Assembly (NCBI GenBank): GCA_035492455.1 | Contig: DATJJE010000078.1 | Location: 3,556-67,555, forward strand | Direction: 5' to 3' | Origin: Vicinamibacterales bacterium | GTDB lineage: Bacteria > Acidobacteriota > Vicinamibacteria > Vicinamibacterales > UBA2999 | Length of the DNA stretch: 64,000 nt | Translations under genes and position numbers: made by a program | The notes under the pieces: model-generated | Told to the model about the DNA's origin: nothing | What the model saw: the letters and a program-made list of their open reading frames with translations, nothing else | Databases searched by the model: none | In this document: positions 1 through 64,000 of the stretch, one piece after another | Layout: each line of letters starts with the position of its first letter | Position numbering within the stretch: position 1 is the first letter of the stretch

Positions 1-869
1 AGTCAGCAGGCGAGCTCGATCGGATTGCGGCGGTCGCGAAGACGCAAGGGCGGGTTGCACGCGTCGCGCTGCGCGTGAATCCGGACATCGACGCACAAAG
101 CCATCCGAACATCTCCACGGGACTGAAGACCAACAAGTTCGGCGTGGCGTTGCAGGACGCGCGCAGTATCTATCAGGCGAGGCGCGACGCAGCATCACTG
201 CAATTCGTCGGCGTTCACATTCATATCGGCTCGCAGATCACCACGCTCGATCCGCTGCGCCGGGCCGCAGAAACACTCGTCTCGCTCGCTCTGGAGCTGC
301 GCGACGACGGGTTTGCGCTGGAGCATGTGGATCTGGGAGGTGGCCTCGGCATCGCGTACGAGGGCAGACCGATTATTGACCCGGTCGACTACGCCGCCGC
401 GGTCATACCCGAGCTGCGGCGCATCGACTTGCCCGTCGTTCTCGAGCCTGGCCGCGCGGTGGTCGGCCACTCAGGCGCGCTCATTGCGCGCGTCGTCGAC
501 ACGAAATGTTTTCCGGATGGCCGCAAGTTCGCCGTGCTCGATGCGGGGATGGGCGAGCTGATTCGGCCCGCGCTCTACGGATCCTTTCACCGCATCGTCC
601 CGGTCGTATCGAGGCGTGGAACCGAAACCGCCTGGGACGTTGTCGGTCCGATCTGCGAGAGCAGCGATGTGTTCGCGCGGGATCGCCAGCTTCCGCCACT
701 TGAAGTTGACGATCTGATCGCCATCCTCGATGCCGGCGCGTACGGATCGGTGATGGCCTCCAACTACAACCGCCATATGCTGGCTGCGGAAGTGCTGGTC
801 GACGAGGGAAAGTGCGCGATCATCCGCCGTCGTCAGACGCTCGAGGACGTGCTCGCGCTTGAAAGCTAG
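1..869 (+). CDS. lysA: diaminopimelate decarboxylase, C-terminal part (5' end lies outside the window)
   Basis: Reading frame is open to the window edge. HIHIGSQI, EPGRAVVG and GPICESSDVF motifs fit the PLP-dependent DAP/ornithine decarboxylase fold. Confidence 0.85.
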   Translation, partial: SAGELDRIAAVAKTQGRVARVALRVNPDIDAQSHPNISTGLKTNKFGVALQDARSIYQARRDAASLQFVGVHIHIGSQITTLDPLRRAAETLVSLALELRDDGFALEHVDLGGGLGIAYEGRPIIDPVDYAAAVIPELRRIDLPVVLEPGRAVVGHSGALIARVVDTKCFPDGRKFAVLDAGMGELIRPALYGSFHRIVPVVSRRGTETAWDVVGPICESSDVFARDRQLPPLEVDDLIAILDAGAYGSVMASNYNRHMLAAEVLVDEGKCAIIRRRQTLEDVLALES

Positions 870-1455
870 TTCCGGGCTGCTCATCGCGTTCGAAGGGCTC
901 GATCAGAGCGGCAAGCAAACCCAGGCGGAGCTACTGCGCGATCGCCTCACGTCGCTCGGCCGCACGGTGCGGTTGCTATCGTTTCCCGATTACGGGACGC
1001 CCATCGGCACCGAGATCGGCCACGCCCTCCGCGGCGAGCGGCACTACGCCGCCGACGTCATGCAGCTGCTGTACGTCGCGAACCGCTACGAGTACAAGGA
1101 CGAGATTGCGCGAGAGAAGCAGGCGGGCACGATCCTGGTGTGTGACCGGTATCTCGCGTCGAGCATCGCCTACGGCGAGGCGTTCGGCCTGGATGGCGCA
1201 TGGCTGATGGATGCGCAGAAGTACCTTCCACAACCCGATATCACGTTCCTGCTGGACATCGCCCCCGACGTATCGGCGAAGCGCAAGACCGCAGGTCGCG
1301 ACAAGTACGAGAGCGATCTTTCGCTGCTGGCGCGCGTACGCGAGAGCTACGTGCGTCAGGCGTCGAGAGGCGATTGGCTGAGGCTCGATGCGGCGCGCGA
1401 GCCGAAGGTGATTGCCGAGGACGTGTGGAAGGCGGTCTCAGCCGTCTTGTCATGA
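859..1455 (+). CDS. tmk: thymidylate (dTMP) kinase
   Basis: N-terminal P-loop-like IAFEGLDQSGKQTQ and CDRYLASSIAYG motif. TTG start overlaps the lysA stop. Confidence 0.8.
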   Translation: MKASSGLLIAFEGLDQSGKQTQAELLRDRLTSLGRTVRLLSFPDYGTPIGTEIGHALRGERHYAADVMQLLYVANRYEYKDEIAREKQAGTILVCDRYLASSIAYGEAFGLDGAWLMDAQKYLPQPDITFLLDIAPDVSAKRKTAGRDKYESDLSLLARVRESYVRQASRGDWLRLDAAREPKVIAEDVWKAVSAVLS

Positions 1456-1459
1456 CTTC

Positions 1460-2149
1460 CTAGGCCGCGCCGGCTGTCAGCGCGCGCACGTCGGCCGCGC
1501 CTGCGCGCCGCAATACTTTCGCGCATTCCTCGAGTGTCGCGCCGGTCGTGCGTACATCATCCACGAGAACGATGCGTGCGCCCTGGACTCGCGCGCCCGA
1601 AAGGCCCGCGCTGCATGCCCACGACAGCGAGAACGCGCCGCGCAGGTTCGTGTGGCGAGCCGCGGCGTTCAGCGCCATCTGCGGCGGCGTTGCACGCACA
1701 CGCCAAAGCGAGTCGCGCACAGGGAGATCGAGACGCTCCGCAAGATCTCGCGCCTGGTTGAATCCACGTCGCAGCCGCCGCCATGGATGAAGCGGCACCG
1801 GCACGACGAAATCGCATTCTGTCAGGACCTCACGTGCAGCGTCCCGCATCAATCGGGCAAGCGGGTGGGCGAGCGATCGCCGTCCTTCGTACTTGAACGC
1901 GTGAATGATGTCGCGAAGCACGCCTTCGTAGCGTCCGGCGGCGGCAGCAACAGTGATGTGCGCGCTCGTCCACGCCGCGAGCGGAGCGGCGACGAGGCTT
2001 CCGAGGCAGACGGGACAGATGCACCCGTGCGTGGGCGCGTCGAGCGGGGAGCGGCATGCGGCGCACGCGGGCGCCAGCGTCGCGGCAAGCAGAGCGTCTA
2101 TGCCCGCTCGAGCGCCTCCGAGAACTCGTGCCGCTCGGCGTTGCCCCAG
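1460..2149 (-). CDS. comF: ComF-family phosphoribosyltransferase-like protein (start uncertain)
   Basis: Double Cys pairs (CAACRSPL...CPVCLGSL) and the PRTase motif IVLVDDVRTTGATL. The 5' extension of the ORF overlaps rsfS and no ATG is available, so the start is a guess. Confidence 0.65.
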   Translation of the reverse strand: MGQRRAARVLGGARAGIDALLAATLAPACAACRSPLDAPTHGCICPVCLGSLVAAPLAAWTSAHITVAAAAGRYEGVLRDIIHAFKYEGRRSLAHPLARLMRDAAREVLTECDFVVPVPLHPWRRLRRGFNQARDLAERLDLPVRDSLWRVRATPPQMALNAAARHTNLRGAFSLSWACSAGLSGARVQGARIVLVDDVRTTGATLEECAKVLRRAGAADVRALTAGAA

Positions 2150-2514
2150 AGGCGCTCGAGCTCGTAGAAGTCGCGGCACTCGCGGCTGAAGATGTGCACG
2201 ACGAAGTTGAAGTAATCGAGCAGGATCCACTGCGATTTTTCGACACCTTCCGTGAGATGTGGGCGCTCGCCGAAGTCCACGCGCAGGGTCTGTTCGACCG
2301 AATCGGCAATCGCCATGATTTGGCGCGGATTGCCGCCAGTGCAAATGACGAAGTAATCGGTAAAGCCCCCCGCCTTCCGAAGATCGAGCACGACGATGTC
2401 GACGCCCTTTTTGTCCTGGATGGCGTGCACCGCGCCGATGACGGTCCTGGGCAACCTCGGAGCCGTCGTTTTTCTTCGGATCGCAATCTTCTTAGATGCG
2501 CTCGTCTTCGCCAT
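2098..2514 (-). CDS. rsfS: ribosomal silencing factor RsfS (iojap family)
   Basis: DIVVLDLRK...TDYFVICTG...WILLDYFNFVVHIF is the typical RsfS core. Lies in the conserved nadD-rsfS neighbourhood. Confidence 0.9.
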   Translation of the reverse strand: MAKTSASKKIAIRRKTTAPRLPRTVIGAVHAIQDKKGVDIVVLDLRKAGGFTDYFVICTGGNPRQIMAIADSVEQTLRVDFGERPHLTEGVEKSQWILLDYFNFVVHIFSRECRDFYELERLWGNAERHEFSEALERA

Positions 2515-3175
2515 GCAAGCTGCCTACCGCTCCATACAGGTGATGTTTGTGGATGTGCCGCGCGACGTCCGGCGGCACGAGATCGTCAATCGACTGGCCA
2601 CCCGCCAGCCGTTCGCGGATCATCGTGGAAGACACGTCACGCGTGTGCGCGTGCACCAGGAAAATGCGCGTCGGACCGTCGAGGGGGACGTGCTCGCGCG
2701 GCACGGGACACATGCGCGCTCGCAGCTCCGGCGTTCGGCTCGCCGCATCGTCGATGCTCGTGCCTGGCCGTGCGATGACAACGAAGTGCGCCAGATCGAG
2801 GAACGAGGGATAACCGTGCCATGCGGCAATTCCTGCAAACGCGTCGCTGCCGAGAATGAAGAAGAGTTGCGATCCGCGCCGGCCGGACGCGTGCAGCGCG
2901 CGCAGCGTGTCCTCCGTATACGACCGGCCCTGCCGCAGCAGCTCAACGTCCGAGACGTGGCATTCCGGGCGATGCGCAACCGCCAGCACCGCGAGGGCGA
3001 AACGATGATAGACACTCGCTCGCGGTTCCACGGCGCGGAGGGGCTGATCGTGTGCGGGAATCAGCACGAGCTCGTCGAGAGCCAGCGCGGCGCTCGCGGC
3101 ATCCGCCGCATCGAGATGACCGAAGTGAATGGGATCGAATGTGCCACCGAGAATCCCGAGCCGCGTGCTCGTCAT
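2492..3175 (-). CDS. nadD: nicotinate-nucleotide adenylyltransferase
   Basis: [14 protein letters not shown] nucleotidyltransferase motif. The ATG at 3175 overlaps the obg stop (ATGA). Confidence 0.88.
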
Positions 3176-4206
3176 GCGGCAGGGACGGGCATTTCGCGCA
3201 CGGCGGCGATCTGGCGCCACACCGCCTCGAGCAAATCGTCGAGGCCGGTGCCGGCGACCGCCGAGATTCTGAAGAACGGTAGTTCCAGTTGCCGAACACG
3301 ACGCTCGAGCGCGTCCGCCTGCGAACGATCGATGACGGCGTCCATCTTCGTCGCCGCGACGATCATCGGCTTGGCCGCGACCTTCGGATCGAACAGGCGG
3401 AGCTCGCCAAGGATGGTGTCGAAGTCGTGCACGGGATCGCGACCGGACGCGCCCGACACGTCAACGAGGTGGACCAGCACTTTCGTCCGTTCGATGTGCC
3501 GCAGGAATTTGTCGCCGAGGCCGTGTCCCTCGTGCGCCCCTTCGATCAGTCCTGGTACATCCGCAACGACAAAGCTGCGGTTGTCGCTCAACGTAACGAC
3601 GCCGAGATTCGGCGACAAGGTCGTAAACGGATAGTCGGCAATCTTCGGGCGTGCCGCGGAGATGCGCGAAATGAGCGTGGACTTCCCGGCGTTGGGAAAG
3701 CCGACGAGTCCCGCATCGGCGATGAGTTTCAACTGCAGGCGAATGAATCGCTCTTCGCCCTCTTCGCCGGGCTCCGTACGCCGAGGCGCACGGTTCGTGG
3801 ACGATACGAAGCGCGCGTTGCCGCGACCGCCACGTCCACCTTTGGCGACGAGCACACGGCGGCCCTCTTCCATCAGGTCGGCCAGCTGCGTCAGTTCACC
3901 GCTGGCGTGATCCTTGACGAATACCAGCGTACCGATCGGCACGGCGATTTCGAGATCGGTACCGGTCTGTCCGGTCTTGTTCGCACCCTGTCCATGCGAG
4001 CCGCGTTTCGCCTGAAATTCGGGATGAAAACGGAAGTCGACCAGGGTGTTCTTGGTGGGGGTCGCGACGATATAAACCGAGCCGCCGTTGCCGCCATCGC
4101 CGCCATCGGGGCCGCCGCGCGGAACGAATTTCTCGCGACGGAAGCTGAGGCAACCATTACCGCCGTTGCCGGCGGCGACGTGGATGTCGACTTCGTCGAC
4201 GAACAT
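3172..4206 (-). CDS. obg: GTPase Obg/CgtA
   Basis: [18 protein letters not shown] glycine-rich Obg fold plus G1-G4 GTPase motifs ([23 protein letters not shown]). Confidence 0.95.
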
Positions 4207-4216
4207 ACTGTTGTAG

Positions 4217-4238
4217 AGGCGGGTGTTCGGACCCGCCT
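4217..4238 (-). terminator. GC hairpin between rpmA and obg (AGGCGGGT-6-ACCCGCCT), no U-tract
   Basis: 8-bp perfect stem starting 3 nt after the rpmA stop. It may be an attenuator or processing hairpin rather than a full terminator. Confidence 0.35.
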
Positions 4239-4240
4239 AT

Positions 4241-4498
4241 TTATTGTACGGGGATGACAGAGATCTTGCGGCCGTGCTTGCCGTGATCTTCGAAGCGGAC
4301 CTTGCCGTCAATTTTCGCGAACAGCGTATGGTCTTTGCCGAGGCCGACGTTGAGTCCCGGTTCGAAGCGGCGTCCCTTCTGACGCACGAGGATTGACCCG
4401 CCCGTGACGATGTTGCCGTCGTGGCTCTTGACGCCAAGTCGCTGCGACTGGCTGTCGCGGCCGTTGCGTGAGCTGCCCTGTCCTTTTTTATGCGCCAT
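4241..4498 (-). CDS. rpmA: 50S ribosomal protein L27
   Basis: [24 protein letters not shown] is the canonical L27 N-terminus. Confidence 0.97.
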
Positions 4499-4511
4499 AG
4501 TCTTCCCATTT

Positions 4512-4569
4512 GCGATTTGTGATTAATGATTCTTGATTTCAAATCACTAATCACAAATCAGCAATCACA
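4512..4569. repeat. inverted pair of 4x heptamer arrays (NTGATTN x4 / AATCANN x4), AT-rich hairpin
   Basis: GCGATTT GTGATTA ATGATTC TTGATTT c a AATCACT AATCACA AATCAGC AATCACA. 18-bp stem with one mismatch. Confidence 0.9.
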
Positions 4570-4879
4570 ACTGGATGTCGGTAATGCGCACGCGCGTGAA
4601 CGTGCTGCGGTGGCCGCGCGTTTTGCGAAACCCCTTGCGGCGCTTTTTCTTGAATACGCGCAGCTTCGGGCCGCGCGACTCGCCGTCGACAACGCCAACG
4701 ACCTTCGCGTTCGCCACAAACGGCGCGCCCGCGACGATATCGCCGGCGTCCTTCTCGACGAGCAGCACCTGCTCGAAGGTGAATTCCTTGCCCTGCTCGC
4801 CGGCGGTGCCGTCTACTTCGATGATGGCGCCGGGCGTGACCTTCACTTGGCGGCCGCGCGCCTGGATGATCGCGTACAC
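4565..4879 (-). CDS. rplU: 50S ribosomal protein L21
   Basis: MYAIIQARGRQVKV is the canonical L21 N-terminus. Gene order is rplU-rpmA-obg. Confidence 0.97.
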   Translation of the reverse strand: MYAIIQARGRQVKVTPGAIIEVDGTAGEQGKEFTFEQVLLVEKDAGDIVAGAPFVANAKVVGVVDGESRGPKLRVFKKKRRKGFRKTRGHRSTFTRVRITDIQL

Positions 4880-4899
4880 GTGATCCCTCTCAATCGCGT

Positions 4900-4921
4900 G
4901 GGCGGATCCAAAGACCCGCCC
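4900..4921 (-). terminator. GC hairpin after the lipoprotein gene and upstream of rplU (GGGCGG...CCGCCC)
   Basis: Stem GGGCGGaTC/GAcCCGCCC with a 4-nt loop. Stem sequence is similar to the hairpin at 4217-4238. Confidence 0.4.
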
Positions 4922-4964
4922 CTACACTATGTAGACAAAGGATTTATTCTAACAGCCCTGCCGG

Positions 4965-5873
4965 CTATTGCAAAAGGACTCGCGTCCCCTTGATTTTCTG
5001 GCTGCTGAGCGTGCTCAGGAAGCTCGGAATCAGCCGGTCCATCAACTCGAAATACGAAGACAGGGCCGGGGTGCTCTGATTGGCGTTATAGAGCACCTCC
5101 TCGCGAAAGTTCTCGGAGTGCATCACGGTGCCGGTGCGGCCGTCTATAAAGACGAACTTCGGCTGCAGGATGTAGCCTTTCCGCTCCATATAGGTCCGTA
5201 CGGGGACCACGCGCCGACGACCGAACGAGTCGTACACTTCTTCCTCGCGCTGGACGATGCCGGAGCGCTGGTGCGGCGTAAACATCACTGTACCCGTGAC
5301 GATCAGCGGGTTCTGATATTCCTCGCCGATCTTCTTCCAGTACTCGACGTCGGCGAAGACGTGCTCGTACGGTTCGAGGTCCTTGGCGTCCTTGATCGCC
5401 GCGGGCTTGTCGGGCGTAGCCGCCTGCGGCCCTTCGCCCTTCTCGCCCTTCTCGCCTTTCGACTCCGCCTTGGCTTCGCCTTTCGGCTCCGACTTGGCTT
5501 CGCCTTCGGCTCCGGAATTGTTGGACTTCACGGGCTCCGCTTTCGCTTCCTGCGGCGCGCTCTCCTGAGCGGCGACGTCCATCAGCGGGAGCACGTCGGT
5601 GTCAATGACGCGGAGATCGGATTTGGTGCGCAGCTGGCTGCGCAGCAAGCGGGTCGTCTCGAGGTTCCCGTCCACATCGTCGGTGCCCCCCGCGATGAAG
5701 CCGGCCACGAGCACGCGCTGAAACGCCGACACATCAAGCTTCGGCTTGATGGGCGTTTCGATAGGAATCTCGTAGTAGTTCGTGCAACCTGCGATGAACA
5801 GGATTGCGGCGACGCTGCTAAGGATTCTGGTTGTCCTGGCTGTCCTGCGTATCCTTGCGAGTCGTCCGGTCAT
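4965..5873 (-). CDS. hypothetical lipoprotein with internal Lys/Glu/Gly-rich repeat
   Basis: Lipobox-like ILFIAGC after a basic N-region, with an internal GEAKSEPKGEAKAESKGEKGEKGEG low-complexity block. No family recognised. Confidence 0.6.
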   Translation of the reverse strand: MTGRLARIRRTARTTRILSSVAAILFIAGCTNYYEIPIETPIKPKLDVSAFQRVLVAGFIAGGTDDVDGNLETTRLLRSQLRTKSDLRVIDTDVLPLMDVAAQESAPQEAKAEPVKSNNSGAEGEAKSEPKGEAKAESKGEKGEKGEGPQAATPDKPAAIKDAKDLEPYEHVFADVEYWKKIGEEYQNPLIVTGTVMFTPHQRSGIVQREEEVYDSFGRRRVVPVRTYMERKGYILQPKFVFIDGRTGTVMHSENFREEVLYNANQSTPALSSYFELMDRLIPSFLSTLSSQKIKGTRVLLQ

Positions 5874-6222
5874 TGATTTCCTTGAAGAGCTCGTAATTCT
5901 GTTTGATCAGCGCATTGTTGGGTTCGACTTCGAGGGCCTTTTCGTACGCCACGCGTGCTTTGTCCAGATCGCCTTCATGTTCGTAGGCGATTGCCAGGTC
6001 GTTGAGCGCCTCCGCGTACTTAGGATCGATTTGCACCGCGCGCTCCCACCGGTAGATTGCCTCGCGCCAGAGACCGCGCTGCGCGACCGCGATGCCGAAC
6101 TGCACCTGTTTCTTCGCGTCCGACCGGGCGTCGGCTGCCAGCGGCGCCGCCGCGGCGCCGAGGAGCAGAAGAATCGTCAGGACGCGGGTACGCATTGGTA
6201 GAAGTGCCTCAATATACGCCAT
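5818..6222 (-). CDS. secreted tetratricopeptide-repeat protein (alternative start 6195)
   Basis: Signal peptide RTRVLTILLLLGAAAAPLAADA. TPR-like WREAIYRWERAVQIDPKYAEALNDLAIAYEHEGDLDKARVAYEKALEVEP. GGAAGG lies 8 nt before the ATG at 6222. The longer ORF to 6396 would run through a sigma-54 promoter. Confidence 0.65.
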   Translation of the reverse strand: MAYIEALLPMRTRVLTILLLLGAAAAPLAADARSDAKKQVQFGIAVAQRGLWREAIYRWERAVQIDPKYAEALNDLAIAYEHEGDLDKARVAYEKALEVEPNNALIKQNYELFKEINDRTTRKDTQDSQDNQNP

Positions 6223-6282
6223 GCGCGCGCCTTCCCGAAGCTCGAAAGCTCGATCCGCGCAACAAAGACATGGTGCTGCCGA

Positions 6283-6297
6283 GCAAGGCATGTGCCA
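6283..6297 (-). promoter_or_regulatory. sigma-54 (-24/-12) promoter, exact consensus TGGCAC-N5-TTGC
   Basis: The minus strand reads TGGCACATGCCTTGCT, 61 nt upstream of the ATG at 6222 of the TPR/lipoprotein genes. Three sigma-54 activators are encoded in the window. Confidence 0.6.
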
Positions 6298-6363
6298 CGG
6301 AAGCGTGACGAAAACCGTCAATTTCCACGGCAAATTATTCCGTTCGCCGTCCCCTTCTTTCAT

Positions 6364-6390
6364 GACGTGTCCACTGTTTCGCGACACGTC
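6364..6390. promoter_or_regulatory. perfect 8-bp inverted repeat GACGTGTC-N11-GACACGTC, candidate enhancer (UAS)
   Basis: Centre lies ~80 bp upstream (in the minus-strand sense) of the -24 element at 6297, a typical EBP-site distance. Confidence 0.35.
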
Positions 6391-6437
6391 TGTCACGAGC
6401 GGACAAGAATGGACGCGCTATAATCCCGTCCGGTCGG

Positions 6438-7493
6438 GTGCGCGGGCGCGCTTTGCGAGGATGCGCCATGTCGCCAGACGAAGCTATCGCGCTTTCAGTC
6501 GCCGCCCTTTCCAATCTTCCGCGCGCCGGTCTCGCGGATCGGCTGCGCGCCGACGATCCCCACATTCTTGAGCTCGCGCGATCGCTGCTGCCGGAGGCGC
6601 ACAGGGTGCGCTGCGCCGCCGAACGTCGCGGCATTCGCGTCGTCGCGTGGAACGATCCGGCTTTCCCAACGGCGCTGCTGACCCTCACGGACCTGCCGCC
6701 GGCGCTCTGGTATCGCGGCGAGCTCGAGGTGCTCACGTCACCATGTGTGGCGATCGTCGGGTCACGCGTCGCGTCGCCCGTGTCGATTGAGACAGCGACG
6801 CGCATCGCCAACGATCTCGCTTCCCGCTGCATTACCGTCGTCAGCGGTCTGGCGCGCGGCGTTGACTCCGCCGCTCACAGAGGCGCTCTTCAAACCGGAC
6901 GAACGGCGGCCGTCCTTGGTTCCGGCTTCGATCACATGTATCCGGCTGAACACGACGAACTTGCGGATCAGATCGCGGCCGCCGGTGTTGTGCTCACCGA
7001 ATATCCGCCCCACACGTTACCGCTCCCGTTCTTCTTTCCGATGCGCAACCGGTTGATCAGCGGGCTGTCGCGCGCGGTCGTGGTTATCGAGGCGAACGAG
7101 AAATCGGGCTCGCTGATTACCGCGGCATGCGCGCTCGAACAGGGACGCGATGTGATGGCCGTTCCCGGCAACGTGCTGAGCGGCCGGAACCGCGGCGCGC
7201 ACGCGCTCATTCGCGACGGAGCAAAGATTGTCGAGGGTGCGGACGATATCGTAGAAGAGCTTTTCGGTCCTGGTGGTCGGAACCGCATACCGGAAACGAG
7301 ATTAAGTTCAGATCCTTCAACTGTTTCGACCGACTCGATCGTCGGACGGATGGAGGTGGGTCAGGCCTACGACATCGACGGCCTGGCGGCGCTCTCGGGT
7401 CTTGAAAACATCCGTCTCCTGTCGCGGTTGAGCGATCTCGAACTGCAGGGTCGCGTGCGTCGAGTCGGCGGCGGCCGTTTCATGCGTTGTTGA
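6438..7493 (+). CDS. dprA: DNA-processing protein DprA (Smf); ATG at 6468 is an alternative start
   Basis: AIVGSRVASP...VVSGLARGVDSAAHRGAL...GSGFDHMYPAEH Rossmann-like DprA core. Confidence 0.9.
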   Translation: MRGRALRGCAMSPDEAIALSVAALSNLPRAGLADRLRADDPHILELARSLLPEAHRVRCAAERRGIRVVAWNDPAFPTALLTLTDLPPALWYRGELEVLTSPCVAIVGSRVASPVSIETATRIANDLASRCITVVSGLARGVDSAAHRGALQTGRTAAVLGSGFDHMYPAEHDELADQIAAAGVVLTEYPPHTLPLPFFFPMRNRLISGLSRAVVVIEANEKSGSLITAACALEQGRDVMAVPGNVLSGRNRGAHALIRDGAKIVEGADDIVEELFGPGGRNRIPETRLSSDPSTVSTDSIVGRMEVGQAYDIDGLAALSGLENIRLLSRLSDLELQGRVRRVGGGRFMRC

Positions 7494-7552
7494 TGAACGT
7501 GCTAGTGTGGGTTGAAAACGCACCACGCGCCTCGTCAGGCGCGGTATGAGCA

Positions 7553-10270
7553 ATGGCTAAGCCACTAGTGATCGTCGAGTCGCCAGCGAAGGCGAAAACG
7601 CTGGGCCGCTTCCTCGGGTCGAAGTACCGGGTGGAGGCGAGCTATGGCCACATTCGCGATCTGCCTGAGTCGGCGGCCGAGGTCCCGAAGGACATCAAGG
7701 ATAAGGAGTGGGGGCGGCTCGGCGTGGATGTCGAGAACGAGTTCACCCCCTATTACGTTGTTCCCAGCGACAAGAAGAAACAGGTCGCGCACCTCAAGAC
7801 CGCAGTAAAGGATGCGTCCGAGCTGCTGCTCGCGACGGACCCCGATCGTGAAGGCGAGGCTATCAGCTGGCACCTCACGCAGGTGCTGAAGCCGAAGGTC
7901 CCTGTCCGCCGCATTGTCTTTCATGAGATTACTGAAGACGCTGTCAAGGAGGCGCTCGATCACCCCAGCGCGGTGAACGAGGACCTCGTCCGCGCGCAGG
8001 AGAGCCGCCGCATTCTCGATCGCCTGTACGGCTACACGCTGTCGCCGCTCCTCTGGAAGAAGGTGCAGACGGGGCTCAGCGCTGGACGCGTGCAGAGCGT
8101 CGCCGTGCGTCTCATCGTCGAGCGCGAGGAAGAGCGGCGTGCCTTCCGTACGGCCATCTATTGGGATCTCGAAGCGAAGCTGCGCGGCGAGGGCCGTGAG
8201 TTCGTGGCGACGCTTGCGCGCATCAACGATCAGCGCATCGCAACGGGCAAGGACTTCGATGCGAAGAGCGGCGAGCTGAAGAACAACAACGTCCGGCTGC
8301 TCGACGAAGCGGCTGCGGGGACCCTCGCGCAGGCGACACGGTCGAACATGCCGTGGACCGTAACCGGCGTCGAACAGAAGCCTGGCGTCGAACGTCCGGC
8401 GCCGCCGTTCACCACTTCGACGTTGACGCAGGAGGCGAGCCGCAAGCTCGGATTCTCGACTGAGCGGACGATGCAGTCCGCACAGCGGCTGTTCCAGGGC
8501 GTGGACGTTGGCAACGATGAGATGGAAGGTCTCATCACCTACCACCGTACCGATTCGACGACGCTGTCAGACAAGGCGCTGCAGGAATCGGCGCGCGTCA
8601 TCCGGGAGATGTTCGGGGCGGAGTACTACGATGGCGCCCGCCGGTATCAAACGCGCGTGAAGAACGCGCAGGAAGCGCACGAAGCAATTCGTCCCACGGA
8701 CTTCCGCCTCGCGCCGAGCCAGTTGGAGCGCGTCCTCGATTCCGACGACCTGAAGATTTACGAGTTGATCTGGAAGCGCACGATGGCGTCGCAGATGGTG
8801 GACGCGCGCGTGCTGCGGACCACGATCGAGATCTCGGCGCGCGGTCAGGGCGGCGAGGTCGCGGTGTTCACGGCGAGCGGCAAGGCGATCGAATTCGCGG
8901 GCTTCCGACGCGCCTATGTCGAAGGCAGCGATGACCCCGTCGCGGAGCTCGAGGATCAGGAAACCATCCTGCCGCAGTGCAAGGTCGGCGATCAAATCGA
9001 ACGCGACGGTACATCAATCGTGTTGCTCGACACCGAGCCGAAGAAGCACGAGACGACGCCACCGGCGCGGTTCACCGAAGCGTCGCTCATCAAAGAGCTG
9101 GAGCGGCTCGGCATCGGCCGTCCATCAACCTTCGCGCCGACGATTGCGACGATCGTGCGCCGCGGATACGTGTTCCGTCAGGGCAAGGCGCTCGTCCCCA
9201 GCTTCACGGCGTTCGCCGTTACCAAGCTGCTGCGCGAGCATTTCGGGGACTTCGTCGAGACGGATTTCACCGCCGAAATGGAAGAGGACCTCGACGAGAT
9301 TTCGCGCGGCGAGCGTGAATGGATCGAGTTTCTGCGCGAGTTCTATTACGGCGACAAGAAGAAGAAGCACCGCGGTTTGCTCGGCGCGGTGGAGAAGGGC
9401 GAAGAGAACGCGGATTATCCGGTGCTGGACCTCGGAGAAGAGCCGGAGACCGGCGAGGCTGTTCGCATCCGCATCGGACGGTTTGGTCCGTTCGTGCAGG
9501 TTGCCGAAGGCGGACCCGGCCGGACGGCGTCACTGCCCGACGACCTCGCACCTGCGGACTTGACGGTGGACAGGGCGCTCGAGCTCGTTCGCGCAAAAGC
9601 TGAAGGACCGCGGTCCCTTGGCGTCGATCCAGCAACCGGCATGAACGTGTACGTGATGAACGGCCGCTACGGCGCGTACGTTCAGCTCGGCGAAACTCCG
9701 GAAGGGAAGAAGGCCGAGAAGCCGAAGCGCGCGTCGCTGCAGGCGGGGATGACCGAGCAGACGGTCACGCTCGACGAAGCGTTGACGCTGCTGTCGCTGC
9801 CGCGCGAGGTGGGCCTGCATCCGGACGACAACCAGCCGATCGTCACCAACTTCGGGCGCTTCGGTCCATACGTGAAGCACAACGACGAGTTCCGGTCGCT
9901 CGAATCCGACGACGATGTCTTCGGCATCTCGTTCGACAAGGCCCTCGAGCTTCTGCGTGCGCCGAAGCAATCGCGCCGTCGTCAGGCGACACAGAAAAAG
10001 ACGCTGAAGGAGCTGACCGCCAACGGCGCCACAATCAAGGTGCTCGCCGGTCGCTACGGTCCGTACGTCACGGACGGAACCACAAATGCGTCCGTGCCGA
10101 AGGGTTCAAACCCCGAATCCCTCACCTTCGAGCAAGCGATGGGGCTGCTCGAAGCGCGTCGCAACGCCGCACCCTCCCCGCGCCGCACGGCAGGCGGTCG
10201 AGGCCGGCGCGTGGCAGCTGCCGCTGTGCCCCGGGCCCGTAAGGCTTCCCGTAAAGCCGCGGGAGCTTAG
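7553..10270 (+). CDS. topA: DNA topoisomerase I
   Basis: TOPRIM N-terminus LVIVESPAKAKTLGRFLG, active-site region GLITYHRTDST, and a repeated C-terminal GRYGPYV/GRFGPFV domain. Confidence 0.97.
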   Translation: MAKPLVIVESPAKAKTLGRFLGSKYRVEASYGHIRDLPESAAEVPKDIKDKEWGRLGVDVENEFTPYYVVPSDKKKQVAHLKTAVKDASELLLATDPDREGEAISWHLTQVLKPKVPVRRIVFHEITEDAVKEALDHPSAVNEDLVRAQESRRILDRLYGYTLSPLLWKKVQTGLSAGRVQSVAVRLIVEREEERRAFRTAIYWDLEAKLRGEGREFVATLARINDQRIATGKDFDAKSGELKNNNVRLLDEAAAGTLAQATRSNMPWTVTGVEQKPGVERPAPPFTTSTLTQEASRKLGFSTERTMQSAQRLFQGVDVGNDEMEGLITYHRTDSTTLSDKALQESARVIREMFGAEYYDGARRYQTRVKNAQEAHEAIRPTDFRLAPSQLERVLDSDDLKIYELIWKRTMASQMVDARVLRTTIEISARGQGGEVAVFTASGKAIEFAGFRRAYVEGSDDPVAELEDQETILPQCKVGDQIERDGTSIVLLDTEPKKHETTPPARFTEASLIKELERLGIGRPSTFAPTIATIVRRGYVFRQGKALVPSFTAFAVTKLLREHFGDFVETDFTAEMEEDLDEISRGEREWIEFLREFYYGDKKKKHRGLLGAVEKGEENADYPVLDLGEEPETGEAVRIRIGRFGPFVQVAEGGPGRTASLPDDLAPADLTVDRALELVRAKAEGPRSLGVDPATGMNVYVMNGRYGAYVQLGETPEGKKAEKPKRASLQAGMTEQTVTLDEALTLLSLPREVGLHPDDNQPIVTNFGRFGPYVKHNDEFRSLESDDDVFGISFDKALELLRAPKQSRRRQATQKKTLKELTANGATIKVLAGRYGPYVTDGTTNASVPKGSNPESLTFEQAMGLLEARRNAAPSPRRTAGGRGRRVAAAAVPRARKASRKAAGA

Positions 10271-10273
10271 AAT

Positions 10274-10337
10274 GGCTTCAGGCTTCGGGCTGCAGGCTTC
10301 GGGAATTCTTCCGAAGTCAGGAGCCCCGAGCCCGAAG
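10274..10337. repeat. inverted pair of 4x heptamer arrays (GGCTTCN x4 / NCCGAAG x4); probable topA terminator hairpin
   Basis: GGCTTCA GGCTTCG GGCTGCA GGCTTCG ... TCCGAAG TCAGGAG CCCCGAG CCCGAAG. Fills the topA-trmFO spacer. Confidence 0.85.
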
Positions 10338-10342
10338 TCTTC

Positions 10343-11728
10343 ATGATTCACATCATCGGTGGCGGTCTCGCCGGATGCGAGGCTGCCTGGCAGGCTGCAT
10401 CGCTGGGCGTCCACGTGACGCTGCACGAGATGCGGCCGGTGTGCACGACCGCCGTGCACAAGACGGATCAGCTCGCGGAGCTGGTCTGCTCGAATTCGCT
10501 GCGCAGCGACAAGCTCGATAACGCGGTAGGCCTGCTGAAAGAGGAAATGCGGCGGCTCGGTTCGCTCGTGCTGCGCGCTGCCGACGCGAATCGCGTACCT
10601 GCCGGCGCAGCGCTCGCCGTCGATCGCGAGCGATTCTCGAGCGCCGTTACCGAGGCAGTCACTGCGCATCCGCTGATCGAGGTCACGCGCGAGGAGGTCC
10701 CGCGCATCCCGGACGATCCGGCAATGTATCCGCTGATTGTCGCGACCGGCCCTCTTACATCAGAAACGCTCTCCGCGGACGTTGCGCGGATCGTCGGTGG
10801 CGACCACCTTTATTTCTACGATGCGATCAGCCCGATCGTGCTGGCCGAGACCATCGACATGTCGAAGGTATTCCGCGCCTCGAGATGGGGTCGGGACTCA
10901 TTACGTGGTTCGTCGGACGGCGGCGATACGAACCACGTAATGAGTCCCGACCCCGTTGAAGGCGACTATCTGAACTGCCCGCTGACGAAAGACGAGTACG
11001 ACCGGTTCTACGATGCGGTCGTCACCGCAGAATCCGCCACGGTGCACGATTTCGACAAGGAAAAGTTCTTCGAGGGATGCCTGCCGATCGAAGTGATGGC
11101 GCATCGCGGCCGCGACACGCTCCGCTTCGGTCCGATGAAGCCGGTGGGGCTGATGGATCCACGCACCGGGCGTGCACCGTACGCCGTCGTGCAGCTGCGT
11201 CAGGATACGCTCGCCGGCGATCACTTCAGCCTCGTCGGATTTCAGACGCAGCTCAAATGGGGCGAGCAGGCGCGCGTGCTGAAGCTCGTGCCCGGCCTCG
11301 AGCATGCGGAGTTCGTCCGTTTCGGCATGGTGCACCGCAACACCTACATCAACGGACCGACGGTGTTGCGCGAGACGTGGCAGACCCGGTTCCGCGACGA
11401 TCTGTTCTTCGCCGGACAGATTTCCGGGGTGGAGGGATACGTCGAGTCCGCGGCGTCCGGACTGATCGCAGGCCGCAACGCGGCGGCGCTTGTGCGCGGC
11501 GAGGAGCCTCGCGTCCCGCCGCGGACGACGGCAATCGGGGCGCTGGCGTATTACGTCTCGCACGCGGATCCGCGGAATTATCAGCCGACCAACATCACGT
11601 TCGGCATCATGGAGGCGCCTCCGAACATCCGCAAGCGCGCGGATCGGAAGCTGGCGACGTCCACGAGAGCGCTCGAAGATCTGGACCGATGGAACAGCTC
11701 CGCGAGTTTCTCGACTACATCCGCCTGA
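10343..11728 (+). CDS. trmFO: methylenetetrahydrofolate--tRNA-(uracil-5-)-methyltransferase TrmFO, carrying an in-frame palindromic insertion
   Basis: FAD-binding IHIIGGGLAGCEAAWQAA, plus DYLNCPLTKDEY and GQISGVEGYVESAASG motifs. Confidence 0.92.
   Translation: MIHIIGGGLAGCEAAWQAASLGVHVTLHEMRPVCTTAVHKTDQLAELVCSNSLRSDKLDNAVGLLKEEMRRLGSLVLRAADANRVPAGAALAVDRERFSSAVTEAVTAHPLIEVTREEVPRIPDDPAMYPLIVATGPLTSETLSADVARIVGGDHLYFYDAISPIVLAETIDMSKVFRASRWGRDSLRGSSDGGDTNHVMSPDPVEGDYLNCPLTKDEYDRFYDAVVTAESATVHDFDKEKFFEGCLPIEVMAHRGRDTLRFGPMKPVGLMDPRTGRAPYAVVQLRQDTLAGDHFSLVGFQTQLKWGEQARVLKLVPGLEHAEFVRFGMVHRNTYINGPTVLRETWQTRFRDDLFFAGQISGVEGYVESAASGLIAGRNAAALVRGEEPRVPPRTTAIGALAYYVSHADPRNYQPTNITFGIMEAPPNIRKRADRKLATSTRALEDLDRWNSSASFSTTSA
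10887..10954. repeat. 68-nt perfect palindrome (26-bp arms, 16-nt loop) in frame inside trmFO
   Basis: GGGGTCGGGACTCATTACGTGGTTCG (10887-10912) is the exact reverse complement of 10929-10954. Confidence 0.95.
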
Positions 11729-12582
11729 ATCGCAACGCGTCGGCGCATACGGTCGCTGCCTACGAGAGCGATCTCACGCAATTTGTCGGCTTCGCCGGCG
11801 AATTCACCAGGAAGCGCGAGGCGCTTCGGCCCATCCATCTCGACCTCGAAGTGATTCGCGCGTTCCTCGGCGAGCTGCATCGCGAACGGCAGTCGCGCGC
11901 GACGGTGGCGCGCAAGGTCTCGGCTGTCCGCGCGTTTTTCCGCTACCTGCGGCGCGAAGGATTTGTTGAATCGGATCCTGCGGCACTAATCGTCGCACCG
12001 AAGCGCGAACAAAAGGTGCCCGCGCATCTCTCCGTCGACGAGATGTCGCACCTGCTCGACACACCGGGCGCGTGTTCGCCGCTCGGCCGCCGCGACCGTG
12101 CCATCCTCGAGCTGTTCTACGCGTCGGGGATCCGGTTGAGTGAGCTTGTTGGCCTCGATCTCGAGGATCTCGATCTGTCCGGACGGATGGTGCGGGTGAT
12201 GGGAAAGGGGCGCAAAGAACGGATCGTGCCCTTCAATCAGAAAGCGGCAGGCGCGTTGCGGGCGTGGCTGAAAGACCGTGTCGCGCTGACGCGCGGCGAC
12301 GCATTGTTCGTCAACGCCCGCGGTGGGCGTTTGACGGGCCGCAGCGTCCAGCGCCTCGTCGCCCGCTACGTGACCAGTTGCAGTACCCGGTTCGGCATCA
12401 GCCCGCACGCGCTTCGGCATTCATTCGCCACGCATCTGCTGCAAGCGGGCGCCGATCTACGTGCGATTCAGGAGCTGCTCGGACACGTGCGTCTCTCCAC
12501 CACACAGCGATACACTCACGTCAACGTCGCGCAGCTGCTCGAGGTCTATCGGAAGTCGCATCCGCGGGCACATAAATCCTAG
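11689..12582 (+). CDS. xerC: tyrosine recombinase XerC/XerD family
   Basis: ATG at 11689 (MEQLREFLDYIR...). Has the SAM-like N-domain and catalytic R...HxLRH...Y (HALRHSFATHLL, RYTH). The 5' ORF extension overlaps trmFO and is discounted. Confidence 0.9.
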   Translation: MEQLREFLDYIRLNRNASAHTVAAYESDLTQFVGFAGEFTRKREALRPIHLDLEVIRAFLGELHRERQSRATVARKVSAVRAFFRYLRREGFVESDPAALIVAPKREQKVPAHLSVDEMSHLLDTPGACSPLGRRDRAILELFYASGIRLSELVGLDLEDLDLSGRMVRVMGKGRKERIVPFNQKAAGALRAWLKDRVALTRGDALFVNARGGRLTGRSVQRLVARYVTSCSTRFGISPHALRHSFATHLLQAGADLRAIQELLGHVRLSTTQRYTHVNVAQLLEVYRKSHPRAHKS

Positions 12583-12591
12583 GAGTCCGCT

Positions 12592-13959
12592 ATGTCGTTG
12601 CGCCGCTGGCTCGTCGTCGCGGCTCTTTTCGTCGTGGCGTTCGTCGCGTCAAGGTACGGACACGCCGCCGGCGACGCGACGGGCAGAAATCTGTTCACGT
12701 ATCCGTACAACGTTGACGATCTGCCGAACGGCCTCCGGCTCGTCACCGTGCCGACGGACTACCCGAACTTGGTGGCGCTCTACATCGTCGTTCGCGCCGG
12801 CTCCCGCGACGAGGTCGAGCCGGGCAAGAGCGGCTACGCGCATCTGTTCGAACACCTGATGTTTCGCGGCAGCGAAAACTTCACCCCCGAACAGCGTGAC
12901 GCGATCATGAAGGGTGCGGGCGCGGATACCAACGCATCCACCAACCAGGATCGAACGACGTACTACGTTGTGTTCTCGAAGGAAGACCTCGACGAGGTCT
13001 TCAAGGTGGAAGCGGATCGCTTTCAGCACCTGAAATACAGCGAGCCCGCCTACAAGACCGAATCGCTCGCCGTGCTCGGCGAATACAACAAGAACAGCGC
13101 GGCGCCGACACAGAAGCTTGATGAAGTGCTGTACGAAACCGCGTTCAAGGAGCACACCTACGCGCACACGACGATGGGGTATTTGAAGGACGTCCAGGAC
13201 ATGCCGAACCAGTACGGCTACAGCCTGGAGTTCTACAATCGGTTCTACCGCCCCGAGTACACGACCGTGCTTGTCGTCGGCGACGTCACGCACGATGGTG
13301 CACTGGAGCTGACGAAGAAATATTTCGGCGCGTGGGCGCGCGGCAGCTACGAGCCGAAGATTCCAGCGGAGCCGCCGCAGATGGAGAGCCGTACGGCTCA
13401 TGTTGACTGGCCGTCGCCGACGCTGCCATGGCTTGCCGTCGCGTTCAAAGGGCCTGCGTACTCGGACGAGACAAAGGACAAGCCCGCGCTCGACCTGCTG
13501 CGCGAGATTGCGTTCGGCGAAAACTCGGACCTGTATCGCCGGCTCGTGCTCCAGCAGCAGAAGCTCGACGATCTCGGCGTGGACTTTGGCAATCATCCGG
13601 ACCCCGAGTTGTTCACGGCGTACGCGCGCATCAAAGACGTGAAGGATGTCGATGACGTCCGCGCGCAGGTTCTCCAGACGTTCGCGCGGTTTACGAAGGA
13701 GAATGTCGATCAAACGAAGCTCGACGCGACGCGATCGCGCATGCGCTACAGCTTCGCACTGCGGATGAACAGCTCGCCGGCGATTGCGGCGGCGCTGGCG
13801 CCGTACATCCTGCTGAAGCGCACGCCGGACACGATCAACAAGGTCTTCGAGCTCTATCAGCAGGTCACACCCGAGGACATTCGCGCGACCGCGGCGAAGT
13901 ACTTCACCGAGAACAACAGGACTGTCGTCACGCTGGCGACACAGGCGGGGACGAAATGA
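12592..13959 (+). CDS. M16-family zinc peptidase (active subunit)
   Basis: Signal peptide plus the inverted zinc motif HLFEHLMFRGS (HxxEH). Confidence 0.85.
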   Translation: MSLRRWLVVAALFVVAFVASRYGHAAGDATGRNLFTYPYNVDDLPNGLRLVTVPTDYPNLVALYIVVRAGSRDEVEPGKSGYAHLFEHLMFRGSENFTPEQRDAIMKGAGADTNASTNQDRTTYYVVFSKEDLDEVFKVEADRFQHLKYSEPAYKTESLAVLGEYNKNSAAPTQKLDEVLYETAFKEHTYAHTTMGYLKDVQDMPNQYGYSLEFYNRFYRPEYTTVLVVGDVTHDGALELTKKYFGAWARGSYEPKIPAEPPQMESRTAHVDWPSPTLPWLAVAFKGPAYSDETKDKPALDLLREIAFGENSDLYRRLVLQQQKLDDLGVDFGNHPDPELFTAYARIKDVKDVDDVRAQVLQTFARFTKENVDQTKLDATRSRMRYSFALRMNSSPAIAAALAPYILLKRTPDTINKVFELYQQVTPEDIRATAAKYFTENNRTVVTLATQAGTK

Positions 13960-15443
13960 GGGACAGGCGCGTTGCGTTTGCGCTCGTGCTCGCGGCGCTT
14001 CTGCAGACGCCTGCGTTTACGCAGACCGCCAGCGTGCTCCAGCACGGCACCTCACCCCTCATCACGTTCCGCATTCTGTTCATGACCGGGTCGGCGTTCG
14101 ATCCAACCGGCAAAGAAGGGCTCGCCTCTCTGACGGCCGCGATGCTCGGTGAAGGCGGCTCGCGGTCGAAGGCCTATCAGCAGATCGTCGACGAGATGTA
14201 TCCGATGGCGACGTCATTGAACTGGCAGGTCGACAAGGAGATGACCGTCTTTACCGGCACGACGCATGTCGAGAATCTCGACAGGTTCTACGGCCTGATC
14301 AACGACATGCTGCTGGATCCGGGGTTTCGTCAGGAGGACTTCACGCGTGTGCGCGATGAAGCCGTGAACTTCCTCAAGGTGTCGCTGCGCGAGAGCAACG
14401 ACGAGGAGCTCGGAAAGGAATATCTCTACAACGCCATCTATACCGGTCACCCATACGGCCACCACAACCGCGGAACCGTTTCGTCGCTGCAGAAGCTGAC
14501 CGTCGCCGATGTGCGTGCGTTCTATCGCGAGCACTACACGCGCGCCAACCTTCTGCTCGGGCTCGCGGGAAATTATCCGAGCGGATTTGCGGAGAAAGTC
14601 GCAGCGGACCTGGCGAAGCTGCCGGCTGGCGCGCCTGACGGGAAGCGTTTCGAACCACCACCGCTCCCCGCGGGCAGCCGAATGGCGATCCTGACGCGCG
14701 ATACGCGCTCCACGGCGATATCGCTCGGGTTTCCGATCGACGTGAACCGTGCGTCGCCCGACTGGCCTGCGCTTGCGGTCGCGGTCTCGTACCTGGGCGA
14801 GCACCGGTCGTCCAATGGCTATTTGTATGGGTGGCTGCGGGAAGCCCGTGGGCTCAACTACGGCGACTACGCCTACCTCGAATACTTCCCACGCGGCATG
14901 TTTCAGTTCACACCCGACCCGAATCTCGCGCGCCAGCAGCAGATCTTTCAGATCTGGATACGGCCCGTCGAGGTGAACACCGGCGTCTTCACGCTGCGGG
15001 CGGCGCTCTACGGCTACGACAAGTTCGTTCGCGACGGTCTGTCGCGCGAGGCCTTCGAAGCGACGCGGCAGTTCCTCACGAAGTACTCGAACATCCTGAC
15101 GCAAACGCAGAGCGCTCGTCTTGGCTACGCACTGGACAGCCGCTACTACGGCATCGGCGACTACAACAGCTACCTGCGCGACGCGCTGGCAAAGCTGACG
15201 CTCGATGACGTGAATCGCGCTATCAAACAGCACCTGGCTCGCGATCGCATGCAGATCGTCATCGTGACGAAGGACGCCAAGCCCTTCCAGGATGCCGTGG
15301 CGAGGAACACGCCCTCGCCGATCGTCTACAACTCGCCGAAGCCGAAAGAGATCATGGACGAGGACGCCATCATCGAGGCCTACCGGATCACCGTGAAGCC
15401 GCAGGATGTCGCGGTCGTGCCCGTCGAGCGCGTGTTCCAGTAG
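13956..15443 (+). CDS. M16-family peptidase-like protein (no HxxEH seen, probably the non-catalytic partner)
   Basis: ATGA overlap with the upstream M16 gene. M16 N/C-domain-like sequence (PYGHHNRGT..., NYGDYAYLEYFPRG). Confidence 0.78.
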   Translation: MRDRRVAFALVLAALLQTPAFTQTASVLQHGTSPLITFRILFMTGSAFDPTGKEGLASLTAAMLGEGGSRSKAYQQIVDEMYPMATSLNWQVDKEMTVFTGTTHVENLDRFYGLINDMLLDPGFRQEDFTRVRDEAVNFLKVSLRESNDEELGKEYLYNAIYTGHPYGHHNRGTVSSLQKLTVADVRAFYREHYTRANLLLGLAGNYPSGFAEKVAADLAKLPAGAPDGKRFEPPPLPAGSRMAILTRDTRSTAISLGFPIDVNRASPDWPALAVAVSYLGEHRSSNGYLYGWLREARGLNYGDYAYLEYFPRGMFQFTPDPNLARQQQIFQIWIRPVEVNTGVFTLRAALYGYDKFVRDGLSREAFEATRQFLTKYSNILTQTQSARLGYALDSRYYGIGDYNSYLRDALAKLTLDDVNRAIKQHLARDRMQIVIVTKDAKPFQDAVARNTPSPIVYNSPKPKEIMDEDAIIEAYRITVKPQDVAVVPVERVFQ

Positions 15444-15972
15444 TGGTCTACGTCGCGTTCCTGCGCGCCATTAACGTCGGCGGCCATGCGGCGGTGAAGA
15501 TGACCGACGTGCGCGACGCCTTCGTTGCCGCTGGATGTAAAAACGTCACGACCGTCATCCAGAGTGGCAACGTCATCTTCGAAGCGGCGGCCTCTGGCCG
15601 GGCCGCGCTCGCCAGACGCATCTGTCAGCAGCTCGAGCCGTTGATCGGAAAAGATCCAGGTGTCTTCATCCGTACGAAGGACGACCTTGCAGCCCTGGTC
15701 GCCGCGGATCGGTTCAAGAAGTTCGCGCGTGAAGACAACGTCAAGCTGTATGTGGCGTTCCTCGCGGGCAAGCCGACGCGCGCACCGCGCCTGCCGCTGC
15801 GAGACGACAAGGAACGCCTCGAGCTGTTCGCCACCAGCAGCAACGACGCATTTATCGTGAGCCGCCGCAAGCCGAAAGGGTTTTACGGATTTCCGAACGC
15901 CTTCGTCGAGAAGGCGTTCGGCGTCAAGGCAACCAGCCGCAACTGGTCGACGGTGCAGAAAATCGCGTCGAT

Positions 15973-15976
<4 letters not shown>
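15443..15976 (+). CDS. DUF1697-family protein
   Basis: VYVAFLRAINVGGHAAVKMTDVRDAF is the characteristic DUF1697 N-terminus. GTG start overlaps the upstream stop. Confidence 0.72.
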
Positions 15977-17397
<1,421 letters not shown>

Positions 17398-17415
17398 ACT
17401 GTTGCCCCTCGTCTC

Positions 17416-18570
17416 CTACAGTGCGTCGCGGCTGACCGATACCGGCAGCGTGACGCGAATCAGCGTGCCGCCCCCAGGGGCGGTGCGCAGGTCGATTTGT
17501 CCATCGTGCGCGTCGACGATCTTTCGAACGATTGCCAGACCGAGGCCCGACCCCTGAGCCTTGGTCGTGTAGAACGGATCGAACACATGCTCGGCGACCT
17601 CGGGCAACATTCCCGGCCCGTTGTCCTGCATCTCGACTCGAACTGCCTCCCGTCCGTCGCCGCCATCGTCCTGCAGCACCGTCGATGCGGTGATGCCGAC
17701 GCGTCCCTTGCCCTCCATCGCTTCGTAGGCGTTGATCAGGAGGTTCGTGAACAACTGCGTCAGCTGGTGCTGGTCGGCCTGAATGTGCGGGAGGTCGGCG
17801 GGGACGCTGACATCAACCGCAATCGATCCACGGGCCGCTTTCGTGTCCGCCAGATGGACCGCCGCATCGACCGCTTCGGCAATCCCCGTGTGCTCGACCT
17901 GCAGCCGAATCGGCCTGACGAACTCCAGCACCTCCTGCACGATCGCGTTGGCCATCTTGGCCTCCGCGATGATGTCGCTCAGCACCGCCTGCGCATCGGG
18001 AATATCCACGATCTTTCTGCGCAGCAGGCCGGCCATCACCTCGATGCCGGCCAGCGGGTTCTTCACTTCGTGTGCGATGGCGGCTGCCATTTCTCCTACC
18101 GCTGCCAACCGATCGCGCAACCGCTCACGCTCTTCAAGTTGTTCGACCCGCGTCAGGTCCTTGAAGAACATCGCGACGCCTGCGATCTCGCCCGCGTCAT
18201 CTCTGACGAAGGCCAGCGTGTAGCCGAGCACTTTTCCCGACGGCCGCAGCCGCGTTTCCGCGCGGTTTGGCAGCATGTGCAGGTCAAAGGCCGACAGCAG
18301 CTGCCGCACGACTTCGGGATGCGCGCGCAGCACCTCGGCGATCGGTTTCCCGAGGTCGCCAGGATGCGGTTCCACGCCGAAAATCCGGTAGCCCTCCTCG
18401 TTCAACAGCGCCAGGTTGCCGGCGCGCGTCATCGCCAGCACCCCGTTGCGCATGCCAGCCACGATGTGGCGGAAGAAGGCGTCCGTGGGCTCCGGTATTC
18501 CGGGACCAGTGGCGTCGCCGCTGCGCGGGGATGGGCGGCTAGTGCCAGTCATCGGCGTCGGCAGCACCAC
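17416..18570 (-). CDS. sensor histidine kinase (PAS-HisKA-HATPase); ATG at 18552 is an alternative start
   Basis: H-box AAAIAHEVKNPL, N-box TNLLINAYEAM, G-box DNGPGM...GSGLGL. Directly upstream of the NtrC-type regulator. Confidence 0.9.
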   Translation of the reverse strand: MVLPTPMTGTSRPSPRSGDATGPGIPEPTDAFFRHIVAGMRNGVLAMTRAGNLALLNEEGYRIFGVEPHPGDLGKPIAEVLRAHPEVVRQLLSAFDLHMLPNRAETRLRPSGKVLGYTLAFVRDDAGEIAGVAMFFKDLTRVEQLEERERLRDRLAAVGEMAAAIAHEVKNPLAGIEVMAGLLRRKIVDIPDAQAVLSDIIAEAKMANAIVQEVLEFVRPIRLQVEHTGIAEAVDAAVHLADTKAARGSIAVDVSVPADLPHIQADQHQLTQLFTNLLINAYEAMEGKGRVGITASTVLQDDGGDGREAVRVEMQDNGPGMLPEVAEHVFDPFYTTKAQGSGLGLAIVRKIVDAHDGQIDLRTAPGGGTLIRVTLPVSVSRDAL

Positions 18571-18600
18571 GGAGCAAAACCCAACCGTGGAGGCCGACCC

Positions 18601-18615
18601 GCAAACGACATGCCC
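18601..18615 (-). promoter_or_regulatory. candidate sigma-54 promoter GGGCAT-N5-TTGC
   Basis: Correct GG/GC spacing on the minus strand, 31-50 nt upstream of the histidine kinase start. The -24 element is imperfect. Confidence 0.35.
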
Positions 18616-18752
18616 GAGGTGAACAGTAAAGAAACGCCGGAAACGGCAGAAAGACAGCCGCTTAGGTCTCCGGCCTTGCCGTTTGTCATTACGATTCTGT
18701 AAGCGTACCGCAGAAACTGTTAGCCGGAAAGGGCGCGCTTACGTTTCGGAGC

Positions 18753-20753
18753 TTAGATTTCGGACGGCTGTTCGGCGAGGTGTTCCTGAAGTGCCTCCCA
18801 CTGCGCAATCAGGTCACCAACTTCCCACATCAGCGCTTGATGCTTGTCGGTGACAGGCTTGGCCGCTTCGAGATTTTCGTAAAACCCCGGCGAGGCCATC
18901 GTCGCTTCGAGCTCTTTGACTTGCGCCTCGCGTTCGGCGATACGCGATTCGAGTTCCGCGATCCGCTGCTGGAGCGACTCGGCCGCTCGCTGGCGCTTGC
19001 GGCGCTCGGCCTCTTCACGCTTCCGCGTTTCGCGGACTCCGGACTGCGGGCTTCTGGCGTCGGTGACCTTCGCTTGGGACGTTTGACGTTGGTCCTTGGA
19101 GGCTTTTTGAAGCTTGGAACTTGGAGCTTGGATCTTGGCGCTTTCGCCGTGGTGCTCCTTGCTCCAGAGAAACTCGGTGTAGGTACCCGGATAGACGACC
19201 GCTTCGCCGTGGCCGACCTCGATGATCTTTGTCGCAAGCCGTTCCACAAAATAACGATCGTGCGATACGAAGATCAGCGTGCCACCGTAGTCCTCGAGCG
19301 CTTCGAGCAGCACGTCCTTCGAATCCAGATCGAGATGGTTCGTCGGCTCGTCGAGCAGCAGCGTGTTGGAAGGTCGCAACAGCATGCGCGCTACCGCCAG
19401 ACGCGTGCGTTCGCCGCCTGACAGCACCCCTGCCTTCTTGTAGACATCGTCACCGGTGAAAAGAAACCCGCCGAGGATGTTGCGGATGGCAGGAACCATG
19501 TCGTTCGGCGAACCTGATTCGAGCGTCTCGTATACCGAGAGCGTCGGATTGAGCCGCGTTGCCTCGTCCTGTGCGAAGTACTCGATGACGACCTCATGCC
19601 CGACGGTCCGTGTGCCACTATCGGGGGCTTCTTCCCCTGACAGCATCCGCATCAGGGTCGACTTGCCGGATCCGTTCGGACCGACAAGGGCAATGCGATC
19701 CCCGCGCTCGATATGCAGCGACAGGTTCTTGAATACCGCCAGCGGTCCGTACGCCTTGCGCACGTGTTTCAGCTCGAGCACCGTTCGTCCGCTCTTGCGG
19801 CATGTCGGAAATGTGAAGTGGATGCGTTTGCGTTCCGGTGGGACCTCGATCGGGACCACTTTCTCGAGCAGCTTGATGCGGCTCTGCACTTGCGCGGCTT
19901 TCGTCGCCTGATAACGGAAGCGGTCGATGAACATCTTCACGCGCGCAACTTCTTCGTCCTGGTCTTTTTTCGCCTGGCGAAGCCGCTCGAGCATTGCGTC
20001 GCGCTGCGCCACGTACTTGCTGTAGTTGCCGACGTAGTCCGTCAGCTTGCGGAGGTTGAGATCGGTGATGCGCGTGACGACGGCGTCGAGGAAGTAGCGG
20101 TCGTGGGAAACGAGGATTACCGCGTATGGATACGAGCCCAGGTATTCCTCGAGCCAGTTGCGCGCTTCGAGATCGAGATGGTTCGTCGGCTCGTCGAGCA
20201 GGAGCAGATTCGGACGTCCGAGCAGGAGCTTGGCGAGCGCGATGCGCATCTGCCACCCTCCGGAAAACGTCTCGCACGGCCGCGCTGCGTCATCGGTGTC
20301 GAAGCCGAGACCGCGCAGCACAGTGCCGATGCGCAGGTCCATGCTGTAGCCGTCGGCGAGCCGGAAACGGTCCTGCAGCTCGCTGTAGCGCACGAGCATG
20401 GCGTCGTGCTCGTCCTGCGGAACCGCGGCATCACCGAGCTTGTGCTCGATGTCGTGCATCTCGGCCTTCATATCGAGCAGCGGTTGAAACGCACTGCTCG
20501 CTTCCTCGAACACCGTTCGGCCCGCATGCGTGAGCCCATCCTGCGGGAGATAACCGATGCTGAGATCCGCCGGCTTGATCACGGCGCCGGAGTCTGGCTC
20601 GTCGAGACCGCCCAGCATTTTCAGGAGCGTCGTTTTGCCGGCGCCGTTCGGCCCACACAGGCCGACACGATCGCCGTCGGAGATCTGCCACGTGACGTGG
20701 TCGAGAAGTGTCCGGTCGCCGAACGATTTGGTGAGGTCGGAAAGCTGGATCAC
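18753..20753 (-). CDS. ABC-F family ATPase (two ABC domains plus C-terminal coiled coil, Uup/EttA-like)
   Basis: Two Walker A motifs (GPNGAGKTT, GPNGSGKST), two LSGG signatures, no transmembrane domain, and an ERRKRQRAAESLQQRIAELE coiled coil. Confidence 0.93.
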   Translation of the reverse strand: MIQLSDLTKSFGDRTLLDHVTWQISDGDRVGLCGPNGAGKTTLLKMLGGLDEPDSGAVIKPADLSIGYLPQDGLTHAGRTVFEEASSAFQPLLDMKAEMHDIEHKLGDAAVPQDEHDAMLVRYSELQDRFRLADGYSMDLRIGTVLRGLGFDTDDAARPCETFSGGWQMRIALAKLLLGRPNLLLLDEPTNHLDLEARNWLEEYLGSYPYAVILVSHDRYFLDAVVTRITDLNLRKLTDYVGNYSKYVAQRDAMLERLRQAKKDQDEEVARVKMFIDRFRYQATKAAQVQSRIKLLEKVVPIEVPPERKRIHFTFPTCRKSGRTVLELKHVRKAYGPLAVFKNLSLHIERGDRIALVGPNGSGKSTLMRMLSGEEAPDSGTRTVGHEVVIEYFAQDEATRLNPTLSVYETLESGSPNDMVPAIRNILGGFLFTGDDVYKKAGVLSGGERTRLAVARMLLRPSNTLLLDEPTNHLDLDSKDVLLEALEDYGGTLIFVSHDRYFVERLATKIIEVGHGEAVVYPGTYTEFLWSKEHHGESAKIQAPSSKLQKASKDQRQTSQAKVTDARSPQSGVRETRKREEAERRKRQRAAESLQQRIAELESRIAEREAQVKELEATMASPGFYENLEAAKPVTDKHQALMWEVGDLIAQWEALQEHLAEQPSEI
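19071..19140. repeat. ~10 in-phase heptamer units inside the ABC-F gene (GACGTTN x2 ... CTTGGNN x4)
   Basis: CGCTTGG GACGTTT GACGTTG GTCCTTG GAGGCTT TTTGAAG CTTGGAA CTTGGAG CTTGGAT CTTGGCG. Confidence 0.8.
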
Positions 20754-21355
20754 GCCGCCGGGGCGCCGAGCGCCTTCGACGCGGCAGCAAGCACCTGAGG
20801 AACCCGGAACGGTTTGGTGAGGTACCCGGCGACGCCGAGATTCACCGCTTCGATCGCACTCGATTCGGTGGAGAAGCCAGTAATGATGATGACAGGCAGA
20901 TCCGACTTGATGCGTTTCGCCTGGCGGATGAGCGTCAGGCCGTCCATGCCCGGCATCTTCAGATCCGCGATGAGCAGGTCGTAATTGAACGCGCGCATCC
21001 GATCGAGCGCAGTCGTGCCATCGGGCGCGGTGTCGACGTCGTACTCCGCCAGTGCGAGTGTCTTGGACAGCAGATCCCGAATGCTCGCTTCATCGTCTAC
21101 AACGAGCACGCGCTGGCGGGAACTGCGCACGGGCGCCGCCGGCGCAGGCGGCGTTGCGCGATCGCCGCGCGGACGTTGACTATCGAGCCACGCATCGATG
21201 TCGCGTTTCCGGAAACGCCATTGCCTGCCAACCCTGACCGCCGGAATCTTCCCGGCCTTGATTAGGCGGTAGACCGTCCGGAGGTTCACCTGCAGGTACT
21301 CCAGCACTTCCTCGGTTGTCAGAAACACTTCGTCCGTCGGGAAGTTGAGCGCCAA
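20750..21355 (-). CDS. response regulator with N-terminal excisionase/MerR-type HTH and C-terminal receiver (start uncertain: TTG 21355 or GTG 21328)
   Basis: HTH LTTEEVLEYLQVNLRTVYRLIKAGKIPAVRVGRQWRF. REC VLVVDDEASIRD...LLIADLKMPGMDG...TKPF. Its stop overlaps the GTG start of the ABC-F gene. Confidence 0.8.
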   Translation of the reverse strand: MALNFPTDEVFLTTEEVLEYLQVNLRTVYRLIKAGKIPAVRVGRQWRFRKRDIDAWLDSQRPRGDRATPPAPAAPVRSSRQRVLVVDDEASIRDLLSKTLALAEYDVDTAPDGTTALDRMRAFNYDLLIADLKMPGMDGLTLIRQAKRIKSDLPVIIITGFSTESSAIEAVNLGVAGYLTKPFRVPQVLAAASKALGAPAA

Positions 21356-21512
21356 AGCGCTGCTATTTTACACCCTGTCAGGTAAACGCCTTCACAACAG
21401 CGGGTTAAGCCTCGCGAATGCCGCGACCGGGTCGTATCATGAACGATACGGCCGTCCGCCCCCAGCCACCGTCTTATCTGCTGACCGGACCGGAGGGCCC
21501 CCGGCTCCAGAC

Positions 21513-22103
21513 ATGACGTTTACCGACGACGAGCTCGTCGCCCGCTCTGTGGGCGGAGACGCCGAGAGCTTCAATCAGCTCATCCTCCGATGGGAGCGGC
21601 CGATCTACGCCCTGGCGTACCGCGTAATCGGGCGGGAGGAGGATGCACGTGACGTCTGTCAGGAGACCTTCCTCCGCGCCTTCCGCGCCTTGCCTGGCTT
21701 CAAGGGTCAGGCGAAGTTCTCGTCGTGGCTCTATCGCATCGCGCTGAACCTGTGCCGCGACTGGATTCGCCGGCAGCGCCGCGCACCGGTCATGCAGATG
21801 CCGGAAGGCGTCGAGGCAGGCGAGCTGATTGCCGAAGCGGGACCGATCGAGTCGATCGAGGATCTCGTCAGCCGCCGCCAGCTGAGTGAAGTCGTCGCGG
21901 AAGCGATGAAGCTGCTGCCCGAGGAGCAGCGCACGGCGATCATCCTGAAGGAGTACCACGGCATGACCTTCCAGGAGATTGCGGATATGCAGGGATGCCC
22001 CTTGAGCACCGTGAAGACCCGTCTCTATCAGGGACTCACCGTGCTGCGCCGCCACCTGGAGAAGAATGGCCAACTGACACCGCAACTGGTGAATCGATCA
22101 TGA
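21513..22103 (+). CDS. ECF (sigma-70 family group IV) RNA polymerase sigma factor
   Basis: Region 2 (FNQLILRWERPIYALAYR...DVCQETFLRAF) and region 4 (ILKEYHGMTFQEIADMQGCPLSTVKTRL). Confidence 0.88.
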   Translation: MTFTDDELVARSVGGDAESFNQLILRWERPIYALAYRVIGREEDARDVCQETFLRAFRALPGFKGQAKFSSWLYRIALNLCRDWIRRQRRAPVMQMPEGVEAGELIAEAGPIESIEDLVSRRQLSEVVAEAMKLLPEEQRTAIILKEYHGMTFQEIADMQGCPLSTVKTRLYQGLTVLRRHLEKNGQLTPQLVNRS

Positions 22104-22822
22104 ACGAAACCTTTATCTGCGGAGATTACGAAGCGCTGGTGTCGTATCTCTACGACGAGTGCGCGCCCAACGAGCGCCGCGCCATCAGCGGTCATGTGGC
22201 GATCTGCAGCGACTGTGCCGAGGAGCTCGTCGCCCTCGGCGCGACGCGAGAGCAGCTCGCGATGTGGACGCCACCCGACGCGCAGCTCGGCTTCCGCATC
22301 GTCTCGGATGCACCTCGCTCGAATGTCTTGCGTCCGCTGCGATGGTGGCGTCAGCCGATGCCGGCGTGGGCGCAGGCCGCGGCGGCGGCGGTCATCTTTA
22401 CCACTGGGGTGACCCTAGGTGTGATGCGCGGCGCTGATCGCGGACCCGCAAGGCCTGCGCTGCTGCAGACGAATGCGAGCAACAGCAGCGTCACCAAATC
22501 TGATCTCGTTGCGCTGGAACAGCGGCTGCGCTCGGAGATGTCGCAGCCACATCTCGCGCCGACATCGGTCGCCGCGACGCCTGCCGATGCGCGGATCTTT
22601 CAGCAAGTCCGGACGATGATCGACGAGAGCGAGCAGCGGCAGCGCCGCGAGCTCGCGTTGCGCACGACCGAAATGGTGCGCGACTTCGACGCGCAGCGGA
22701 ACGATGATTTGATGCGCATCGAACGCACGCTCGGTCAAATGGACGGCACCACCGGCGTTGAAGTGGCGCAGCAGCGCCAGATGCTCAATTACCTGATGCG
22801 GGTCTCGCAGCGAGGGCAGTAA
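22100..22822 (+). CDS. anti-sigma factor (zf-HC2 type, single transmembrane segment)
   Basis: ATGA overlap with the sigma gene. HVAICSDCAEEL matches the H-x3-C-x2-C motif. Has a central hydrophobic segment. Confidence 0.75.
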   Translation: MNETFICGDYEALVSYLYDECAPNERRAISGHVAICSDCAEELVALGATREQLAMWTPPDAQLGFRIVSDAPRSNVLRPLRWWRQPMPAWAQAAAAAVIFTTGVTLGVMRGADRGPARPALLQTNASNSSVTKSDLVALEQRLRSEMSQPHLAPTSVAATPADARIFQQVRTMIDESEQRQRRELALRTTEMVRDFDAQRNDDLMRIERTLGQMDGTTGVEVAQQRQMLNYLMRVSQRGQ

Positions 22823-23682
22823 TGAAGACGGTGAATGGAACGCGTGTCGCTTTCTTTATGACCATCGGTGTGGTGCTCGCCTCCGGCGCGCACGCGCAAG
22901 TGTCGCGCGAGGAAGCCGATCAGGTCCGCGCGCGGCAGAAGATCTCGATGATGGAGAGCGTGCTCGAAAGCGCGGTCGCCAACGGCGCCGACAGCCTGAT
23001 GCGCGCGGTGCGTGCCGTGATGCCTCCCGATGCGCTGGTGCTCACCGGCGCCCCCTCCGCTCGCGGCTTCCGCCTCGAAGGCTACGGCGTCTTTTTCGAT
23101 GTCGAGGTGCCCGCCTTCCGTCGAACGATGGCATGGACGCTGCGGCAGATGGTCGATGAGAACGGGCTCGGCGCCGCTGCAGCCGTGAATCAGTTGAAGG
23201 CCTACATCGCAACCGTACAGGATCCTCGTCAACGCACCACTCTCGATCGCGCATTGCGCCGGCTCGAGCTGCAAGTCGGTCCTGTCGCGCCTATCGTGCC
23301 GTCGCCGCAGGAGGCGAGCGCGCGAACGGTCGGTTCAACAGTTGCCGCTCAGTCCGTCACCCAGCCGCCCCCGGCCCCTGCTCCCGCAGTGCAGGTCGAT
23401 CCCGCAGTGGTCGAGGATCCGAACGGTGCCTATACCCGGGAGGTCAGCTCCGCCATCGTCGACGCGATGATCGAGAACAGCGGTCCGCTTCCAGTCGGCG
23501 AGAACGAGTGGCTGACCGTGGCGGCGCGCGACAACATCCGGCCCGATCGGCTGGTGCCCGGCGATACCTCGAACATCAGCAGCATTGTTTTCCGCGTCAA
23601 GGGGTCGGACCTCGCGGCGTTCCGCACCGGTCGGATGACGCTCGAAGAGGTACGGACGCACGTCGAGGTGAAACAATTCTGA
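22822..23682 (+). CDS. hypothetical secreted protein
   Basis: Signal peptide FFMTIGVVLASGAHAQ. Start overlaps the anti-sigma stop. No family recognised. Confidence 0.55.
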   Translation: MKTVNGTRVAFFMTIGVVLASGAHAQVSREEADQVRARQKISMMESVLESAVANGADSLMRAVRAVMPPDALVLTGAPSARGFRLEGYGVFFDVEVPAFRRTMAWTLRQMVDENGLGAAAAVNQLKAYIATVQDPRQRTTLDRALRRLELQVGPVAPIVPSPQEASARTVGSTVAAQSVTQPPPAPAPAVQVDPAVVEDPNGAYTREVSSAIVDAMIENSGPLPVGENEWLTVAARDNIRPDRLVPGDTSNISSIVFRVKGSDLAAFRTGRMTLEEVRTHVEVKQF

Positions 23683-23727
23683 CCCGCCGTCGCAAGGGCT
23701 TCGGTGAGGCTGGCGTTAGAATGAGGT

Positions 23728-24207
23728 ATGAGGCGTCTGCTTTTCGTCGCAGTCGCCGCACTGCTCGTCAGCAGCTGCGGCCGTAACTTCGACGTCGAGA
23801 AAGTCGTCAAGATCACCGACGTCCACACCGGCTGGTACGACGCCGGCATCCAGGAAGGCAAGAACAAGCTCGTTCCGAGCATCTCGTTCAAGTTGGAGAA
23901 CCTTTCCGACGACGCGGTGGACAGCGTGCAGGTCAACGCGATCTTCCGCCGCGTCGGCGAGCCGGAAGCGTGGGGCGAGCATTTCGCCACCGCCATCGAT
24001 CGCGACGGGCTGGCCGCTCATCAGACGACGCCGGGTTATGTCGTGCTGCGGTCGAATCTTGGCTACACCGGCACCGAATCCCGTCTGCAGATGCTGCAGA
24101 ACACGCAGTTCGTCGACGCCAAAGTCGAAGTATTCGGCAAGCACGGCGCGCGCACCTGGCAGAAGCTTGGTGAGTTTCAGATCGATCGTCAACTGCTGAC
24201 GCAGTAG
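23728..24207 (+). CDS. hypothetical lipoprotein
   Basis: MRRLLFVAVAALLVSSCG lipobox. Confidence 0.6.
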   Translation: MRRLLFVAVAALLVSSCGRNFDVEKVVKITDVHTGWYDAGIQEGKNKLVPSISFKLENLSDDAVDSVQVNAIFRRVGEPEAWGEHFATAIDRDGLAAHQTTPGYVVLRSNLGYTGTESRLQMLQNTQFVDAKVEVFGKHGARTWQKLGEFQIDRQLLTQ

Positions 24208-24209
24208 CT

Positions 24210-24284
24210 CTTGCCCGAAGCGAGCTTGCCCCCAGCGAGCAAAGCACACGAAGGCTTGCCCCGAGCGGGCGAAGCAACTCGAGG
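24210..24284. repeat. five 15-nt tandem units (CTTGCCCNNAGCGAG-like) at the permease 5' end
   Basis: cttgcccgaagcgag cttgcccccagcgag caaagcacacgaagg cttgccccgagcggg cgaagcaactcgagg. Confidence 0.8.
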
Positions 24285-25653
24285 GGCGCTCGAGCGGCGT
24301 CTCGGTCCGCTCGATGCCGCGGCCCTCATCGTCTCCAACGTCATTGGAGGCGGCATCCTCTTTACCCCGCCGCAGGTCGCAATGCTTGTTCCCGACGCGG
24401 CGCTTTTCTTATCAACATGGATCGCCGGCGGCGCGCTCGCCTTCGCGGGCGCGATGGCCTACGCAGAGCTGGCGACGCTGCGTCCCCGCGCCGGTGGCGA
24501 GTACGTCTACCTGCGCGATGCGTTCGGCAATGGTGCCGCATTTCTCACCGGCTGGACGTCGTTTGTCGCCGGCTTCTCCGGTGCGATCGCGACGAGCGCG
24601 GTGGTGATGGTGTTCTATACCAGCCGCTTCGTTCCAGCCTTGAGCACCGCGGCGCCATGGCTTGTTGTGCCGATCGTGCCGGGCCGCCTGCTGGTGACGC
24701 TATCGCCGCAGACGATGACCGCGATCGGCGTCATCATGGCAATGGCGTGGCTGCATCGGCGCGGCATCGGGCCCGGACGCATCGTCGGCAACCTGCTTGC
24801 GTCGCTGAAAGTTGCCGCATTCGTTCTGTTCATCGCCATCGGTTTTTCGTGGGGGAGCGGGACCGTCGCGCATTTGTCGGAACGCGCACCTGTTGCCGCC
24901 GCCGGATGGCTCCTCGCGCTGATTCCGGTGATGTTCACATATTCAGGATGGAATGCGGCATCCTACGTGGCCGAGGAGATCCGTGAACCTGGCCGGAATG
25001 TTCCGCGCGCGCTCGCGCTCGGGACAGGTGCGGTCATCGCCATTTATCTGCTGATGAACGTTCTCTACCTCTATGTGATTCCGGTGGGCGAGCTGGCACG
25101 GATCGATCGCAGCGTGCTCGATGTGATCGCCGACCGGCTCCTCGGAAGCAGCGCCGGCGACATCATGGGCGTGGTGTCGATCATCAGCCTCGCGGCGAGC
25201 ATCAGCGCGATGACGCTCGCCGGACCACGCATCTACTACGCGATGGCACGCGACGGGCTGTTCTTCTCGCGCGTAGGATTCGTTCACCCCCGCTATCACA
25301 CGCCGTCGACGGCGATTGTCGCGCAGGCGGTGTGGAGCTCTCTACTGGTGCTCACCGCAACCGCCGACGCGCTCGTCAACTACACGGGATTCGCGATCGT
25401 GCTGTTCTCAGGGACGGCCGTTGTCGCGCTGTTCGTCCTGCGCATGCGCGAACCTGATGCGCCGAGGCCGTTTCGTGCGTGGGGGTATCCGCTCGCACCC
25501 GCGATCTATGCCATCGCCAGCGCTGCGATGATCGTCAACGGACTGGTCCGCACGCCGGGCCCGACGGGCGCCGGCGCATTGATCATTGCCGCGGGATTAC
25601 CGGTCTATTTTCTGTTTAGGGCCGGTACGGCTGGAGCGCGCCGCGGTACGTAA
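24211..25653 (+). CDS. APC-superfamily amino acid permease (start uncertain; first ~75 nt are a 15-nt tandem repeat)
   Basis: About 12 hydrophobic segments. SNVIGGGILFTPP N-terminal signature and WNAASYVAEE motif. Confidence 0.85.
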   Translation: MPEASLPPASKAHEGLPRAGEATRGALERRLGPLDAAALIVSNVIGGGILFTPPQVAMLVPDAALFLSTWIAGGALAFAGAMAYAELATLRPRAGGEYVYLRDAFGNGAAFLTGWTSFVAGFSGAIATSAVVMVFYTSRFVPALSTAAPWLVVPIVPGRLLVTLSPQTMTAIGVIMAMAWLHRRGIGPGRIVGNLLASLKVAAFVLFIAIGFSWGSGTVAHLSERAPVAAAGWLLALIPVMFTYSGWNAASYVAEEIREPGRNVPRALALGTGAVIAIYLLMNVLYLYVIPVGELARIDRSVLDVIADRLLGSSAGDIMGVVSIISLAASISAMTLAGPRIYYAMARDGLFFSRVGFVHPRYHTPSTAIVAQAVWSSLLVLTATADALVNYTGFAIVLFSGTAVVALFVLRMREPDAPRPFRAWGYPLAPAIYAIASAAMIVNGLVRTPGPTGAGALIIAAGLPVYFLFRAGTAGARRGT

Positions 25654-26425
25654 TCTTTCGATCGGCTTCGATCCGCACGTCGAAGTCGAGCGGGAGATAT
25701 CCCGGTGCCGTGATCTGAATGTGGTGCGCACCCTCTTCCAGCCTCAACGCCTGGAATACGCCATCGAAATCGTCCACACGTCCCGCGAAGTATCCGTCGA
25801 CGTACACCTCGGCATTCCGCGGCGCTACTGAGAGCCGTAGCTCGCCTTCGAAGAAGCTGTTGGGGAAGTAGCCGCCGCCACCATAGCCGTAGCCAGAGTA
25901 GTAACTGGGCGGATACCAGGTGTACGGGTCGTAGTAGAAGTAACCGAGACCGAACGCGCCGTAGCCGTACGGATAGTAGCGGCGAGGGTTGTAGTAGTAG
26001 TTGTAGACCCGAGGTGCGACGTAGACGCCGCCGCTGCGATAACGCCCGTCATTGCGGCCGTCGCGCGTCGACGGTGGCGGTGCTGGCGCGGGACGGCTGC
26101 CGCGCGGTACAGCACGACCGACGGCTGGATTGTCGCCGCGGTCGCGTCCGCCGTCGCGACGCCGCTGATCCTCAGCGGCAGGAGCGGCGGCGGCTGCTGC
26201 TGCCGGCGCTGCCGCCACCGGCGCAGGTGCGGGCGTCGGACGCGGCGCGGGTACTGGTCGTTCGACCGCGCGGCCAACGGCAGGACCCACTGCTTCGCGG
26301 CCGCCATCCTGCGTTCGGACCGTCGCGCGCTGTTTGTCACCGTCACTCTCATCCTGCGCGTAGACCGCGTGAATGGGCGCAATCGCGATGAGCGATACGA
26401 CCATGAGGAGGGACCTGGAAGTCAT
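25616..26425 (-). CDS. PEGA-domain protein with Pro/Ala-rich and Tyr/Gly-rich regions
   Basis: Signal peptide. C-terminal LRLSVAPRNAEVYVDGYFAGR...HHIQITAPGYLPLDFDV is a PEGA-like beta domain. Confidence 0.72.
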   Translation of the reverse strand: MTSRSLLMVVSLIAIAPIHAVYAQDESDGDKQRATVRTQDGGREAVGPAVGRAVERPVPAPRPTPAPAPVAAAPAAAAAAAPAAEDQRRRDGGRDRGDNPAVGRAVPRGSRPAPAPPPSTRDGRNDGRYRSGGVYVAPRVYNYYYNPRRYYPYGYGAFGLGYFYYDPYTWYPPSYYSGYGYGGGGYFPNSFFEGELRLSVAPRNAEVYVDGYFAGRVDDFDGVFQALRLEEGAHHIQITAPGYLPLDFDVRIEADRKITYRGALQPYRP

Positions 26426-26441
26426 AGCAATCTACAGCTGA

Positions 26442-26456
26442 GCAACGATGCTGCCA
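26442..26456 (-). promoter_or_regulatory. candidate sigma-54 promoter TGGCAG-N5-TTGC
   Basis: Minus strand reads TGGCAGCATCGTTGC, only 16 nt before the ATG of the PEGA gene, implying a near-leaderless transcript or a wrong start call. Confidence 0.33.
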
Positions 26457-26578
26457 GCCGGCACTGGCCTGAATTGGCTGAAATCGCGCGGTTTTCCAGA
26501 GCATACTGCGCGGCTGTCCACGCGCGGCGTCGTCGGGATGCGCCGGTCGTGCCCGTTTTTTGAGGCATACTGGCCGGA

Positions 26579-27106
26579 GTGATCCACGCGACGACAATTC
26601 TGGCCGTCCGCCACCACGACCACACTGTGATGGCCGGTGACGGCCAGGTTACCTTGGGCAACACCGTCCTCAAGCAGAGCGCCAAAAAAATCCGCAGGCT
26701 CTACAACGACTCGATTCTCGCCGGCTTTGCGGGCTCCGCCGCCGATTCCTTCGCCCTGTTCTCGCGGTTCGAAGCGAAGCTCGAACAATATCGCGGCAAC
26801 CTTGAACGGTCGTCCGTGGAGCTCGCGCGCGACTGGCGGACCGATCGGCTGCTCCGCCGCCTCGAGGCGATGCTCATCGTCGCCGACAAGCGCTCGACGT
26901 TCGTCTTATCAGGTACGGGGGACCTCATCGAGCCGGATGACGGCATTGTTGCGGTCGGGTCGGGCGGGCCGTTTGCCCTTGCGGCGGCGCGCGCGTTGGC
27001 TCGCCACAGCCAACTCGATGCGCGGCAGATTGCGACCGAAGCGATGAACATCGCCGCCGACATCTGCATTTATACGAACCCGAAGCTCACAATCGAAGAG
27101 TTATGA
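26579..27106 (+). CDS. hslV: ATP-dependent protease subunit HslV
   Basis: [21 protein letters not shown] gives an N-terminal Thr protease. GTG start. Confidence 0.95.
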
Positions 27107-27121
27107 CAAGTTTCTGCGCGT

Positions 27122-27137
27122 CTTCGTGTCTCCGTGG
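27122..27137. repeat. copy of the CCAC(A/G)GAG(G)ACACGAAG spacer motif (reverse orientation) in the hslV-hslU spacer
   Basis: CTTCGTGTCTCCGTGG; compare 30513-30530 CTTCGTGGCCTCTGTGGC. Confidence 0.7.
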
Positions 27138-27159
27138 TTTGTGTCTGTAAGAAACGAGA

Positions 27160-28554
<1,395 letters not shown>

Positions 28555-28590
28555 ACCGCGCCGCGTTAGGGCTGCCCGCCAGGCGGCCCA

Positions 28591-28605
28591 TGGCCTGCGG
28601 CTTGC
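28591..28605 (+). promoter_or_regulatory. candidate sigma-54 promoter TGGCCT-N5-TTGC
   Basis: Lies 37 nt after the hslU stop and ~190 nt before the GAF-type activator ATG, followed by an AT-rich leader. Confidence 0.45.
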
Positions 28606-28792
28606 CTTAAGCCCGGTTGTGCGCCGTCCAGAGGCCTAATTCCAGACAATAATGTTCTATAGTCAAGGCTCTAAGACATTCACGTACGGTGATAGCGGCG
28701 ATCACACGAAATCGCACGAGATTTCGGCGCGTGGAAATTCGGACAGTTTTGTTCATACACAGAGCAATCAGATCAGTAATGTAGGAGACCCC

Positions 28793-30427
28793 ATGCCGGC
28801 CGCGAAACCAGCACCCGACGCCAACATCGTTTCCCGCGATGCCCGACGCCTGTCGACCCTGCTCGAGGTCAGTCAGGCGCTGTCTGGCACGTTGAACCTC
28901 AAGTCGTCGATGCAGCGAGTGCTTCAGATCCTGATCCGCCACCACGGCGTCGTGCGCGGCATGGTCACGCTGTTGCGCGAAGGCGAGCTGCAGGTTGAAG
29001 CCATCGAAGGGTTCGATGACCGGGCACGCGGCACCACGTTCAAGGTGGGCGAAGGGATCACGGGTCAGGTCGTGCAGAGCGGCAAGCCGATTGTCGTCCC
29101 GCGCATCAGCAAGGAGCCCGAGTTCCTGAACCGTATGCCGCGGCGCGCCGACATTCCGCGCAACGAGCTGAGCTTCATCTGCGTGCCGATCAACGTGCAG
29201 CGTCAGACCGTCGGCACCCTCGCCGTGGACCTGAAGTTCAAGCCGGAGCGCGACTACGAGAGCAGCGTCAAGTTCTTCGGCATCGTCAGCTCGATGATTG
29301 CGCAGGCGCTGAACGTTCAGCGCCTGGTCGAAGAGGAGCGCCGGCGGCTGGTGGACGAGAACACGCACCTGCGCCAGGAGCTGCGCGAGCGGTACGACTT
29401 TTCGAACATCATCGGGACGAGCGGACCGACGCGCCAGATGTACGAACAGGTCGCGCAGGTGGCGCAGACGAACACGACCGTGCTCATTCGCGGTGAATCG
29501 GGCACGGGTAAGGAGCTGATCGCGCACGCGATTCACTACAACTCGTTGCGCGCCAAGAAACCATTCGTCAAGGTGAGCTGCGCGGCCCTGCCGGACACGC
29601 TCATCGAATCGGAGCTGTTCGGCTACGAGAAGGGCGCCTTCACCGGTGCCAGCGCCAGGAAGAAGGGGCGGTTCGAGCTGGCGGAGGGCGGCACGATCTT
29701 CCTCGACGAAATCGGCGACATCAACGCCAGCACGCAGGTGAAGCTGCTGCGCGTGCTGCAGGAGCGCGAGTTCGAGCGGCTGGGCGGGACCGAATCGGTC
29801 CGCGTCAACGTCAGGGTCATTGCCGCGACGAACAAGGACATGGAGAAGGCCATCGCCGACGGCACGTTCCGCGAGGACCTTTACTACCGTCTCAACGTGT
29901 TCACGATTTTCGTGCCGCCGCTGCGCGATCGTAAAGCCGACATGCTGCTGCTGGCCGATCACTTTCTCGAGAAGTTCTCGCGCGAGCACGGCAAGGTCAT
30001 CAAGCGGATTTCCACGCCGGCGATCGACATGCTGATGGCCTATCACTGGCCCGGCAATGTGCGCGAGCTCGAGAACGCGCTCGAGCGCGCCGTGCTCGTC
30101 TGCGACGGCCAGGTCATTCACGGTCATCACCTGCCGCCCTCGCTGCAGACCGCCGATGCGTCGGGCACAGTGACGCGCGTGTCGCTGAAGGAAGCCGTGG
30201 ACGGATTCGAGCGCGACCTTATCCAGGACGCGCTGAAGACCACCCGCGGAAACCGCGCGAAGGCGGCGCGGCTGCTCGACACCACCGAACGCATCCTCAA
30301 CTACAAGGTCCGCAACCTCGGCGTCGACGTGCGTCGCTTCCGGCCCTCGGAAAATGGTCGGCGTTCCGCGCGGCGTCCCGACGTACCGGAGGAAACGGCT
30401 CCCATCGAGCGCGCGGTCAACGAATAG
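28793..30427 (+). CDS. sigma-54-dependent transcriptional activator with N-terminal GAF domain (NifA-like architecture)
   Basis: AGGAG sits 6 nt before the ATG at 28793. GAF-like N-terminus, Walker [15 protein letters not shown], and C-terminal HTH. The 47-codon upstream extension is AT-rich and judged non-coding. Confidence 0.9.
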
Positions 30428-30438
30428 CCACACGGACG

Positions 30439-30533
30439 ATAGCCACAGAGGACACGAAGTAAAATTTGTTTGGACTTCGTGTTCTTCGCGCCCTTCGCGG
30501 TGAAAAAAGGATCTTCGTGGCCTCTGTGGCTAT
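30439..30533. repeat. 21-nt inverted repeat ATAGCCACAGAGGaCACGAAG / CTTCGTGgCCTCTGTGGCTAT (one mismatch)
   Basis: The arms at 30439-30459 and 30513-30533 flank 53 nt. The right arm lies in the signal-peptide codons of the lipoprotein gene. ATAGCCACA is also directly repeated at 30424. Confidence 0.88.
30452..30482 (+). terminator. hairpin ACACGAAGT-13-ACTTCGTGT after the GAF-type activator gene
   Basis: 9-bp perfect stem 25 nt after the stop codon. The loop is AT-rich and there is no clean U-tract. Confidence 0.45.
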
Positions 30534-31834
30534 TCGTCGTCGCGGCCTTGTCCGCAGCGGCATGCGGCAAGAAAGGACCGCCGCTCGCACCGATCCTTCA
30601 TATCCCTGCGCCCGTCGCAATGATTCAGGCGCAGCGCGTCGGCAGCGACGCGTTCGTCACGCTCACGGTTCCCGCGAAGAACATCGACGGTTCGATGCCC
30701 GTGGACATCAGCCGCATCGAGGTATACGGCTACACTGGTCTCCGTGCGCCATCGAACGCCCGCTGGGTCGAGGTCGCGCAGCTCGTCGCTACGATTCCCG
30801 TCATTCCGCCGCCGCCTCCTGACACACCGCCAATTGATCCGGCGACGACAGACGTGTCAAAAGGTGCCTTGACCGGAACCATGGTGACGGTGATGGAGAG
30901 GCTCACATCGCAGAAGCTCGTGCAGGGAAAGGTGCCGGAAGAAGCGGTCCGTCGCGGAGCCACTCCGATCGCCGCGGCCGCAGCCAACGAGCCGGACGTG
31001 CTTCGACGTTTCTATATGGCGATTGCATTCAGCGAGCGCGGACGTCCTGGCCCTCCTGGATCGGCCGCGGAGTTTTCGCTGGTCGAAACGCCTGAAGCTC
31101 CAGCGTTCGTCAACGCCTACTACAGCGAAACGACGATGAATCTCGAGTGGCCGCCGTCGGGCGGCATCGTCGGATTCCTGTTCGACACGCCGCTGCCACC
31201 CGAAGATGCGCCGCTCAACGAAGCGTTAGAGCCCGTCGTACCGACAGCGCCGGCCGCCTCCAACGCGACGATCGTGCTGCCGACTGGACCGGTGAAGTAC
31301 AACGTCTATCGCGAAGCTGCTCCCGATCCGTTCGCGTTTCCCGAAGCCAGCGCGCCTGTCGCATGGGCGACCGCGCCGCCGATGCCCATCAATCCGATGC
31401 CGCTCTCGACGCCGAGCTTCGCGGACTCGGTGGAATTTGAGCGCGAGCTTTGTTACACCGTGCGGCCCATCCGCGGTGTACCGCCGAATACGGTCGCGGG
31501 GGACGCATCGCCCCCGAACTGCTTCACTCCGGTTGATATCTTTCCGCCGGCAGCGCCAGTGCGGCTCGTCGCCGTAGCCGATGAAGGCGGCATCAGCCTC
31601 ATCTGGGAACCGAATGCGGAGCCGGATGTTGCCGGCTATATGGTCTTGCGCGGCGAAGCGGGCGATGCCACACTCGAACCGCTCACGCCGACAGCGGTTG
31701 CTGAACCACGGTTCCGTGACACGCACGTTACCGCTGGAAAAAAATATACGTACGCCGTTGTCGCGGTCGACTCACGCCTGCCCGTTGCCAACGTAAGCGG
31801 CGAGTCGAATCGGGTCGAAGAAACGGCACGATGA
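30500..31834 (+). CDS. hypothetical lipoprotein with C-terminal fibronectin-III-like domain (start GTG 30500 or TTG 30470)
   Basis: Lipobox LSAAACGKKGPPLAP. C-terminal ISLIWEPNAEPDVAGYMVLRG...KKYTYAVVAVDS is FN3-like. Confidence 0.62.
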   Translation: MKKGSSWPLWLFVVAALSAAACGKKGPPLAPILHIPAPVAMIQAQRVGSDAFVTLTVPAKNIDGSMPVDISRIEVYGYTGLRAPSNARWVEVAQLVATIPVIPPPPPDTPPIDPATTDVSKGALTGTMVTVMERLTSQKLVQGKVPEEAVRRGATPIAAAAANEPDVLRRFYMAIAFSERGRPGPPGSAAEFSLVETPEAPAFVNAYYSETTMNLEWPPSGGIVGFLFDTPLPPEDAPLNEALEPVVPTAPAASNATIVLPTGPVKYNVYREAAPDPFAFPEASAPVAWATAPPMPINPMPLSTPSFADSVEFERELCYTVRPIRGVPPNTVAGDASPPNCFTPVDIFPPAAPVRLVAVADEGGISLIWEPNAEPDVAGYMVLRGEAGDATLEPLTPTAVAEPRFRDTHVTAGKKYTYAVVAVDSRLPVANVSGESNRVEETAR

Positions 31835-31835
31835 C

Positions 31836-31863
31836 TTGGAAGTTGGTCGTTGGAAGTTGGGGG
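31836..31863. repeat. 4x heptamer array TTGGAAG TTGGTCG TTGGAAG TTGGGGG
   Basis: Occupies almost the whole 36-nt spacer between the lipoprotein stop (31834) and the tal ATG (31871). Confidence 0.9.
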
Positions 31864-31870
31864 TTCTCAT

Positions 31871-32524
31871 ATGAAGCTCTTCGTTGATACCGGCAGCGTG
31901 AAGGAGATCGAGTCGCTTGCCTCAATCGGCATCCTCGATGGCGTGACCACCAATCCGACGCTGCTCGCGAAAGAAGGCGGCGACTACCGTCAGAACCTCA
32001 AGCGCATCTGTGACATCGTCAAAGGACCGGTGAGCGGCGAAGTTGTCGCGACCGATTACGCCGGCATGGTGCGCGAAGGGCGCGACATCGCCAGCATCGA
32101 CGAGCACATGGTCGTGAAGGTGCCGCTCACTAAGGACGGCGTCAAGGCGTGCAAGACGCTGTCGAGCGAGGGCATCCGCGTCAACGTCACGCTGATCTTC
32201 TCCGCCCCGCAGGCGTGGCTCGCCGCGAAGGCGGGGGCCAGCTACGTGAGCCCGTTCGTTGGACGTCTCGACGACATCGGCAACTCGGGGATGCAGATCG
32301 TTCGCGAGATCGTTGATCTGTTCGACAACGCCGATTACTCAACGGAGGTGCTGGTGGCGAGCGTTCGGCACCCGATGCACATCGTCGAAGCCGCGCGGCT
32401 GGGCGGCGACATCGTGACGGCGCCGGCGGCAGTCATTGAATCGTGCTTCAAACACCCGCTCACCGACATCGGACTCGAGCGTTTCCTGAAGGATTGGGAG
32501 AAAGCCCAGGGCGCCAAAGTCTAA
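31871..32524 (+). CDS. tal: transaldolase / fructose-6-phosphate aldolase (short Tal family)
   Basis: [14 protein letters not shown]...GVTTNPTLL...VKVP...SPFVGRLDD with the catalytic Lys region. Confidence 0.92.
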
Positions 32525-34060
32525 ATGGACGACGTTCTCGCCGATCTCGATCGGCGCGCGGATCTGGGCGGCGGTGAGGAGCGGCTGCGCCGCCAGCGCG
32601 AATCGGGCAAGCTGACGGCGCGCGAGCGCATCGATCTCCTGTTCGATCCCGGCACCTTCGAAGAGATCGACAAGTACGTTACCCATCGCTGTCGCGACTT
32701 CGGGATGGCCGATCAGGTCATTCCCGGCGACGGCGTCGTGGCCGGCCACGGACGCATCAACGGCCGCCTCGCCTATGCGTTCGCGCAGGACTTCACCGTC
32801 TTTGGCGGCTCGCTCTCTGAAACCAACGCAGCGAAGATCGTGAAGATCATGGATCTCGCGATGAAGATGGGCGCGCCGGTCATCGGTCTCAACGACTCTG
32901 GCGGGGCGCGTATCCAGGAAGGCGTGGCGTCGCTCGCCGGCTACGCCGACATCTTTCTGCGCAACACCCTGGCTTCCGGCGTGGTGCCGCAGATCTCCGC
33001 GATCATGGGACCGTGCGCGGGCGGCGCCGTGTACTCGCCTGCGATCACTGACTTCACGATCATGGTCAAGCAGACGAGCTACATGTTCGTGACTGGACCC
33101 GACGTCATCCGCACGGTGACGCACGAGCAGGTGACCAAAGAGGAGCTCGGCGGCGCGATGACGCACAACGAAAAGAGCGGCGTCGCGCATTTCGCAGTCG
33201 AAAACGATCAGGAGTGCATCCTCCTGATTCGGGAGCTCCTGTCCTTCATGCCCGGGAATAACGTGGACGATCCCCCGCGCGTCGCGTCCAGCGATCCGGT
33301 CGACCGCGCTGACGCGGCGCTCGACACGGTAGTGCCAGCGTCGCCGAACCAGCCCTACGACATGCTCGACGTGATTCAGGCGGTCGTCGACGATCGGAAC
33401 CTCCTCGAGGTGCACTCGCATTACGCGCGCAACATCCTCGTCGGGTTTGCCCGGCTCGGCGGCCGTCCTGTCGGCATCGTCGCAAATCAGCCTGCGTACC
33501 TTGCCGGTACTCTCGACATCGATGCCTCGGTCAAGGGCGCCCGGTTCGTACGCTTCTGCGACGCGTTCAACATTCCGCTCGTAACGTTCGAGGACGTACC
33601 GGGATTCCTGCCCGGTACGGTGCAGGAATATGGCGGCATCATCCGGCATGGCGCCAAGCTCCTGTTTGCGTTCGCCGAAGCGACGGTGCCGAAGCTGACG
33701 GTGATCACACGCAAGGCATACGGTGGCGCCTACTGCGTCATGTCGAGCAAGCACATTCGCAGCGACCTGAACTTTGCCTGGCCGACGGCGGAGATCGCCG
33801 TGATAGGCGCCGAAGGCGCGGTGAATATCCTCTACAAACGCGAGCTCGACGCCGCCAAGGACGTTACCGCCGCGCGTGCGGCGAAGGTCGCTGAATATCG
33901 CGAAAAGTTCGCCAATCCGTTTGTGGCCGCGCAGCGCGGGTTCATCGACGAAATCATTCGTCCACAGCAGACACGCGCGAAGTTGATCAGCGGTCTCGCC
34001 ACGCTCGAGACCAAGCGCGACAAGAACCCTCCCAAGAAGCACGGGAACATCCCGCTCTAG
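32525..34060 (+). CDS. acyl-CoA carboxylase carboxyltransferase subunit (propionyl-/methylmalonyl-CoA type)
   Basis: [33 protein letters not shown] and AYGGAYCVM are PccB/MmdA-family motifs. Confidence 0.93.
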
Positions 34061-34069
34061 GCCGGAGAC

Positions 34070-35590
34070 GTGAAGCGCATCCTTATTGCGAACCGCGGCG
34101 AGATCGCGGTTCGCGTCATCCGCGCCTGCCGCGATATGGGCATCGAGGCGGTCGCCGTGTACTCCGACTGCGATCGCGCGGCCCGCCACGTGCGGCTTGC
34201 CGACGAGGCCGTGCACATCGGCGGGAATGCGCCGTCGGAAAGCTACCTGCGGATCGACCGGGTCGTCGACGCCGCGAAAAAGGCAGGCGCAGATGCGGTG
34301 CATCCCGGCTACGGCTTTCTCGCTGAAAACGAGGACTTCGCTGCTGCGTGCCGCGACAGCGGTCTGACGTTCATTGGCCCGACTCCGGAAGCGATCGCCT
34401 TGATGGGCAGCAAAACGGCGGCGCGTCAGGCAGCGATACAGGCTGGTGTTCCGGTTGTTCCCGGTAGCGAGGAGGCACTCGGCGTCGACGTGCCGGATGC
34501 GACGATCGCCGGCATCGCTGAGCGTATCGGCTACCCAGTCATGATCAAGGCCGTCGCCGGCGGTGGCGGCAAAGGCATGCGCATCGTGTCGAGCGCGGGC
34601 GATCTTTCAAGTTCCGTCCGTGGCGCGCGCTCCGAGGCGCAGACGGCGTTCGGCGACCCAGCCATTTACCTCGAACGGCGCATTCTCAATCCGCGCCATG
34701 TGGAGGTGCAGCTGCTCGGCGATCAGCACGGCACAGTGATTCCCTTCGTCGAGCGCGAATGCTCCATTCAACGTCGTCATCAGAAGGTGATTGAAGAGAC
34801 CCCGTCTCCGGTTGTGAGCCCCGAGCTGCGGATGCGCATCACCTCGGACGCGGCAGCGATCGCGCGCTCTGTTGGATACACAAACGCGGGCACGATGGAG
34901 TTCCTGCTCGACGAGCGCGGGCACTTCTATTTCCTCGAGATGAACACGCGGCTGCAGGTCGAGCACCCGATCACCGAGATGGTGACCGGCATCGATCTCG
35001 TGCAGTGGCAGATTCGCATCGCGCGCGGGGAGAAGCTGACGATCGATCCTGCGGCTGCGCTGATGCCGCGCGGCCACGCCATCGAGTGCCGCATCTATGC
35101 CGAGGATGCCGACACTGGCTTCATGCCGTCGCCCGGGCACATCGCCGGACTGCGCGTGCCGAGTGGCCCGGGCATCCGCGACGACAGCGGCGCCGAGGCG
35201 GGGGGCGAGGTGCCGATCTACTACGACCCGCTGATCTCCAAACTGATTGTGTGGGGCGACGACCGTTCGCAGGCGATCGCCCGCATGCGCCGCGCGCTCC
35301 GCGAATACGACGTGATCGGCATCAAGACGACGGTGCCGTTCTTCCGCTGGATGCTCGAACAGCCCGATTTCGTCGATGCGCGATTTCATACCGCCTACCT
35401 GGACGAGGTCCTGCGCTTGCGCGCCGGCCAGCCCTTCACGTCCGTAGACGATGAACGGATCGAAGTCGCCGCCATCGCGGCCGCGATCTGGCAAATGAAC
35501 GGCGGAAGCCCAGTCCTTTTGGATGCGGCAGATCGACCCCGTTCCAGCGCCTGGAAGGCGCAGGCGCGGACAGAGGGCCTCCGCGATTGA
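34070..35590 (+). CDS. accC: biotin carboxylase subunit of acyl-CoA carboxylase
   Basis: KRILIANRGEIAVRVIRA, ATP-grasp GGGGKGMRIV, EMNTRLQVEHPITE. Confidence 0.95.
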   Translation: MKRILIANRGEIAVRVIRACRDMGIEAVAVYSDCDRAARHVRLADEAVHIGGNAPSESYLRIDRVVDAAKKAGADAVHPGYGFLAENEDFAAACRDSGLTFIGPTPEAIALMGSKTAARQAAIQAGVPVVPGSEEALGVDVPDATIAGIAERIGYPVMIKAVAGGGGKGMRIVSSAGDLSSSVRGARSEAQTAFGDPAIYLERRILNPRHVEVQLLGDQHGTVIPFVERECSIQRRHQKVIEETPSPVVSPELRMRITSDAAAIARSVGYTNAGTMEFLLDERGHFYFLEMNTRLQVEHPITEMVTGIDLVQWQIRIARGEKLTIDPAAALMPRGHAIECRIYAEDADTGFMPSPGHIAGLRVPSGPGIRDDSGAEAGGEVPIYYDPLISKLIVWGDDRSQAIARMRRALREYDVIGIKTTVPFFRWMLEQPDFVDARFHTAYLDEVLRLRAGQPFTSVDDERIEVAAIAAAIWQMNGGSPVLLDAADRPRSSAWKAQARTEGLRD

Positions 35591-36093
35591 CCATTAACGT
35601 GGACGCCAACGGCCGTCGATACGCGCTAGAGGTGATTCGGCCGCCATCGGCGAAAGGCCGCGATGGCTCGTTTCTTGTCTCCGTCGACGGCCGGCAGCGA
35701 GAGGTAGACGTCAAGGAACTAGGTGGCGTTCTCTCCTTATTAATAGGGTCGAAAAGCTACGAGGTCGCGGTCGCTGGATCGACCGTGCACGTCGACGGGA
35801 TGCCTGTCGTGATCGCCGTCGTCGCCGACCGACCGTCGTGGAGCCGGGGTCCCGCGACAGCGTTCGACGCGCCCGAGGGCGAGCAGCGGATTACGGCGCC
35901 GATGCCGGGAAAGGTCGTCAAGCTGCTGGTCAAACCAGGAGACCGCGTCGAACCGCGTCAGGGCCTTGTCGTCGTCGAAGCGATGAAGATGGAAAACGAG
36001 CTGCGGGCGCGGGCGGCTGGAGCGGTTAAAGAAGTGCGCGCCGTGGAAGGGACGACTGTTGAAGCAGGTGCCATACTGATAGTGCTGGAGTAA
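35587..36093 (+). CDS. biotin carboxyl carrier (biotinyl-domain) protein
   Basis: C-terminal biotinylation motif VVEAMKMENEL. TTG start overlaps the accC stop. Confidence 0.85.
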   Translation: MTINVDANGRRYALEVIRPPSAKGRDGSFLVSVDGRQREVDVKELGGVLSLLIGSKSYEVAVAGSTVHVDGMPVVIAVVADRPSWSRGPATAFDAPEGEQRITAPMPGKVVKLLVKPGDRVEPRQGLVVVEAMKMENELRARAAGAVKEVRAVEGTTVEAGAILIVLE

Positions 36094-36156
36094 TGCAAAA
36101 TGCAAAATTCAAAATTCAAAAGAATTATGTGCATTTTGCATCTTGAATTTTGAATT
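36094..36156. repeat. AT-rich heptamer arrays TGCAAAA x2 TTCAAAA x2 ... GTGCATT TTGCATC TTGAATT x2
   Basis: Fills the BCCP-tamB spacer. 36094-36104 is complementary to 36130-36140 and 36108-36121 to 36143-36154, an interleaved arrangement. Confidence 0.88.
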
Positions 36157-39100
36157 TCCGGAAGCTGTTCACTCTCCACCGTCACCCTCTGACGAAGAGG
36201 ACGCGGCGCATCGTGCGCGCAATCGTGGTGACCTTTGCCTGCGCGTTCGCGGTCGCGCTGGTCACCAGCGTTACTGTTGACCTCGGGCCAACACTGCGCC
36301 AACGGGCGGAAACAGCCGGGTCCAACTACCTCAAGCGTCCGATGCACATCGGCCGCCTTGCCGTGCATCTCTGGCGCGGCAGCTTCCAGGTGGACGACCT
36401 TGTCATCGAAGGCCTCACCCCGAAGTCCCGCCCGTTCCTCACTGCAAAGCATATCGACGTCTCGATGCCATGGACGACGCTCTTCACGCAGCGCGTCGTC
36501 TTCGACGCGATTCAGATGAGCGACTGGGACATGTACGTCGAGCTGAACGCCGACGGCAGCCACAACTTCCCGAAATTCCCGGGCAGCAGCGGGCGCAAGA
36601 GCGCCTGGACGACGACGCTCGAGTATGTGCGCGCGTCGAGAGGGCAGTTCACGTACGACGACCACGGCACACCCTGGAGGACCATCGCTCGCAATCTGGA
36701 CGTCATCGTCGCGCGGCCCGCGGACGAGTACCGCGGTCAGGCGAAATTCTCGAAGGGCACCGTCAACTTTCAGAACTACGAGCCGATGGGTGCCGACATG
36801 ACGTGCACGTTCCGCATCGTCGACGGCAAAATCGTGCTCGACCGCATCCTGCTGCAGACGGATGGCGCGGTCTCACAGCTGACGGGTGTTGTCGACACAC
36901 GGAAATGGCCGGAGCAGATCTATCGCATCAAGTCGAAGATTGATTTCCCGACCGAGAAGAGCATCTGGTTCGCACATGACAAGTTCACTGTTGCAGGGAC
37001 TGCCGATTTCACCGGCACGTTTCACCTGTTCAAAGAACAGCTTGGCAACGGGCGTACCCGCACCGGTCGCGAACTGAGAGGCGACTTCGTTGCGCCGATG
37101 GCCGGTGTCAATGCATATCGCTTCAGCAATCTCCGCGGATCGGTGCTGTGGGTCCCCGAGAAGCTGGAAGTGACTGACGCGACAGCAAATTTGTACGGTG
37201 GCAGCGCAAGATTCAGTTACACGATGGGCCCGTTCGGCGTGCACGGCATGCCGGCGAACGCCGCGTTTGACGCCGCATGGTCGAATGTCGATCTCACCGA
37301 GTTCACAAATTTCCTTCAGTTGAGAGGCATCCGGCTGGCGGGTCGCACGAGCGGGCGCAATCTGCTCGAATGGCCGCTCGGGAAGTACTCGCAGCACCGC
37401 GGCAGCGGCGAACTGCATGTCGACGCGCCGTCGGGAACAGAACTGATGGGCGCGCGCATGCCGATCGAGCGGATCGAGGCGCGGGAGCGGCTCGGAAAGC
37501 TGTGGGGCCCGTTCGACAACACGCTGCCGGCAGAGCCGATTCCGACCGACGCCACTATTACCTATGCGTTTGATGCCGACGGCATTGACCTGGCGCCAAG
37601 CCGTTTCGCGACGTCGAGTACGTTCGTCGAGTTCGAGGGACGAACGGCGTACGGCGACAACTCACGCATCCCGTTTCATGTCAGCAGCGCGGACTGGCAG
37701 GAAAGCGATCGACTGCTGGCGGCACTGATGACTGCCTTCGGCAGCCCGACGAATGCGATTCCCATCGCTGGCGACGGCACCTTCGACGGCGTGATGATGA
37801 ACAGTTTCTCGCGACCGCGCATCGAAGGCACATTTGCCGGCGAGCGGATGCGGGCGTTCGACGTCGACTGGGGCACGGCGTACGGCACTGTCGCCATCGA
37901 GAACGCGTACGCGGACATCAAGGACGTCGTTATTACCGACGCCGGGTCACAAATCCTCGCCGACGGCCGGTTCTCGCTCGGCTATCCGCGGAAAGATGGT
38001 GGAGAAGAGATCAACGCCCGCGTCCGCATCGACGGTCGCCCGGTGATGGATCTTCGTCACGCCTTCGCGCTGGACGACTATCCGGTTGACGGGCTTCTGT
38101 CAGGTGAGTTCCACGTCTATGGCGCGTATACGAGGCCGTTCGGCTTCGGCACGATGGCCATCGCCAACGGCACCGCCTATCACGAGACATTCGACAGCGC
38201 GACGGCGAGCCTGCGTCTCGAGGGTGCGGGCGTGCGCCTCGACAACATCATGGTGTCAAAGGGCACCGGACGGGGGACGGGGGCGGCGTATGTCGGGTGG
38301 GACAGCACGTATCAGTTCAACTTCGACGCACAGCGGATACCGGTGGAGAGTCTCGCTGTCGTGCAGTCGCCGAACAACCCTCCGCTCTCGGGACTGCTCG
38401 ATTTCACGGCCGGCGGCAGCGGTACATTCGATTCGCCGCGTTACAACGTGCACGGCACGGTGCGCGACTTCTTCATCGCGGACGAAGGCATCGGCACGGT
38501 GACGGGGGACATCAACATCGCCAACGACGTGATGGCGCTCAAGCTCGAAGCCGCATCGCCTCGTCTCGCGGTCTCCGGCACCGGCACGGTTGCGCTCAGC
38601 GAGGAGATGGACGCGGACCTGTCGTTCACGGTGTCGGACACGTCTCTCGATCCGTATCTGCGTGCATTCGATCCCCAGCTCTCTCCGTACACGACCGCGG
38701 TTGCCAGCGGAAGCTTGCGCGTTGTCGGCGAGCTGGCGGACATCGATCATCTCGTCGTCGATACGACGGTAGACAAGCTTGACATGCGGCTGTTTGACTA
38801 CCGGCTGCGCAACGCGGTGCCGATCAGGATGGCGCTCGATCGGCATTCGGTTCGCGTCACCGACATGCGATTGATCGGCGATGAGACGCAGCTCGACGTC
38901 TCCGGCGTCGTCGATCTCCACAACGAGCGCATCGCCATGCGCGCGAGTGGCGCCGCCAACCTCGGCATCCTGCAGGGGTTCGTGCCGAACATCCGCAGCA
39001 CCGGCCAGGCGACGCTTGCGGCGACGCTCGATGGTCCGATGCGTACGCCGGTCGTGACCGGCACGATGACAATCGAGGACGGTCGCATCCGCCACTTCGA

Positions 39101-40256
39101 TCTTCCTCACGCACTCGAGAACATCACGGGGGTCGTCCGCTTCGACACTCGCGGCGTGACGCTCGACGAGGTGACGGCACAGCTCGGCGGCGGACCCGTT
39201 CGGTTCGGCGGCCGCATCGGGATCGACGGCTATCGCCCCGGCCGGCTCGACGTGACGATGAACGGGACAAACATGCGGCTGCGCTATCCGGAAGGGATGC
39301 GATCGGTCGTTGACGCAACGCTCAACCTGCAGGGCACGATGGAGGCAATGACGTTGGCCGGCAACGTCAATGTGCGCAGCGCGGTCTATACGCGGCGCTT
39401 CGATACCGGCGGTGGGCTGGTCGATCTCACCGGCAGCGCCTCCGGGCAGACGCCCGCCACGATTCAGACAACGATTCCGTTGCGCTATGACGTGCACCTG
39501 AATATTCCAGGCACCCTGCGCGTCGAGAACAACACCGTGCGTCTGGTGGCGAACGCGGATCTCGATCTGCGGGGCACCTATGATCGCCCGGTACTCGTCG
39601 GCCGCGGCGAGGTCGAGCGCGGCGAGTTCAACTTCGAAGGCAAGCGCTACGTGGTCACGCGCGGAACGATTGACTTCAACAACCCGACGCGTATCGAGCC
39701 GTTCTTCGACATCCAGACCGAGACGCAGGTGCGTGTTCCCAGCCAGACGTATCGCGTGATGGTGCGCGTCACCGGCACGATGGCGCGTTTCACGCCGACG
39801 TTCTCCTCGGACCCGCCGTTGACCGAAGTGCAGGTGCTGAGCCTCCTGTTCAGCGACGTGGCGCCCGGTCAGGATGTCGAGTTCAGCCAGTACAGCGCTG
39901 TGACGCCCCAGGAGCAGCTGCTGCGCGAGCGCGCCGCGCGCGCCTTGACCGGCGCGCTGACGACGGAGCTCGGGCGTGTCGCGGAGCAGACCTTCGGAGT
40001 CGACACGTTCCAGCTCACGCCGTCGCTCGTAACGCCGAACGCCAACTCGTCACGTCTCGATCCGGCGGCGCGCCTGACCATCGGCAAGCGCATCTCCGAT
40101 CGCGTCTACCTGACCTACTCGCGCAGCCTGTCGTCGACGACCAGCGACCAGATCATCCTGCTGGAGTACGATCAGACCGACCGCTTCTCGTGGATTCTGT
40201 CGCGCAACGAGGACCGTACCTACGCCCTGGACGTGCGTGTGAGACACACGTTCTGA
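36150..40256 (+). CDS. tamB: translocation and assembly module protein TamB (AsmA-like/DUF490); start uncertain
   Basis: 1368 aa with an N-terminal transmembrane anchor, long beta-rich repeats, and a C-terminal DUF490-like ...RLTIGKRISDRVYLTYSRSL... The TTG start lies inside the AT-rich repeat. Confidence 0.85.
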   Translation: MNFRKLFTLHRHPLTKRTRRIVRAIVVTFACAFAVALVTSVTVDLGPTLRQRAETAGSNYLKRPMHIGRLAVHLWRGSFQVDDLVIEGLTPKSRPFLTAKHIDVSMPWTTLFTQRVVFDAIQMSDWDMYVELNADGSHNFPKFPGSSGRKSAWTTTLEYVRASRGQFTYDDHGTPWRTIARNLDVIVARPADEYRGQAKFSKGTVNFQNYEPMGADMTCTFRIVDGKIVLDRILLQTDGAVSQLTGVVDTRKWPEQIYRIKSKIDFPTEKSIWFAHDKFTVAGTADFTGTFHLFKEQLGNGRTRTGRELRGDFVAPMAGVNAYRFSNLRGSVLWVPEKLEVTDATANLYGGSARFSYTMGPFGVHGMPANAAFDAAWSNVDLTEFTNFLQLRGIRLAGRTSGRNLLEWPLGKYSQHRGSGELHVDAPSGTELMGARMPIERIEARERLGKLWGPFDNTLPAEPIPTDATITYAFDADGIDLAPSRFATSSTFVEFEGRTAYGDNSRIPFHVSSADWQESDRLLAALMTAFGSPTNAIPIAGDGTFDGVMMNSFSRPRIEGTFAGERMRAFDVDWGTAYGTVAIENAYADIKDVVITDAGSQILADGRFSLGYPRKDGGEEINARVRIDGRPVMDLRHAFALDDYPVDGLLSGEFHVYGAYTRPFGFGTMAIANGTAYHETFDSATASLRLEGAGVRLDNIMVSKGTGRGTGAAYVGWDSTYQFNFDAQRIPVESLAVVQSPNNPPLSGLLDFTAGGSGTFDSPRYNVHGTVRDFFIADEGIGTVTGDINIANDVMALKLEAASPRLAVSGTGTVALSEEMDADLSFTVSDTSLDPYLRAFDPQLSPYTTAVASGSLRVVGELADIDHLVVDTTVDKLDMRLFDYRLRNAVPIRMALDRHSVRVTDMRLIGDETQLDVSGVVDLHNERIAMRASGAANLGILQGFVPNIRSTGQATLAATLDGPMRTPVVTGTMTIEDGRIRHFDLPHALENITGVVRFDTRGVTLDEVTAQLGGGPVRFGGRIGIDGYRPGRLDVTMNGTNMRLRYPEGMRSVVDATLNLQGTMEAMTLAGNVNVRSAVYTRRFDTGGGLVDLTGSASGQTPATIQTTIPLRYDVHLNIPGTLRVENNTVRLVANADLDLRGTYDRPVLVGRGEVERGEFNFEGKRYVVTRGTIDFNNPTRIEPFFDIQTETQVRVPSQTYRVMVRVTGTMARFTPTFSSDPPLTEVQVLSLLFSDVAPGQDVEFSQYSAVTPQEQLLRERAARALTGALTTELGRVAEQTFGVDTFQLTPSLVTPNANSSRLDPAARLTIGKRISDRVYLTYSRSLSSTTSDQIILLEYDQTDRFSWILSRNEDRTYALDVRVRHTF

Positions 40257-43177
40257 TACTTCTCTACTTACTTCTCACTTCAACCTTCTTACTTCCAATT
40301 TCAGCCTGGGCGCAGACCACGCCTGTACCGACCGTCGTTGCCATCGACGTTCAGCAAGAGGGTGAGACGGTCACCGACCCGCTAGTCCTGAGCCTCATCG
40401 AGAGCCGCACCGGCATGCCGCTGTCGGTCGCCGATGTCCGCGAGACCATCACGCATCTCATCAGCCTGACGCGCTACGAAGACGTCCAGGTGTACGAGGA
40501 TCCGATCGCCGGAGGGGTGCGCCTTCGATATGTGCTCATGCCCGTCCATCAGGTGGATCGCATCGAGTTTCGAGGAAATCTCGGGGTGGCCGAGGACGTG
40601 CTGCGGCGAGCCGTGGTGGAGCGATTCGGCGCGGCCCCCACGTCATCGCGAGCGGACGAAGTCGCTCGATCGCTGCAGGCCGTCTACCGTGATCGCGGCT
40701 ACGTTCAGCCGAACATCACCCCGCGCATCGAGGTGACGCACAAGCCGGATCGCGCATCGATGGTGTTCGAGATCAATGCCGGCCCGCGCGCGCAAATCAG
40801 CAACATCCAGGTGGATGCGGAAGATCCTGCCGATCGTTCGGCGCTGGCGAATACGCGCATCACGGTCGGGCGCCCGTACGACTTCGCTGAAATTGAGGAT
40901 CAGCTGCAGAAGTACCAGGCCGCGCTCCGCGCCAAAGGATTCTACGAAGCACGCGCGACGCACAGAGTGGACTTCGTCAACGGCGGCGCCGTCGTCCGCG
41001 CAACCGTCGACCGTGGTCCGCACGTCTCTGTCGCATTCGAAGGCGACCTGCTGCCTGAAGCCGAGCGCGAGCGGCTGGTGCCGATTCGCGCGGAGGCCTC
41101 CGCCGATGAAGACCTGCTCGAGGACTCGAGCCGCGCCATCGAGGACTACTTCCACATCCGCGGTTACCGCGACGCCACGGTCATCTACACACGCGAGGCT
41201 TCCACGGCCAGCGAGTTGACGATCCGGTTCACCATCATGCGCGGTCCGCGATACATCGTCAATGCGCTGACGGTCAACGGCAACAACGCGATCGGTACGG
41301 CGGAGTTGACGCCCGTCGCGCGCATGAAAGCAGGCGAGCCGTTCGTGCAGACGACGCTTGACGCCGTGGCGGCCGGCATCCGCGGGGTCTACCGCGCGCG
41401 CGGCTTCACGCGCGCGATGGTCATGCCGAACGTGGCGATCGTCGGTGCCGTCGAGCGTCCGCCTGCGGACGAGGACCGCCACGTCGAGGTCACCATCGAC
41501 GTGACGGAAGGTCCGCGGACGCTCGTCGGCTCCGTCGATCTGATGGGCAACATGGTGCTCTCGTCGGCGGAACTACGCGCCGCGTTCGCCACGGTGCCGG
41601 ACAAGCCGTACTCGGAAGTCGATGTCGCTTCGGATCGCGATCGCATCGACCTCGAATACCGCAACCGCGGGTACGAAGGCGTCGTCGTCGAGCCACGCGT
41701 GACGCTCGCCGAAGGCGATACGCGCGCCAACGTTGTCTTCGCCATTACCGAGGGGCAGCAGGTCATCGTCGACCACGTCATCATCGTCGGCAATCGGAGG
41801 ACGAGCACGACGACGATTCAGCGCGAGCTGACGCTCAAGCCCGGCGAGCCGCTCGGCTACTCGGCGCGTATCGAGAGCCAGCAACGGCTCAGCGCGCTCG
41901 GCTTGTTTCGCAGGGTGAATATCACGGAGCTGCCGCACGAATCCGAGTCGCGCCGGGACGTGCTGGTGCAGGTTGAGGAAGCACCGCCGACATCCATTGC
42001 GTACGGCGGCGGTCTCGAAGGGGGGACGCGGCTGCGCCCGACCGGCCCGAACGGGACGGCGGAAGAACATTTCGAGCTCGCGCCGCGCGGATCGTTTGAG
42101 ATCACGCGCAGCAATCTATGGGGGAAGAACAGATCCATCGATCTGTTCACGCGCGCCAGCTTGAAGGCGCGCGATGTCGTCATCACCGATACCGGCGTCC
42201 GCCTCGTCGAACCAGGGCCGGGCAGCGGCTACGGTTTCAACGAATATCGCGTACTCGCCACCTATCGCGAACCGAAGCTGTTCAACACGCCGGCAGATAT
42301 TCTGCTCACCGGCATTCTCGATCAGGCGATCAGATCGAGCTTCAACTTCCAGACCCGCGAGGTCCGCGCCGAGGTCGGTGGACACGCGACGCGGCGCACG
42401 AGCGTTGCGGGGCGCTACTCGTTTCAGCACACGAAGCTGTTCGATCAGCGGTTCACGCCCGAAGAGGAGCCGCTCATTGACCGCGTCTTCCCGCAGGTGC
42501 GCCTGTCCAAGTTTTCCAACTCGGTCATTCGCGACACGCGTGACGACCTGCTCGACCCGTCGAAGGGGTTGTTCCTCGCGCTGAACAGCGACGTGAGCGC
42601 CCGCGCGATTGGATCGGAAGTTGGCTTCATCAAGACGTTCGGTCAGGCGTTCCAGTACTACCGGCTGCCGCTGCGGCGGCGCATCATTCTCGCGACTGCC
42701 GAGCGCATCGGGCTGGCACATGGTTTCTCGCGGACGGTGCAGACGGTGGACGAGCACGGTGAGACCGTGACGCAGACGGTGCAGGACCTGCCGGCGAGCG
42801 AGCGCTTCTTCGCCGGCGGCGACACGACGGTACGCGGTTTCTCGCTCGATCGCCTCGGCACGACGGAGACCGTCGATCCGCAAACCGGATTTCCGAAAGG
42901 CGGCAACGGGGAAGTCGTGCTGAATGCCGAGCTGCGCATCGACGCGGCCAAGGGATTCGCCGCGGTGACGTTCATCGACGCCGGCAACATCTTTCCGAAT
43001 GCAACGGACCTGAGCTTCACCGATTTGCGCCCTGCCGCCGGCCTCGGCGTGCACTATCGATCGCCCGTCGGCCCCATCCGCGTCGAGCTCGGGTTCAATC
43101 TGCAGCCGCGCGAACTCGTGCCGGGAGTACTGGAACGCAGGACCGTGTTACACATATCGCTGGGACAGGCGTTCTGA
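40190..43177 (+). CDS. bamA: Omp85-family outer-membrane protein assembly factor (BamA/TamA-like, multiple POTRA domains)
   Basis: POTRA-like repeats (VDRIEFRGN..., ISNIQVDAE..., VNALTVNGNN..., VGSVDLMGN..., VDHVIIVGN...) and a C-terminal beta-barrel ending ...HISLGQAF. Confidence 0.88.
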   Translation: MDSVAQRGPYLRPGRACETHVLILLYLLLTSTFLLPISAWAQTTPVPTVVAIDVQQEGETVTDPLVLSLIESRTGMPLSVADVRETITHLISLTRYEDVQVYEDPIAGGVRLRYVLMPVHQVDRIEFRGNLGVAEDVLRRAVVERFGAAPTSSRADEVARSLQAVYRDRGYVQPNITPRIEVTHKPDRASMVFEINAGPRAQISNIQVDAEDPADRSALANTRITVGRPYDFAEIEDQLQKYQAALRAKGFYEARATHRVDFVNGGAVVRATVDRGPHVSVAFEGDLLPEAERERLVPIRAEASADEDLLEDSSRAIEDYFHIRGYRDATVIYTREASTASELTIRFTIMRGPRYIVNALTVNGNNAIGTAELTPVARMKAGEPFVQTTLDAVAAGIRGVYRARGFTRAMVMPNVAIVGAVERPPADEDRHVEVTIDVTEGPRTLVGSVDLMGNMVLSSAELRAAFATVPDKPYSEVDVASDRDRIDLEYRNRGYEGVVVEPRVTLAEGDTRANVVFAITEGQQVIVDHVIIVGNRRTSTTTIQRELTLKPGEPLGYSARIESQQRLSALGLFRRVNITELPHESESRRDVLVQVEEAPPTSIAYGGGLEGGTRLRPTGPNGTAEEHFELAPRGSFEITRSNLWGKNRSIDLFTRASLKARDVVITDTGVRLVEPGPGSGYGFNEYRVLATYREPKLFNTPADILLTGILDQAIRSSFNFQTREVRAEVGGHATRRTSVAGRYSFQHTKLFDQRFTPEEEPLIDRVFPQVRLSKFSNSVIRDTRDDLLDPSKGLFLALNSDVSARAIGSEVGFIKTFGQAFQYYRLPLRRRIILATAERIGLAHGFSRTVQTVDEHGETVTQTVQDLPASERFFAGGDTTVRGFSLDRLGTTETVDPQTGFPKGGNGEVVLNAELRIDAAKGFAAVTFIDAGNIFPNATDLSFTDLRPAAGLGVHYRSPVGPIRVELGFNLQPRELVPGVLERRTVLHISLGQAF
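40257..40298. repeat. 6x heptamer array TACTTCT CTACTTA CTTCTCA CTTCAAC CTTCTTA CTTCCAA
   Basis: Starts 1 nt after the tamB stop. In the bamA frame it encodes the hydrophobic core of the signal peptide (LILLYLLLTSTFLLP). Confidence 0.85.
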
Positions 43178-43208
43178 TTTCTATTCGCAGCGATGATCAT
43201 CCTCACGG

Positions 43209-43247
43209 GCCACAGAGGCACAGAGGCCGTTGCTGTGTCTCTGTGGC
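43209..43247 (+). terminator. hairpin GCCACAGAGgCACAG-9-CTGTGtCTCTGTGGC after bamA (member of the CCACAGAGG family)
   Basis: 15-bp stem with one mismatch, 32 nt after the bamA stop. CACAGAGG is tandemly duplicated at 43211-43226. Confidence 0.5.
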
Positions 43248-43881
43248 TGCGTGTCTGGTGATGGTGGTTATGGTGCGGCTGTCACACCCGACAGCGCAGG
43301 TGCTGATCGATCGCGTACTCGCCCGAATCGACGGCGCGCCATTGACGCTGACCGACGTCGAAGCCGCGATCGGACTCGGCGTCGTGCAGGGCCCGCTCGA
43401 TGGCGGTATGCAGCAGATGATCAATCGGCTTCTCGAGTTGACGGAGGTGCAGCGGTTCCCGCCGCCGGAGCCGTCGCCAGCCGCGATCGCCGCGGAGGCC
43501 GCACGGCTGAAGATGAACGCCGGCACGCGCCTCCAGCCATTGATGCAGTCCACGGGTCTCACCGATCAGCGCATCACCGATATCGCGCGCGACAACGTGC
43601 GCATCGCGGCCTATCTCGAGCAGCGTTTCGGAACGACCGTGCAGGTGAGCGACGAGGAGGTCGCGAACTACTACCGCACGCACGAGGCGGAGTTCACGCG
43701 GGGTGGGGACGCGTTGTCATTTGACGAGGCCGAAGCGATCGCGCGGCAGCGTCTGTCGGCCGAGCGCCGACGCGCGATCATCGATCAATGGCTGGCCGAT
43801 CTGCGCAATCGGGCAGACGTCGATATCAATAAGGAGCAGGAACCACCACCCACCACCTACCAGCCACAACCTAGACAGTAA
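43243..43881 (+). CDS. periplasmic SurA-N-terminal-domain-like chaperone protein
   Basis: LIDRVLARIDGAPLTLTDVEAAI resembles the SurA N-domain start, and the C-terminus has ...IIDQWLADLRNRADVDI. The GTG start lies within a spacer repeat, so the start is uncertain. Confidence 0.55.
   Translation: MAACLVMVVMVRLSHPTAQVLIDRVLARIDGAPLTLTDVEAAIGLGVVQGPLDGGMQQMINRLLELTEVQRFPPPEPSPAAIAAEAARLKMNAGTRLQPLMQSTGLTDQRITDIARDNVRIAAYLEQRFGTTVQVSDEEVANYYRTHEAEFTRGGDALSFDEAEAIARQRLSAERRRAIIDQWLADLRNRADVDINKEQEPPPTTYQPQPRQ
43843..43877. repeat. 5x heptamer array CCACCAC CCACCAC CTACCAG CCACAAC CTAGACA
   Basis: Encodes the C-terminal tail PPPTTYQPQPRQ of the SurA-like gene and contains the stop codon of the convergent qor. 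Confidence 0.85.
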
Positions 43882-44854
43882 ACACGGTCGACCCCGTCGT
43901 CTTCCGCGACTCGAGATCCTTGTGCGCCTGCACCGCGTCTTTCAGCGCATACCGCTGATTGATGTCGATCTTCACCTTGCCACTCTTGACGATGTCGAAC
44001 AGGTCGTTGGCGAGTGAGACGAGATCGGCGCGTGCGGCGGTGTAAGGACCGAGCGAGGGGCGGGTCACGTAAAGGTGGCCCTTCAGCTTCGACGACAGCT
44101 CGATCGGCGGCACAGGCCCTGAGGCGTTGCCGAACGTCACCATCGTGCCGTACGTGGACAGGCACTCGAGCGACTTGTCGAAGGTGTCCTTGCCGACGCT
44201 GTCGTAGACGACGGGCACGCCCTTGCCGCCGGTAATGTCCTTCACGCGCGCGGCGAAATCTTCCTTGTTGTAGTTGATGCAGTAGTTCGCGCCGTGCGCT
44301 TTGGCGAGGTCGCACTTCTCATCCGACCCCGCGGTGCCGATCATCGTCACGCCAAGCGCCTTCAGCCACTGACAGGCGATGAGACCCACGCCGCCGGCCG
44401 CCGCATGGAACACTACCGTGTCGCCCGGCTTCACCTTGAAGGTGCGCTTCAACAGATAACTGACCGTCATGCCTTTCAGCATCATGGCCGCCGCGGTCTC
44501 CGACGCGATGCCATCGGGAATCTTCACGAGACGCGCGGCCGGTATGTTGCGCACTTCCGAGTAGCTTCCCACCGGCTGCAATGGCGCGCCGACCGCATAG
44601 GCGACGCGATCGCCGACGCTGAATTCGGTGACACCGTTGCCCACTGCCTCGACGATTCCGGCCGCTTCGCTGCCGATGCCAGTCGGCAACGGCATTTTGT
44701 AGACCCCGCCGCGGTGATATGTGTCGATGTAATTCAGACCGACCGCTTCGTGGCGCAGACGCACTTCACCGGCGCCGGGAGGCGGCAGCTCGACCTCCTC
44801 CCACTTCAGCACTTCAGGTCCACCCTGTTCATTAATACGAATCGCTTTAGGCAA
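43871..44854 (-). CDS. qor: NADPH:quinone oxidoreductase (zeta-crystallin/MDR family)
   Basis: MPKAIRINEQGGPEVLKWEEVELPPPGAGEV..., nucleotide motif AAAGGVG. Confidence 0.9.
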   Translation of the reverse strand: MPKAIRINEQGGPEVLKWEEVELPPPGAGEVRLRHEAVGLNYIDTYHRGGVYKMPLPTGIGSEAAGIVEAVGNGVTEFSVGDRVAYAVGAPLQPVGSYSEVRNIPAARLVKIPDGIASETAAAMMLKGMTVSYLLKRTFKVKPGDTVVFHAAAGGVGLIACQWLKALGVTMIGTAGSDEKCDLAKAHGANYCINYNKEDFAARVKDITGGKGVPVVYDSVGKDTFDKSLECLSTYGTMVTFGNASGPVPPIELSSKLKGHLYVTRPSLGPYTAARADLVSLANDLFDIVKSGKVKIDINQRYALKDAVQAHKDLESRKTTGSTVFTV

Positions 44855-44866
44855 CGGTCTCTCCTG

Positions 44867-45634
44867 TTATTGTCCGATTACTGCAAGTCGCAGGATCTCG
44901 AGCGAGTTGAATCCTGCATGGCTGATGATCGGTCCGACGCTGCTCCTGCGCTGCACGTACATCCAGGCCCAGAACGCGCCGAGTGTTCCTGTTGTGATTA
45001 CGGCATCCCATCCCTGCATCAGGTGACCAAGCCCGAACGCGATGCTGATCACCCAGATCCCTACCGTGGCGCCGCCGAGATACTGCTCGAACCGGCGGAG
45101 CATGAACGCGCGCTGCAGCTCCTCGCGCAGCCCGCCCGCGAGAATAGCGACGAGCGAGAAGAGCGCCGCCTGGGTCGGCGTTGACGCCAGACGTTCGAGC
45201 GGGTTGGTCGCGACGTTGTGCAGCGAGGGTACGAACAACCGGATCGCGTTCAGCAGGATGCCGACGGCGACGAATACCAGCGGCACGGTCGCCAACCCCA
45301 CGAGCGCGTCGCGGATGCCTTTCGCGCCGCGTCCTTGACGGGGCCCAAGCCACGTGGTGCGGGCGCTGTCGCCGTGCGCGTGCATCAGCAGAATCATGAT
45401 GATGATGAGGAGCGTCGTGTCGGTCAGGGAGAGCGCCACTACGTAGGTCAGCGACAGATTACCCTCGACGTCTCGAGCCGGCACGCCGGCCAGGCCAAGC
45501 AGCGCGCCGATGGCGAGCTGCGTCGGAACGCTCGAACAAAGCAGAATTTCGATGATGGCGGTAACCCGATCCCGGAAGTCGGCGGCGTCCGGACGGCCCG
45601 GATTGACAAGGGATTCAGGGGCGGAGTCGGGCAT
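44867..45634 (-). CDS. CPBP-family intramembrane glutamic endopeptidase (CAAX protease-like)
   Basis: Multi-pass membrane protein with GLREELQRAFML (EExxxR) and FGLGH motifs. Start moved to the ATG at 45634 because the longer ORF would overlap the divergent regulator gene. Confidence 0.78.
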   Translation of the reverse strand: MPDSAPESLVNPGRPDAADFRDRVTAIIEILLCSSVPTQLAIGALLGLAGVPARDVEGNLSLTYVVALSLTDTTLLIIIMILLMHAHGDSARTTWLGPRQGRGAKGIRDALVGLATVPLVFVAVGILLNAIRLFVPSLHNVATNPLERLASTPTQAALFSLVAILAGGLREELQRAFMLRRFEQYLGGATVGIWVISIAFGLGHLMQGWDAVITTGTLGAFWAWMYVQRRSSVGPIISHAGFNSLEILRLAVIGQ

Positions 45635-45701
45635 CGGGGCCAAGTTGATGATTCTACTGCTCTGCTGGACCGTGTAAAAACGACAGGCTAGTATCGATGA
45701 G

Positions 45702-47105
<1,404 letters not shown>

Positions 47106-48641
47106 GTGCGCGTCGGCATCAAGGCGAAGCAGATCGCGGCGCTGACGGCAATCGTCGGCCTTGCCGTCGTCGCCCTGAGCGCCGTCCACGTTGCGCGTCT
47201 GGCCCGCGTTGTCCTGCACGAAAGCCAGGCGCGCGGCGAGCTGCTCGCCAACACCATCTTCCATCGGTCGCGGGAGGTCGTGGTCGCGGGAGGCACCAGC
47301 GACCTTTACACAGCGTTGCGCAACGATCCGGGGCTGCGCGCGATTCTCGAATCGAGCATCTACGGCGAGAGCGTGACCGAGGCGTCGATTCTGGATACCA
47401 GCGGCGTGGTGCGCGCATCGAGCGATCGCGCACTGGAAGGGAGGAAGCTGCCGGCGCGCGCCGATCTCGGCACCCTCGTTGATGGCAGCGCCCTCGATCA
47501 GCTGGCGACGATCTACGCGCGCGACGGCCGCACCCTCGAAGTACGGCAGCAGATGGTGCTCGGCGACGAGCCGTTCGGCTCGATTCGCATCGGCGTCTCG
47601 ACGGTGCTGATGCGTCAGGAGCTGAACGCGTCGCTGAAGCCGGCCATCAACATCGCCATTGCGTCGCTGCTCATCGCCGTCATCGTGGCGGCGCTGCTCG
47701 CGCAGCTGTTCCTCCGGCCGATCAACGTGATTCGCAGCGGTCTGACGCGTCTTGGCAGAGGCGAGTTCGGCGTCACGCTCGATCTGAATCAGAACGACGA
47801 GTTCGGCGAGCTCGGCACGTTCTTCAACACCGTCAGCCAGCAGCTCTCGGCGGATCGAACGCTCGCCGCCGAACAGCGCGACCCGCGCCAGCTCGCGCGC
47901 AAGATGGTTGCATTGAGCCGCCTCACGGCGGGGCTGGCGCACGAGGTGAAGAATCCGCTCAACGCGATGATGATTCACCTCGAGCTGCTGCGCACCAAGA
48001 TGAAGCGCGCGACCGCGCCGCGGGCGCAGCCGGTGGTCGCCGGCGGCCTCGGGCTCGCCGAAGCGCTTCCAGAGCCGGGCGCGGAGGCGGACGCCATGCA
48101 GCACGTCGAGATCATCGAGCACGAGATTCGGCGTCTCGACGAAGTGGTGCAGGGATTCCTGAAGTTCACGCGCCCCGAGGATCTCCGCCTGCAGCCCGTG
48201 CTCGTGAAGGATGTCTTCGACGAGATCCTGCCGCTCATCGCGCCGGAAGCCGAGAAGAACAACGTGCGCGTCGAGGTCGATGCGCCCACCGACGCACCGC
48301 GTGTGAACGCCGACGCCGCCATGCTGCGTCAGGCATTTCTGAATCTCGCCATCAACGCCTGTCAGGCGATGCCGAACGGCGGCACGCTGCGCATGTCGTG
48401 CGCTCCGGCGCGAGCCAATCGTGTCGAGGTGCGCATCGCCGATACGGGTGTGGGCATCGCCGCTGAGCACCTGCCGAAGATCTTTGACCTGTATTTCACA
48501 ACGAAGGATCATGGGACCGGTATTGGCCTGTCCCTGGTCTACCGCATCGTCCAGCTGCACGACGGCGAGGTAGAGGTCGAATCCATAAAAGGCCGCGGCA
48601 CGACGTTCCGCGTCCTTCTACCGAGAGCGAACGAAGCGTGA
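47106..48641 (+). CDS. sensor histidine kinase (TM-sensor-HAMP-HisKA-HATPase)
   Basis: HAMP-like LRPINVIRSGLTRLGRGEF, H-box LAHEVKNPLNAM, N-box LNLAINACQAM, G-box DTGVGI...GTGIGL. Confidence 0.9.
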   Translation: MRVGIKAKQIAALTAIVGLAVVALSAVHVARLARVVLHESQARGELLANTIFHRSREVVVAGGTSDLYTALRNDPGLRAILESSIYGESVTEASILDTSGVVRASSDRALEGRKLPARADLGTLVDGSALDQLATIYARDGRTLEVRQQMVLGDEPFGSIRIGVSTVLMRQELNASLKPAINIAIASLLIAVIVAALLAQLFLRPINVIRSGLTRLGRGEFGVTLDLNQNDEFGELGTFFNTVSQQLSADRTLAAEQRDPRQLARKMVALSRLTAGLAHEVKNPLNAMMIHLELLRTKMKRATAPRAQPVVAGGLGLAEALPEPGAEADAMQHVEIIEHEIRRLDEVVQGFLKFTRPEDLRLQPVLVKDVFDEILPLIAPEAEKNNVRVEVDAPTDAPRVNADAAMLRQAFLNLAINACQAMPNGGTLRMSCAPARANRVEVRIADTGVGIAAEHLPKIFDLYFTTKDHGTGIGLSLVYRIVQLHDGEVEVESIKGRGTTFRVLLPRANEA

Positions 48642-49219
48642 GAATCCGCTTGCGATTCGGGACGTGGGCTTTGGGATTCGGAATAGTCGCCGCCGCAGCC
48701 AGCGGCTGCGCGAGAGCGCAGGCGAAGGAGGCGGCGGGCCCGCCGCTGGAGATCCCGGCGCCGCCCGAGCGCGTGCTCGCGCCCGTCGAAGAGCCGGTCC
48801 TCGCGACGGCGCCGCCGCCGGAAACACCGGCGTCACCACCCGCGGCGGCTGCGCCGCGCCCGGCGCCGCGACCACCTGCTCGTCGCCCCGAGCCTGAACG
48901 TCCGGAACCAACACCCGCCGCGCCTGCGGCGGCCACGCCTCCGCAGCCCGCAGCGGAGCCGCCGCGCGAGCTGCGTCCTGCGTCACCTGCCGCCGACGCC
49001 GCTGCCGAACGTGACACGCGCGAGTCGCTGGCCCGTGCCGCAGCTTCGTTGTCACGCGTTGATTACGGAAAATTAAACGTCGACGCGCGCGCGCAGTACG
49101 ATCAGTCGAAACGCTTCATGGAGCAGGCGCAGCAGGCGCTGCGCGATCGCAACTTCGTGTTTGCGGCGACCCTCGCCGACAAGGCAGCGACACTCGCCGG
49201 CGAACTGCTCAATCGCTAG
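48638..49219 (+). CDS. hypothetical lipoprotein with Pro/Ala-rich linker
   Basis: GTGA overlap with the kinase stop. Lipobox AAAASGC, long PAP-rich linker, helical C-terminal domain. Confidence 0.55.
   Translation: MRIRLRFGTWALGFGIVAAAASGCARAQAKEAAGPPLEIPAPPERVLAPVEEPVLATAPPPETPASPPAAAAPRPAPRPPARRPEPERPEPTPAAPAAATPPQPAAEPPRELRPASPAADAAAERDTRESLARAAASLSRVDYGKLNVDARAQYDQSKRFMEQAQQALRDRNFVFAATLADKAATLAGELLNR
48654..48681. repeat. 4x heptamer array GATTCGG GACGTGG GCTTTGG GATTCGG
   Basis: Lies 16 nt after the kinase/lipoprotein GTGA junction and encodes part of the lipoprotein signal peptide (FGTWALGFG). Confidence 0.85.
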
Positions 49220-49746
49220 ACCCTCAATCCGCGCAGCGATCTCCAGACCGACGCGCCGAGCATCAGGCGGCTGACGCCTGTGGCGACGAGGTTGACACCC
49301 ACCAGCGTGCCGATAGCCCACGCCGCCGTGACGGGCCAGCGCATCGCGATCAGTGTTCCAAGCGCCGCGGTGATGAATGCGTTTACCAGCAGCCACGGCG
49401 CGCCTGGTTCGCGCCGTTGCGCCGAATACGCGACCATCTCGATGCCCGCCTCGACAAACAGCACGATGGCCAGCAGCAGCGTCAGCGCGATCAGCCCGAG
49501 CGCCGGATTCGACAGGAAGTACGCGCCTGCGCACGCGTAGACCAGGCCGAGCGCGACGTGCAGCACCACACCTCCATCGTCACGCGAGAGCACGCTGATG
49601 ATGTGCGCGAAGCCGGCGGCCATCAGAAGCCCGCCGATGAATGCGCTGATCGCAAGACCCGCGAACAGCGGAGCAAGTATCGCCGCGATGCCCAGCAGAA
49701 TGAACATGACAGCGGTGATGATGAGCAGGGCCCCCTCCGATCTCAT
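49216..49746 (-). CDS. hdeD: HdeD/DUF308-family membrane protein
   Basis: Six hydrophobic helices. ILLGIAAILAPLFAGLAI... pattern is typical of DUF308. Confidence 0.78.
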   Translation of the reverse strand: MRSEGALLIITAVMFILLGIAAILAPLFAGLAISAFIGGLLMAAGFAHIISVLSRDDGGVVLHVALGLVYACAGAYFLSNPALGLIALTLLLAIVLFVEAGIEMVAYSAQRREPGAPWLLVNAFITAALGTLIAMRWPVTAAWAIGTLVGVNLVATGVSRLMLGASVWRSLRGLRV

Positions 49747-49779
49747 GGTCTGATCCTTTCGTGTTCATCGATCGAGGGG

Positions 49780-49795
49780 TGCAAAGCGGCCACCA
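49780..49795 (-). promoter_or_regulatory. candidate sigma-54 promoter TGGTGG-N5-TTGCA
   Basis: Minus strand, correct spacing, ~34 nt upstream of the hdeD ATG. GAAAGGA lies 7 nt before the ATG. Confidence 0.3.
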
Positions 49796-49939
49796 TGCAT
49801 CCGGTCGCGGGGTCCGCGGAACTTTCGCGCAGCGGCGGCGGACAGTCGCGGCGCTCACAACGCACGGTGATCGAGGCAGGCCGCGGCTCGCAGGCGCGGG
49901 CCGATTTGCCGGGGAGCGCGACTTGCACAACCCCGGTGC

Positions 49940-50449
49940 ATGACCAAGCGAATGCTCAGCGCATCGGTCGCGATGTTGATGGTCGCCGTGTCCGCCGTCT
50001 ACGCGCAGAAGGTCACCATCGATTCCGATCCGGCGGCGCCGTTCGGGTCGTACAAGACCTACGCGTGGGCAAAGGGAACGCCATCGCCCAATCCACTCGG
50101 CGAGCAGCGCATCCACGATGGCGTGATGGCGCAGCTCGCGGCAAAGGGACTCGTTCAGGCCAGCGGCGCGCCCGATTTGTTCGTCTCCACGCATCTGACG
50201 GCGCATGAAGAGAAGGAGCTCGTGTCCAACGGGTTTGGGTACGGACCGTGGTGGGGTGGCGGCGGCTACGCGACGACGACCGTGCACACGTACGTGAAGG
50301 GGACGCTGCTCGTCGATCTCTACGATGCGAAGACGAAGAAGCTGGTGTGGCGCGGCACCGCGGTGGGGACCGCCAGCGACAAGCCGTCGAAGAACACGGA
50401 GAAGTTGAACAAGGCACTGAACAAGATATTCGCGAAGTACCCCGCCTGA
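49940..50449 (+). CDS. DUF4136-domain protein
   Basis: Signal peptide. ...GTLLVDLYDAKTKKLVWRGTAVGTASDKPSKNTEKLNKALNKIF is the characteristic DUF4136 C-terminal half. Confidence 0.72.
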   Translation: MTKRMLSASVAMLMVAVSAVYAQKVTIDSDPAAPFGSYKTYAWAKGTPSPNPLGEQRIHDGVMAQLAAKGLVQASGAPDLFVSTHLTAHEEKELVSNGFGYGPWWGGGGYATTTVHTYVKGTLLVDLYDAKTKKLVWRGTAVGTASDKPSKNTEKLNKALNKIFAKYPA

Positions 50450-50463
50450 TTCCGACGAACGTG

Positions 50464-50482
50464 CGTCCGCGAATTGCGGACG
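50464..50482 (+). terminator. hairpin CGTCCGC-GAATT-GCGGACG after the DUF4136 gene
   Basis: 7-bp perfect stem 15 nt after the stop. No U-tract. Confidence 0.4.
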
Positions 50483-50516
50483 GCAATGACGGCCGCATAT
50501 ACTCGCGGGTAGCAGC

Positions 50517-51071
50517 ATGCGCTTCCTGCTCGCGAGCCTGTGCGCCCTGGTATGTTCCGCGCCGGCCTACGCGAATACCACCGGCACCTTCGCTGACTTC
50601 GACGGCGACGGCCATGGCGACCGCGTCACCATCGACGCGGCCGAACCGTCCATCGTGCGCATCTGGCTTTCTGCCACACGAAGCACGCACGTCATCCACA
50701 GCGCGCAGCCGCTGCAGGCGATCACCGCTGCGGATCTCAACGGCGATCATCGCGCCGAGCTGATCGCCACGACCCGATCATCGGGCTTGCGCGTGTGGAC
50801 GAAGGCGCACTCAGGCTTCCGCGCCTACCGCCGCAAACGTCCCGATCCGCGCAACTTCCATCGTCCCGACCGTCGGACCATCAATGACAATGACGATGAT
50901 GCGGCGGGAACGGTGGCGGCGGCGAAACCAGGCCCCCCGTCGGTGGCGGCGACGCTTCACCGCCGCGGTCCGCCGGATGCTCGGCACACGCCCTCCCGCG
51001 ACCTGACCTGCCTCGGCTGCGCATCCATCCTTCTTTCTCCCTCTTCACCACGCCCACCTCCCGTTCTCTAA
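50517..51071 (+). CDS. hypothetical secreted protein with FG-GAP/VCBS-like Ca-binding motifs
   Basis: Signal peptide. DFDGDGHGD and DLNGDHRAE motifs, basic disordered C-terminus. Confidence 0.5.
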   Translation: MRFLLASLCALVCSAPAYANTTGTFADFDGDGHGDRVTIDAAEPSIVRIWLSATRSTHVIHSAQPLQAITAADLNGDHRAELIATTRSSGLRVWTKAHSGFRAYRRKRPDPRNFHRPDRRTINDNDDDAAGTVAAAKPGPPSVAATLHRRGPPDARHTPSRDLTCLGCASILLSPSSPRPPPVL

Positions 51072-51183
51072 CGTAGCGGCACCGCGCCGTTCACACGCGC
51101 TCACGTCAGTTTGCGCGTGAACGGATCCGCATCGCCAATCAGGAACCGTGTGCGCGCCGCCGGCGCGCGGAGGGACGTCTTTC

Positions 51184-52578
51184 ATGCGAATCGTGCTCGC
51201 GGATATCAGGGGAAGGGAAGGCTTCGTCAGCAAGGACACCGTCGCCGGCGGCTATGGCTCGCGGCTCCGTCCTTTTTCGAAGGTGACACGTATTGTGGCC
51301 CGCCTGAAGCGTGGCTTCCACGATTTGCCGAGCGTGCACCTGGCGTATGCCGCGGCGCTTGCCCGTCGCGCCGGCCACGAGGTGATCGCGTCCGAAGGCG
51401 AGCTCGTTGACGGCGACGTCGCGATCGTGCTCTCGTCGCTGGTCGACTACCGGCGCGAGACGGCGTGGGCGTGCTCGATGCGCGCGCAAGGCGTTCGCGT
51501 GGGCTTCATCGGTCTCGCCGCGCAGAAGCTGCCGCAGCTGTTTGCGGATGCCGCCGACTTCATCGTCAGCGGCGAGCCCGAAGCTGCGCTGATGCGTGTG
51601 ATGGCAGGCGAGACGCTGGCCGGCATTGTCAGAAGTCCAGAGATTCAGGATCTCGACGCCCTGCCGTTTCCCCTCTGGGGTCCGCTCGTCGGAAATCGCC
51701 GGCGCTGGCAGGTGCCATTTGCAGGCCGACCCATCGGCGGCGCGCTCCCCGTGCTCGCGTCGCGCAGCTGTCCGGAGTTCTGCACCTACTGTCCGCACCG
51801 CATCCAATCCAGCTATCGCACACGGTCGGTGGCCAGCATTGTCGAAGAGCTGGCGTATCTCGAAGACACTCACGGGTCGCTACACATCGTCTTCCGTGAT
51901 CCGTTGTTCTCGAACGATCGCCATCGCGTTCGCGAGCTGTGCGATCGCATACGCACGCGCGGCCTGACGCACACCTTCGAGTGCGAGACGCGGCTCGATC
52001 GCCTCGATCAGGAGCTGCTGGGGACGATGCACGCTGCCGGGCTGCGCGCCATCAGCTTTGGCGTCGAGGCGCTCTCCGACGAAACGCTGAAGAAGGTCGG
52101 TCGTCGTCCGACTCCGCACGGACACCAGCGCACCATCCTGGCACGCTGCCGCGAGCTCGGTATCGTCACCGCCGCCTTCTACGTCATCGGGTTCCTGGAC
52201 GATACGCGCGAGTCGATCAACGCGACCATCGAGTACTCAGTCGATCTCGGTTCGACGGTCGCACAGTTCAAAATTCTCACGCCGTATCCGGGCACGCCGC
52301 TCTACGGCCGAATGAAGGACGCGATCGTCGAACGCGATTGGGAACGGTTCGACGGCTTTACGCCGACCTTTACGCACCCGACGCTCTCGGCCGACGAGCT
52401 GCAGCTGCTGCTCGGCAGTGCTTACACGCGTTTCTACGTGCGCCCGTCGTTTCTGGCGAACTACCTGCGCATCTCCACACCGATGCTGCATCGCGTGGTG
52501 CGCTCGCTCGACCGCCGCGTCGAACGGCGGCACGCGCGGCGGCAGGAGGCGCTGATCGCGAGGGAGGTCGCATGGTGA
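51184..52578 (+). CDS. B12-binding-domain radical SAM protein (class B)
   Basis: GGAGG sits 9 nt before the ATG at 51184. N-terminal Rossmann-like B12 domain, CPEFCTYC (CxxxCxxC) at 51769-51792, TIM-barrel core. Confidence 0.88.
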   Translation: MRIVLADIRGREGFVSKDTVAGGYGSRLRPFSKVTRIVARLKRGFHDLPSVHLAYAAALARRAGHEVIASEGELVDGDVAIVLSSLVDYRRETAWACSMRAQGVRVGFIGLAAQKLPQLFADAADFIVSGEPEAALMRVMAGETLAGIVRSPEIQDLDALPFPLWGPLVGNRRRWQVPFAGRPIGGALPVLASRSCPEFCTYCPHRIQSSYRTRSVASIVEELAYLEDTHGSLHIVFRDPLFSNDRHRVRELCDRIRTRGLTHTFECETRLDRLDQELLGTMHAAGLRAISFGVEALSDETLKKVGRRPTPHGHQRTILARCRELGIVTAAFYVIGFLDDTRESINATIEYSVDLGSTVAQFKILTPYPGTPLYGRMKDAIVERDWERFDGFTPTFTHPTLSADELQLLLGSAYTRFYVRPSFLANYLRISTPMLHRVVRSLDRRVERRHARRQEALIAREVAW

Positions 52579-53852
52579 CTCCCGTATCGCGCTACGGTCC
52601 ACGCGTCGTCCCGAACACCATGCAGACGATCGGCGCGCTGGAGAAATCCGGCGAGCTGATCGAGGGGCCGCACATCGCGAAGTTCGAAGCGGCGTTTTCG
52701 GAACGCGTCCTCGGACGACGAGCGATTGCAGCGTCGTACGGACGGATGGCGTTCTTCTACATCCTGAAGGCGCTGCAGTTTCCCGCTGGGTCGGAGGTCA
52801 TCTTTCCCGCGCTGACGTTCTGGGTGATGCCGGAGATGGCTCGGCAGGCAGGCCTGAAGCCGGTCTTCGCGGACGTTGACCCGGCGACATTCAACATCAC
52901 CGCCGCCACCATCGAACGTGCGGTCACCCTTCGAACCGTCGCGGTCGTGCCGACGCACCTGTGGGGACTGCCGTGCGACATGGATGAAATCATGTCGGTG
53001 GCATCCCGACATGGCCTGGCCGTTATCGAAGACTGCGCGCACGCGCTTGGCGCGACGTATGACGGCTGGCCGGTCGGCACGTTCGGCCACGCCGCGATCT
53101 TCAGCTTTCAAACGTTCAAGCCATTGAACGCGTACGGCGGAGGCATGGCGGTCGTGCACGATCCTGATGTTGCGTCGCGCGTGGCGGCGCTCGCCTCGGC
53201 GGAGCCGCTGCCACCCATGGAACGTGTGAAGCACCGGCTGTGGCACGGCCGCGTGATGCGGCTCGCCACGCGCCCCGATGTGTTCAAGTGGACGCTCTTC
53301 CCACTCATGTACGCCTGCACGAGGCTCCATTGGAGCATCGATATGTACTTCTGGGAGAAGATCCGGCCGCTCAGTCCGATGCCGGAGGATTACCACGAGC
53401 GTTTCACCAATGTTCAGGCGGCCATCGCGCTCGAAGGTCTTGCCAGATTGGACGTCTGGACAGCGCAACGTCAGCGGCATGCGGCGCAGATGAATGAGAT
53501 GCTTGGAGACGTGCCCGGCATCCGCATTCCTGTCGTACCCGCCGGAAGGACGCACGTCTATTACCAGTATTGTGCGTACGTGCCGTCCCGCGATGCGGTC
53601 GTCGCAACGTGTCTTCGCCGTGGCATCGATCTCGAGACGCTGCATGTCGATGTGTGTTCGGACCTCGAGCTGTTCGGCCGCCCAAGCGCGCGGGCAAACA
53701 CGCCCGGCGCACGACAATCGACGGGCACCGTGCAGATTCCCATCTACGAGTCCCTCTCGGAGCATCAGCTGGCATCTGTATCGGCCGCGGTGCGTGAGGC
53801 GGTGCAGGCGCTCGAGCCGCGGGCCGAGGCGGCTGTGCGCGAGCCGTCCTGA
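52572..53852 (+). CDS. DegT/DnrJ/EryC1/StrS-family PLP-dependent aminotransferase
   Basis: ATG overlaps the end of the rSAM gene. FEAAFSE...AIAASYGRMAF, EDCAHALGA, and FSFQTFKPL with the Schiff-base Lys. Confidence 0.88.
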   Translation: MVTPVSRYGPRVVPNTMQTIGALEKSGELIEGPHIAKFEAAFSERVLGRRAIAASYGRMAFFYILKALQFPAGSEVIFPALTFWVMPEMARQAGLKPVFADVDPATFNITAATIERAVTLRTVAVVPTHLWGLPCDMDEIMSVASRHGLAVIEDCAHALGATYDGWPVGTFGHAAIFSFQTFKPLNAYGGGMAVVHDPDVASRVAALASAEPLPPMERVKHRLWHGRVMRLATRPDVFKWTLFPLMYACTRLHWSIDMYFWEKIRPLSPMPEDYHERFTNVQAAIALEGLARLDVWTAQRQRHAAQMNEMLGDVPGIRIPVVPAGRTHVYYQYCAYVPSRDAVVATCLRRGIDLETLHVDVCSDLELFGRPSARANTPGARQSTGTVQIPIYESLSEHQLASVSAAVREAVQALEPRAEAAVREPS

Positions 53853-54403
53853 TGCATGTCGTGCCTGGTCCTCTCGTCTACGCCGGGATTCTGCTCGCCG
53901 CAGCGATCGAAGGAGAAGTGGCGTACGTCGCGGCGGCCGCGCTGGTCGCCCACGGCGTGCTCAACCCGATAGGGGTCATCGTTGCCGGCACGCTCGGTGC
54001 GGCGGTCGGCGACCAGTTCTATTTCTATCTGCTGCGCGGCCGATTGGCGCAGTGGGTCGCTCGATTTCCGAAGATCGCCAGGCGTGCCGAGCCGCTCGTA
54101 GGGCGCGTGCGGCGGAATCAGGCGACGATGGTGCTGCTCATCCGATTCGCGCCGGGACTACGGATCGCGCTTGCCGCTGCCTGCGCCTACGTGGGTGTCA
54201 GCGCGATCCGTTTCAGTATGTTGAACCTGCTCGCCGCGTTCCTCTGGGCGATCACCTTGCTCCTGCTGATCGCCTGGCTCGGGCCGACCTATTTGTCAGC
54301 GCTGGGCATCACTGGTTGGAAGGCGGCGATCGTTACCGGTCTTGTCGTCGTCATCCTCCTTCATCTCGCCGGGCGCGCCGAACGCCGCGCCATGTCTCAT
54401 TAA
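53852..54403 (+). CDS. DedA-family (SNARE-associated/VTT domain) membrane protein
   Basis: TGATG overlap with the aminotransferase gene. ...GDQFYFYLLRG...LLIRFAPGLR... is the typical DedA core. Confidence 0.85.
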   Translation: MHVVPGPLVYAGILLAAAIEGEVAYVAAAALVAHGVLNPIGVIVAGTLGAAVGDQFYFYLLRGRLAQWVARFPKIARRAEPLVGRVRRNQATMVLLIRFAPGLRIALAAACAYVGVSAIRFSMLNLLAAFLWAITLLLLIAWLGPTYLSALGITGWKAAIVTGLVVVILLHLAGRAERRAMSH

Positions 54404-54461
54404 TCGCTCGCCCGCAGATGGGCAGCGACGAGGGCTATCGCAACGGCCCCGCAGACGATCG

Positions 54462-54758
54462 TCACGAAAGCAGGGAAGAGCTCGAAGAAGAGCATGAAGA
54501 TCCTGTCCAGATAGGAATTCCCGCCGTCTCACGATCCAGTTTCAGCATCGTCAGCAGCGCGAACTCTGTTGCGGTTTCAAACGAGAGATCGAGGATGACC
54601 ATCGCCGGCCGCTCACGCTTGATGCGGCTGTAAGCGGTGGCGGGCGACTCGAAGACCGCGACGTCGATATCGGGGTAGCCGAGAAGCATGGCGAGCGCAT
54701 CGCGCTCTGGGTAATTGGTCACGACCACCGCCGTCCGTCCCGCGAGTGTTGTTGCCAT
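54462..54758 (-). pseudogene. truncated receiver (REC) domain, possibly a decayed response regulator
   Basis: AVVVTNYPE...PAMVILDLSFE...AGIPIWTGS covers beta1-beta4 of a CheY fold. It lacks the N-terminal acidic pair and the beta5 Lys, and ends in a Ser-rich low-complexity tail. Confidence 0.4.
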
Positions 54759-54831
54759 CGACGACCTCCGCATGCCTCTACGGCAAGGACGATGCCGACA
54801 GCATGTGGGGTGATTCGGCGCGGATCCCGCG

Positions 54832-55164
54832 GTGGACGCGCTGCGCTGCCCTCGGGAGCGTCCACACACTCTGCGCATGGATGCGCAGGTCGCTCAGCCA
54901 TCACGCCTGGGCGCGTGGCGCACCACGAGGTTTCATGGCCATTTCCATGCGAAAGCACCTTGGCGCGCCGTTCAGACTTACGGGTTCCTCGACGCACTCG
55001 GACCGGCTGACTCGCGCCAGACCTCCATTCGGCATCGCCATCCGATCGACTGGCTGTTCGCGAGGGACATCGGCCTCACGCGCGGCCGCGTGCAGCGCGT
55101 GGAACGGGTGTCGGATCACTTCCCGTTGACCGCGACGCCTGACCTTTCTCACGAGGAGCGCTGA
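54832..55164 (+). pseudogene. remnant of an endonuclease/exonuclease/phosphatase (EEP) family gene
   Basis: Only the last ~45 codons look like the EEP C-terminus (FLDALG...HPIDWLFARD...VSDHFPL). The upstream part has no recognisable EEP motifs in any frame. Confidence 0.35.
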
Positions 55165-55207
55165 TGGACATCGCGTCCGTGGCTGATCTACAGTGCTCTT
55201 TAACTAA

Positions 55208-55220
55208 ATGATTAAATCAT
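55208..55220. promoter_or_regulatory. 6-1-6 palindrome ATGATTaAATCAT overlapping the tetR start codon (candidate operator)
   Basis: Perfect half-sites in an AT-rich patch (TTTAACTAAATGATTAAATCAT) immediately 5' of and into the TetR gene. Confidence 0.3.
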
Positions 55221-55855
55221 CCAGTCAAGAGCCCGACGGCGACACCGAGCAGCGGATCCTCGACGCCGCACACGCCGTGTTCATCCGCCGCGGCACTGCC
55301 GGCGCGCGCATGCAGGAGATTGCGCAGGAGGCACGCGTCAACTCGGCGCTGCTGCACTACTACTTCCGCACCAAGGATCGGCTGGCGGAGGCGGTGTTCC
55401 GGCGCGCGGCGGCGCAGTTGATGCCGGCGGTGATTCGCGTGCTCGGGTCGGACCTGGAGCTGGAGAACAAGGTGCGGCAGGTCATCGACATCGAGCTGCG
55501 GCAGCTGCTGGCGACACCGTATCTACCCGGCTACATCCTCAGCGAGCTCACGCACCATCCCGAACGCGCACAACAGCTCTTCTCCTCCGCGACAGGGATG
55601 TCCCCGCGAGTGATCGGGACGCGCGTCTTCAAGGTCTTGAAGAAGCAGATCGACGAGCGCGTGATGGAGCGGCGCATGCACCCCATGGCGCCGGAGCAAT
55701 TCGCCATCAACCTGCTCGCATTGTGCGTGTTTCCGTTTGCCGCCCGGCCGATGGTCATGGCCCTTGTCGGCCTCAACGATCGTGGCTTTGAACAGTTCAT
55801 CAACCGGCGGCGCAGGGAGTTGGCGCCGTTCTTCCTGAGGGCATTGCGCCCATGA
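55208..55855 (+). CDS. TetR-family transcriptional regulator
   Basis: N-terminal HTH RILDAAHAVFIRRGTAGARMQEIAQEARVNSALLHYYFRTKDRL. Confidence 0.9.
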   Translation: MIKSSSQEPDGDTEQRILDAAHAVFIRRGTAGARMQEIAQEARVNSALLHYYFRTKDRLAEAVFRRAAAQLMPAVIRVLGSDLELENKVRQVIDIELRQLLATPYLPGYILSELTHHPERAQQLFSSATGMSPRVIGTRVFKVLKKQIDERVMERRMHPMAPEQFAINLLALCVFPFAARPMVMALVGLNDRGFEQFINRRRRELAPFFLRALRP

Positions 55856-57171
55856 CTACAGTCCGTGTGGCGGGTCCGAAAGGGCCCGCCCTGCTTGTGA
55901 TTGGCCTGCTCGTTGCGACGCCCGCTCATGCGCAGCGGACGGGCAGGGCGTTCGATCTCGCGACGCTTCAGCAGTCTGCCATCGATACCGACCCGCGTTC
56001 GCGCGAGCTGCAGTTGTACGCGGACCAGAGTGCGCTCAGGCTGCGCAACATCAGTATTCTCAGGCTACCGACCGTGATGCTCGATAGTCAGGCGCAGTAT
56101 CAGTCCGACGTCGCACACTTGCCGTCCGGCGCGCCGTTCAGCGGAGCGTTCAAGCCGCCGAAGGACACCTACGACGCCAGCATCCGCATCGATCAACGAC
56201 TGTTCGATCCGACGGTTGGCGCCCAGGGTTCCGTCGAGCGGGCGCAGCTCGCGGAAAACCAGGCGCGCGTCCGCTCGACGCTCTTCACGCTGCGACAGCA
56301 GGTGAACGACGCGTTCTTCTCCGCCGCCGCTCTCCAGGCCCGCGCCGGTGCGCTCACCGCGACCATCACGGAACTGAACGCGCGTCTGCAGGAAACCAAT
56401 GCGCGCGTGCAGCAGGGAACAGCGCTGCCGGCGGATGCGGCCGCCATCGAAGCGACGCTGCTGCAGCGTCAGCAGGACCTCGACGACCTGCAGGCGAGCC
56501 GCCGTGCGGCACTCGAGCGGCTGAATACGCTGACGGGCCAGACGCTCAGCGAAGCGGATACGTTGCTGCTGCCGAACCTGGTCGACAGGGTCGTCGAGGC
56601 ACGCCGCTCGCAGACCAGTCTGCGCGCGCGTCCCGAGTACGAGCAGTTCGCGCGTATGCGTGATCGGCTGACGACTCAGCAGGCGCTGACCGCGGCGCAG
56701 GACCGCCCGCGCCTCTCCGCCTACGGCCGCGTCGGCTACGGCCAACCTGGCCTCAACTTCGTCGCCAGCGACTTCGAAACCTATGCCCTCGGTGGCTTAC
56801 GGCTGCAGTGGAACGCGTGGACATGGGGCTCTGGCCCGCGCGAGCGTGCGGCGCTCGGCATTCAACAACAGATCGTGCAGGCCGACGAGGCGGCGTTCGC
56901 GAAAGGCGTGACGACGGCCATAGAAGGCGACGAGCAGGCGATCGATCGCCTGCAGCGCTCGCTCACCGTAGACGACCGCATCGTCCTGCTGCGCGAACAG
57001 GTGGACCGCTCTACGCAACTTCGGCTTCAGGAGGGTGTCGTGACGGCATCGGAGTATCTGGATCGCAACGCGGAGCTCCTGCAGGCGCGCTTCGCGAAGG
57101 CAGGGCATGAAGTGGAGCTGGCGCAGGCCAGCGCGCATCTGCTGACGACGCTTGGCTTGGAGGTCCGGTGA
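55852..57171 (+). CDS. TolC-family outer-membrane efflux protein
   Basis: ATGA overlap with tetR. Signal peptide and two OEP repeats with coiled coils. Confidence 0.87.
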   Translation: MTTVRVAGPKGPALLVIGLLVATPAHAQRTGRAFDLATLQQSAIDTDPRSRELQLYADQSALRLRNISILRLPTVMLDSQAQYQSDVAHLPSGAPFSGAFKPPKDTYDASIRIDQRLFDPTVGAQGSVERAQLAENQARVRSTLFTLRQQVNDAFFSAAALQARAGALTATITELNARLQETNARVQQGTALPADAAAIEATLLQRQQDLDDLQASRRAALERLNTLTGQTLSEADTLLLPNLVDRVVEARRSQTSLRARPEYEQFARMRDRLTTQQALTAAQDRPRLSAYGRVGYGQPGLNFVASDFETYALGGLRLQWNAWTWGSGPRERAALGIQQQIVQADEAAFAKGVTTAIEGDEQAIDRLQRSLTVDDRIVLLREQVDRSTQLRLQEGVVTASEYLDRNAELLQARFAKAGHEVELAQASAHLLTTLGLEVR

Positions 57172-58190
57172 TGATGCACCCGCGGAAGTTGGCAGTTGGA
57201 AGGTGGGCGTTGGCAGTTTGCGTCGCGCTGGCGGCCTGCAACCGCGCCGAACAACCAGACGCATATGGCAACGTCGAAGCAACCGAAGTCATTGTCTCGT
57301 CGGAAGTGGGCGGACAGCTGACGACGTTTGCCGTCGAAGAAGGGCAGATGCTCGCAGCCGGCGAAAAGGCGGCGACCGTCGATCCAACACAGCTGACGTT
57401 GCAGCGCGACCAGGCCGCCGCACAGCGTGAGACGGCAGCGTCGCGCGCCGGCGAGATCAACAGCCAGGTGCAAGCGTTGACCGCGCAGCGCGAGGCGCTG
57501 GAGGCACAGCGGCAATCGTCCATCGCGCAGCGAAGCGCGCTGCAGGCGCAGCTGGAGATTGCGCAGCGCAACCTGGAGCGCACTCAGCGCCTCTCTGCGG
57601 CGCAGGCGGCGACCACGCAGCAGCTCGATCAGGCCGAGCGCGACGCGCGCGTGCTGCAGGAGCAAATCAAAGCGCAGGACCAACAGATCGCGGCGCAGGC
57701 CCGGCAGGTCGCCGCTCAGAACGCGCAGGTCGCGGCGGCACAGCAGCAGCACCGCACAGCGCAAACGCAGATTGCTGCCGCCGATGCGCAGGTGGCACAG
57801 CTCGACGACCGCATCCGCCGCACCGCGGTCACCAATCCAAGTGCCGGGACCGTGCTCGTCACCTACGTGAAGCGCGGCGAGATCGTGCAGGTCGGCCAGC
57901 CGCTCTACAAGATTGCCGACATGGGCGCCGTGGACGTGCGTGCTTATGTCACCGAGCCGCAGCTGGCGGACGTGAAGATCGGCAAGCAGGCGCGCGTCAC
58001 GCTTGACGCCGGCGACAATCACCCGACGCTGAGCGGAACGGTGTCGTGGGTGTCGGCGCAGGCCGAGTTCACGCCCACACCGATCCAGACGCGCGATGAG
58101 CGCGCGGATCTCGTCTACGCGGTCAAGATTCGCGTCGCCAACCAGAACGGTGTGCTGAAGGTCGGCATGCCGGTGGACGTGGATTTCTGA
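57168..58190 (+). CDS. HlyD-family membrane-fusion protein
   Basis: Lipobox-like ALAVCVALAAC, biotinyl-like lipoyl motif, long Gln/Ala coiled coil, and C-terminal beta-barrel (...PVDVDF). Confidence 0.9.
   Translation: MMMHPRKLAVGRWALAVCVALAACNRAEQPDAYGNVEATEVIVSSEVGGQLTTFAVEEGQMLAAGEKAATVDPTQLTLQRDQAAAQRETAASRAGEINSQVQALTAQREALEAQRQSSIAQRSALQAQLEIAQRNLERTQRLSAAQAATTQQLDQAERDARVLQEQIKAQDQQIAAQARQVAAQNAQVAAAQQQHRTAQTQIAAADAQVAQLDDRIRRTAVTNPSAGTVLVTYVKRGEIVQVGQPLYKIADMGAVDVRAYVTEPQLADVKIGKQARVTLDAGDNHPTLSGTVSWVSAQAEFTPTPIQTRDERADLVYAVKIRVANQNGVLKVGMPVDVDF
57188..57222. repeat. 5x heptamer array GTTGGCA GTTGGAA GGTGGGC GTTGGCA GTTTGCG
   Basis: Encodes LAVGRWALAVC of the HlyD signal/lipobox region, just after the TolC/HlyD overlap. 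Confidence 0.85.
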
Positions 58191-59149
58191 TGGACGCGAT
58201 CAAAGCAGAAGCGCTCGAGAAACGATTCGCGACGACCGTCGCCCTCGACAAGGTGTCGTTCACGATCGACCAAGGCGAGCTGTTCGGCTTCATCGGCCCC
58301 GACGGCGGAGGTAAGACGACACTGTTTCGCATTCTCGTCTCGCTGCTCACGCCCGACGCGGGTCGAGCGCAGGTGCTCGGTTTCGACGTCGTCCGCGACT
58401 ATCGTGCGCTGCGCCTGCGCGTCGGCTACATGGCCGGCCGCTTTTCGCTCTATCCGGATCTGAGCGTCGAGGAAAACCTCACCTTTTTCGCGTCCGTTTT
58501 CGGCACGACTGTCGAGCGCGAGTACGCGCAGATCGAGCCGATTTACGCGCAGCTCGAACCATTCCGCAACCGCCACGCGGGCGCGCTCTCCGGCGGCATG
58601 AAACAGAAGCTCGCGCTCTGCTGCGCGCTCGTGCATCGGCCCGACGTGCTCTTTCTCGACGAGCCGACGACCGGCGTGGACGCCGTCTCGCGCCGCGAGT
58701 TCTGGGATCTCCTCGGCGTGCTCAAACAAGGGGGCCTCACGACCGTCGTGTCGACGCCGTACATGGACGAGGCGACGCGCTGCGATCGCGTGGCGTTGAT
58801 GCATCGCGGGAAGCTGCTCGGCCTCGATGCGCCGTCCGGCATCATTGCCGCATTCGATCGGCCGCTGCTCGGAGTGCACGCGGCGCAGCGCTACAAGGCG
58901 CTGCTCGCGCTGCGCACGTACGAGCACGCCCAGAGCGCCTACCCGTTCGGCGACGTCCTCCACTACACAGACGCGCGAACGGATCTGCCCGCCGAGGCGA
59001 TTGGAGCGGACATCAAGCGATTCCTCGACGCGAGTGGTTTCAGCGACGCCTCGGTTGAACCGTTGACCCCCACGGTCGAAGACAGCTTCATCGCCCGCAC
59101 CGAATCGGATCCTGGATCCCGGACCCCGGATCCCGGGAGACTTCAGTGA
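58190..59149 (+). CDS. ABC transporter ATP-binding protein (YbhF-like, first ATPase)
   Basis: Walker A GPDGGGKTT, signature LSGGMKQKL, Walker B LFLDEPT. Confidence 0.93.
   Translation: MDAIKAEALEKRFATTVALDKVSFTIDQGELFGFIGPDGGGKTTLFRILVSLLTPDAGRAQVLGFDVVRDYRALRLRVGYMAGRFSLYPDLSVEENLTFFASVFGTTVEREYAQIEPIYAQLEPFRNRHAGALSGGMKQKLALCCALVHRPDVLFLDEPTTGVDAVSRREFWDLLGVLKQGGLTTVVSTPYMDEATRCDRVALMHRGKLLGLDAPSGIIAAFDRPLLGVHAAQRYKALLALRTYEHAQSAYPFGDVLHYTDARTDLPAEAIGADIKRFLDASGFSDASVEPLTPTVEDSFIARTESDPGSRTPDPGRLQ
59107..59134. repeat. 4x heptamer array GGATCCT GGATCCC GGACCCC GGATCCC
   Basis: Encodes the C-terminal tail DPGSRTPDPG of the first ABC ATPase, 12 nt before the GTG of the second. Confidence 0.88.
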
Positions 59150-59925
59150 GCGACCTCGCCATCCAGGTGAAGGACCTGACGCGCCGCTTCGGCGACTTCA
59201 TCGCCGTCGATCGCATCTCGTTCGAGGTGAAAGAGGGCGAGGTGTTCGGATTTCTCGGCGCGAACGGGGCGGGAAAGACGACCGCGATTCGCATGCTCAT
59301 TGGCTTGCTGCAGCCGACCGGCGGTAGCGCTCGCGTCGCGGGATACGACGTCGCTACGCAGGCCGAGCAGGTGAAGCGCAGCATCGGCTACATGAGCCAG
59401 CGCTTCTCGCTCTACGAAGACCTGACGCCGCGCGAGAACATCCGCCTCTACGGCGGCATCTACGGACTGACGCGCGAGCAGATTCGTACCCGCACGGCGC
59501 AGATGCTCGACCGTCTTGGTATCTCGAGCGTCGCCGACACCGCCGTGCGCAGTCTGCCGCTCGGCTGGCGGCAGAAGCTGGCGTTCTCCGTGGCCCTGGT
59601 CCACCAGCCGCGCATCGTCTTTCTCGACGAGCCGACCAGCGGCGTCGATCCCATCACGCGCCGCCAGTTCTGGGAGCTGATTTACGACGCCGCCGCGAAC
59701 GGCACGACCGTACTCGTGACCACGCATTACATGGATGAAGCGGAGTACTGCGATCGCATTTCGATCATGGTGGCAGGACGCATTGCTGCGATGGGCGCGC
59801 CCATGCAGTTGAAACGCGACAGTCAAGTCGCCTCGATCGACGAGCTGTTCGTACAACTCGCGCGTCCCGACGGTCCCACTCGGCCCACCCGCCCCTCCAG
59901 CCCTTCCGGCGAGGGATCGCGATGA
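59146..59925 (+). CDS. ABC transporter ATP-binding protein (second ATPase)
   Basis: Walker A GANGAGKTT, signature variant LPLGWRQKL, Walker B VFLDEPT. GTGA overlap. Confidence 0.93.
   Translation: MSDLAIQVKDLTRRFGDFIAVDRISFEVKEGEVFGFLGANGAGKTTAIRMLIGLLQPTGGSARVAGYDVATQAEQVKRSIGYMSQRFSLYEDLTPRENIRLYGGIYGLTREQIRTRTAQMLDRLGISSVADTAVRSLPLGWRQKLAFSVALVHQPRIVFLDEPTSGVDPITRRQFWELIYDAAANGTTVLVTTHYMDEAEYCDRISIMVAGRIAAMGAPMQLKRDSQVASIDELFVQLARPDGPTRPTRPSSPSGEGSR
59877..59912. repeat. 4x 9-nt array CCCACTCGG CCCACCCGC CCCTCCAGC CCTTCCGGC (C-run rich)
   Basis: Encodes PTR PTR PSS PSG in the tail of the second ABC ATPase. Confidence 0.8.
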
Positions 59926-61034
59926 CCGCCCTGGGCGGTCTTCTTCGTAAGGAATGGTTCCACATCCGGCGCGATCGCCGCACCGCTACGGTGTTGATTG
60001 CGCTGCCTGTCGTGCAGGTGCTGCTCTTCGGCTATGCCATTCGTACCGACGTGGACAACGTGCGGCTTGCGGTGGTCGATCCGGCGCCGGATGCGCAGAC
60101 GATCTCGCTGCGCAACCGCTTCGCCGCGGCCGACGTGTTCCGCACCGTCGCCGTCGTGCCGCGCATCACCGACCTGGATCCGCTGTTCGAATCGGGCGCC
60201 GCGCAGCAGGCGATCGTCTTCTATCCGGGGTTCAGCCGCGACCTCGGCAGAGGTGAACCGGCGAAGCTGCTGATCATCACCGACGCCACCGAGCCGAACA
60301 CTGGCAGCCTGCTGCAGTCGTACGCGCAGGCTGTCGTGAATCAGTGGGTGGGTGGGGCGAGTAGGGCTGGTGGGGCTGGTGGGGGCGTCCGCATCGTTCC
60401 GCAGGTGCGGATGCGTTTCAACCCGACGCGCGAGAGCAAGAACCTGTTCGTGCCGGGCCTGATGGCATTTGTGCTGACGATCATCTCGTCGATGATGACC
60501 GCCATCTCGCTCACGCGCGAGAAAGAGACCGGCACGATGGAGGCGCTGCTTGTCTCGCCGCTGCGTCCATGGCAGATCATCGTCGGCAAGGTCACGCCCT
60601 ACCTGGCGATCGGCTTCGTCAGCGTGGTCCTCGTCATCGTCGAAGCCTTGCTCGTCTTCCATGTGCCGCTGCGCGGCAGCGTCCCGCTGTTGCTCGTCGA
60701 GGGCGCGCTCTACATCCTCGTGTCGCTCTCGCTCGGCATCCTGATCTCGGCGCGCACCTCGTCGCAGCGTGTCGCCATGATGTTCGCGCTGCTCGGCACG
60801 ATGCTTCCCAACATCCTCCTCTCCGGCTTCATCTTCCCGCTCGAGAGCATGCCCTCGGCGCTGCAGGCCATTTCCTACGTGGTGCCGGGGCGCTGGTTCG
60901 TCACCATCGCGCGCGGCATCATGCTGAAGGGGATCGGCTTCGAATACGTCTGGCGCGAAACGCTGTTCCTGGCGGCCATGGCGGCGGTGCTGCTAGCGGC
61001 CAGCGTCCGCTCCTTCAACGAGCGGCTGGAGTAG
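59922..61034 (+). CDS. ABC-2 type transporter permease (YbhS-like)
   Basis: N-terminal transmembrane segment, large loop, then 5 transmembrane segments; EKETGTMEALLVSPLRPWQII motif. Confidence 0.9.
   Translation: MTALGGLLRKEWFHIRRDRRTATVLIALPVVQVLLFGYAIRTDVDNVRLAVVDPAPDAQTISLRNRFAAADVFRTVAVVPRITDLDPLFESGAAQQAIVFYPGFSRDLGRGEPAKLLIITDATEPNTGSLLQSYAQAVVNQWVGGASRAGGAGGGVRIVPQVRMRFNPTRESKNLFVPGLMAFVLTIISSMMTAISLTREKETGTMEALLVSPLRPWQIIVGKVTPYLAIGFVSVVLVIVEALLVFHVPLRGSVPLLLVEGALYILVSLSLGILISARTSSQRVAMMFALLGTMLPNILLSGFIFPLESMPSALQAISYVVPGRWFVTIARGIMLKGIGFEYVWRETLFLAAMAAVLLAASVRSFNERLE
60344..60388. repeat. G-run-rich 9-nt array (GTGGGTGGG TGGGGCGAG TAGGGCTGG TGGGGCTGG TGGGGGCGT), G-quadruplex-type motif
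   Basis: Six runs of 3 or more G within 40 nt on the coding strand. Encodes WVGGASRAGGAGGG in the permease loop. Confidence 0.8.
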
Positions 61035-61036
61035 AC

Positions 61037-62164
61037 ATGCGGCGCATCCTGTATCTCGCGCAGGCCGAAGTGCTGCACATCCTTCGCGACCACATCCTGC
61101 TGGCGCAGGTGCTGGTCGTCCCCGTCGTGCAGCTTCTGGTGCTGACAAACGCCGCCACCTTCGAGATCCGCAACACGCCGATTCACATTGTCGATCTCGA
61201 TCGCTCTCCCGCCTCGCGCGGTGTCGTCAATCGGCTGGCGGCCAACGGTCATTTCGACATCGTCGATACCACACCGTCGGTCGACGTCGGTGACGACCAT
61301 CTGCTGCGCGGTACGGCAACGATGATCGTCGTCATTCCCCGGCACTTCGAGGAATCGATCGTGCGCACCGGCGTCGGGCAAGTGCAGCTTTCGGTCAATG
61401 CGGAAAAGGGATCGGCGGCGGGGATCGTTCAGTCGTATGCGACGCAGGTGTTGACGGATTACGCTGCTTCGCTTCGGCCTGTAGACAACGAATCCCGCAT
61501 CGCGGATGCCGGATCCCGACCGCGCATCGAGGTACAGGCGCGCAGCAGATACAACCCGACGCAGAACTACAAGCACTACATGGTTCCGGGCATTCTCGTC
61601 GCGCTGATGACCATCATCGGCACGCTGCTGAGCGCGCAGAACATCGCGCGCGAGAAGGAGCTCGGCACGCTCGAGCAGCTGAACGTGACGCCGATCACGA
61701 GAGGGCAGTTCATCATCGCCAAGCTGCTGCCGTTCTGGGTGCTGGGACTCATAGAGCTGTCGCTCGGTCTTCTCGTCGGCAAGCTCGTATTCGGCATCCC
61801 GATGGTCGGCAACCTTGCGCTGCTGTACTGCGTTGCGGCTGTCTATCTGGCGGTTGCCGCCGGCATCGGCCTGTGGATCTCCGCCATCGTGGACACCCAG
61901 CAGCAGGCGATGTTTGTCACCTTCTTCATCGTCAACATCTACCTGCTGATGAGTGGCCTGTTCACGCCCATCGACAGCATGGCGCCGTGGGTGCAGAAGG
62001 TCACGATGATCAACCCGGTGCGTCACTTCGTGACGATTTCGCGGGCGATTCTGATGAAGGGCGCGGGGCCGGCCGAAATCGCGCAGCCGTTCCTGATTCT
62101 GCTCGGCACGGCGGCCGTCGTTCTCGTCGTCGCCGTCGGTCAATACCGCAAGCGAGCGGCGTAG
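61037..62164 (+). CDS. ABC-2 type transporter permease (YbhR-like)
   Basis: ATG at 61037. EKELGTLEQLNVTPITRGQFI motif and the same topology as the preceding permease. Confidence 0.9.
   Translation: MRRILYLAQAEVLHILRDHILLAQVLVVPVVQLLVLTNAATFEIRNTPIHIVDLDRSPASRGVVNRLAANGHFDIVDTTPSVDVGDDHLLRGTATMIVVIPRHFEESIVRTGVGQVQLSVNAEKGSAAGIVQSYATQVLTDYAASLRPVDNESRIADAGSRPRIEVQARSRYNPTQNYKHYMVPGILVALMTIIGTLLSAQNIAREKELGTLEQLNVTPITRGQFIIAKLLPFWVLGLIELSLGLLVGKLVFGIPMVGNLALLYCVAAVYLAVAAGIGLWISAIVDTQQQAMFVTFFIVNIYLLMSGLFTPIDSMAPWVQKVTMINPVRHFVTISRAILMKGAGPAEIAQPFLILLGTAAVVLVVAVGQYRKRAA
61491..61518. repeat. 4x heptamer array AATCCCG CATCGCG GATGCCG GATCCCG
   Basis: Lies in the periplasmic-loop codons of the second ABC-2 permease (ESRIADAGSR) and shares GGATCCCG with the array at 59107. 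Confidence 0.78.
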
Positions 62165-62174
62165 AATACGCCGC

Positions 62175-63833
62175 ATGAAAATACGCCTGCTGCTTGGAAC
62201 GCTGCTCGTCGTGTGTGCCGCCTCGCTGCTGGCGCAGACGACAGGGGAGCTCGTCAACGACGGGAAAAACACCGACAACGTGACGACGCAGAGCATGGGC
62301 TATGCGCGTCAAAGCTACAGTGCGCTGAAGCAAATCAACCCGTCCAACGTGAAGCGCCTCGTGCCCGTCTGGAACACGAGCGTGATGAACGACATGGGCG
62401 AGCTGGCAGCGCCCACGGTCTATAACGGCGTGATGTACGTGATTAACGGCAAGTGGACGTTCGCGCTGGACGTGGCGAATGGCAGGCAGATCTGGCGCAC
62501 GCCGGTGGTGCTCGAGCAGGGCACCGTGGGAGCGCCGATCACACGCGGAGCTGCGACGATTTACAACGGCAAGGTGTTCCGCGTCACCTACGACAATCAT
62601 CTGGTCGCCCTCGACATGAAGACGGGCAAGGAGCTGTGGAACCAGAAGTTCGCGGACAAGAAGGATGGCTACTACGCCACCGGCGCGCCGATTGTCGCCA
62701 ACGGCGTGCTGATCTCCGGCATGGCCGGCGGCGAGCGGACGACGCGCGGATTCCTTGACGGTTGGGATCCTGACACAGGGAAGAAGTTGTGGCGCCGCTA
62801 CACGATTCCTGCGCCGGGCGAACCTGGATCGGAGACGTGGCCGAAGAACAGCGACGCGTGGATGTACGGCGGCGGTCCCACGTGGCGCTCGGGCTCCTAC
62901 GATCCGCAGCTCGATCTCGTTTACTGGGGCACGGGCAACGCGGAGCCGTACGATCCGCATCCGCGTGAAGGGCTGGACAGCCTGTTCACATCGAGCGTGC
63001 TCGCGATTCGGCCGAAGACCGGCGAGATCGCGTGCTACTACCAGTTCACGCCAAACGACGTGTACGACGTGGACGGCACCGATGAACTGCTGCTCGCTGA
63101 TCTGCAGGTGAACGGGCAGGCGCGCAAGGTGATGATCCAGGCGAACAAGAATGGATTTCTCTACGTCATCGATCGCACCAACTGCGCCCTCATCGCGGCG
63201 AATCCGCTGGTGAAGGTCAACTGGGCGTCGCGGGTCGATCTCGAAACCGGTCGTCCCGTGCTCACCGATGTCTACAAGAAGTTCTTCGACGGCGAGGAAG
63301 TCGAGATCTGGCCGTCGCGCGGCACCAACGCGGTTCCCATTGCGTTCAGTCCGGCGACGGGTCTCATTTACGCGAGCACCTGGGATGTGCCGCGCATCCA
63401 GAAAATTGCGTCGAACAGGAAAGAGCAGGTGCTCGGTGCCGATTCGACTGGCGTGACCGCACGCGTGCCCGACGCGCGTCCAGGTGATGTGATGGGACAC
63501 TTCACGGCGATCAACCCGCTGACGGGTCAGAAGAAGTGGGAGATGCCGCTCGTCGATCTGCCGGGCTCGGCGGGAATGCTCGCCACCGGCGGCGGCCTCA
63601 TCTTCACAGGGAAGCTCACCGGCGAGTTCGTAGCGCTTGATGCAGCGACCGGCAAACAGCTGTGGCAATTCCAGACGGGCTCGAGCATCAACTCGACGGC
63701 CATCACGTATACATACAAAGGGCAGCAGTTCGTCACCATCGCATCGGGCCGAGGCGGCGTGTTGGCGAATCGCTATGCTGCGGAAAAGATTCCTTCCGGC
63801 GGCTCGATTTGGACGTTTGCCCTGCAACCGTAA
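62175..63833 (+). CDS. PQQ-dependent dehydrogenase (methanol/ethanol family, 8-bladed propeller)
   Basis: Signal peptide. GGERTTRGFLDGWDPDTGKKLW, YWGTGNAEPYDP, and TPNDVYDVDG with the catalytic Asp region. Confidence 0.9.
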   Translation: MKIRLLLGTLLVVCAASLLAQTTGELVNDGKNTDNVTTQSMGYARQSYSALKQINPSNVKRLVPVWNTSVMNDMGELAAPTVYNGVMYVINGKWTFALDVANGRQIWRTPVVLEQGTVGAPITRGAATIYNGKVFRVTYDNHLVALDMKTGKELWNQKFADKKDGYYATGAPIVANGVLISGMAGGERTTRGFLDGWDPDTGKKLWRRYTIPAPGEPGSETWPKNSDAWMYGGGPTWRSGSYDPQLDLVYWGTGNAEPYDPHPREGLDSLFTSSVLAIRPKTGEIACYYQFTPNDVYDVDGTDELLLADLQVNGQARKVMIQANKNGFLYVIDRTNCALIAANPLVKVNWASRVDLETGRPVLTDVYKKFFDGEEVEIWPSRGTNAVPIAFSPATGLIYASTWDVPRIQKIASNRKEQVLGADSTGVTARVPDARPGDVMGHFTAINPLTGQKKWEMPLVDLPGSAGMLATGGGLIFTGKLTGEFVALDAATGKQLWQFQTGSSINSTAITYTYKGQQFVTIASGRGGVLANRYAAEKIPSGGSIWTFALQP

Positions 63834-63895
63834 ACGACGACCCGTCGCATGCGGGTCTGCAGATGCTGACTTTGATCGGCCCTCTTTCATGTGAA

Positions 63896-63923
63896 CCGCG
63901 CTACCCACCAGTCGGTAGCGCGG
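63896..63923 (+). terminator. hairpin CCGCGCTACC-8-GGTAGCGCGG downstream of the PQQ dehydrogenase gene
   Basis: 10-bp perfect stem 63 nt after the stop, followed by ...CTGCTGTTTAT. Confidence 0.4.
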
Positions 63924-64000
63924 AGCCCTGCTGTTTATGCCTGAACAAGTTGATTGCTCAGGCTGCCTGATGAATTCACCAATTGTTTCGAGAAACAGGC

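Follow-up and report, generated by a model that had tools for sequence, protein, structure and literature searches.

The elements described here, at the positions given below, are very probably clade-wide short tandem tracts, mostly of period 7 and less often of period 8, in Vicinamibacterales (Acidobacteriota), a group of uncultured soil bacteria. Their dominant architecture was an inverted pair of arrays forming a hairpin that spans the intercistronic spacer, which an earlier description made from the letters of this DNA (the sequence-only reading) had missed.

Excess of period-7 and period-8 arrays

The window, that is, the whole 64-kb stretch of DNA analyzed, was subjected to a lag-p self-match scan with 21 comparisons, for which 40 dinucleotide-preserving shuffles of the window served as the control, and Tandem Repeats Finder (TRF) was used as a second array detector. 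Related contigs (n = 29, 283 kb) were also scanned. In the window, 14 period-7 regions were obtained at ≥15/21 against 1.68 expected from the shuffles, and 9 against 0.38 at ≥16/21. TRF reported period-7 arrays at 4540-4570, 10274-10300, 18929-18966, 19113-19138, 31836-31860, 36092-36121, 36133-36157, 38268-38283, 40267-40295, 43843-43871, 57187-57218, and 59106-59136. The recurrence of period-7 arrays claimed in the sequence-only reading was confirmed by both methods; about 10 of its 13 loci were well supported, while 40257-40298, 61491-61518, and 48654-48681 were marginal.

For the other periods in the window, no excess was found at 4, 5, 10, and 11, with counts at or below the shuffle expectation, and period 8 was near expectation (2 vs. 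1.45). Period 13 showed a small excess at ≥15/21 (5 vs. 1.18) that was gone at ≥16/21. Period 14 was raised (11 vs. 1.25), largely because it is a harmonic of 7, and multiples of 3 were raised because of codon periodicity. In the related contigs, 93 period-7 arrays were observed against 2.7 expected and 32 period-8 arrays against 1.6; the excess was much weaker in more distant relatives. Boundary and intergenic DNA held 80 arrays of period 7, 26 of period 8, 8 of period 9, 3 of period 6, 1 of period 5, and about none of periods 10-13, and gene interiors held 6 of period 7 and none of period 8.

Position and folding of the arrays

Arrays lay within 120 nt of a gene boundary in 92% of cases, compared with 23% of random positions, with the gene caller relying on codon usage and its predicted starts being partly biased away from arrays. 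This bore out the proposed concentration of arrays around gene boundaries and within protein segments that tolerate them. Inverted partners had been noted at two loci only and proved to be the rule. A partner was present within 200 nt for 79% of arrays (2.7% of controls), the sense fold was more stable than the antisense fold in 28/37 elements (by 4.7 kcal/mol on average), and stem mismatches in the sense strand were G-U 80 times and A-C 37 times; these figures are not independent observations, because only two genomic neighbourhoods were sampled and a few loci contributed many of the counted arrays as orthologues. The fold bias and the predominance of G-U were counted in favor of a constraint at the RNA level, which they would suggest.

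Paired arrays formed hairpins of 20-30 bp with periodic arms, bridging the upstream stop codon and the start codon that follows. At rplU-rpmA, topA-trmFO, and accB-tamB, the outer stem ends abutted or overlapped both codons. Unpaired arrays were located in signal peptides, linkers, surface loops, and C-terminal tails. The fold z-scores were -2.9 to -7.5 for paired elements and approximately 0 for unpaired ones. As proposed earlier, the feature belongs to the DNA and is not a peptide repeat, since a 7-nt unit read through three frames yields 7-residue peptides such as DPGSRIP. Pfam and direct translation also agreed with the gene contexts assigned before, namely, the rplU-rpmA, topA-trmFO, and accB-tamB spacers, the BamA, HlyD, and lipoprotein signal peptides, the ABC-F linker, and the C-terminal tails.

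Paired elements in the window

On the minus strand, positions 4503-4570 held an inverted pair that reads TGATTNN x4 and then AATCANN x4 in the sense direction (TRF, sequence). The hairpin began at the rplU stop codon, ended approximately 15 nt before the rpmA ATG, and folded as RNA with -27.9 kcal/mol (z -6.4); the orthologous spacers in relatives L042 and L043 were plain, non-periodic hairpins. All other paired elements were on the plus strand. The pair (GGCTTCR)x4/(CYCGARS)x4 at 10274-10337 (TRF) filled the spacer from the topA stop to the trmFO ATG, with a stem of 5-6-bp blocks separated by single mismatches and a fold of -43.9 kcal/mol (z -7.5). In relatives, this junction was empty (L044), a plain hairpin (L043), a short GGCTT..AAGCC seed (L041), or a (GGCTCAN)x4 pair (L042).

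The accB-tamB element at 36087-36159 (TRF) belonged to family A and consisted of (TKCAAAA)x4/(TTTTGMA)x3-4 as an inverted pair, spanning the junction from accB, whose TAA stop is within the left arm, to tamB, whose TTG start is within the right arm, with a fold z-score of -2.9. It was present or absent depending on the relative, and its left end was the reverse complement of native TGAATTAC. The family A unit was also found at the tamB-bamA junction in nearly all relatives.

Octamers of the CACRGAGR family formed a hairpin (family B) at 43202-43252, 25 nt downstream of the bamA stop, with arms CACAGAGG x2/CTCTGTGN x2 (TRF, 43211-43227), a stem base of ACGGGCC..GGCTGCGT, and a fold of -34.3 kcal/mol (z -4.7); its orthologues in L006, L010, L014, and L018 were longer (25-31 bp). 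A half copy of the octamer family, with right arm CTTCGTGTCTCCGTGGTTTGTG, was found by pattern search in the hslV-hslU spacer at 27107-27159. These period-8 hairpins of the window were absent from the sequence-only reading. The 9- and 15-nt arrays that it had listed as related were a mixed set: the array given as 30424 is an arm of a long hairpin, and 60351-60384 is an ordinary 9-nt coding repeat. The long hairpin lay at 30428-30545, downstream of a sigma-54 activator gene, and its arms GCCACAGAGGACACGAAG/CTTCGTGGCCTCTGTGGC were related to the octamer family (-49.3 kcal/mol, z -4.9); the orthologue in L017 had 9-nt periodic arms.

Unpaired and marginal tracts

Three adjacent unpaired period-7 tracts (18929-18966, 19021-19064, and 19071-19144) occupied 18929-19144 on the minus strand (TRF, scan, Pfam). 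They were of the CTTGGAN type as read on the plus strand and lay in the disordered linker of an ABC-F ATPase before the C-terminal coiled coil. Orthologues carried other units here (TTGGGAT, GGGATTC, and GGGGATC), none in L044, and protein length varied from 656 to 684 aa.

The following tracts were all on the plus strand. Upstream of the transaldolase gene, unpaired (TTGGNNG)x4 at 31835-31866 (TRF) made up the entire stop-to-ATG spacer and contained SD-like GGAAG and GGGGG; no structure was obtained on folding (z +0.3). The tal junction formed a length series of 10, 18, 37, and 39 nt, with 10 nt in L003, 18 nt in L021, and 37 nt with a CTGGAA seed in L017. The gene that follows bamA and converges on an alcohol dehydrogenase gene has a Pro/Thr-rich C-terminal tail encoded by a likewise unpaired CCACCAC-type array at 43835-43877 (TRF); relatives carried (AGCAGGC)n/(ACTGCCC)n with 3 to 12 units at this position. 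At 57182-57222 (TRF, Pfam; 15/21 in the scan), unpaired GTTGGNN x5 encoded the n- and h-regions of an HlyD-family lipoprotein signal peptide (KLAVGRWALAVCVALAAC), and folding gave no structure (z +0.4). The (GGATCCC)x4 array at 59102-59142 (TRF; 18/21) encoded SDPGSRTPDPG, the tail at the C-terminus of the first ABC ATPase, and ended 8 nt before the next start codon. Some homologues of this ATPase were without the tail (306-308 aa, ...ARTEEAA), and others had a tail of variable length (319-345 aa).

Three tracts were weaker. The CTTC-type tract at 40257-40298, in the core of the BamA signal peptide (LLYLLLTSTFLLPISAWA), received a TRF score of 30 and was marginal as an array (14/21); relatives had the right arm of the family A element at this position, likewise encoding the signal peptide. 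The tract at 61487-61520 within an ABC-2 permease was marginal (15/21) and was not reported by TRF. The array claimed at 48654-48681 in a lipoprotein signal peptide (RFGTWALGFG) was found neither by TRF nor by the lag-p scan and was without statistical support.

Unit families and variation between relatives

A different unit at every locus had been claimed earlier; instead, the families AAAATKC, CACRGAGR, GGATCCC/GGGGATC, and GGCTCAN recurred across loci and genomes. TTGG-type units occurred at three window loci, GGCTCAN at two junctions in L042, and GGATCCC at further loci in L001 (12171), L018 (15199 and 16239), and L041 (4997). The octamer family was found at no fewer than four junction types (≥4); its stem base is conserved and non-periodic, and some copies are nested. 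The family A arms at bamA were conserved far beyond neutral expectation and carried a conserved mismatch in each unit, which hints that they may have a more specific function there.

Orthologous junctions were found empty, with a single 7-nt unit or a small plain hairpin, or with 3-12 units. For example, the RR-HK junction measured 3 nt in the window, had a single TCCCGGT unit in L013 and L014, and held five units in L018, and the unit number of family C was 3 to 12. These graded states point to arrays that grow in place and are to some extent copied from locus to locus. Between near-identical strain pairs (99.8% identity, approximately 900 bp of arrays), no unit gain or loss was observed, and array substitutions occurred at only about twice the background rate. 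Therefore, any slippage is slow.

Proposed origin and alternative explanations

A composite mechanism, to which we give about an even chance, combines growth in place, mirroring, and occasional copying with persistence through folding at junctions. A local seed of 7-8 nt would be duplicated in tandem by replication slippage favoring a 7-8 nt step, a step and mechanism that we infer, and successive doublings are suggested by the period-14 substructure. The opposite arm would gain each new unit in mirrored form, through intramolecular template switching or selection for pairing, and units would be homogenized within each element. Some hairpin modules may now and then be copied to other junctions. 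At an operon junction, a self-folding insert would hold the stop and the next start codon side by side at the stem base, and thus translational coupling would survive the insertion; the stem may double as an mRNA stem-loop. Non-folding inserts would be tolerated only in protein segments free to vary. Growth in place is supported by the series at topA-trmFO, RR-HK, tal, and family C and by the native sequence mirrored at the left end of the accB-tamB element.

Of the alternatives, REP- or MITE-like mobility survives best, although it is rather unlikely. Under this reading, a unit family would represent one miniature non-autonomous element with incidentally repetitive arms, moved to junctions by a transposase encoded elsewhere, e.g., of the RAYT/TIRYT tyrosine type, and differences between relatives would be independent insertions and partial deletions. 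The recurrence of unit families at unrelated loci is explained by such mobility no less well than by growth in place, or even better: the octamer family, with its conserved stem base and nested and half copies, is at ≥4 unrelated junction types, family A is at two junctions, and GGATCCC and GGCTCAN are at several loci. Presence or absence is clean at accB-tamB and RR-HK, GTAG occurs at family C ends, and the in-frame insertions recall intragenic REPs and Rickettsia palindromic elements. TIR-flanked tyrosine transposases, reported in Acidobacteria (PMC3733652), were also counted in its favor. However, target-site duplications were not seen, the inter-arm loops differ between loci with only the unit type conserved, most elements are without GTAG/CGTC tags, and Pfam detected no transposase gene in the 64-kb window. 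Moreover, junctions with a single unit or seed and the 3-12 unit series are not expected from transposition alone, and the unpaired arrays have no inverted repeat.

The arrays may instead be binding sites, recognized as repeats by a post-transcriptional or DNA-binding factor, for which an RNA-binding regulator, as proposed for TAACTGA repeats, or a ribbon-helix-helix protein is a candidate; we consider this improbable. Such a ribbon-helix-helix protein would bind 7-8 bp sub-sites repeated in tandem, either directly or inverted, as do the omega repressor (heptads) and MetJ (8-bp metboxes). Periods 7 and 8 match the sub-site spacing of ribbon-helix-helix operators, and the AATCACW units at 4542-4569 resemble the omega heptad, WATCACW. 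The conservation and asymmetric mismatch of the family A arms at bamA also fit binding, as does the position of many arrays immediately upstream of start codons, like TAACTGA repeats (PMC4679880). However, the ≥10 different units in 64 kb would need many specific factors or one with almost no specificity. The arrays are inside housekeeping operons and not at promoters, adjacent regulator genes are absent, and binding is of no relevance in the coding linkers and tails that this process fills as well.

Still less probable is phase variation, by which frequent changes in unit number would switch genes or shift frames. A 7-nt unit does alter the reading frame, some arrays are in the 5' coding regions of envelope proteins (BamA, HlyD, and lipoproteins), and unit number varies between diverged relatives. 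However, the arrays of only 3-5 imperfect units showed no ±7 indel between the near-identical strains, and they are therefore not phase-variation loci; in addition, most are hairpins between the cistrons of housekeeping operons (rplU-rpmA, topA-trmFO, and accB-tamB), and essential genes, e.g., bamA, would be inactivated. Finally, an origin of the period-7 matches in chance, codon usage, low complexity, or assembly errors is scarcely credible and is already refuted for the array set as a whole: although loci 48654, 61491, and 40257 are at or near noise level by TRF and the scan, arrays outnumber those of the dinucleotide shuffles 8- to 35-fold, specifically at periods 7 and 8, and they are seen again at orthologous positions of assemblies that different projects produced independently (JGI, ENA, and NCBI).

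Comparison with known repeats

The STRR of heterocystous cyanobacteria, offered earlier as the closest analogue, are a fair one: they are also tandem heptamers that lie mainly outside genes or at their edges, with many copies per genome and no established function. However, STRR form long direct arrays from a small number of consensus units shared genome-wide, whereas those of Vicinamibacterales, a different phylum, comprise ≥10 unit types in 64 kb with 3-5 units per arm, mostly as inverted hairpin pairs, and include a period-8 class.

The suggestion that GC-rich, non-cyanobacterial lineages have no equivalent did not hold. Arrays of GGGAATC, some in inverted pairs, are published for Xanthomonas (PMC4692102), TAACTGA arrays for Beggiatoaceae and Bacteroidetes (PMC4679880), and heptamer over-representation across bacteria was described by Mrazek et al. 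2007, as cited in PMC4692102. The GGGNATC repeats of Xanthomonas and Nostoc (Rehm et al. 2015, PMC4692102) likewise involve a GC-rich host, intergenic enrichment, gene junctions that are shared by related species although the repeats there vary extensively in length and sequence, some inverted pairs, and a proposed polymerase-slippage origin; the GGGNATC-like units GGGGATC and GGGATTC also occur in Vicinamibacterales (L042, 18608-18712). The Xanthomonas repeats are dominated by one G-rich unit, and the property proposed for them is G-quadruplex formation (PMC4692102), whereas most Vicinamibacterales units are not G-rich and stop-to-start duplex hairpins dominate. TAACTGA repeats (marine Beggiatoaceae, some cyanobacteria, and Bacteroidetes; MacGregor 2015, PMC4679880) similarly have 2-6 copies per set, mostly a few nt upstream of start codons, including ribosomal-protein operons, but are a single genome-wide unit in direct repeats with one inverted case only, unlike the many, mostly inverted units here.

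REP/REPIN sequences, including GTAG-/CGTC-tagged REPs (PMC3733652), are also short palindromes of intercistronic and 3' regions, occasionally inside genes, plausibly transcribed and acting as RNA stem-loops, and dispersed in families with presence or absence between relatives. However, REPs have a fixed 20-40 nt sequence, an unpaired GTAG/CGTC tag, and hundreds of copies, many RAYT-linked, whereas the Vicinamibacterales elements have internally periodic arms, variable units, mostly no tag, and an apparently low copy number per family, and no RAYT gene was seen. Thus, heptamer repeats as such are already known from cyanobacteria and Xanthomonas, and what is new in Vicinamibacterales is that they are mostly mirror-image pairs that fold into hairpins at gene boundaries.

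Period spectrum of the arrays

Periodicity was scanned as lag-p self-match over 21 comparisons, with dinucleotide-preserving shuffles as controls. In the window, period 7 gave 14 regions at ≥15/21 against 1.68 expected, and 9 regions at ≥16/21 against 0.38 expected. Periods 4, 5, 10, and 11 showed no excess, being at or under expectation; period 8 was near expectation, and period 13 was slightly in excess at the ≥15/21 threshold only. Periods divisible by 3 were elevated because of coding periodicity. Both in the window and in the close contigs, the observed counts were well above those of the shuffles. The 12 period-7 array sites found by Tandem Repeats Finder (TRF) coincided with most of the loci listed in the sequence-only reading, and the sequences were as it had described. 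Two of those loci were marginal, namely 40257 (14/21) and 61491 (15/21), and 48654 was not detected. The arrays with 9- or 15-nt periods fared unevenly: the one at 30424 was one arm of a 118-nt hairpin, and the one at 60351 was an ordinary coding repeat. In TRF, several arrays gave a better match for period 14 than for period 7, a pattern that fits growth by doubling.

Longer repeats were also observed. A 24-nt tandem repeat (5452–5514, 2.7 copies, 92% match) lies in a minus-strand ORF (4965–5873, 302 aa) that has no Pfam match and adjoins a TPR protein. This repeat codes for an 8-residue unit and is not related to the heptamer arrays. Repeats with a 21-nt period occur in an HlyD-family gene (57672–57737) and in the ABC ATPase gene (58512–58557). 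As 21 = 3 × 7, they might derive from old heptamer triplets that became fixed in frame, or simply encode a heptad coiled coil.

Distribution across relatives

According to Pfam, the genes of the window are chromosomal housekeeping genes, namely lysA, tmk, rsfS, nadD, obg, rpmA, rplU, dprA, topA, trmFO, xerC, hslVU, tamB, and bamA, and those for transaldolase, subunits of acyl-CoA carboxylase, two-component systems, and an OEP-HlyD-ABC exporter. The order topA-trmFO-xerC (7553–12582) resembles topA-gid-codV of Bacillus; unlike the Bacillus order, hslV-hslU (26579–28554) is 14 kb off and M16 peptidase genes follow xerC. The gene caller, a crude one, left gaps of 570–800 nt with a GC content of 0.63–0.72 at 1456–2097, 48642–49215, 50450–51192, and 54404–55207. 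The first corresponds to a minus-strand phosphoribosyltransferase gene of relatives; the second is the lipoprotein ORF (48638–49219).

A BamA search of species-representative genomes returned one relative, a Vicinamibacterales MAG with 77% identity, and one homologue was labelled Vicinamibacterales/Acidobacteria by its source. A metagenome scan supplied 39 more contigs as the sample of relatives, and approximately 560 kb from two neighbourhoods was sampled in total. In the 29 close contigs (BamA identity ≥60%, 283 kb), period 7 was observed 93 times against 2.7 expected and period 8 was observed 32 times against 1.6, while periods 4, 5, 10, 11, and 13 were not above expectation. For 122 kb from 11 distant contigs, with roughly 40% identity, the corresponding values were 6 against 0.7 and 3 against 1.2. 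Therefore, it was concluded that the arrays are a real, clade-wide feature. They occur in independent JGI, ENA, and NCBI assemblies, and their density in the clade is approximately 20–30 per 100 kb. In boundary and intergenic DNA, the counts were 80 for period 7, 26 for period 8, 8 for period 9, 3 for period 6, 1 for period 5, and approximately 0 for periods 10–13; gene interiors, comprising three times as much DNA, gave 6 for period 7 and 0 for period 8.

Position and anatomy of the hairpins

The junction bias claimed from the sequence was borne out, as 92% of 112 non-redundant arrays were no more than 120 nt away from a predicted gene boundary, compared with 23% of random positions. A reverse-complement partner was present within 200 nt for 79% of the arrays, compared with 2.7% for a distant control segment. 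The typical element is a hairpin in which each arm consists of 3–4 tandem units. Paired elements in the window were found at 10271–10342 (fold z −7.5), 4499–4570 on the minus strand (−6.4), 30428–30545 (−4.9), 43198–43256 (−4.7), and 36090–36160 (−2.9). The tracts at 31832, 40254, 57168, and 59100 are unpaired and unstructured (z about 0 to +1), and the unpaired class also includes the ABC-F and CCACCAC tracts. The intercistronic spacer is filled by the paired element: the left arm starts at or a few nt from the upstream stop codon, and the right arm either ends 0–15 nt 5′ of the next start codon or contains that codon. The stems are mostly made of 5–6-bp blocks, and the single mismatch between one block and the next falls on the unit's variable position.

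As candidates for canonical Rho-independent terminators, the hairpins were rejected. The intrinsic terminator scan (30–50 kb of the window) did not call the paired hairpins at 36087–36159 and 43202–43252; two matches at 43835–43854 corresponded to the unpaired CCACCAC tract, and their number was not above that of the shuffles. No U-tract or T-run was found 3′ of the right arms, where the start codons come instead, and the hairpins are therefore not canonical terminators. Rfam at gathering thresholds gave zero matches over the whole window; thus, the hairpins belong to no described RNA family. The tRNA scan of the window also gave zero matches. Plain GC hairpins of a common type (GGGCGGGTC..loop..GAYCCGCCC) were seen in other spacers of the rplU-rpmA-obg region (window 4207–4240 and 4880–4964; 4188–4226 in the related contig L042), which suggests that more non-periodic hairpin families occur at junctions of the clade.

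Unit families

At least 10 distinct units occur in 64 kb and none is dominant, but the claim that each locus has its own unit was too strict, since certain families recur between loci and between genomes. Inverted pairs of family A, (AAAATKC)n, lie between tamB and bamA in nearly all close relatives, and also at accB-tamB (window 36087–36159). At bamA, the start codon is in the loop and the signal-peptide core is encoded by the right arm. Because the right arm codes, it reads TTTTGCA; with TTTTGAA, TGA or Glu codons would arise. In most relatives, BamA starts with ATG TGG TAC GAC AAC GGG... in this loop (e.g., contig L013, 6128–6264), the Shine-Dalgarno sequence being replaced by the A-rich left arm and the signal-peptide core arising from the U-rich right arm. 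In the window (40190–40320), the bamA element has been lost and a CTTC-type tract is present instead. The conservation of the family A arms at bamA well past neutral expectation suggests specific translational control of bamA.

Family B has CACRGAGR as its octamer unit and a stem base, ACGGGCC..GGCCCGT, that is not periodic. It was found downstream of bamA (window 43202–43252), at the RR-HK junction of contigs L001, L008, and L011, as a half copy in the hslV-hslU spacer of the window, and, in L007 and L008, as nested copies in the tamB-bamA region, at 2–3 copies per 64 kb. GGATCCC/GGGGATC occurs at many loci, both coding and non-coding, GGCTCAN at two junctions of L042, and TTGG-type units at three window loci.

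Turnover at orthologous junctions

In blastn of the window against L001, the alignment breaks exactly at the junctions bearing arrays. All intermediate states are present among the relatives, from empty junctions through one unit or a plain hairpin to full inverted arrays. The accB-tamB junction is a stop/start overlap (GAGTGAATTAC) in five contigs and carries family A elements of 60–131 nt in eight; the left end of the element, GTAATTCA, is the reverse complement of the native TGAATTAC. Between topA and trmFO, the spacer is 15 nt in L044, a plain GC hairpin in L043, a short GGCTT..AAGCC hairpin in L041, a (GGCTTCR)×4 pair in the window, and a (GGCTCAN)×4 pair in L042. The RR-HK junction has 3 nt in the window, the single unit TCCCGGT in L013 and L014, and five units in L018, and other arrangements occur too. 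The orf-tal junction measures 10, 18, 37, or 39 nt, and the (AGCAGGC)/(ACTGCCC) element has 3 to 12 units.

Comparison of L001 12945–13420 with window 47876–47896 shows approximately 420 nt extra in the histidine kinase of L001, possibly an additional sensor domain. This segment holds an in-frame inverted heptamer pair, CAGGGAT ×4 / CCCGATC (13192–13274).

Signals at the RNA level

The sense fold was stabler than the antisense fold in 28 of the 37 elements with co-directional flanking genes (mean 4.7 kcal/mol), and sense-strand G-U mismatches in the stems outnumbered A-C mismatches by 80 to 37, both counts including orthologues. These counts are supportive of an RNA role, not decisive. For covariation in the accB-tamB hairpin, the consensus structure was unreliable, with MAFFT register slips within the repeats, and per-sequence folds were used instead. 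In these folds, the variable unit position was G-C or U-A, yet many mismatches were present, so the pattern is suggestive only.

Unpaired tracts in coding sequence

The unpaired tracts encode tolerant protein parts, namely, the signal peptides of BamA and of the HlyD lipoprotein and the ABC-F linker; in L041, a surface loop of TrmFO contains an in-frame (GGATCCC)×5. Homologues of the ABC ATPase either stop at ...ARTEEAA (306–308 aa) or bear SDPGSRIPDPG-type tails (up to 345 aa). Called lengths among homologues range over 436–508 aa for TrmFO (window 10343–11728) and 306–345 aa for the ABC ATPase (58190–59149), and this variation in public annotations largely represents ORF extension through arrays. 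Some ATPase calls open with N-terminal repeats such as GPAKAGPYEAGPYEAGPYE; such repeats probably originate from an intercistronic array at the HlyD-ATPase junction and do not represent real N-termini. MAG annotation in Acidobacteria is affected accordingly, as ORF calls running through arrays acquire spurious N-terminal extensions and variable tails.

Origin of the arrays

The tracts of 7-nt and sometimes 8-nt units are clade-specific and restricted to junctions, they mostly form inverted pairs that make stop-to-start hairpins, and certain families appear at several loci. We infer that tandem duplications, preferentially in steps of 7–8 nt, make short seeds grow in place, that growth may be mirrored from arm to arm, and that hairpin modules would now and then be copied to other junctions. 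A self-folding insert would persist because the stop codon and the start codon after it stay side by side at the base of the stem, and possibly through a role as an mRNA stem-loop. Non-folding tracts would survive only where the protein segment is free to vary.

A mobile element similar to REPs or MITEs is the main rival explanation. REPs are extragenic palindromes supposed to act as RNA hairpins, and TIR-associated tyrosine transposases occur in Acidobacteria (PMC3733652). The elements here are likewise imperfect extragenic palindromes in intercistronic positions (z −2.9 to −7.5; REPs are normally 20–40 nt), and the dispersed octamer family supports mobility. However, the unpaired GTAG/CGTC end tag of REPs is missing from the window pairs and from both family A and family B; when element ends were checked by eye, GTAG was seen in the (AGCAGGC)/(ACTGCCC) family only. 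REPs also make up high-copy families, near-identical in sequence and associated with a RAYT transposase; Pfam found no transposase genes in the 64-kb window. Target-site duplications, expected of MITEs, were absent in the same check by eye: filled and empty accB-tamB sites showed no direct duplication, and at the left end the native sequence is copied in inverted orientation. Moreover, the loops differ between loci with no conserved internal sequence, and both single-unit states and unpaired tracts exist; together with the missing target-site duplications, these features weaken the rival.

Protein-binding arrays are an unlikely reading. Operators of omega-type ribbon-helix-helix (RHH) repressors have at least seven contiguous WATCACW heptads, direct or inverted, at a regulated promoter with a cognate RHH gene. 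Window 4512–4569 has 4+4 heptads near AATCACW, but it sits between rplU and rpmA within an operon and has no adjacent RHH gene. Phase variation is also unlikely. Nearly identical contigs showed no change in unit number: for pairs of 99.2–99.8% identity, the arrays lacked any ±7 indel, and their substitution rate was only some two times the background. Therefore, the arrays are not fast contingency repeats. Chance, as estimated by the shuffled controls, is an unlikely source of the arrays.

Comparison with known heptamer repeats

The STRR sequences of heterocystous cyanobacteria have a few genome-wide consensus units (STRR1–3). The present arrays share the 7-nt tandem unit, as seen by TRF and the scans, but differ in having at least 10 units in 64 kb and in their host, which belongs to Vicinamibacterales. 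Arrays of GGGAATC in Xanthomonas and GGGGAYT in Nostoc are intergenic, lie between the same gene pairs in related species, vary in length, and are in some cases inverted (PMC4692102). Repeats of this class have a G-rich GGGNATC unit, in runs able to form G-quadruplexes. GGGGATC ×8 and GGGATTC ×4 occur in the ABC-F linker of L042, and GGATCCC at window 59102–59142 is arranged in a related way, whereas the majority of window units deviate from GGGNATC. TAACTGA repeats lie directly upstream of start codons in Beggiatoaceae (PMC4679880), whereas this unit is absent from the listed arrays. Heptamers are over-represented in bacteria, and polymerase slippage has been put forward (Mrazek 2007, as cited in PMC4692102). 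A literature search on repeats in Vicinamibacter or Luteitalea gave nothing relevant, and no account for Vicinamibacterales was found. The novelty lies in several features that occur together: the unit types are many, inverted-pair hairpins are the rule, a period-8 class exists, and a growth series is visible.

Implications

It seems rather improbable, though conceivable, that a lineage-specific process with a 7–8 nt ruler builds and mirrors palindromic hairpins at junctions, as a new class of self-assembling element used by the cell for translational coupling or mRNA processing. Such a process might rely on structure-specific nicking and fill-in, or on a polymerase that switches templates, with small stem-loops as the substrate. 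If true, the ruler-built element would be neither a transposon nor an ordinary microsatellite. To our knowledge, no mechanism or function has been established for bacterial heptamer repeats. The clade is unusually informative because its arrays are dense, its period spectrum is narrow (7, then 8), and intermediate stages are kept at orthologous junctions. It makes testable how heptamer repeats are generated, and also whether stop-to-start hairpins are a general means for compact operons to absorb insertions with translational coupling kept.

Follow-up and report, generated by a model that had tools for sequence, protein, structure and literature searches.

The 68-nt palindrome inside the trmFO gene of the window (the whole 64-kb stretch of DNA that was analysed) is one copy of a low-copy, dispersed palindromic family of soil Acidobacteriota. 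The same 19–20 bp terminal inverted repeat (TIR), GGGGTCGGGAGTCATTACG, is found around a variable centre at four further sites, all outside trmFO, in three Acidobacteriota MAGs. We consider it likely that one copy of this family landed in a loop of TrmFO as a tolerated, translated passenger, and that its arms have been kept by copying at the DNA level.

The trmFO palindrome and its host gene

The host gene (10343..11728, + strand) encodes a protein of 461 aa that is identified as the tRNA-methylating enzyme TrmFO by its matches to Pfam GIDA (8e-95), to PDB 3g5q (1.8e-136) and, in Foldseek, to 3g5s (1e-52). In the alignment to T. thermophilus TrmFO, C49 falls opposite Cys51 and C246 opposite Cys223. 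The window and its relatives share the gene order dprA-topA-trmFO-xerC-M16 peptidases.

The palindrome consists of a left arm (10887..10913, +), a hairpin loop (10914..10927, +) and a right arm (10928..10954, +) that is the exact reverse complement of the left one. The palindrome had been recognized in an earlier note on this DNA, with arms of 26 nt and a loop of 16 nt; one further pair forms on each side, giving arms of 27 nt that are 100% complementary and a loop of 14 nt. The first 19–20 nt of the left arm, GGGGTCGGGACTCATTACG, are the family TIR and differ by one base from the GGGAGTC variant of the MAG copies. The loop, CGGACGGCGGCGAT, is the variable centre and codes for part of SDGGD. 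When up to 3 mismatches are allowed, the 27-mer arm occurs at only two places in the window, both of them in the palindrome, which bears out the earlier statement that the window holds no second copy; the arm has no match across 100 dinucleotide-preserving shuffles. The palindrome folds with an energy of −57.8 kcal/mol (z = −9.8 relative to dinucleotide shuffles); the mean fold z of control segments from trmFO is about −0.1. As had also been noted, the reading frame stays open through the palindrome, where it reads WGRDSLRGSSDGGDTNHVMSPDP. The right arm holds TAATGA, which reads as two consecutive stops in one frame of the three and leaves the trmFO frame unaffected.

The alignment to T. thermophilus TrmFO (3g5q) breaks cleanly, with query residues 2–185 matching chain residues 4–183 and query residues 207–453 matching chain residues 184–430. 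The 21 codons in between (residues 186–206; 10898..10960, +) have no T. thermophilus counterpart, and the previous estimate of about 20 inserted codons thus becomes exactly 21 extra residues. In an AlphaFold model of the protein (mean pLDDT 85.8), residues 189–204 have pLDDT below 50, and the insert is the sole internal segment with values this low. Residues 184–208 are modelled as coil between H181–183 and E209–214. This model was built from a diverse alignment; a shallow alignment, in which all sequences were more than 86% identical, gave a pLDDT of 45 and was discarded. The insert is thereby predicted to sit in a floppy or disordered surface loop of TrmFO.

Dispersed copies and their insertion sites

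A genome collection, outside of which the window's own genome lies, was scanned with a 20-mer query, which returned five loci in three Acidobacteriota MAGs. MAG nzgw81 (GCA_023265015.1) carries one copy in trmFO and another on a second contig (L090), between a convergent M16 peptidase gene and amidase gene. MAG MFD02242.bin.2.68 has one copy upstream of Ku and, on its other contig, one upstream of an RNase III-like gene, and the copy in MAG MFD02242.bin.1.279 (L086) is found downstream of Ku. Contigs from the soil metagenome run X4 also run into window-type arms from unrelated flanks. The family TIR has the consensus GGGGTCGGGA(G/C)TCATTACG. All copies begin with GGGGTC and end with GACCCC; the elements are 43–90 nt in length, with arms of 19–33 bp each and a centre that differs in every copy. 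Exact-TIR copies number one or two per MAG, further ones occurred neither in the 64-kb window nor in 560 kb of loci from relatives, and a TIR scan of viral contigs gave 0 matches. No transposase genes are present among the neighbours of the five known copies.

The four non-trmFO sites are short spacers at the ends of genes, and at three of them a TAA stop codon immediately precedes the element; four of six independent sites have TAA or TAAT as their 5′ flank. The copy in L089, for example, directly follows a TAA stop, and the X4 copy is situated 3′ of TAA and before a Shine-Dalgarno-like AAGGAGG. A syntenic pair of loci downstream of Ku provides an empty and a filled site: L089 is empty and reads CGTCGTAAG/ATTCTC, with TAAG at the junction, whereas L086 is filled and reads GTGTAAT/43-nt palindrome/ATTCTC. 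No target-site duplication is seen at this single pair, for which the shared flank is 6 nt, and no flanking direct repeat is seen at any of six copies; the earlier note had likewise found no obvious duplication at the trmFO palindrome. For the spacers upstream of Ku, the comparison of L086 with L089 yields no clean empty site, since the spacers there are not homologous. We infer that the mobile unit may be the palindrome itself, inserting without target-site duplication, and that it could move as a single-stranded hairpin carried by an HUH/Y1 (RAYT/TIRYT-like) transposase.

A different origin is suggested by the heptamer hairpins of the same region. The palindrome could have grown in place from tandem heptamers and an inverted partner, with the similar sequences elsewhere being convergent or spread by recombination. 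The arms of 27–28 nt correspond to 4 × 7, and 7 is the sole period with z > 2 in the arms (z 2.2–2.8; p 0.005–0.025). An inverted-array hairpin, (GGCTTCR)x4, is located in the topA-trmFO spacer 70 nt upstream, and perfect (CCGGGAT)x4...(ATCCCGG)x4 hairpins occur at exactly the same TrmFO loop in close relatives. However, the period-7 signal is weak, with the four units of the palindrome only 4–5/7 alike; for comparison, the period-7 z is 6.8 at L093, 6.3 at L095 and 3.8 at L001. This weak signal hints at kinship with local heptamer hairpins rather than with a transposon. The heptamer hairpins have locus-specific units, whereas the palindrome family has a sequence common to several loci. Because an identical terminal sequence of 19–20 nt is found at five unrelated loci in three MAGs, independent local growth cannot explain the family, and we regard an origin by growth in place as improbable.

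The TrmFO loop and the upkeep of the arms

The palindrome lies in a loop of TrmFO that is hypervariable among relatives and extends from W182 to G207 (10886..10963, +), flanked on its two sides by the conserved motifs FRASR-W and (G)DYLNCP. The length of the segment between these motifs ranges from 3 to 71 residues in 80+ relatives. It measures 8 residues in close relatives and 3–7 residues in distant ones (53–61% identity); the latter therefore carry no homologous loop encoded by non-palindromic DNA, which had been proposed beforehand as an observation that would speak against an insertion. The loops of the relatives contain 4+4 heptamer hairpins, REP-like stems, microsatellites, or nothing. 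When the inserts were compared by BLAST with 560 kb of loci, made up of short contigs, to see whether the REP-like stems of other lineages recur outside trmFO, the only match was a 19-nt stretch of L042 in ordinary-looking sequence, which is no hairpin copy and is probably due to chance.

Palindrome-bearing alleles are found at four or more distinct points of the TrmFO tree, and the nearest neighbours of the window allele are “empty” alleles. Consequently, simple vertical descent fails to explain the distribution of the palindrome, which requires recombination, recurrent loss or recurrent site-specific insertion. The window allele differs from the “empty” allele of the relatives closest to it by more than a simple insertion, and its flanks of 40–50 nt are about equally diverged from “empty” and “filled” relatives, as judged by eye from sliding-window identity.

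Under the favored explanation, one copy of the dispersed family would have landed in this disordered, insertion-tolerant surface loop. The frame of insertion is one of the two stop-free frames among the three, and about 22 extra hydrophilic residues would be translated. The palindrome is most probably tolerated as a passenger and lacks a function of its own. A more far-reaching proposal is that hairpin DNA preferentially lands or grows in the TrmFO loop and that the GGGGTCGGG family is a previously undescribed, HUH-mobilised, TAA-targeting element able to become coding; as a variant of this proposal, the stem could be an RNase III-type switch in the topA-trmFO-xerC operon. If the loop is a preferred site, a resident hairpin would recruit an HUH-type transposase or template switching, leading to the repeated capture of TIR palindromes, 4+4 heptamer arrays and REP-like stems. 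We find this proposal, in either form, unlikely.

The upkeep of the arms was followed in four orthologous trmFO copies, those of the window, L085, L081 and L083, which give 27 pairs and 108 cells. Twenty-two of the 27 arm pairs are invariant and four are changed on both sides, all four double changes being transversions. There are no one-sided changes and no G:U pairs, and one cell is unpaired. In total, 99.1% of cells are paired versus 93.0% in shuffles (0/500). The double changes preserve 27–28 perfect base pairs in three lineages while altering amino acids on both arms, and between the window and L081 the palindrome shows 92.6% identity, more than the gene that holds it (85.0%). Since the arms stay paired through four double transversions without G:U, a process acting on DNA is pointed to. 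A precedent exists in replication template switching, which both makes and keeps perfect stems (PMC8794818). The Watson-Crick arms of the trmFO palindrome may be upheld when replication switches template from one arm to the other (quasi-palindrome correction), or by conversion or re-insertion from other copies in the genome.

The compensated changes could also reflect selection on the stem in the trmFO mRNA, where it might have one of several roles: cleavage by RNase III could adjust trmFO and separate topA from xerC within the operon, ribosomes could pause at the stem between one folding unit and the next, or the stem could be stabilising. A perfect duplex of 27 bp is long enough for RNase III, and one family copy is located upstream of an RNase III-like gene. 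In addition to the preserved pairing and the better conservation of the palindrome, the inserts at this site fold better as a group than control segments (Wilcoxon p = 0.001). However, the fold z is lower than −2 in only 12 of 47 inserts and the majority of close relatives lack an insert altogether, so that no hairpin is required at the TrmFO loop, and the idea of a universally conserved hairpin there was rejected. Transversions at all four compensated pairs, with no G:U in 108 cells, are atypical of compensation at the RNA level, and the family element is also present in ordinary spacers elsewhere. No Rfam family scored above threshold; look-alikes among miRNA precursors fell below it and are generic long hairpins. 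The sole RNA evidence is one metatranscriptome contig of the window allele, 260 nt in length, which ends in the right arm; DNA assemblies also break there, so this end says nothing about RNA processing. Selection on RNA structure is less likely than DNA-level copying as the keeper of the arms, and we judge a selected mRNA stem to be quite unlikely as an explanation of the palindrome.

Fold-back artefacts can yield long perfect palindromes, and in several runs the contigs break within this one; yet a one-off fold-back chimera of assembly or sequencing is excluded, and an artefact of any kind is exceedingly improbable, because contigs (not raw reads) from two independent public soil metagenomes, X1 (2018, 734 nt) and X12 (2014, 786 nt), span the palindrome and assemble it identically, with 0 differences over 10750–11100, and, moreover, diverged yet perfect versions occupy the same place in relatives at 84–91% protein identity (recovered from other samples and another MAG) and the trmFO reading frame is intact across it.

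As a probable passenger of a dispersed family, the trmFO palindrome provides a clean and multiply sampled case from the Acidobacteriota, in which the alleles of a single housekeeping enzyme are “empty,” “filled,” or “differently filled” among close relatives. It is also a natural record of the upkeep of a stem by double transversions in translated sequence, which bears on the question of templated mutation versus selection, and it bears on how mobile hairpins give conserved proteins new peptide segments. The tolerance of the TrmFO loop for 3–71 residues is useful for protein engineering and accounts for odd behaviour of TrmFO orthologues under gene-length and identity filters.

Comparison with known palindromic elements

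To our knowledge, in-frame palindromic elements are textbook material in Rickettsia and barely documented in free-living soil phyla. Such elements, and REPs within genes, are already known (PMC10969869; PMC3733652), and RPE-1, for instance, lies in truB (PMC3733652). Like an RPE, the element in the window is a dispersed palindrome that lies in frame in a housekeeping gene for a tRNA-modification enzyme and is translated into a surface loop compatible with the fold (PMC10969869). The insert thus behaves as RPEs do, occupying in frame a surface-exposed, fold-compatible position of a conserved protein, a likeness of behaviour and not of membership. RPEs are about 100–150 bp long and belong to Rickettsia, whereas the window family measures 43–90 nt and belongs to Acidobacteriota. 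Unlike RPEs, the family is low-copy and has long perfect arms around a variable centre, with the result that no conserved peptide is encoded across copies. Its ends are GGGG...CCCC and lack the terminal CGTC in which RPEs end (PMC3733652).

The family also resembles REPs in its placement mostly close behind the ends of genes, in spacers between ORFs that converge or run in the same direction (L090, L086, L089 and X4), and REPs, too, sometimes lie within genes and can occupy one and the same site across related species (Di Nocera et al. 2013, PMC3733652). A REP is an imperfect palindrome of 20–40 bp in total, whereas the family arms are longer, at 19–33 bp each, and no copy has a GTAG/CGTC tag at either end. 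REPs reach tens to hundreds of copies per genome, against one or two exact-TIR copies per MAG here, a count that leaves diverged copies and the window's own genome outside the scan. The earlier description of the palindrome as RPE-, MITE- or REP-like is supported in kind, by the dispersed TIR, the 21-residue insertion and the disordered loop, and is not supported as regards membership in the RPEs or in the GTAG/CGTC REPs proper.

Like MITEs, the family elements are small and dispersed, have TIRs and no coding gene of their own, and can form in-frame fusions (PMC10969869). They differ from MITEs in having no target-site duplication and no recognisable parent IS, and in that the whole element is a single hairpin rather than TIRs around a conserved core. 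A possible resemblance to integron attC sites and to the IRs of the Tn3 family (GGGGTC...) was weighed; both candidates were dropped, since the flanks contain no R′/R″ core sites (by eye) and no 5-bp duplication.

Acidobacteria encode TIRYT transposases flanked by long TIRs with GGGGWSAS, some of which form repeat families of moderate copy number (PMC3733652). The start of the family TIR, GGGGTCGG, matches GGGGWSAS at 7 of 8 positions (A to G at position 7), and the start of the related L094 hairpin, GGGGTCAG, matches at all 8. Insertion 3′ of the short motif TAA, without target duplication, is as HUH/Y1 “peel and paste” predicts, with one clean pair as its example. The compensated changes recall quasi-palindrome or template-switch mutation (PMC8794818; PMC8604942), which also produces one-step complementary changes, Watson-Crick stems and homogenised arms, in coding sequence as well; unlike an element family, this is a mutational mechanism, suggested here by the four double transversions and zero wobble. 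Arrays of GGGNATC-type heptamers (Rehm et al. 2015, PMC4692102) are similar in their preference for four 7-nt units at gene junctions, and differ in that the window palindrome has a weak period of 7 and a sequence shared between loci. With the trmFO palindrome a known phenomenon gains a clear new example; the palindrome does not represent a new kind of system.

A perfect palindrome in frame within trmFO

The palindrome at 10887-10954 of the window is a perfect inverted repeat of two 27-nt arms (10887-10913 and 10928-10954) separated by a 14-nt loop. The earlier note had recognized the perfect arms but drawn them one base pair short on each side (26 nt, with a 16-nt loop). Its statements that the 64-kb window holds no second copy and that a chance origin is unlikely both stand: the arm, with up to 3 mismatches allowed, is found only at the palindrome itself, and 100 dinucleotide-preserving shuffles gave 0 matches to it. 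The predicted fold has an energy of -57.8 kcal/mol, with a z of -9.8 relative to shuffles, while control segments of the same gene average a z near 0.

The feature is real. Near-identical sequence occurs in more than 20 public soil and rhizosphere metagenomes. In other runs contigs end inside the palindrome, as is normal for short-read graphs; a fold-back assembly artefact is ruled out by contigs of two runs, X1 (2018) and X12 (2014), that span 10750-11100 with 0 differences, and by diverged yet perfect palindromes at the same position in relatives from other samples. A soil metatranscriptome (X25) contains a 260-nt contig of the exact window allele (10947-11206, 0 differences), so the gene is probably transcribed; its stopping 8 nt into the right arm carries no information, since DNA contigs also stop inside the palindrome.

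The host ORF (10343..11728, forward strand) stays open across the palindrome, as first read, with the translation WGRDSLRGSSDGGDTNHVMSPDP. It is identified as TrmFO by Pfam GIDA (8e-95), by PDB entries 3g5q, 3g5r and 3g5s (1.8e-136) and, from the predicted structure of its product, by Foldseek (1e-52). The HMMER alignment to Thermus thermophilus TrmFO splits cleanly (query 2-185 with chain 4-183, query 207-453 with chain 184-430), leaving exactly 21 extra residues (186-206) in the window protein and bearing out the earlier note's figure of about 20 inserted codons. The counterparts of C49 and C246 in the T. thermophilus chain are positions 51 and 223, which we take to be the two catalytic cysteines. 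On either strand the TAATGA stops of the palindrome block a single frame out of three, so that the element can be read through in two of its three insertion phases.

The gene order dprA-topA-trmFO-xerC-M16-M16 is conserved among relatives, and in the gene calls of all of them about 40 nt at the 3′ end of trmFO (window 11689-11728; also L081, L083, L085 and L093-L095) also belong to the beginning of the downstream xerC-like integrase gene. The topA-trmFO spacer (10271-10340) is itself a strong hairpin (-47 kcal/mol) ending a few bases 5′ of the trmFO ATG, and is composed of four tandem heptamers (GGCTTCA GGCTTCG GGCTGCA GGCTTCG) and their inverted array. Three further long inverted repeats in the window (4514-4559, 30439-30533 and 36098-36157) are unrelated in sequence to the trmFO palindrome; two are markedly AT-rich (GATTTGTGATTAATGATT and AAATGCAAAATTCAAAATTCAAAA types) despite the 64% GC genome, and the third is ATAGCCACAGAGGACACGAAG with its inverse.

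A hypervariable loop of TrmFO

Of the 120 best protein relatives (79-100% identity), 69 space FRASR and DYLNCP by 8 residues (W-ERGETDE-G) and about 50 carry inserts at the same spot, with spacings of 9-64 residues once two larger values, mis-anchored motif matches, are left out. Nearly all of these inserts start WGRSL/F. Across 80 metagenome loci (53-85% identity) the loop ranges from 3 to 71 residues, and many alleles terminate in ACGVDDGEGD. The relatives furthest from the window have YGRGDD or YGKSLDGTDD here, and the WGRSL flank is therefore ancestral.

The inserts are of several kinds. REP-like GC stems, such as GGTCCGGCTGAAGCCGGACC, are found in L019, L040, L042, L013, L010 and L036, and other long hairpins in L018, L021, L034 and L094. 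Pure microsatellites are a (QGA)x9 tract in L014, encoded by a 9-nt repeat, and, in L012, runs of (GAT)n. Within the clade closest to the window, L093 and L095 carry perfect inverted heptamer arrays, (CCGGGAT)x4...(ATCCCGG)x4, with period-7 z values of 6.8 and 6.3. Such in-frame 4+4 arrays lie at L093:3556-3660, L095:1615-1758 and L001:3393-3500 (TrmFO identity 88-89%); they translate as RDPGSGIRDP...DPGSPIPDP and have four GGG tracts in the G-rich arm. L094:3556-3750 (P0086, P0101) has a hairpin with 31-bp arms followed by a tandem duplication of the right arm and ACGVDDG flank, giving a 64-residue loop. The metagenome loci L039 and L076 each have one in-frame stop within the tblastn-delimited trmFO stretch, which could reflect a pseudogene, an error in sequencing or the joining of alignments.

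Taken together, the inserts have stronger folds than do control segments from the same genes (Wilcoxon p = 0.001). A fold z below -2 is reached by only 12 of 47, so a hairpin is common at this loop, not required. In an AlphaFold model of the window protein built from 55 diverse sequences (mean pLDDT 85.8, pTM 0.87), residues 189-204 are the sole internal segment with pLDDT below 50, and residues 184-208 form a coil that links a short helix to strand 209-214; the model fits a flexible surface loop. The multiple reuse of this hypervariable loop, and the clean natural allele series it provides, are noteworthy.

Evolution of the arms and distribution of the allele

Four trmFO copies, those of the window, L085 (gene nearly identical), L081 (TrmFO 91% identical) and L083 (84%), have the same right junction, CCCC/GTTGAAGGCGA, and all lack the ACGVDDG flank that P0021 still has. 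The common junction and common loss make them one allele lineage rather than independent insertions. L083 keeps 15 nt (GGAAGAAGTATAAGG, coding GRSIR) that are absent from the window, a difference consistent with a deletion between GGGG repeats.

Across these copies 22 of the 27 arm pairs are invariant and four are changed on both sides (C:G to G:C, G:C to T:A twice, and T:A to A:T), with no one-sided pair changes and no G:U pairs. The sole unpaired cell is A17 to T in L085, giving L187F. Paired cells amount to 99.1%, against 93.0% in shuffles (0 of 500). Each compensated change replaces residues encoded by both arms (for example, G189V and N197K in L081), and it is noteworthy that double transversions have kept a stem within coding sequence. 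Identity between the window and L081 is 92.6% for the palindrome and 85.0% for the gene. Watson-Crick-only pairing maintained through transversions, with a lone fresh mismatch only at the level of polymorphism, fits a DNA-level copying process. This could be conversion or re-insertion from other copies in the genome, or template switching between the arms, a described source of arm complementarity (PMC8794818). Arm position 11 is G in L083, in L090 from the same MAG and in the copies of two other MAGs, and C in the window and L081; this variant appears to support conversion or re-insertion.

In a TrmFO tree built without the loop residues, ‘empty’, palindrome, heptamer/PDP and CGVDD alleles are interspersed, and explaining the palindrome allele takes at least 4 changes along well-supported branches. 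P0003 and P0004, which lie nearest to the window (93.7% DNA identity for L082), bear a short loop. A simple insertion into that short allele is rejected, the short form reading W-ERGETED-GD and the window W-(palindrome)-VE-GD. Recombinational allele exchange, repeated loss or repeated targeted insertion may have produced this patchy distribution.

Dispersed copies and relationship to known repeat families

One genome per prokaryotic species was scanned with the 20-mer arm core common to the window and two relatives, GGGGTCGGGASTCATTACGT; the window's own genome lies outside this collection, as no match bore its C variant. Five of the seven loci found are in three Acidobacteriota MAGs. The other two are lone half-sites, one from a cyanobacterium and one from a Clostridia MAG, in line with our estimate that a 20-mer should match by chance roughly twice in some 600 Gb when both strands are read. 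MAG nzgw81 has one copy in trmFO (L092) and, on another contig (L090), an 81-nt palindrome filling the gap between a convergent M16 peptidase gene and an amidase gene. MAG bin.2.68 has a 69-nt copy that immediately follows a TAA stop, on the upstream side of Ku (L089:6125-6193), and an imperfect 90-nt copy (L087:5-94) immediately upstream of a DUF2007 and RNase III-domain gene, a single case and possibly a coincidence. MAG bin.1.279 has, in the interval from Ku to a convergent ORF, a 43-nt copy (L086:3500-3542) whose arms are 19 bp and whose loop is 5 nt. The outer 19-20 bp are common to all acidobacterial loci; the centres differ, with visibly related inner stems (...CGTGTTTCGAAAACC, ...CGTTTTTCGAA, ...CGTGGTTCGT). 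Contigs of run X4 that have unrelated flanks (...GGCGGTTAAT/GGGG and CCCC/TTATTGATAACTGACTGAAGGAGG) run into window-type arms, for which no letter differing from the window was reported; they represent another family copy, between a TAA and a Shine-Dalgarno-like AAGGAGG. There was no second copy in 560 kb of relatives' loci, the terminal repeat was absent from the viral contigs scanned, and no Rfam family matched the palindrome above threshold.

L086 and L089 are syntenic around Ku (about 77% identity). This neighbourhood has received two separate insertions, the element lying downstream of Ku in the former and upstream of it in the latter. Downstream of Ku, L089 is empty (CGTCGTAAG/ATTCTCCC) and L086 filled (AGTGTAAT/43-nt palindrome/ATTCTCGT); the inserted unit is thus the palindrome itself, and the lack of a target-site duplication noted earlier is seen here too, in one pair that shares 6 nt of flanking sequence. 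Of 6 independent sites, 4 (L086, L089, L083 and X4) have TAA or TAAT on the 5′ side, and the TAA is the stop codon of the upstream gene at 3 of the 4 intergenic sites.

Transposases of the HUH/Y1 type (IS200/IS605, RAYT) have three hallmarks: hairpin DNA, insertion just 3′ of a short motif, and no duplication. Acidobacteria have a sharply defined RAYT-like group, the ‘TIRYT’ transposases, flanked by long TIRs sharing GGGGWSAS, and one TIRYT TIR of K. versatilis makes up a family of repeats (Di Nocera et al. 2013, PMC3733652). The family described here starts GGGGTCGG, matching 7 of 8 positions, and the related L094 hairpin starts GGGGTCAG, matching all 8. By analogy, a transposase of the HUH/TIRYT type might mobilize the palindrome, a step we propose only tentatively. 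We think it likely that the palindrome is a copy of a dispersed acidobacterial palindromic family, lying in frame in a tolerant TrmFO loop.

The earlier note had guessed correctly at an in-frame palindromic element of RPE, MITE or REP-like kind. Like RPEs, the palindrome is a dispersed repeat translated in frame within a conserved enzyme (PMC10969869), here TrmFO, and REPs, too, are found within genes, in some cases at one site shared by related species (PMC3733652). Membership in the RPE or the GTAG/CGTC REP families is rejected on the missing tag, different size and different host. DDE-type MITEs are expected to duplicate their target, whereas the window-type element does not. The TIRYT-associated TIR repeats of Acidobacteria appear to be the best candidate family.
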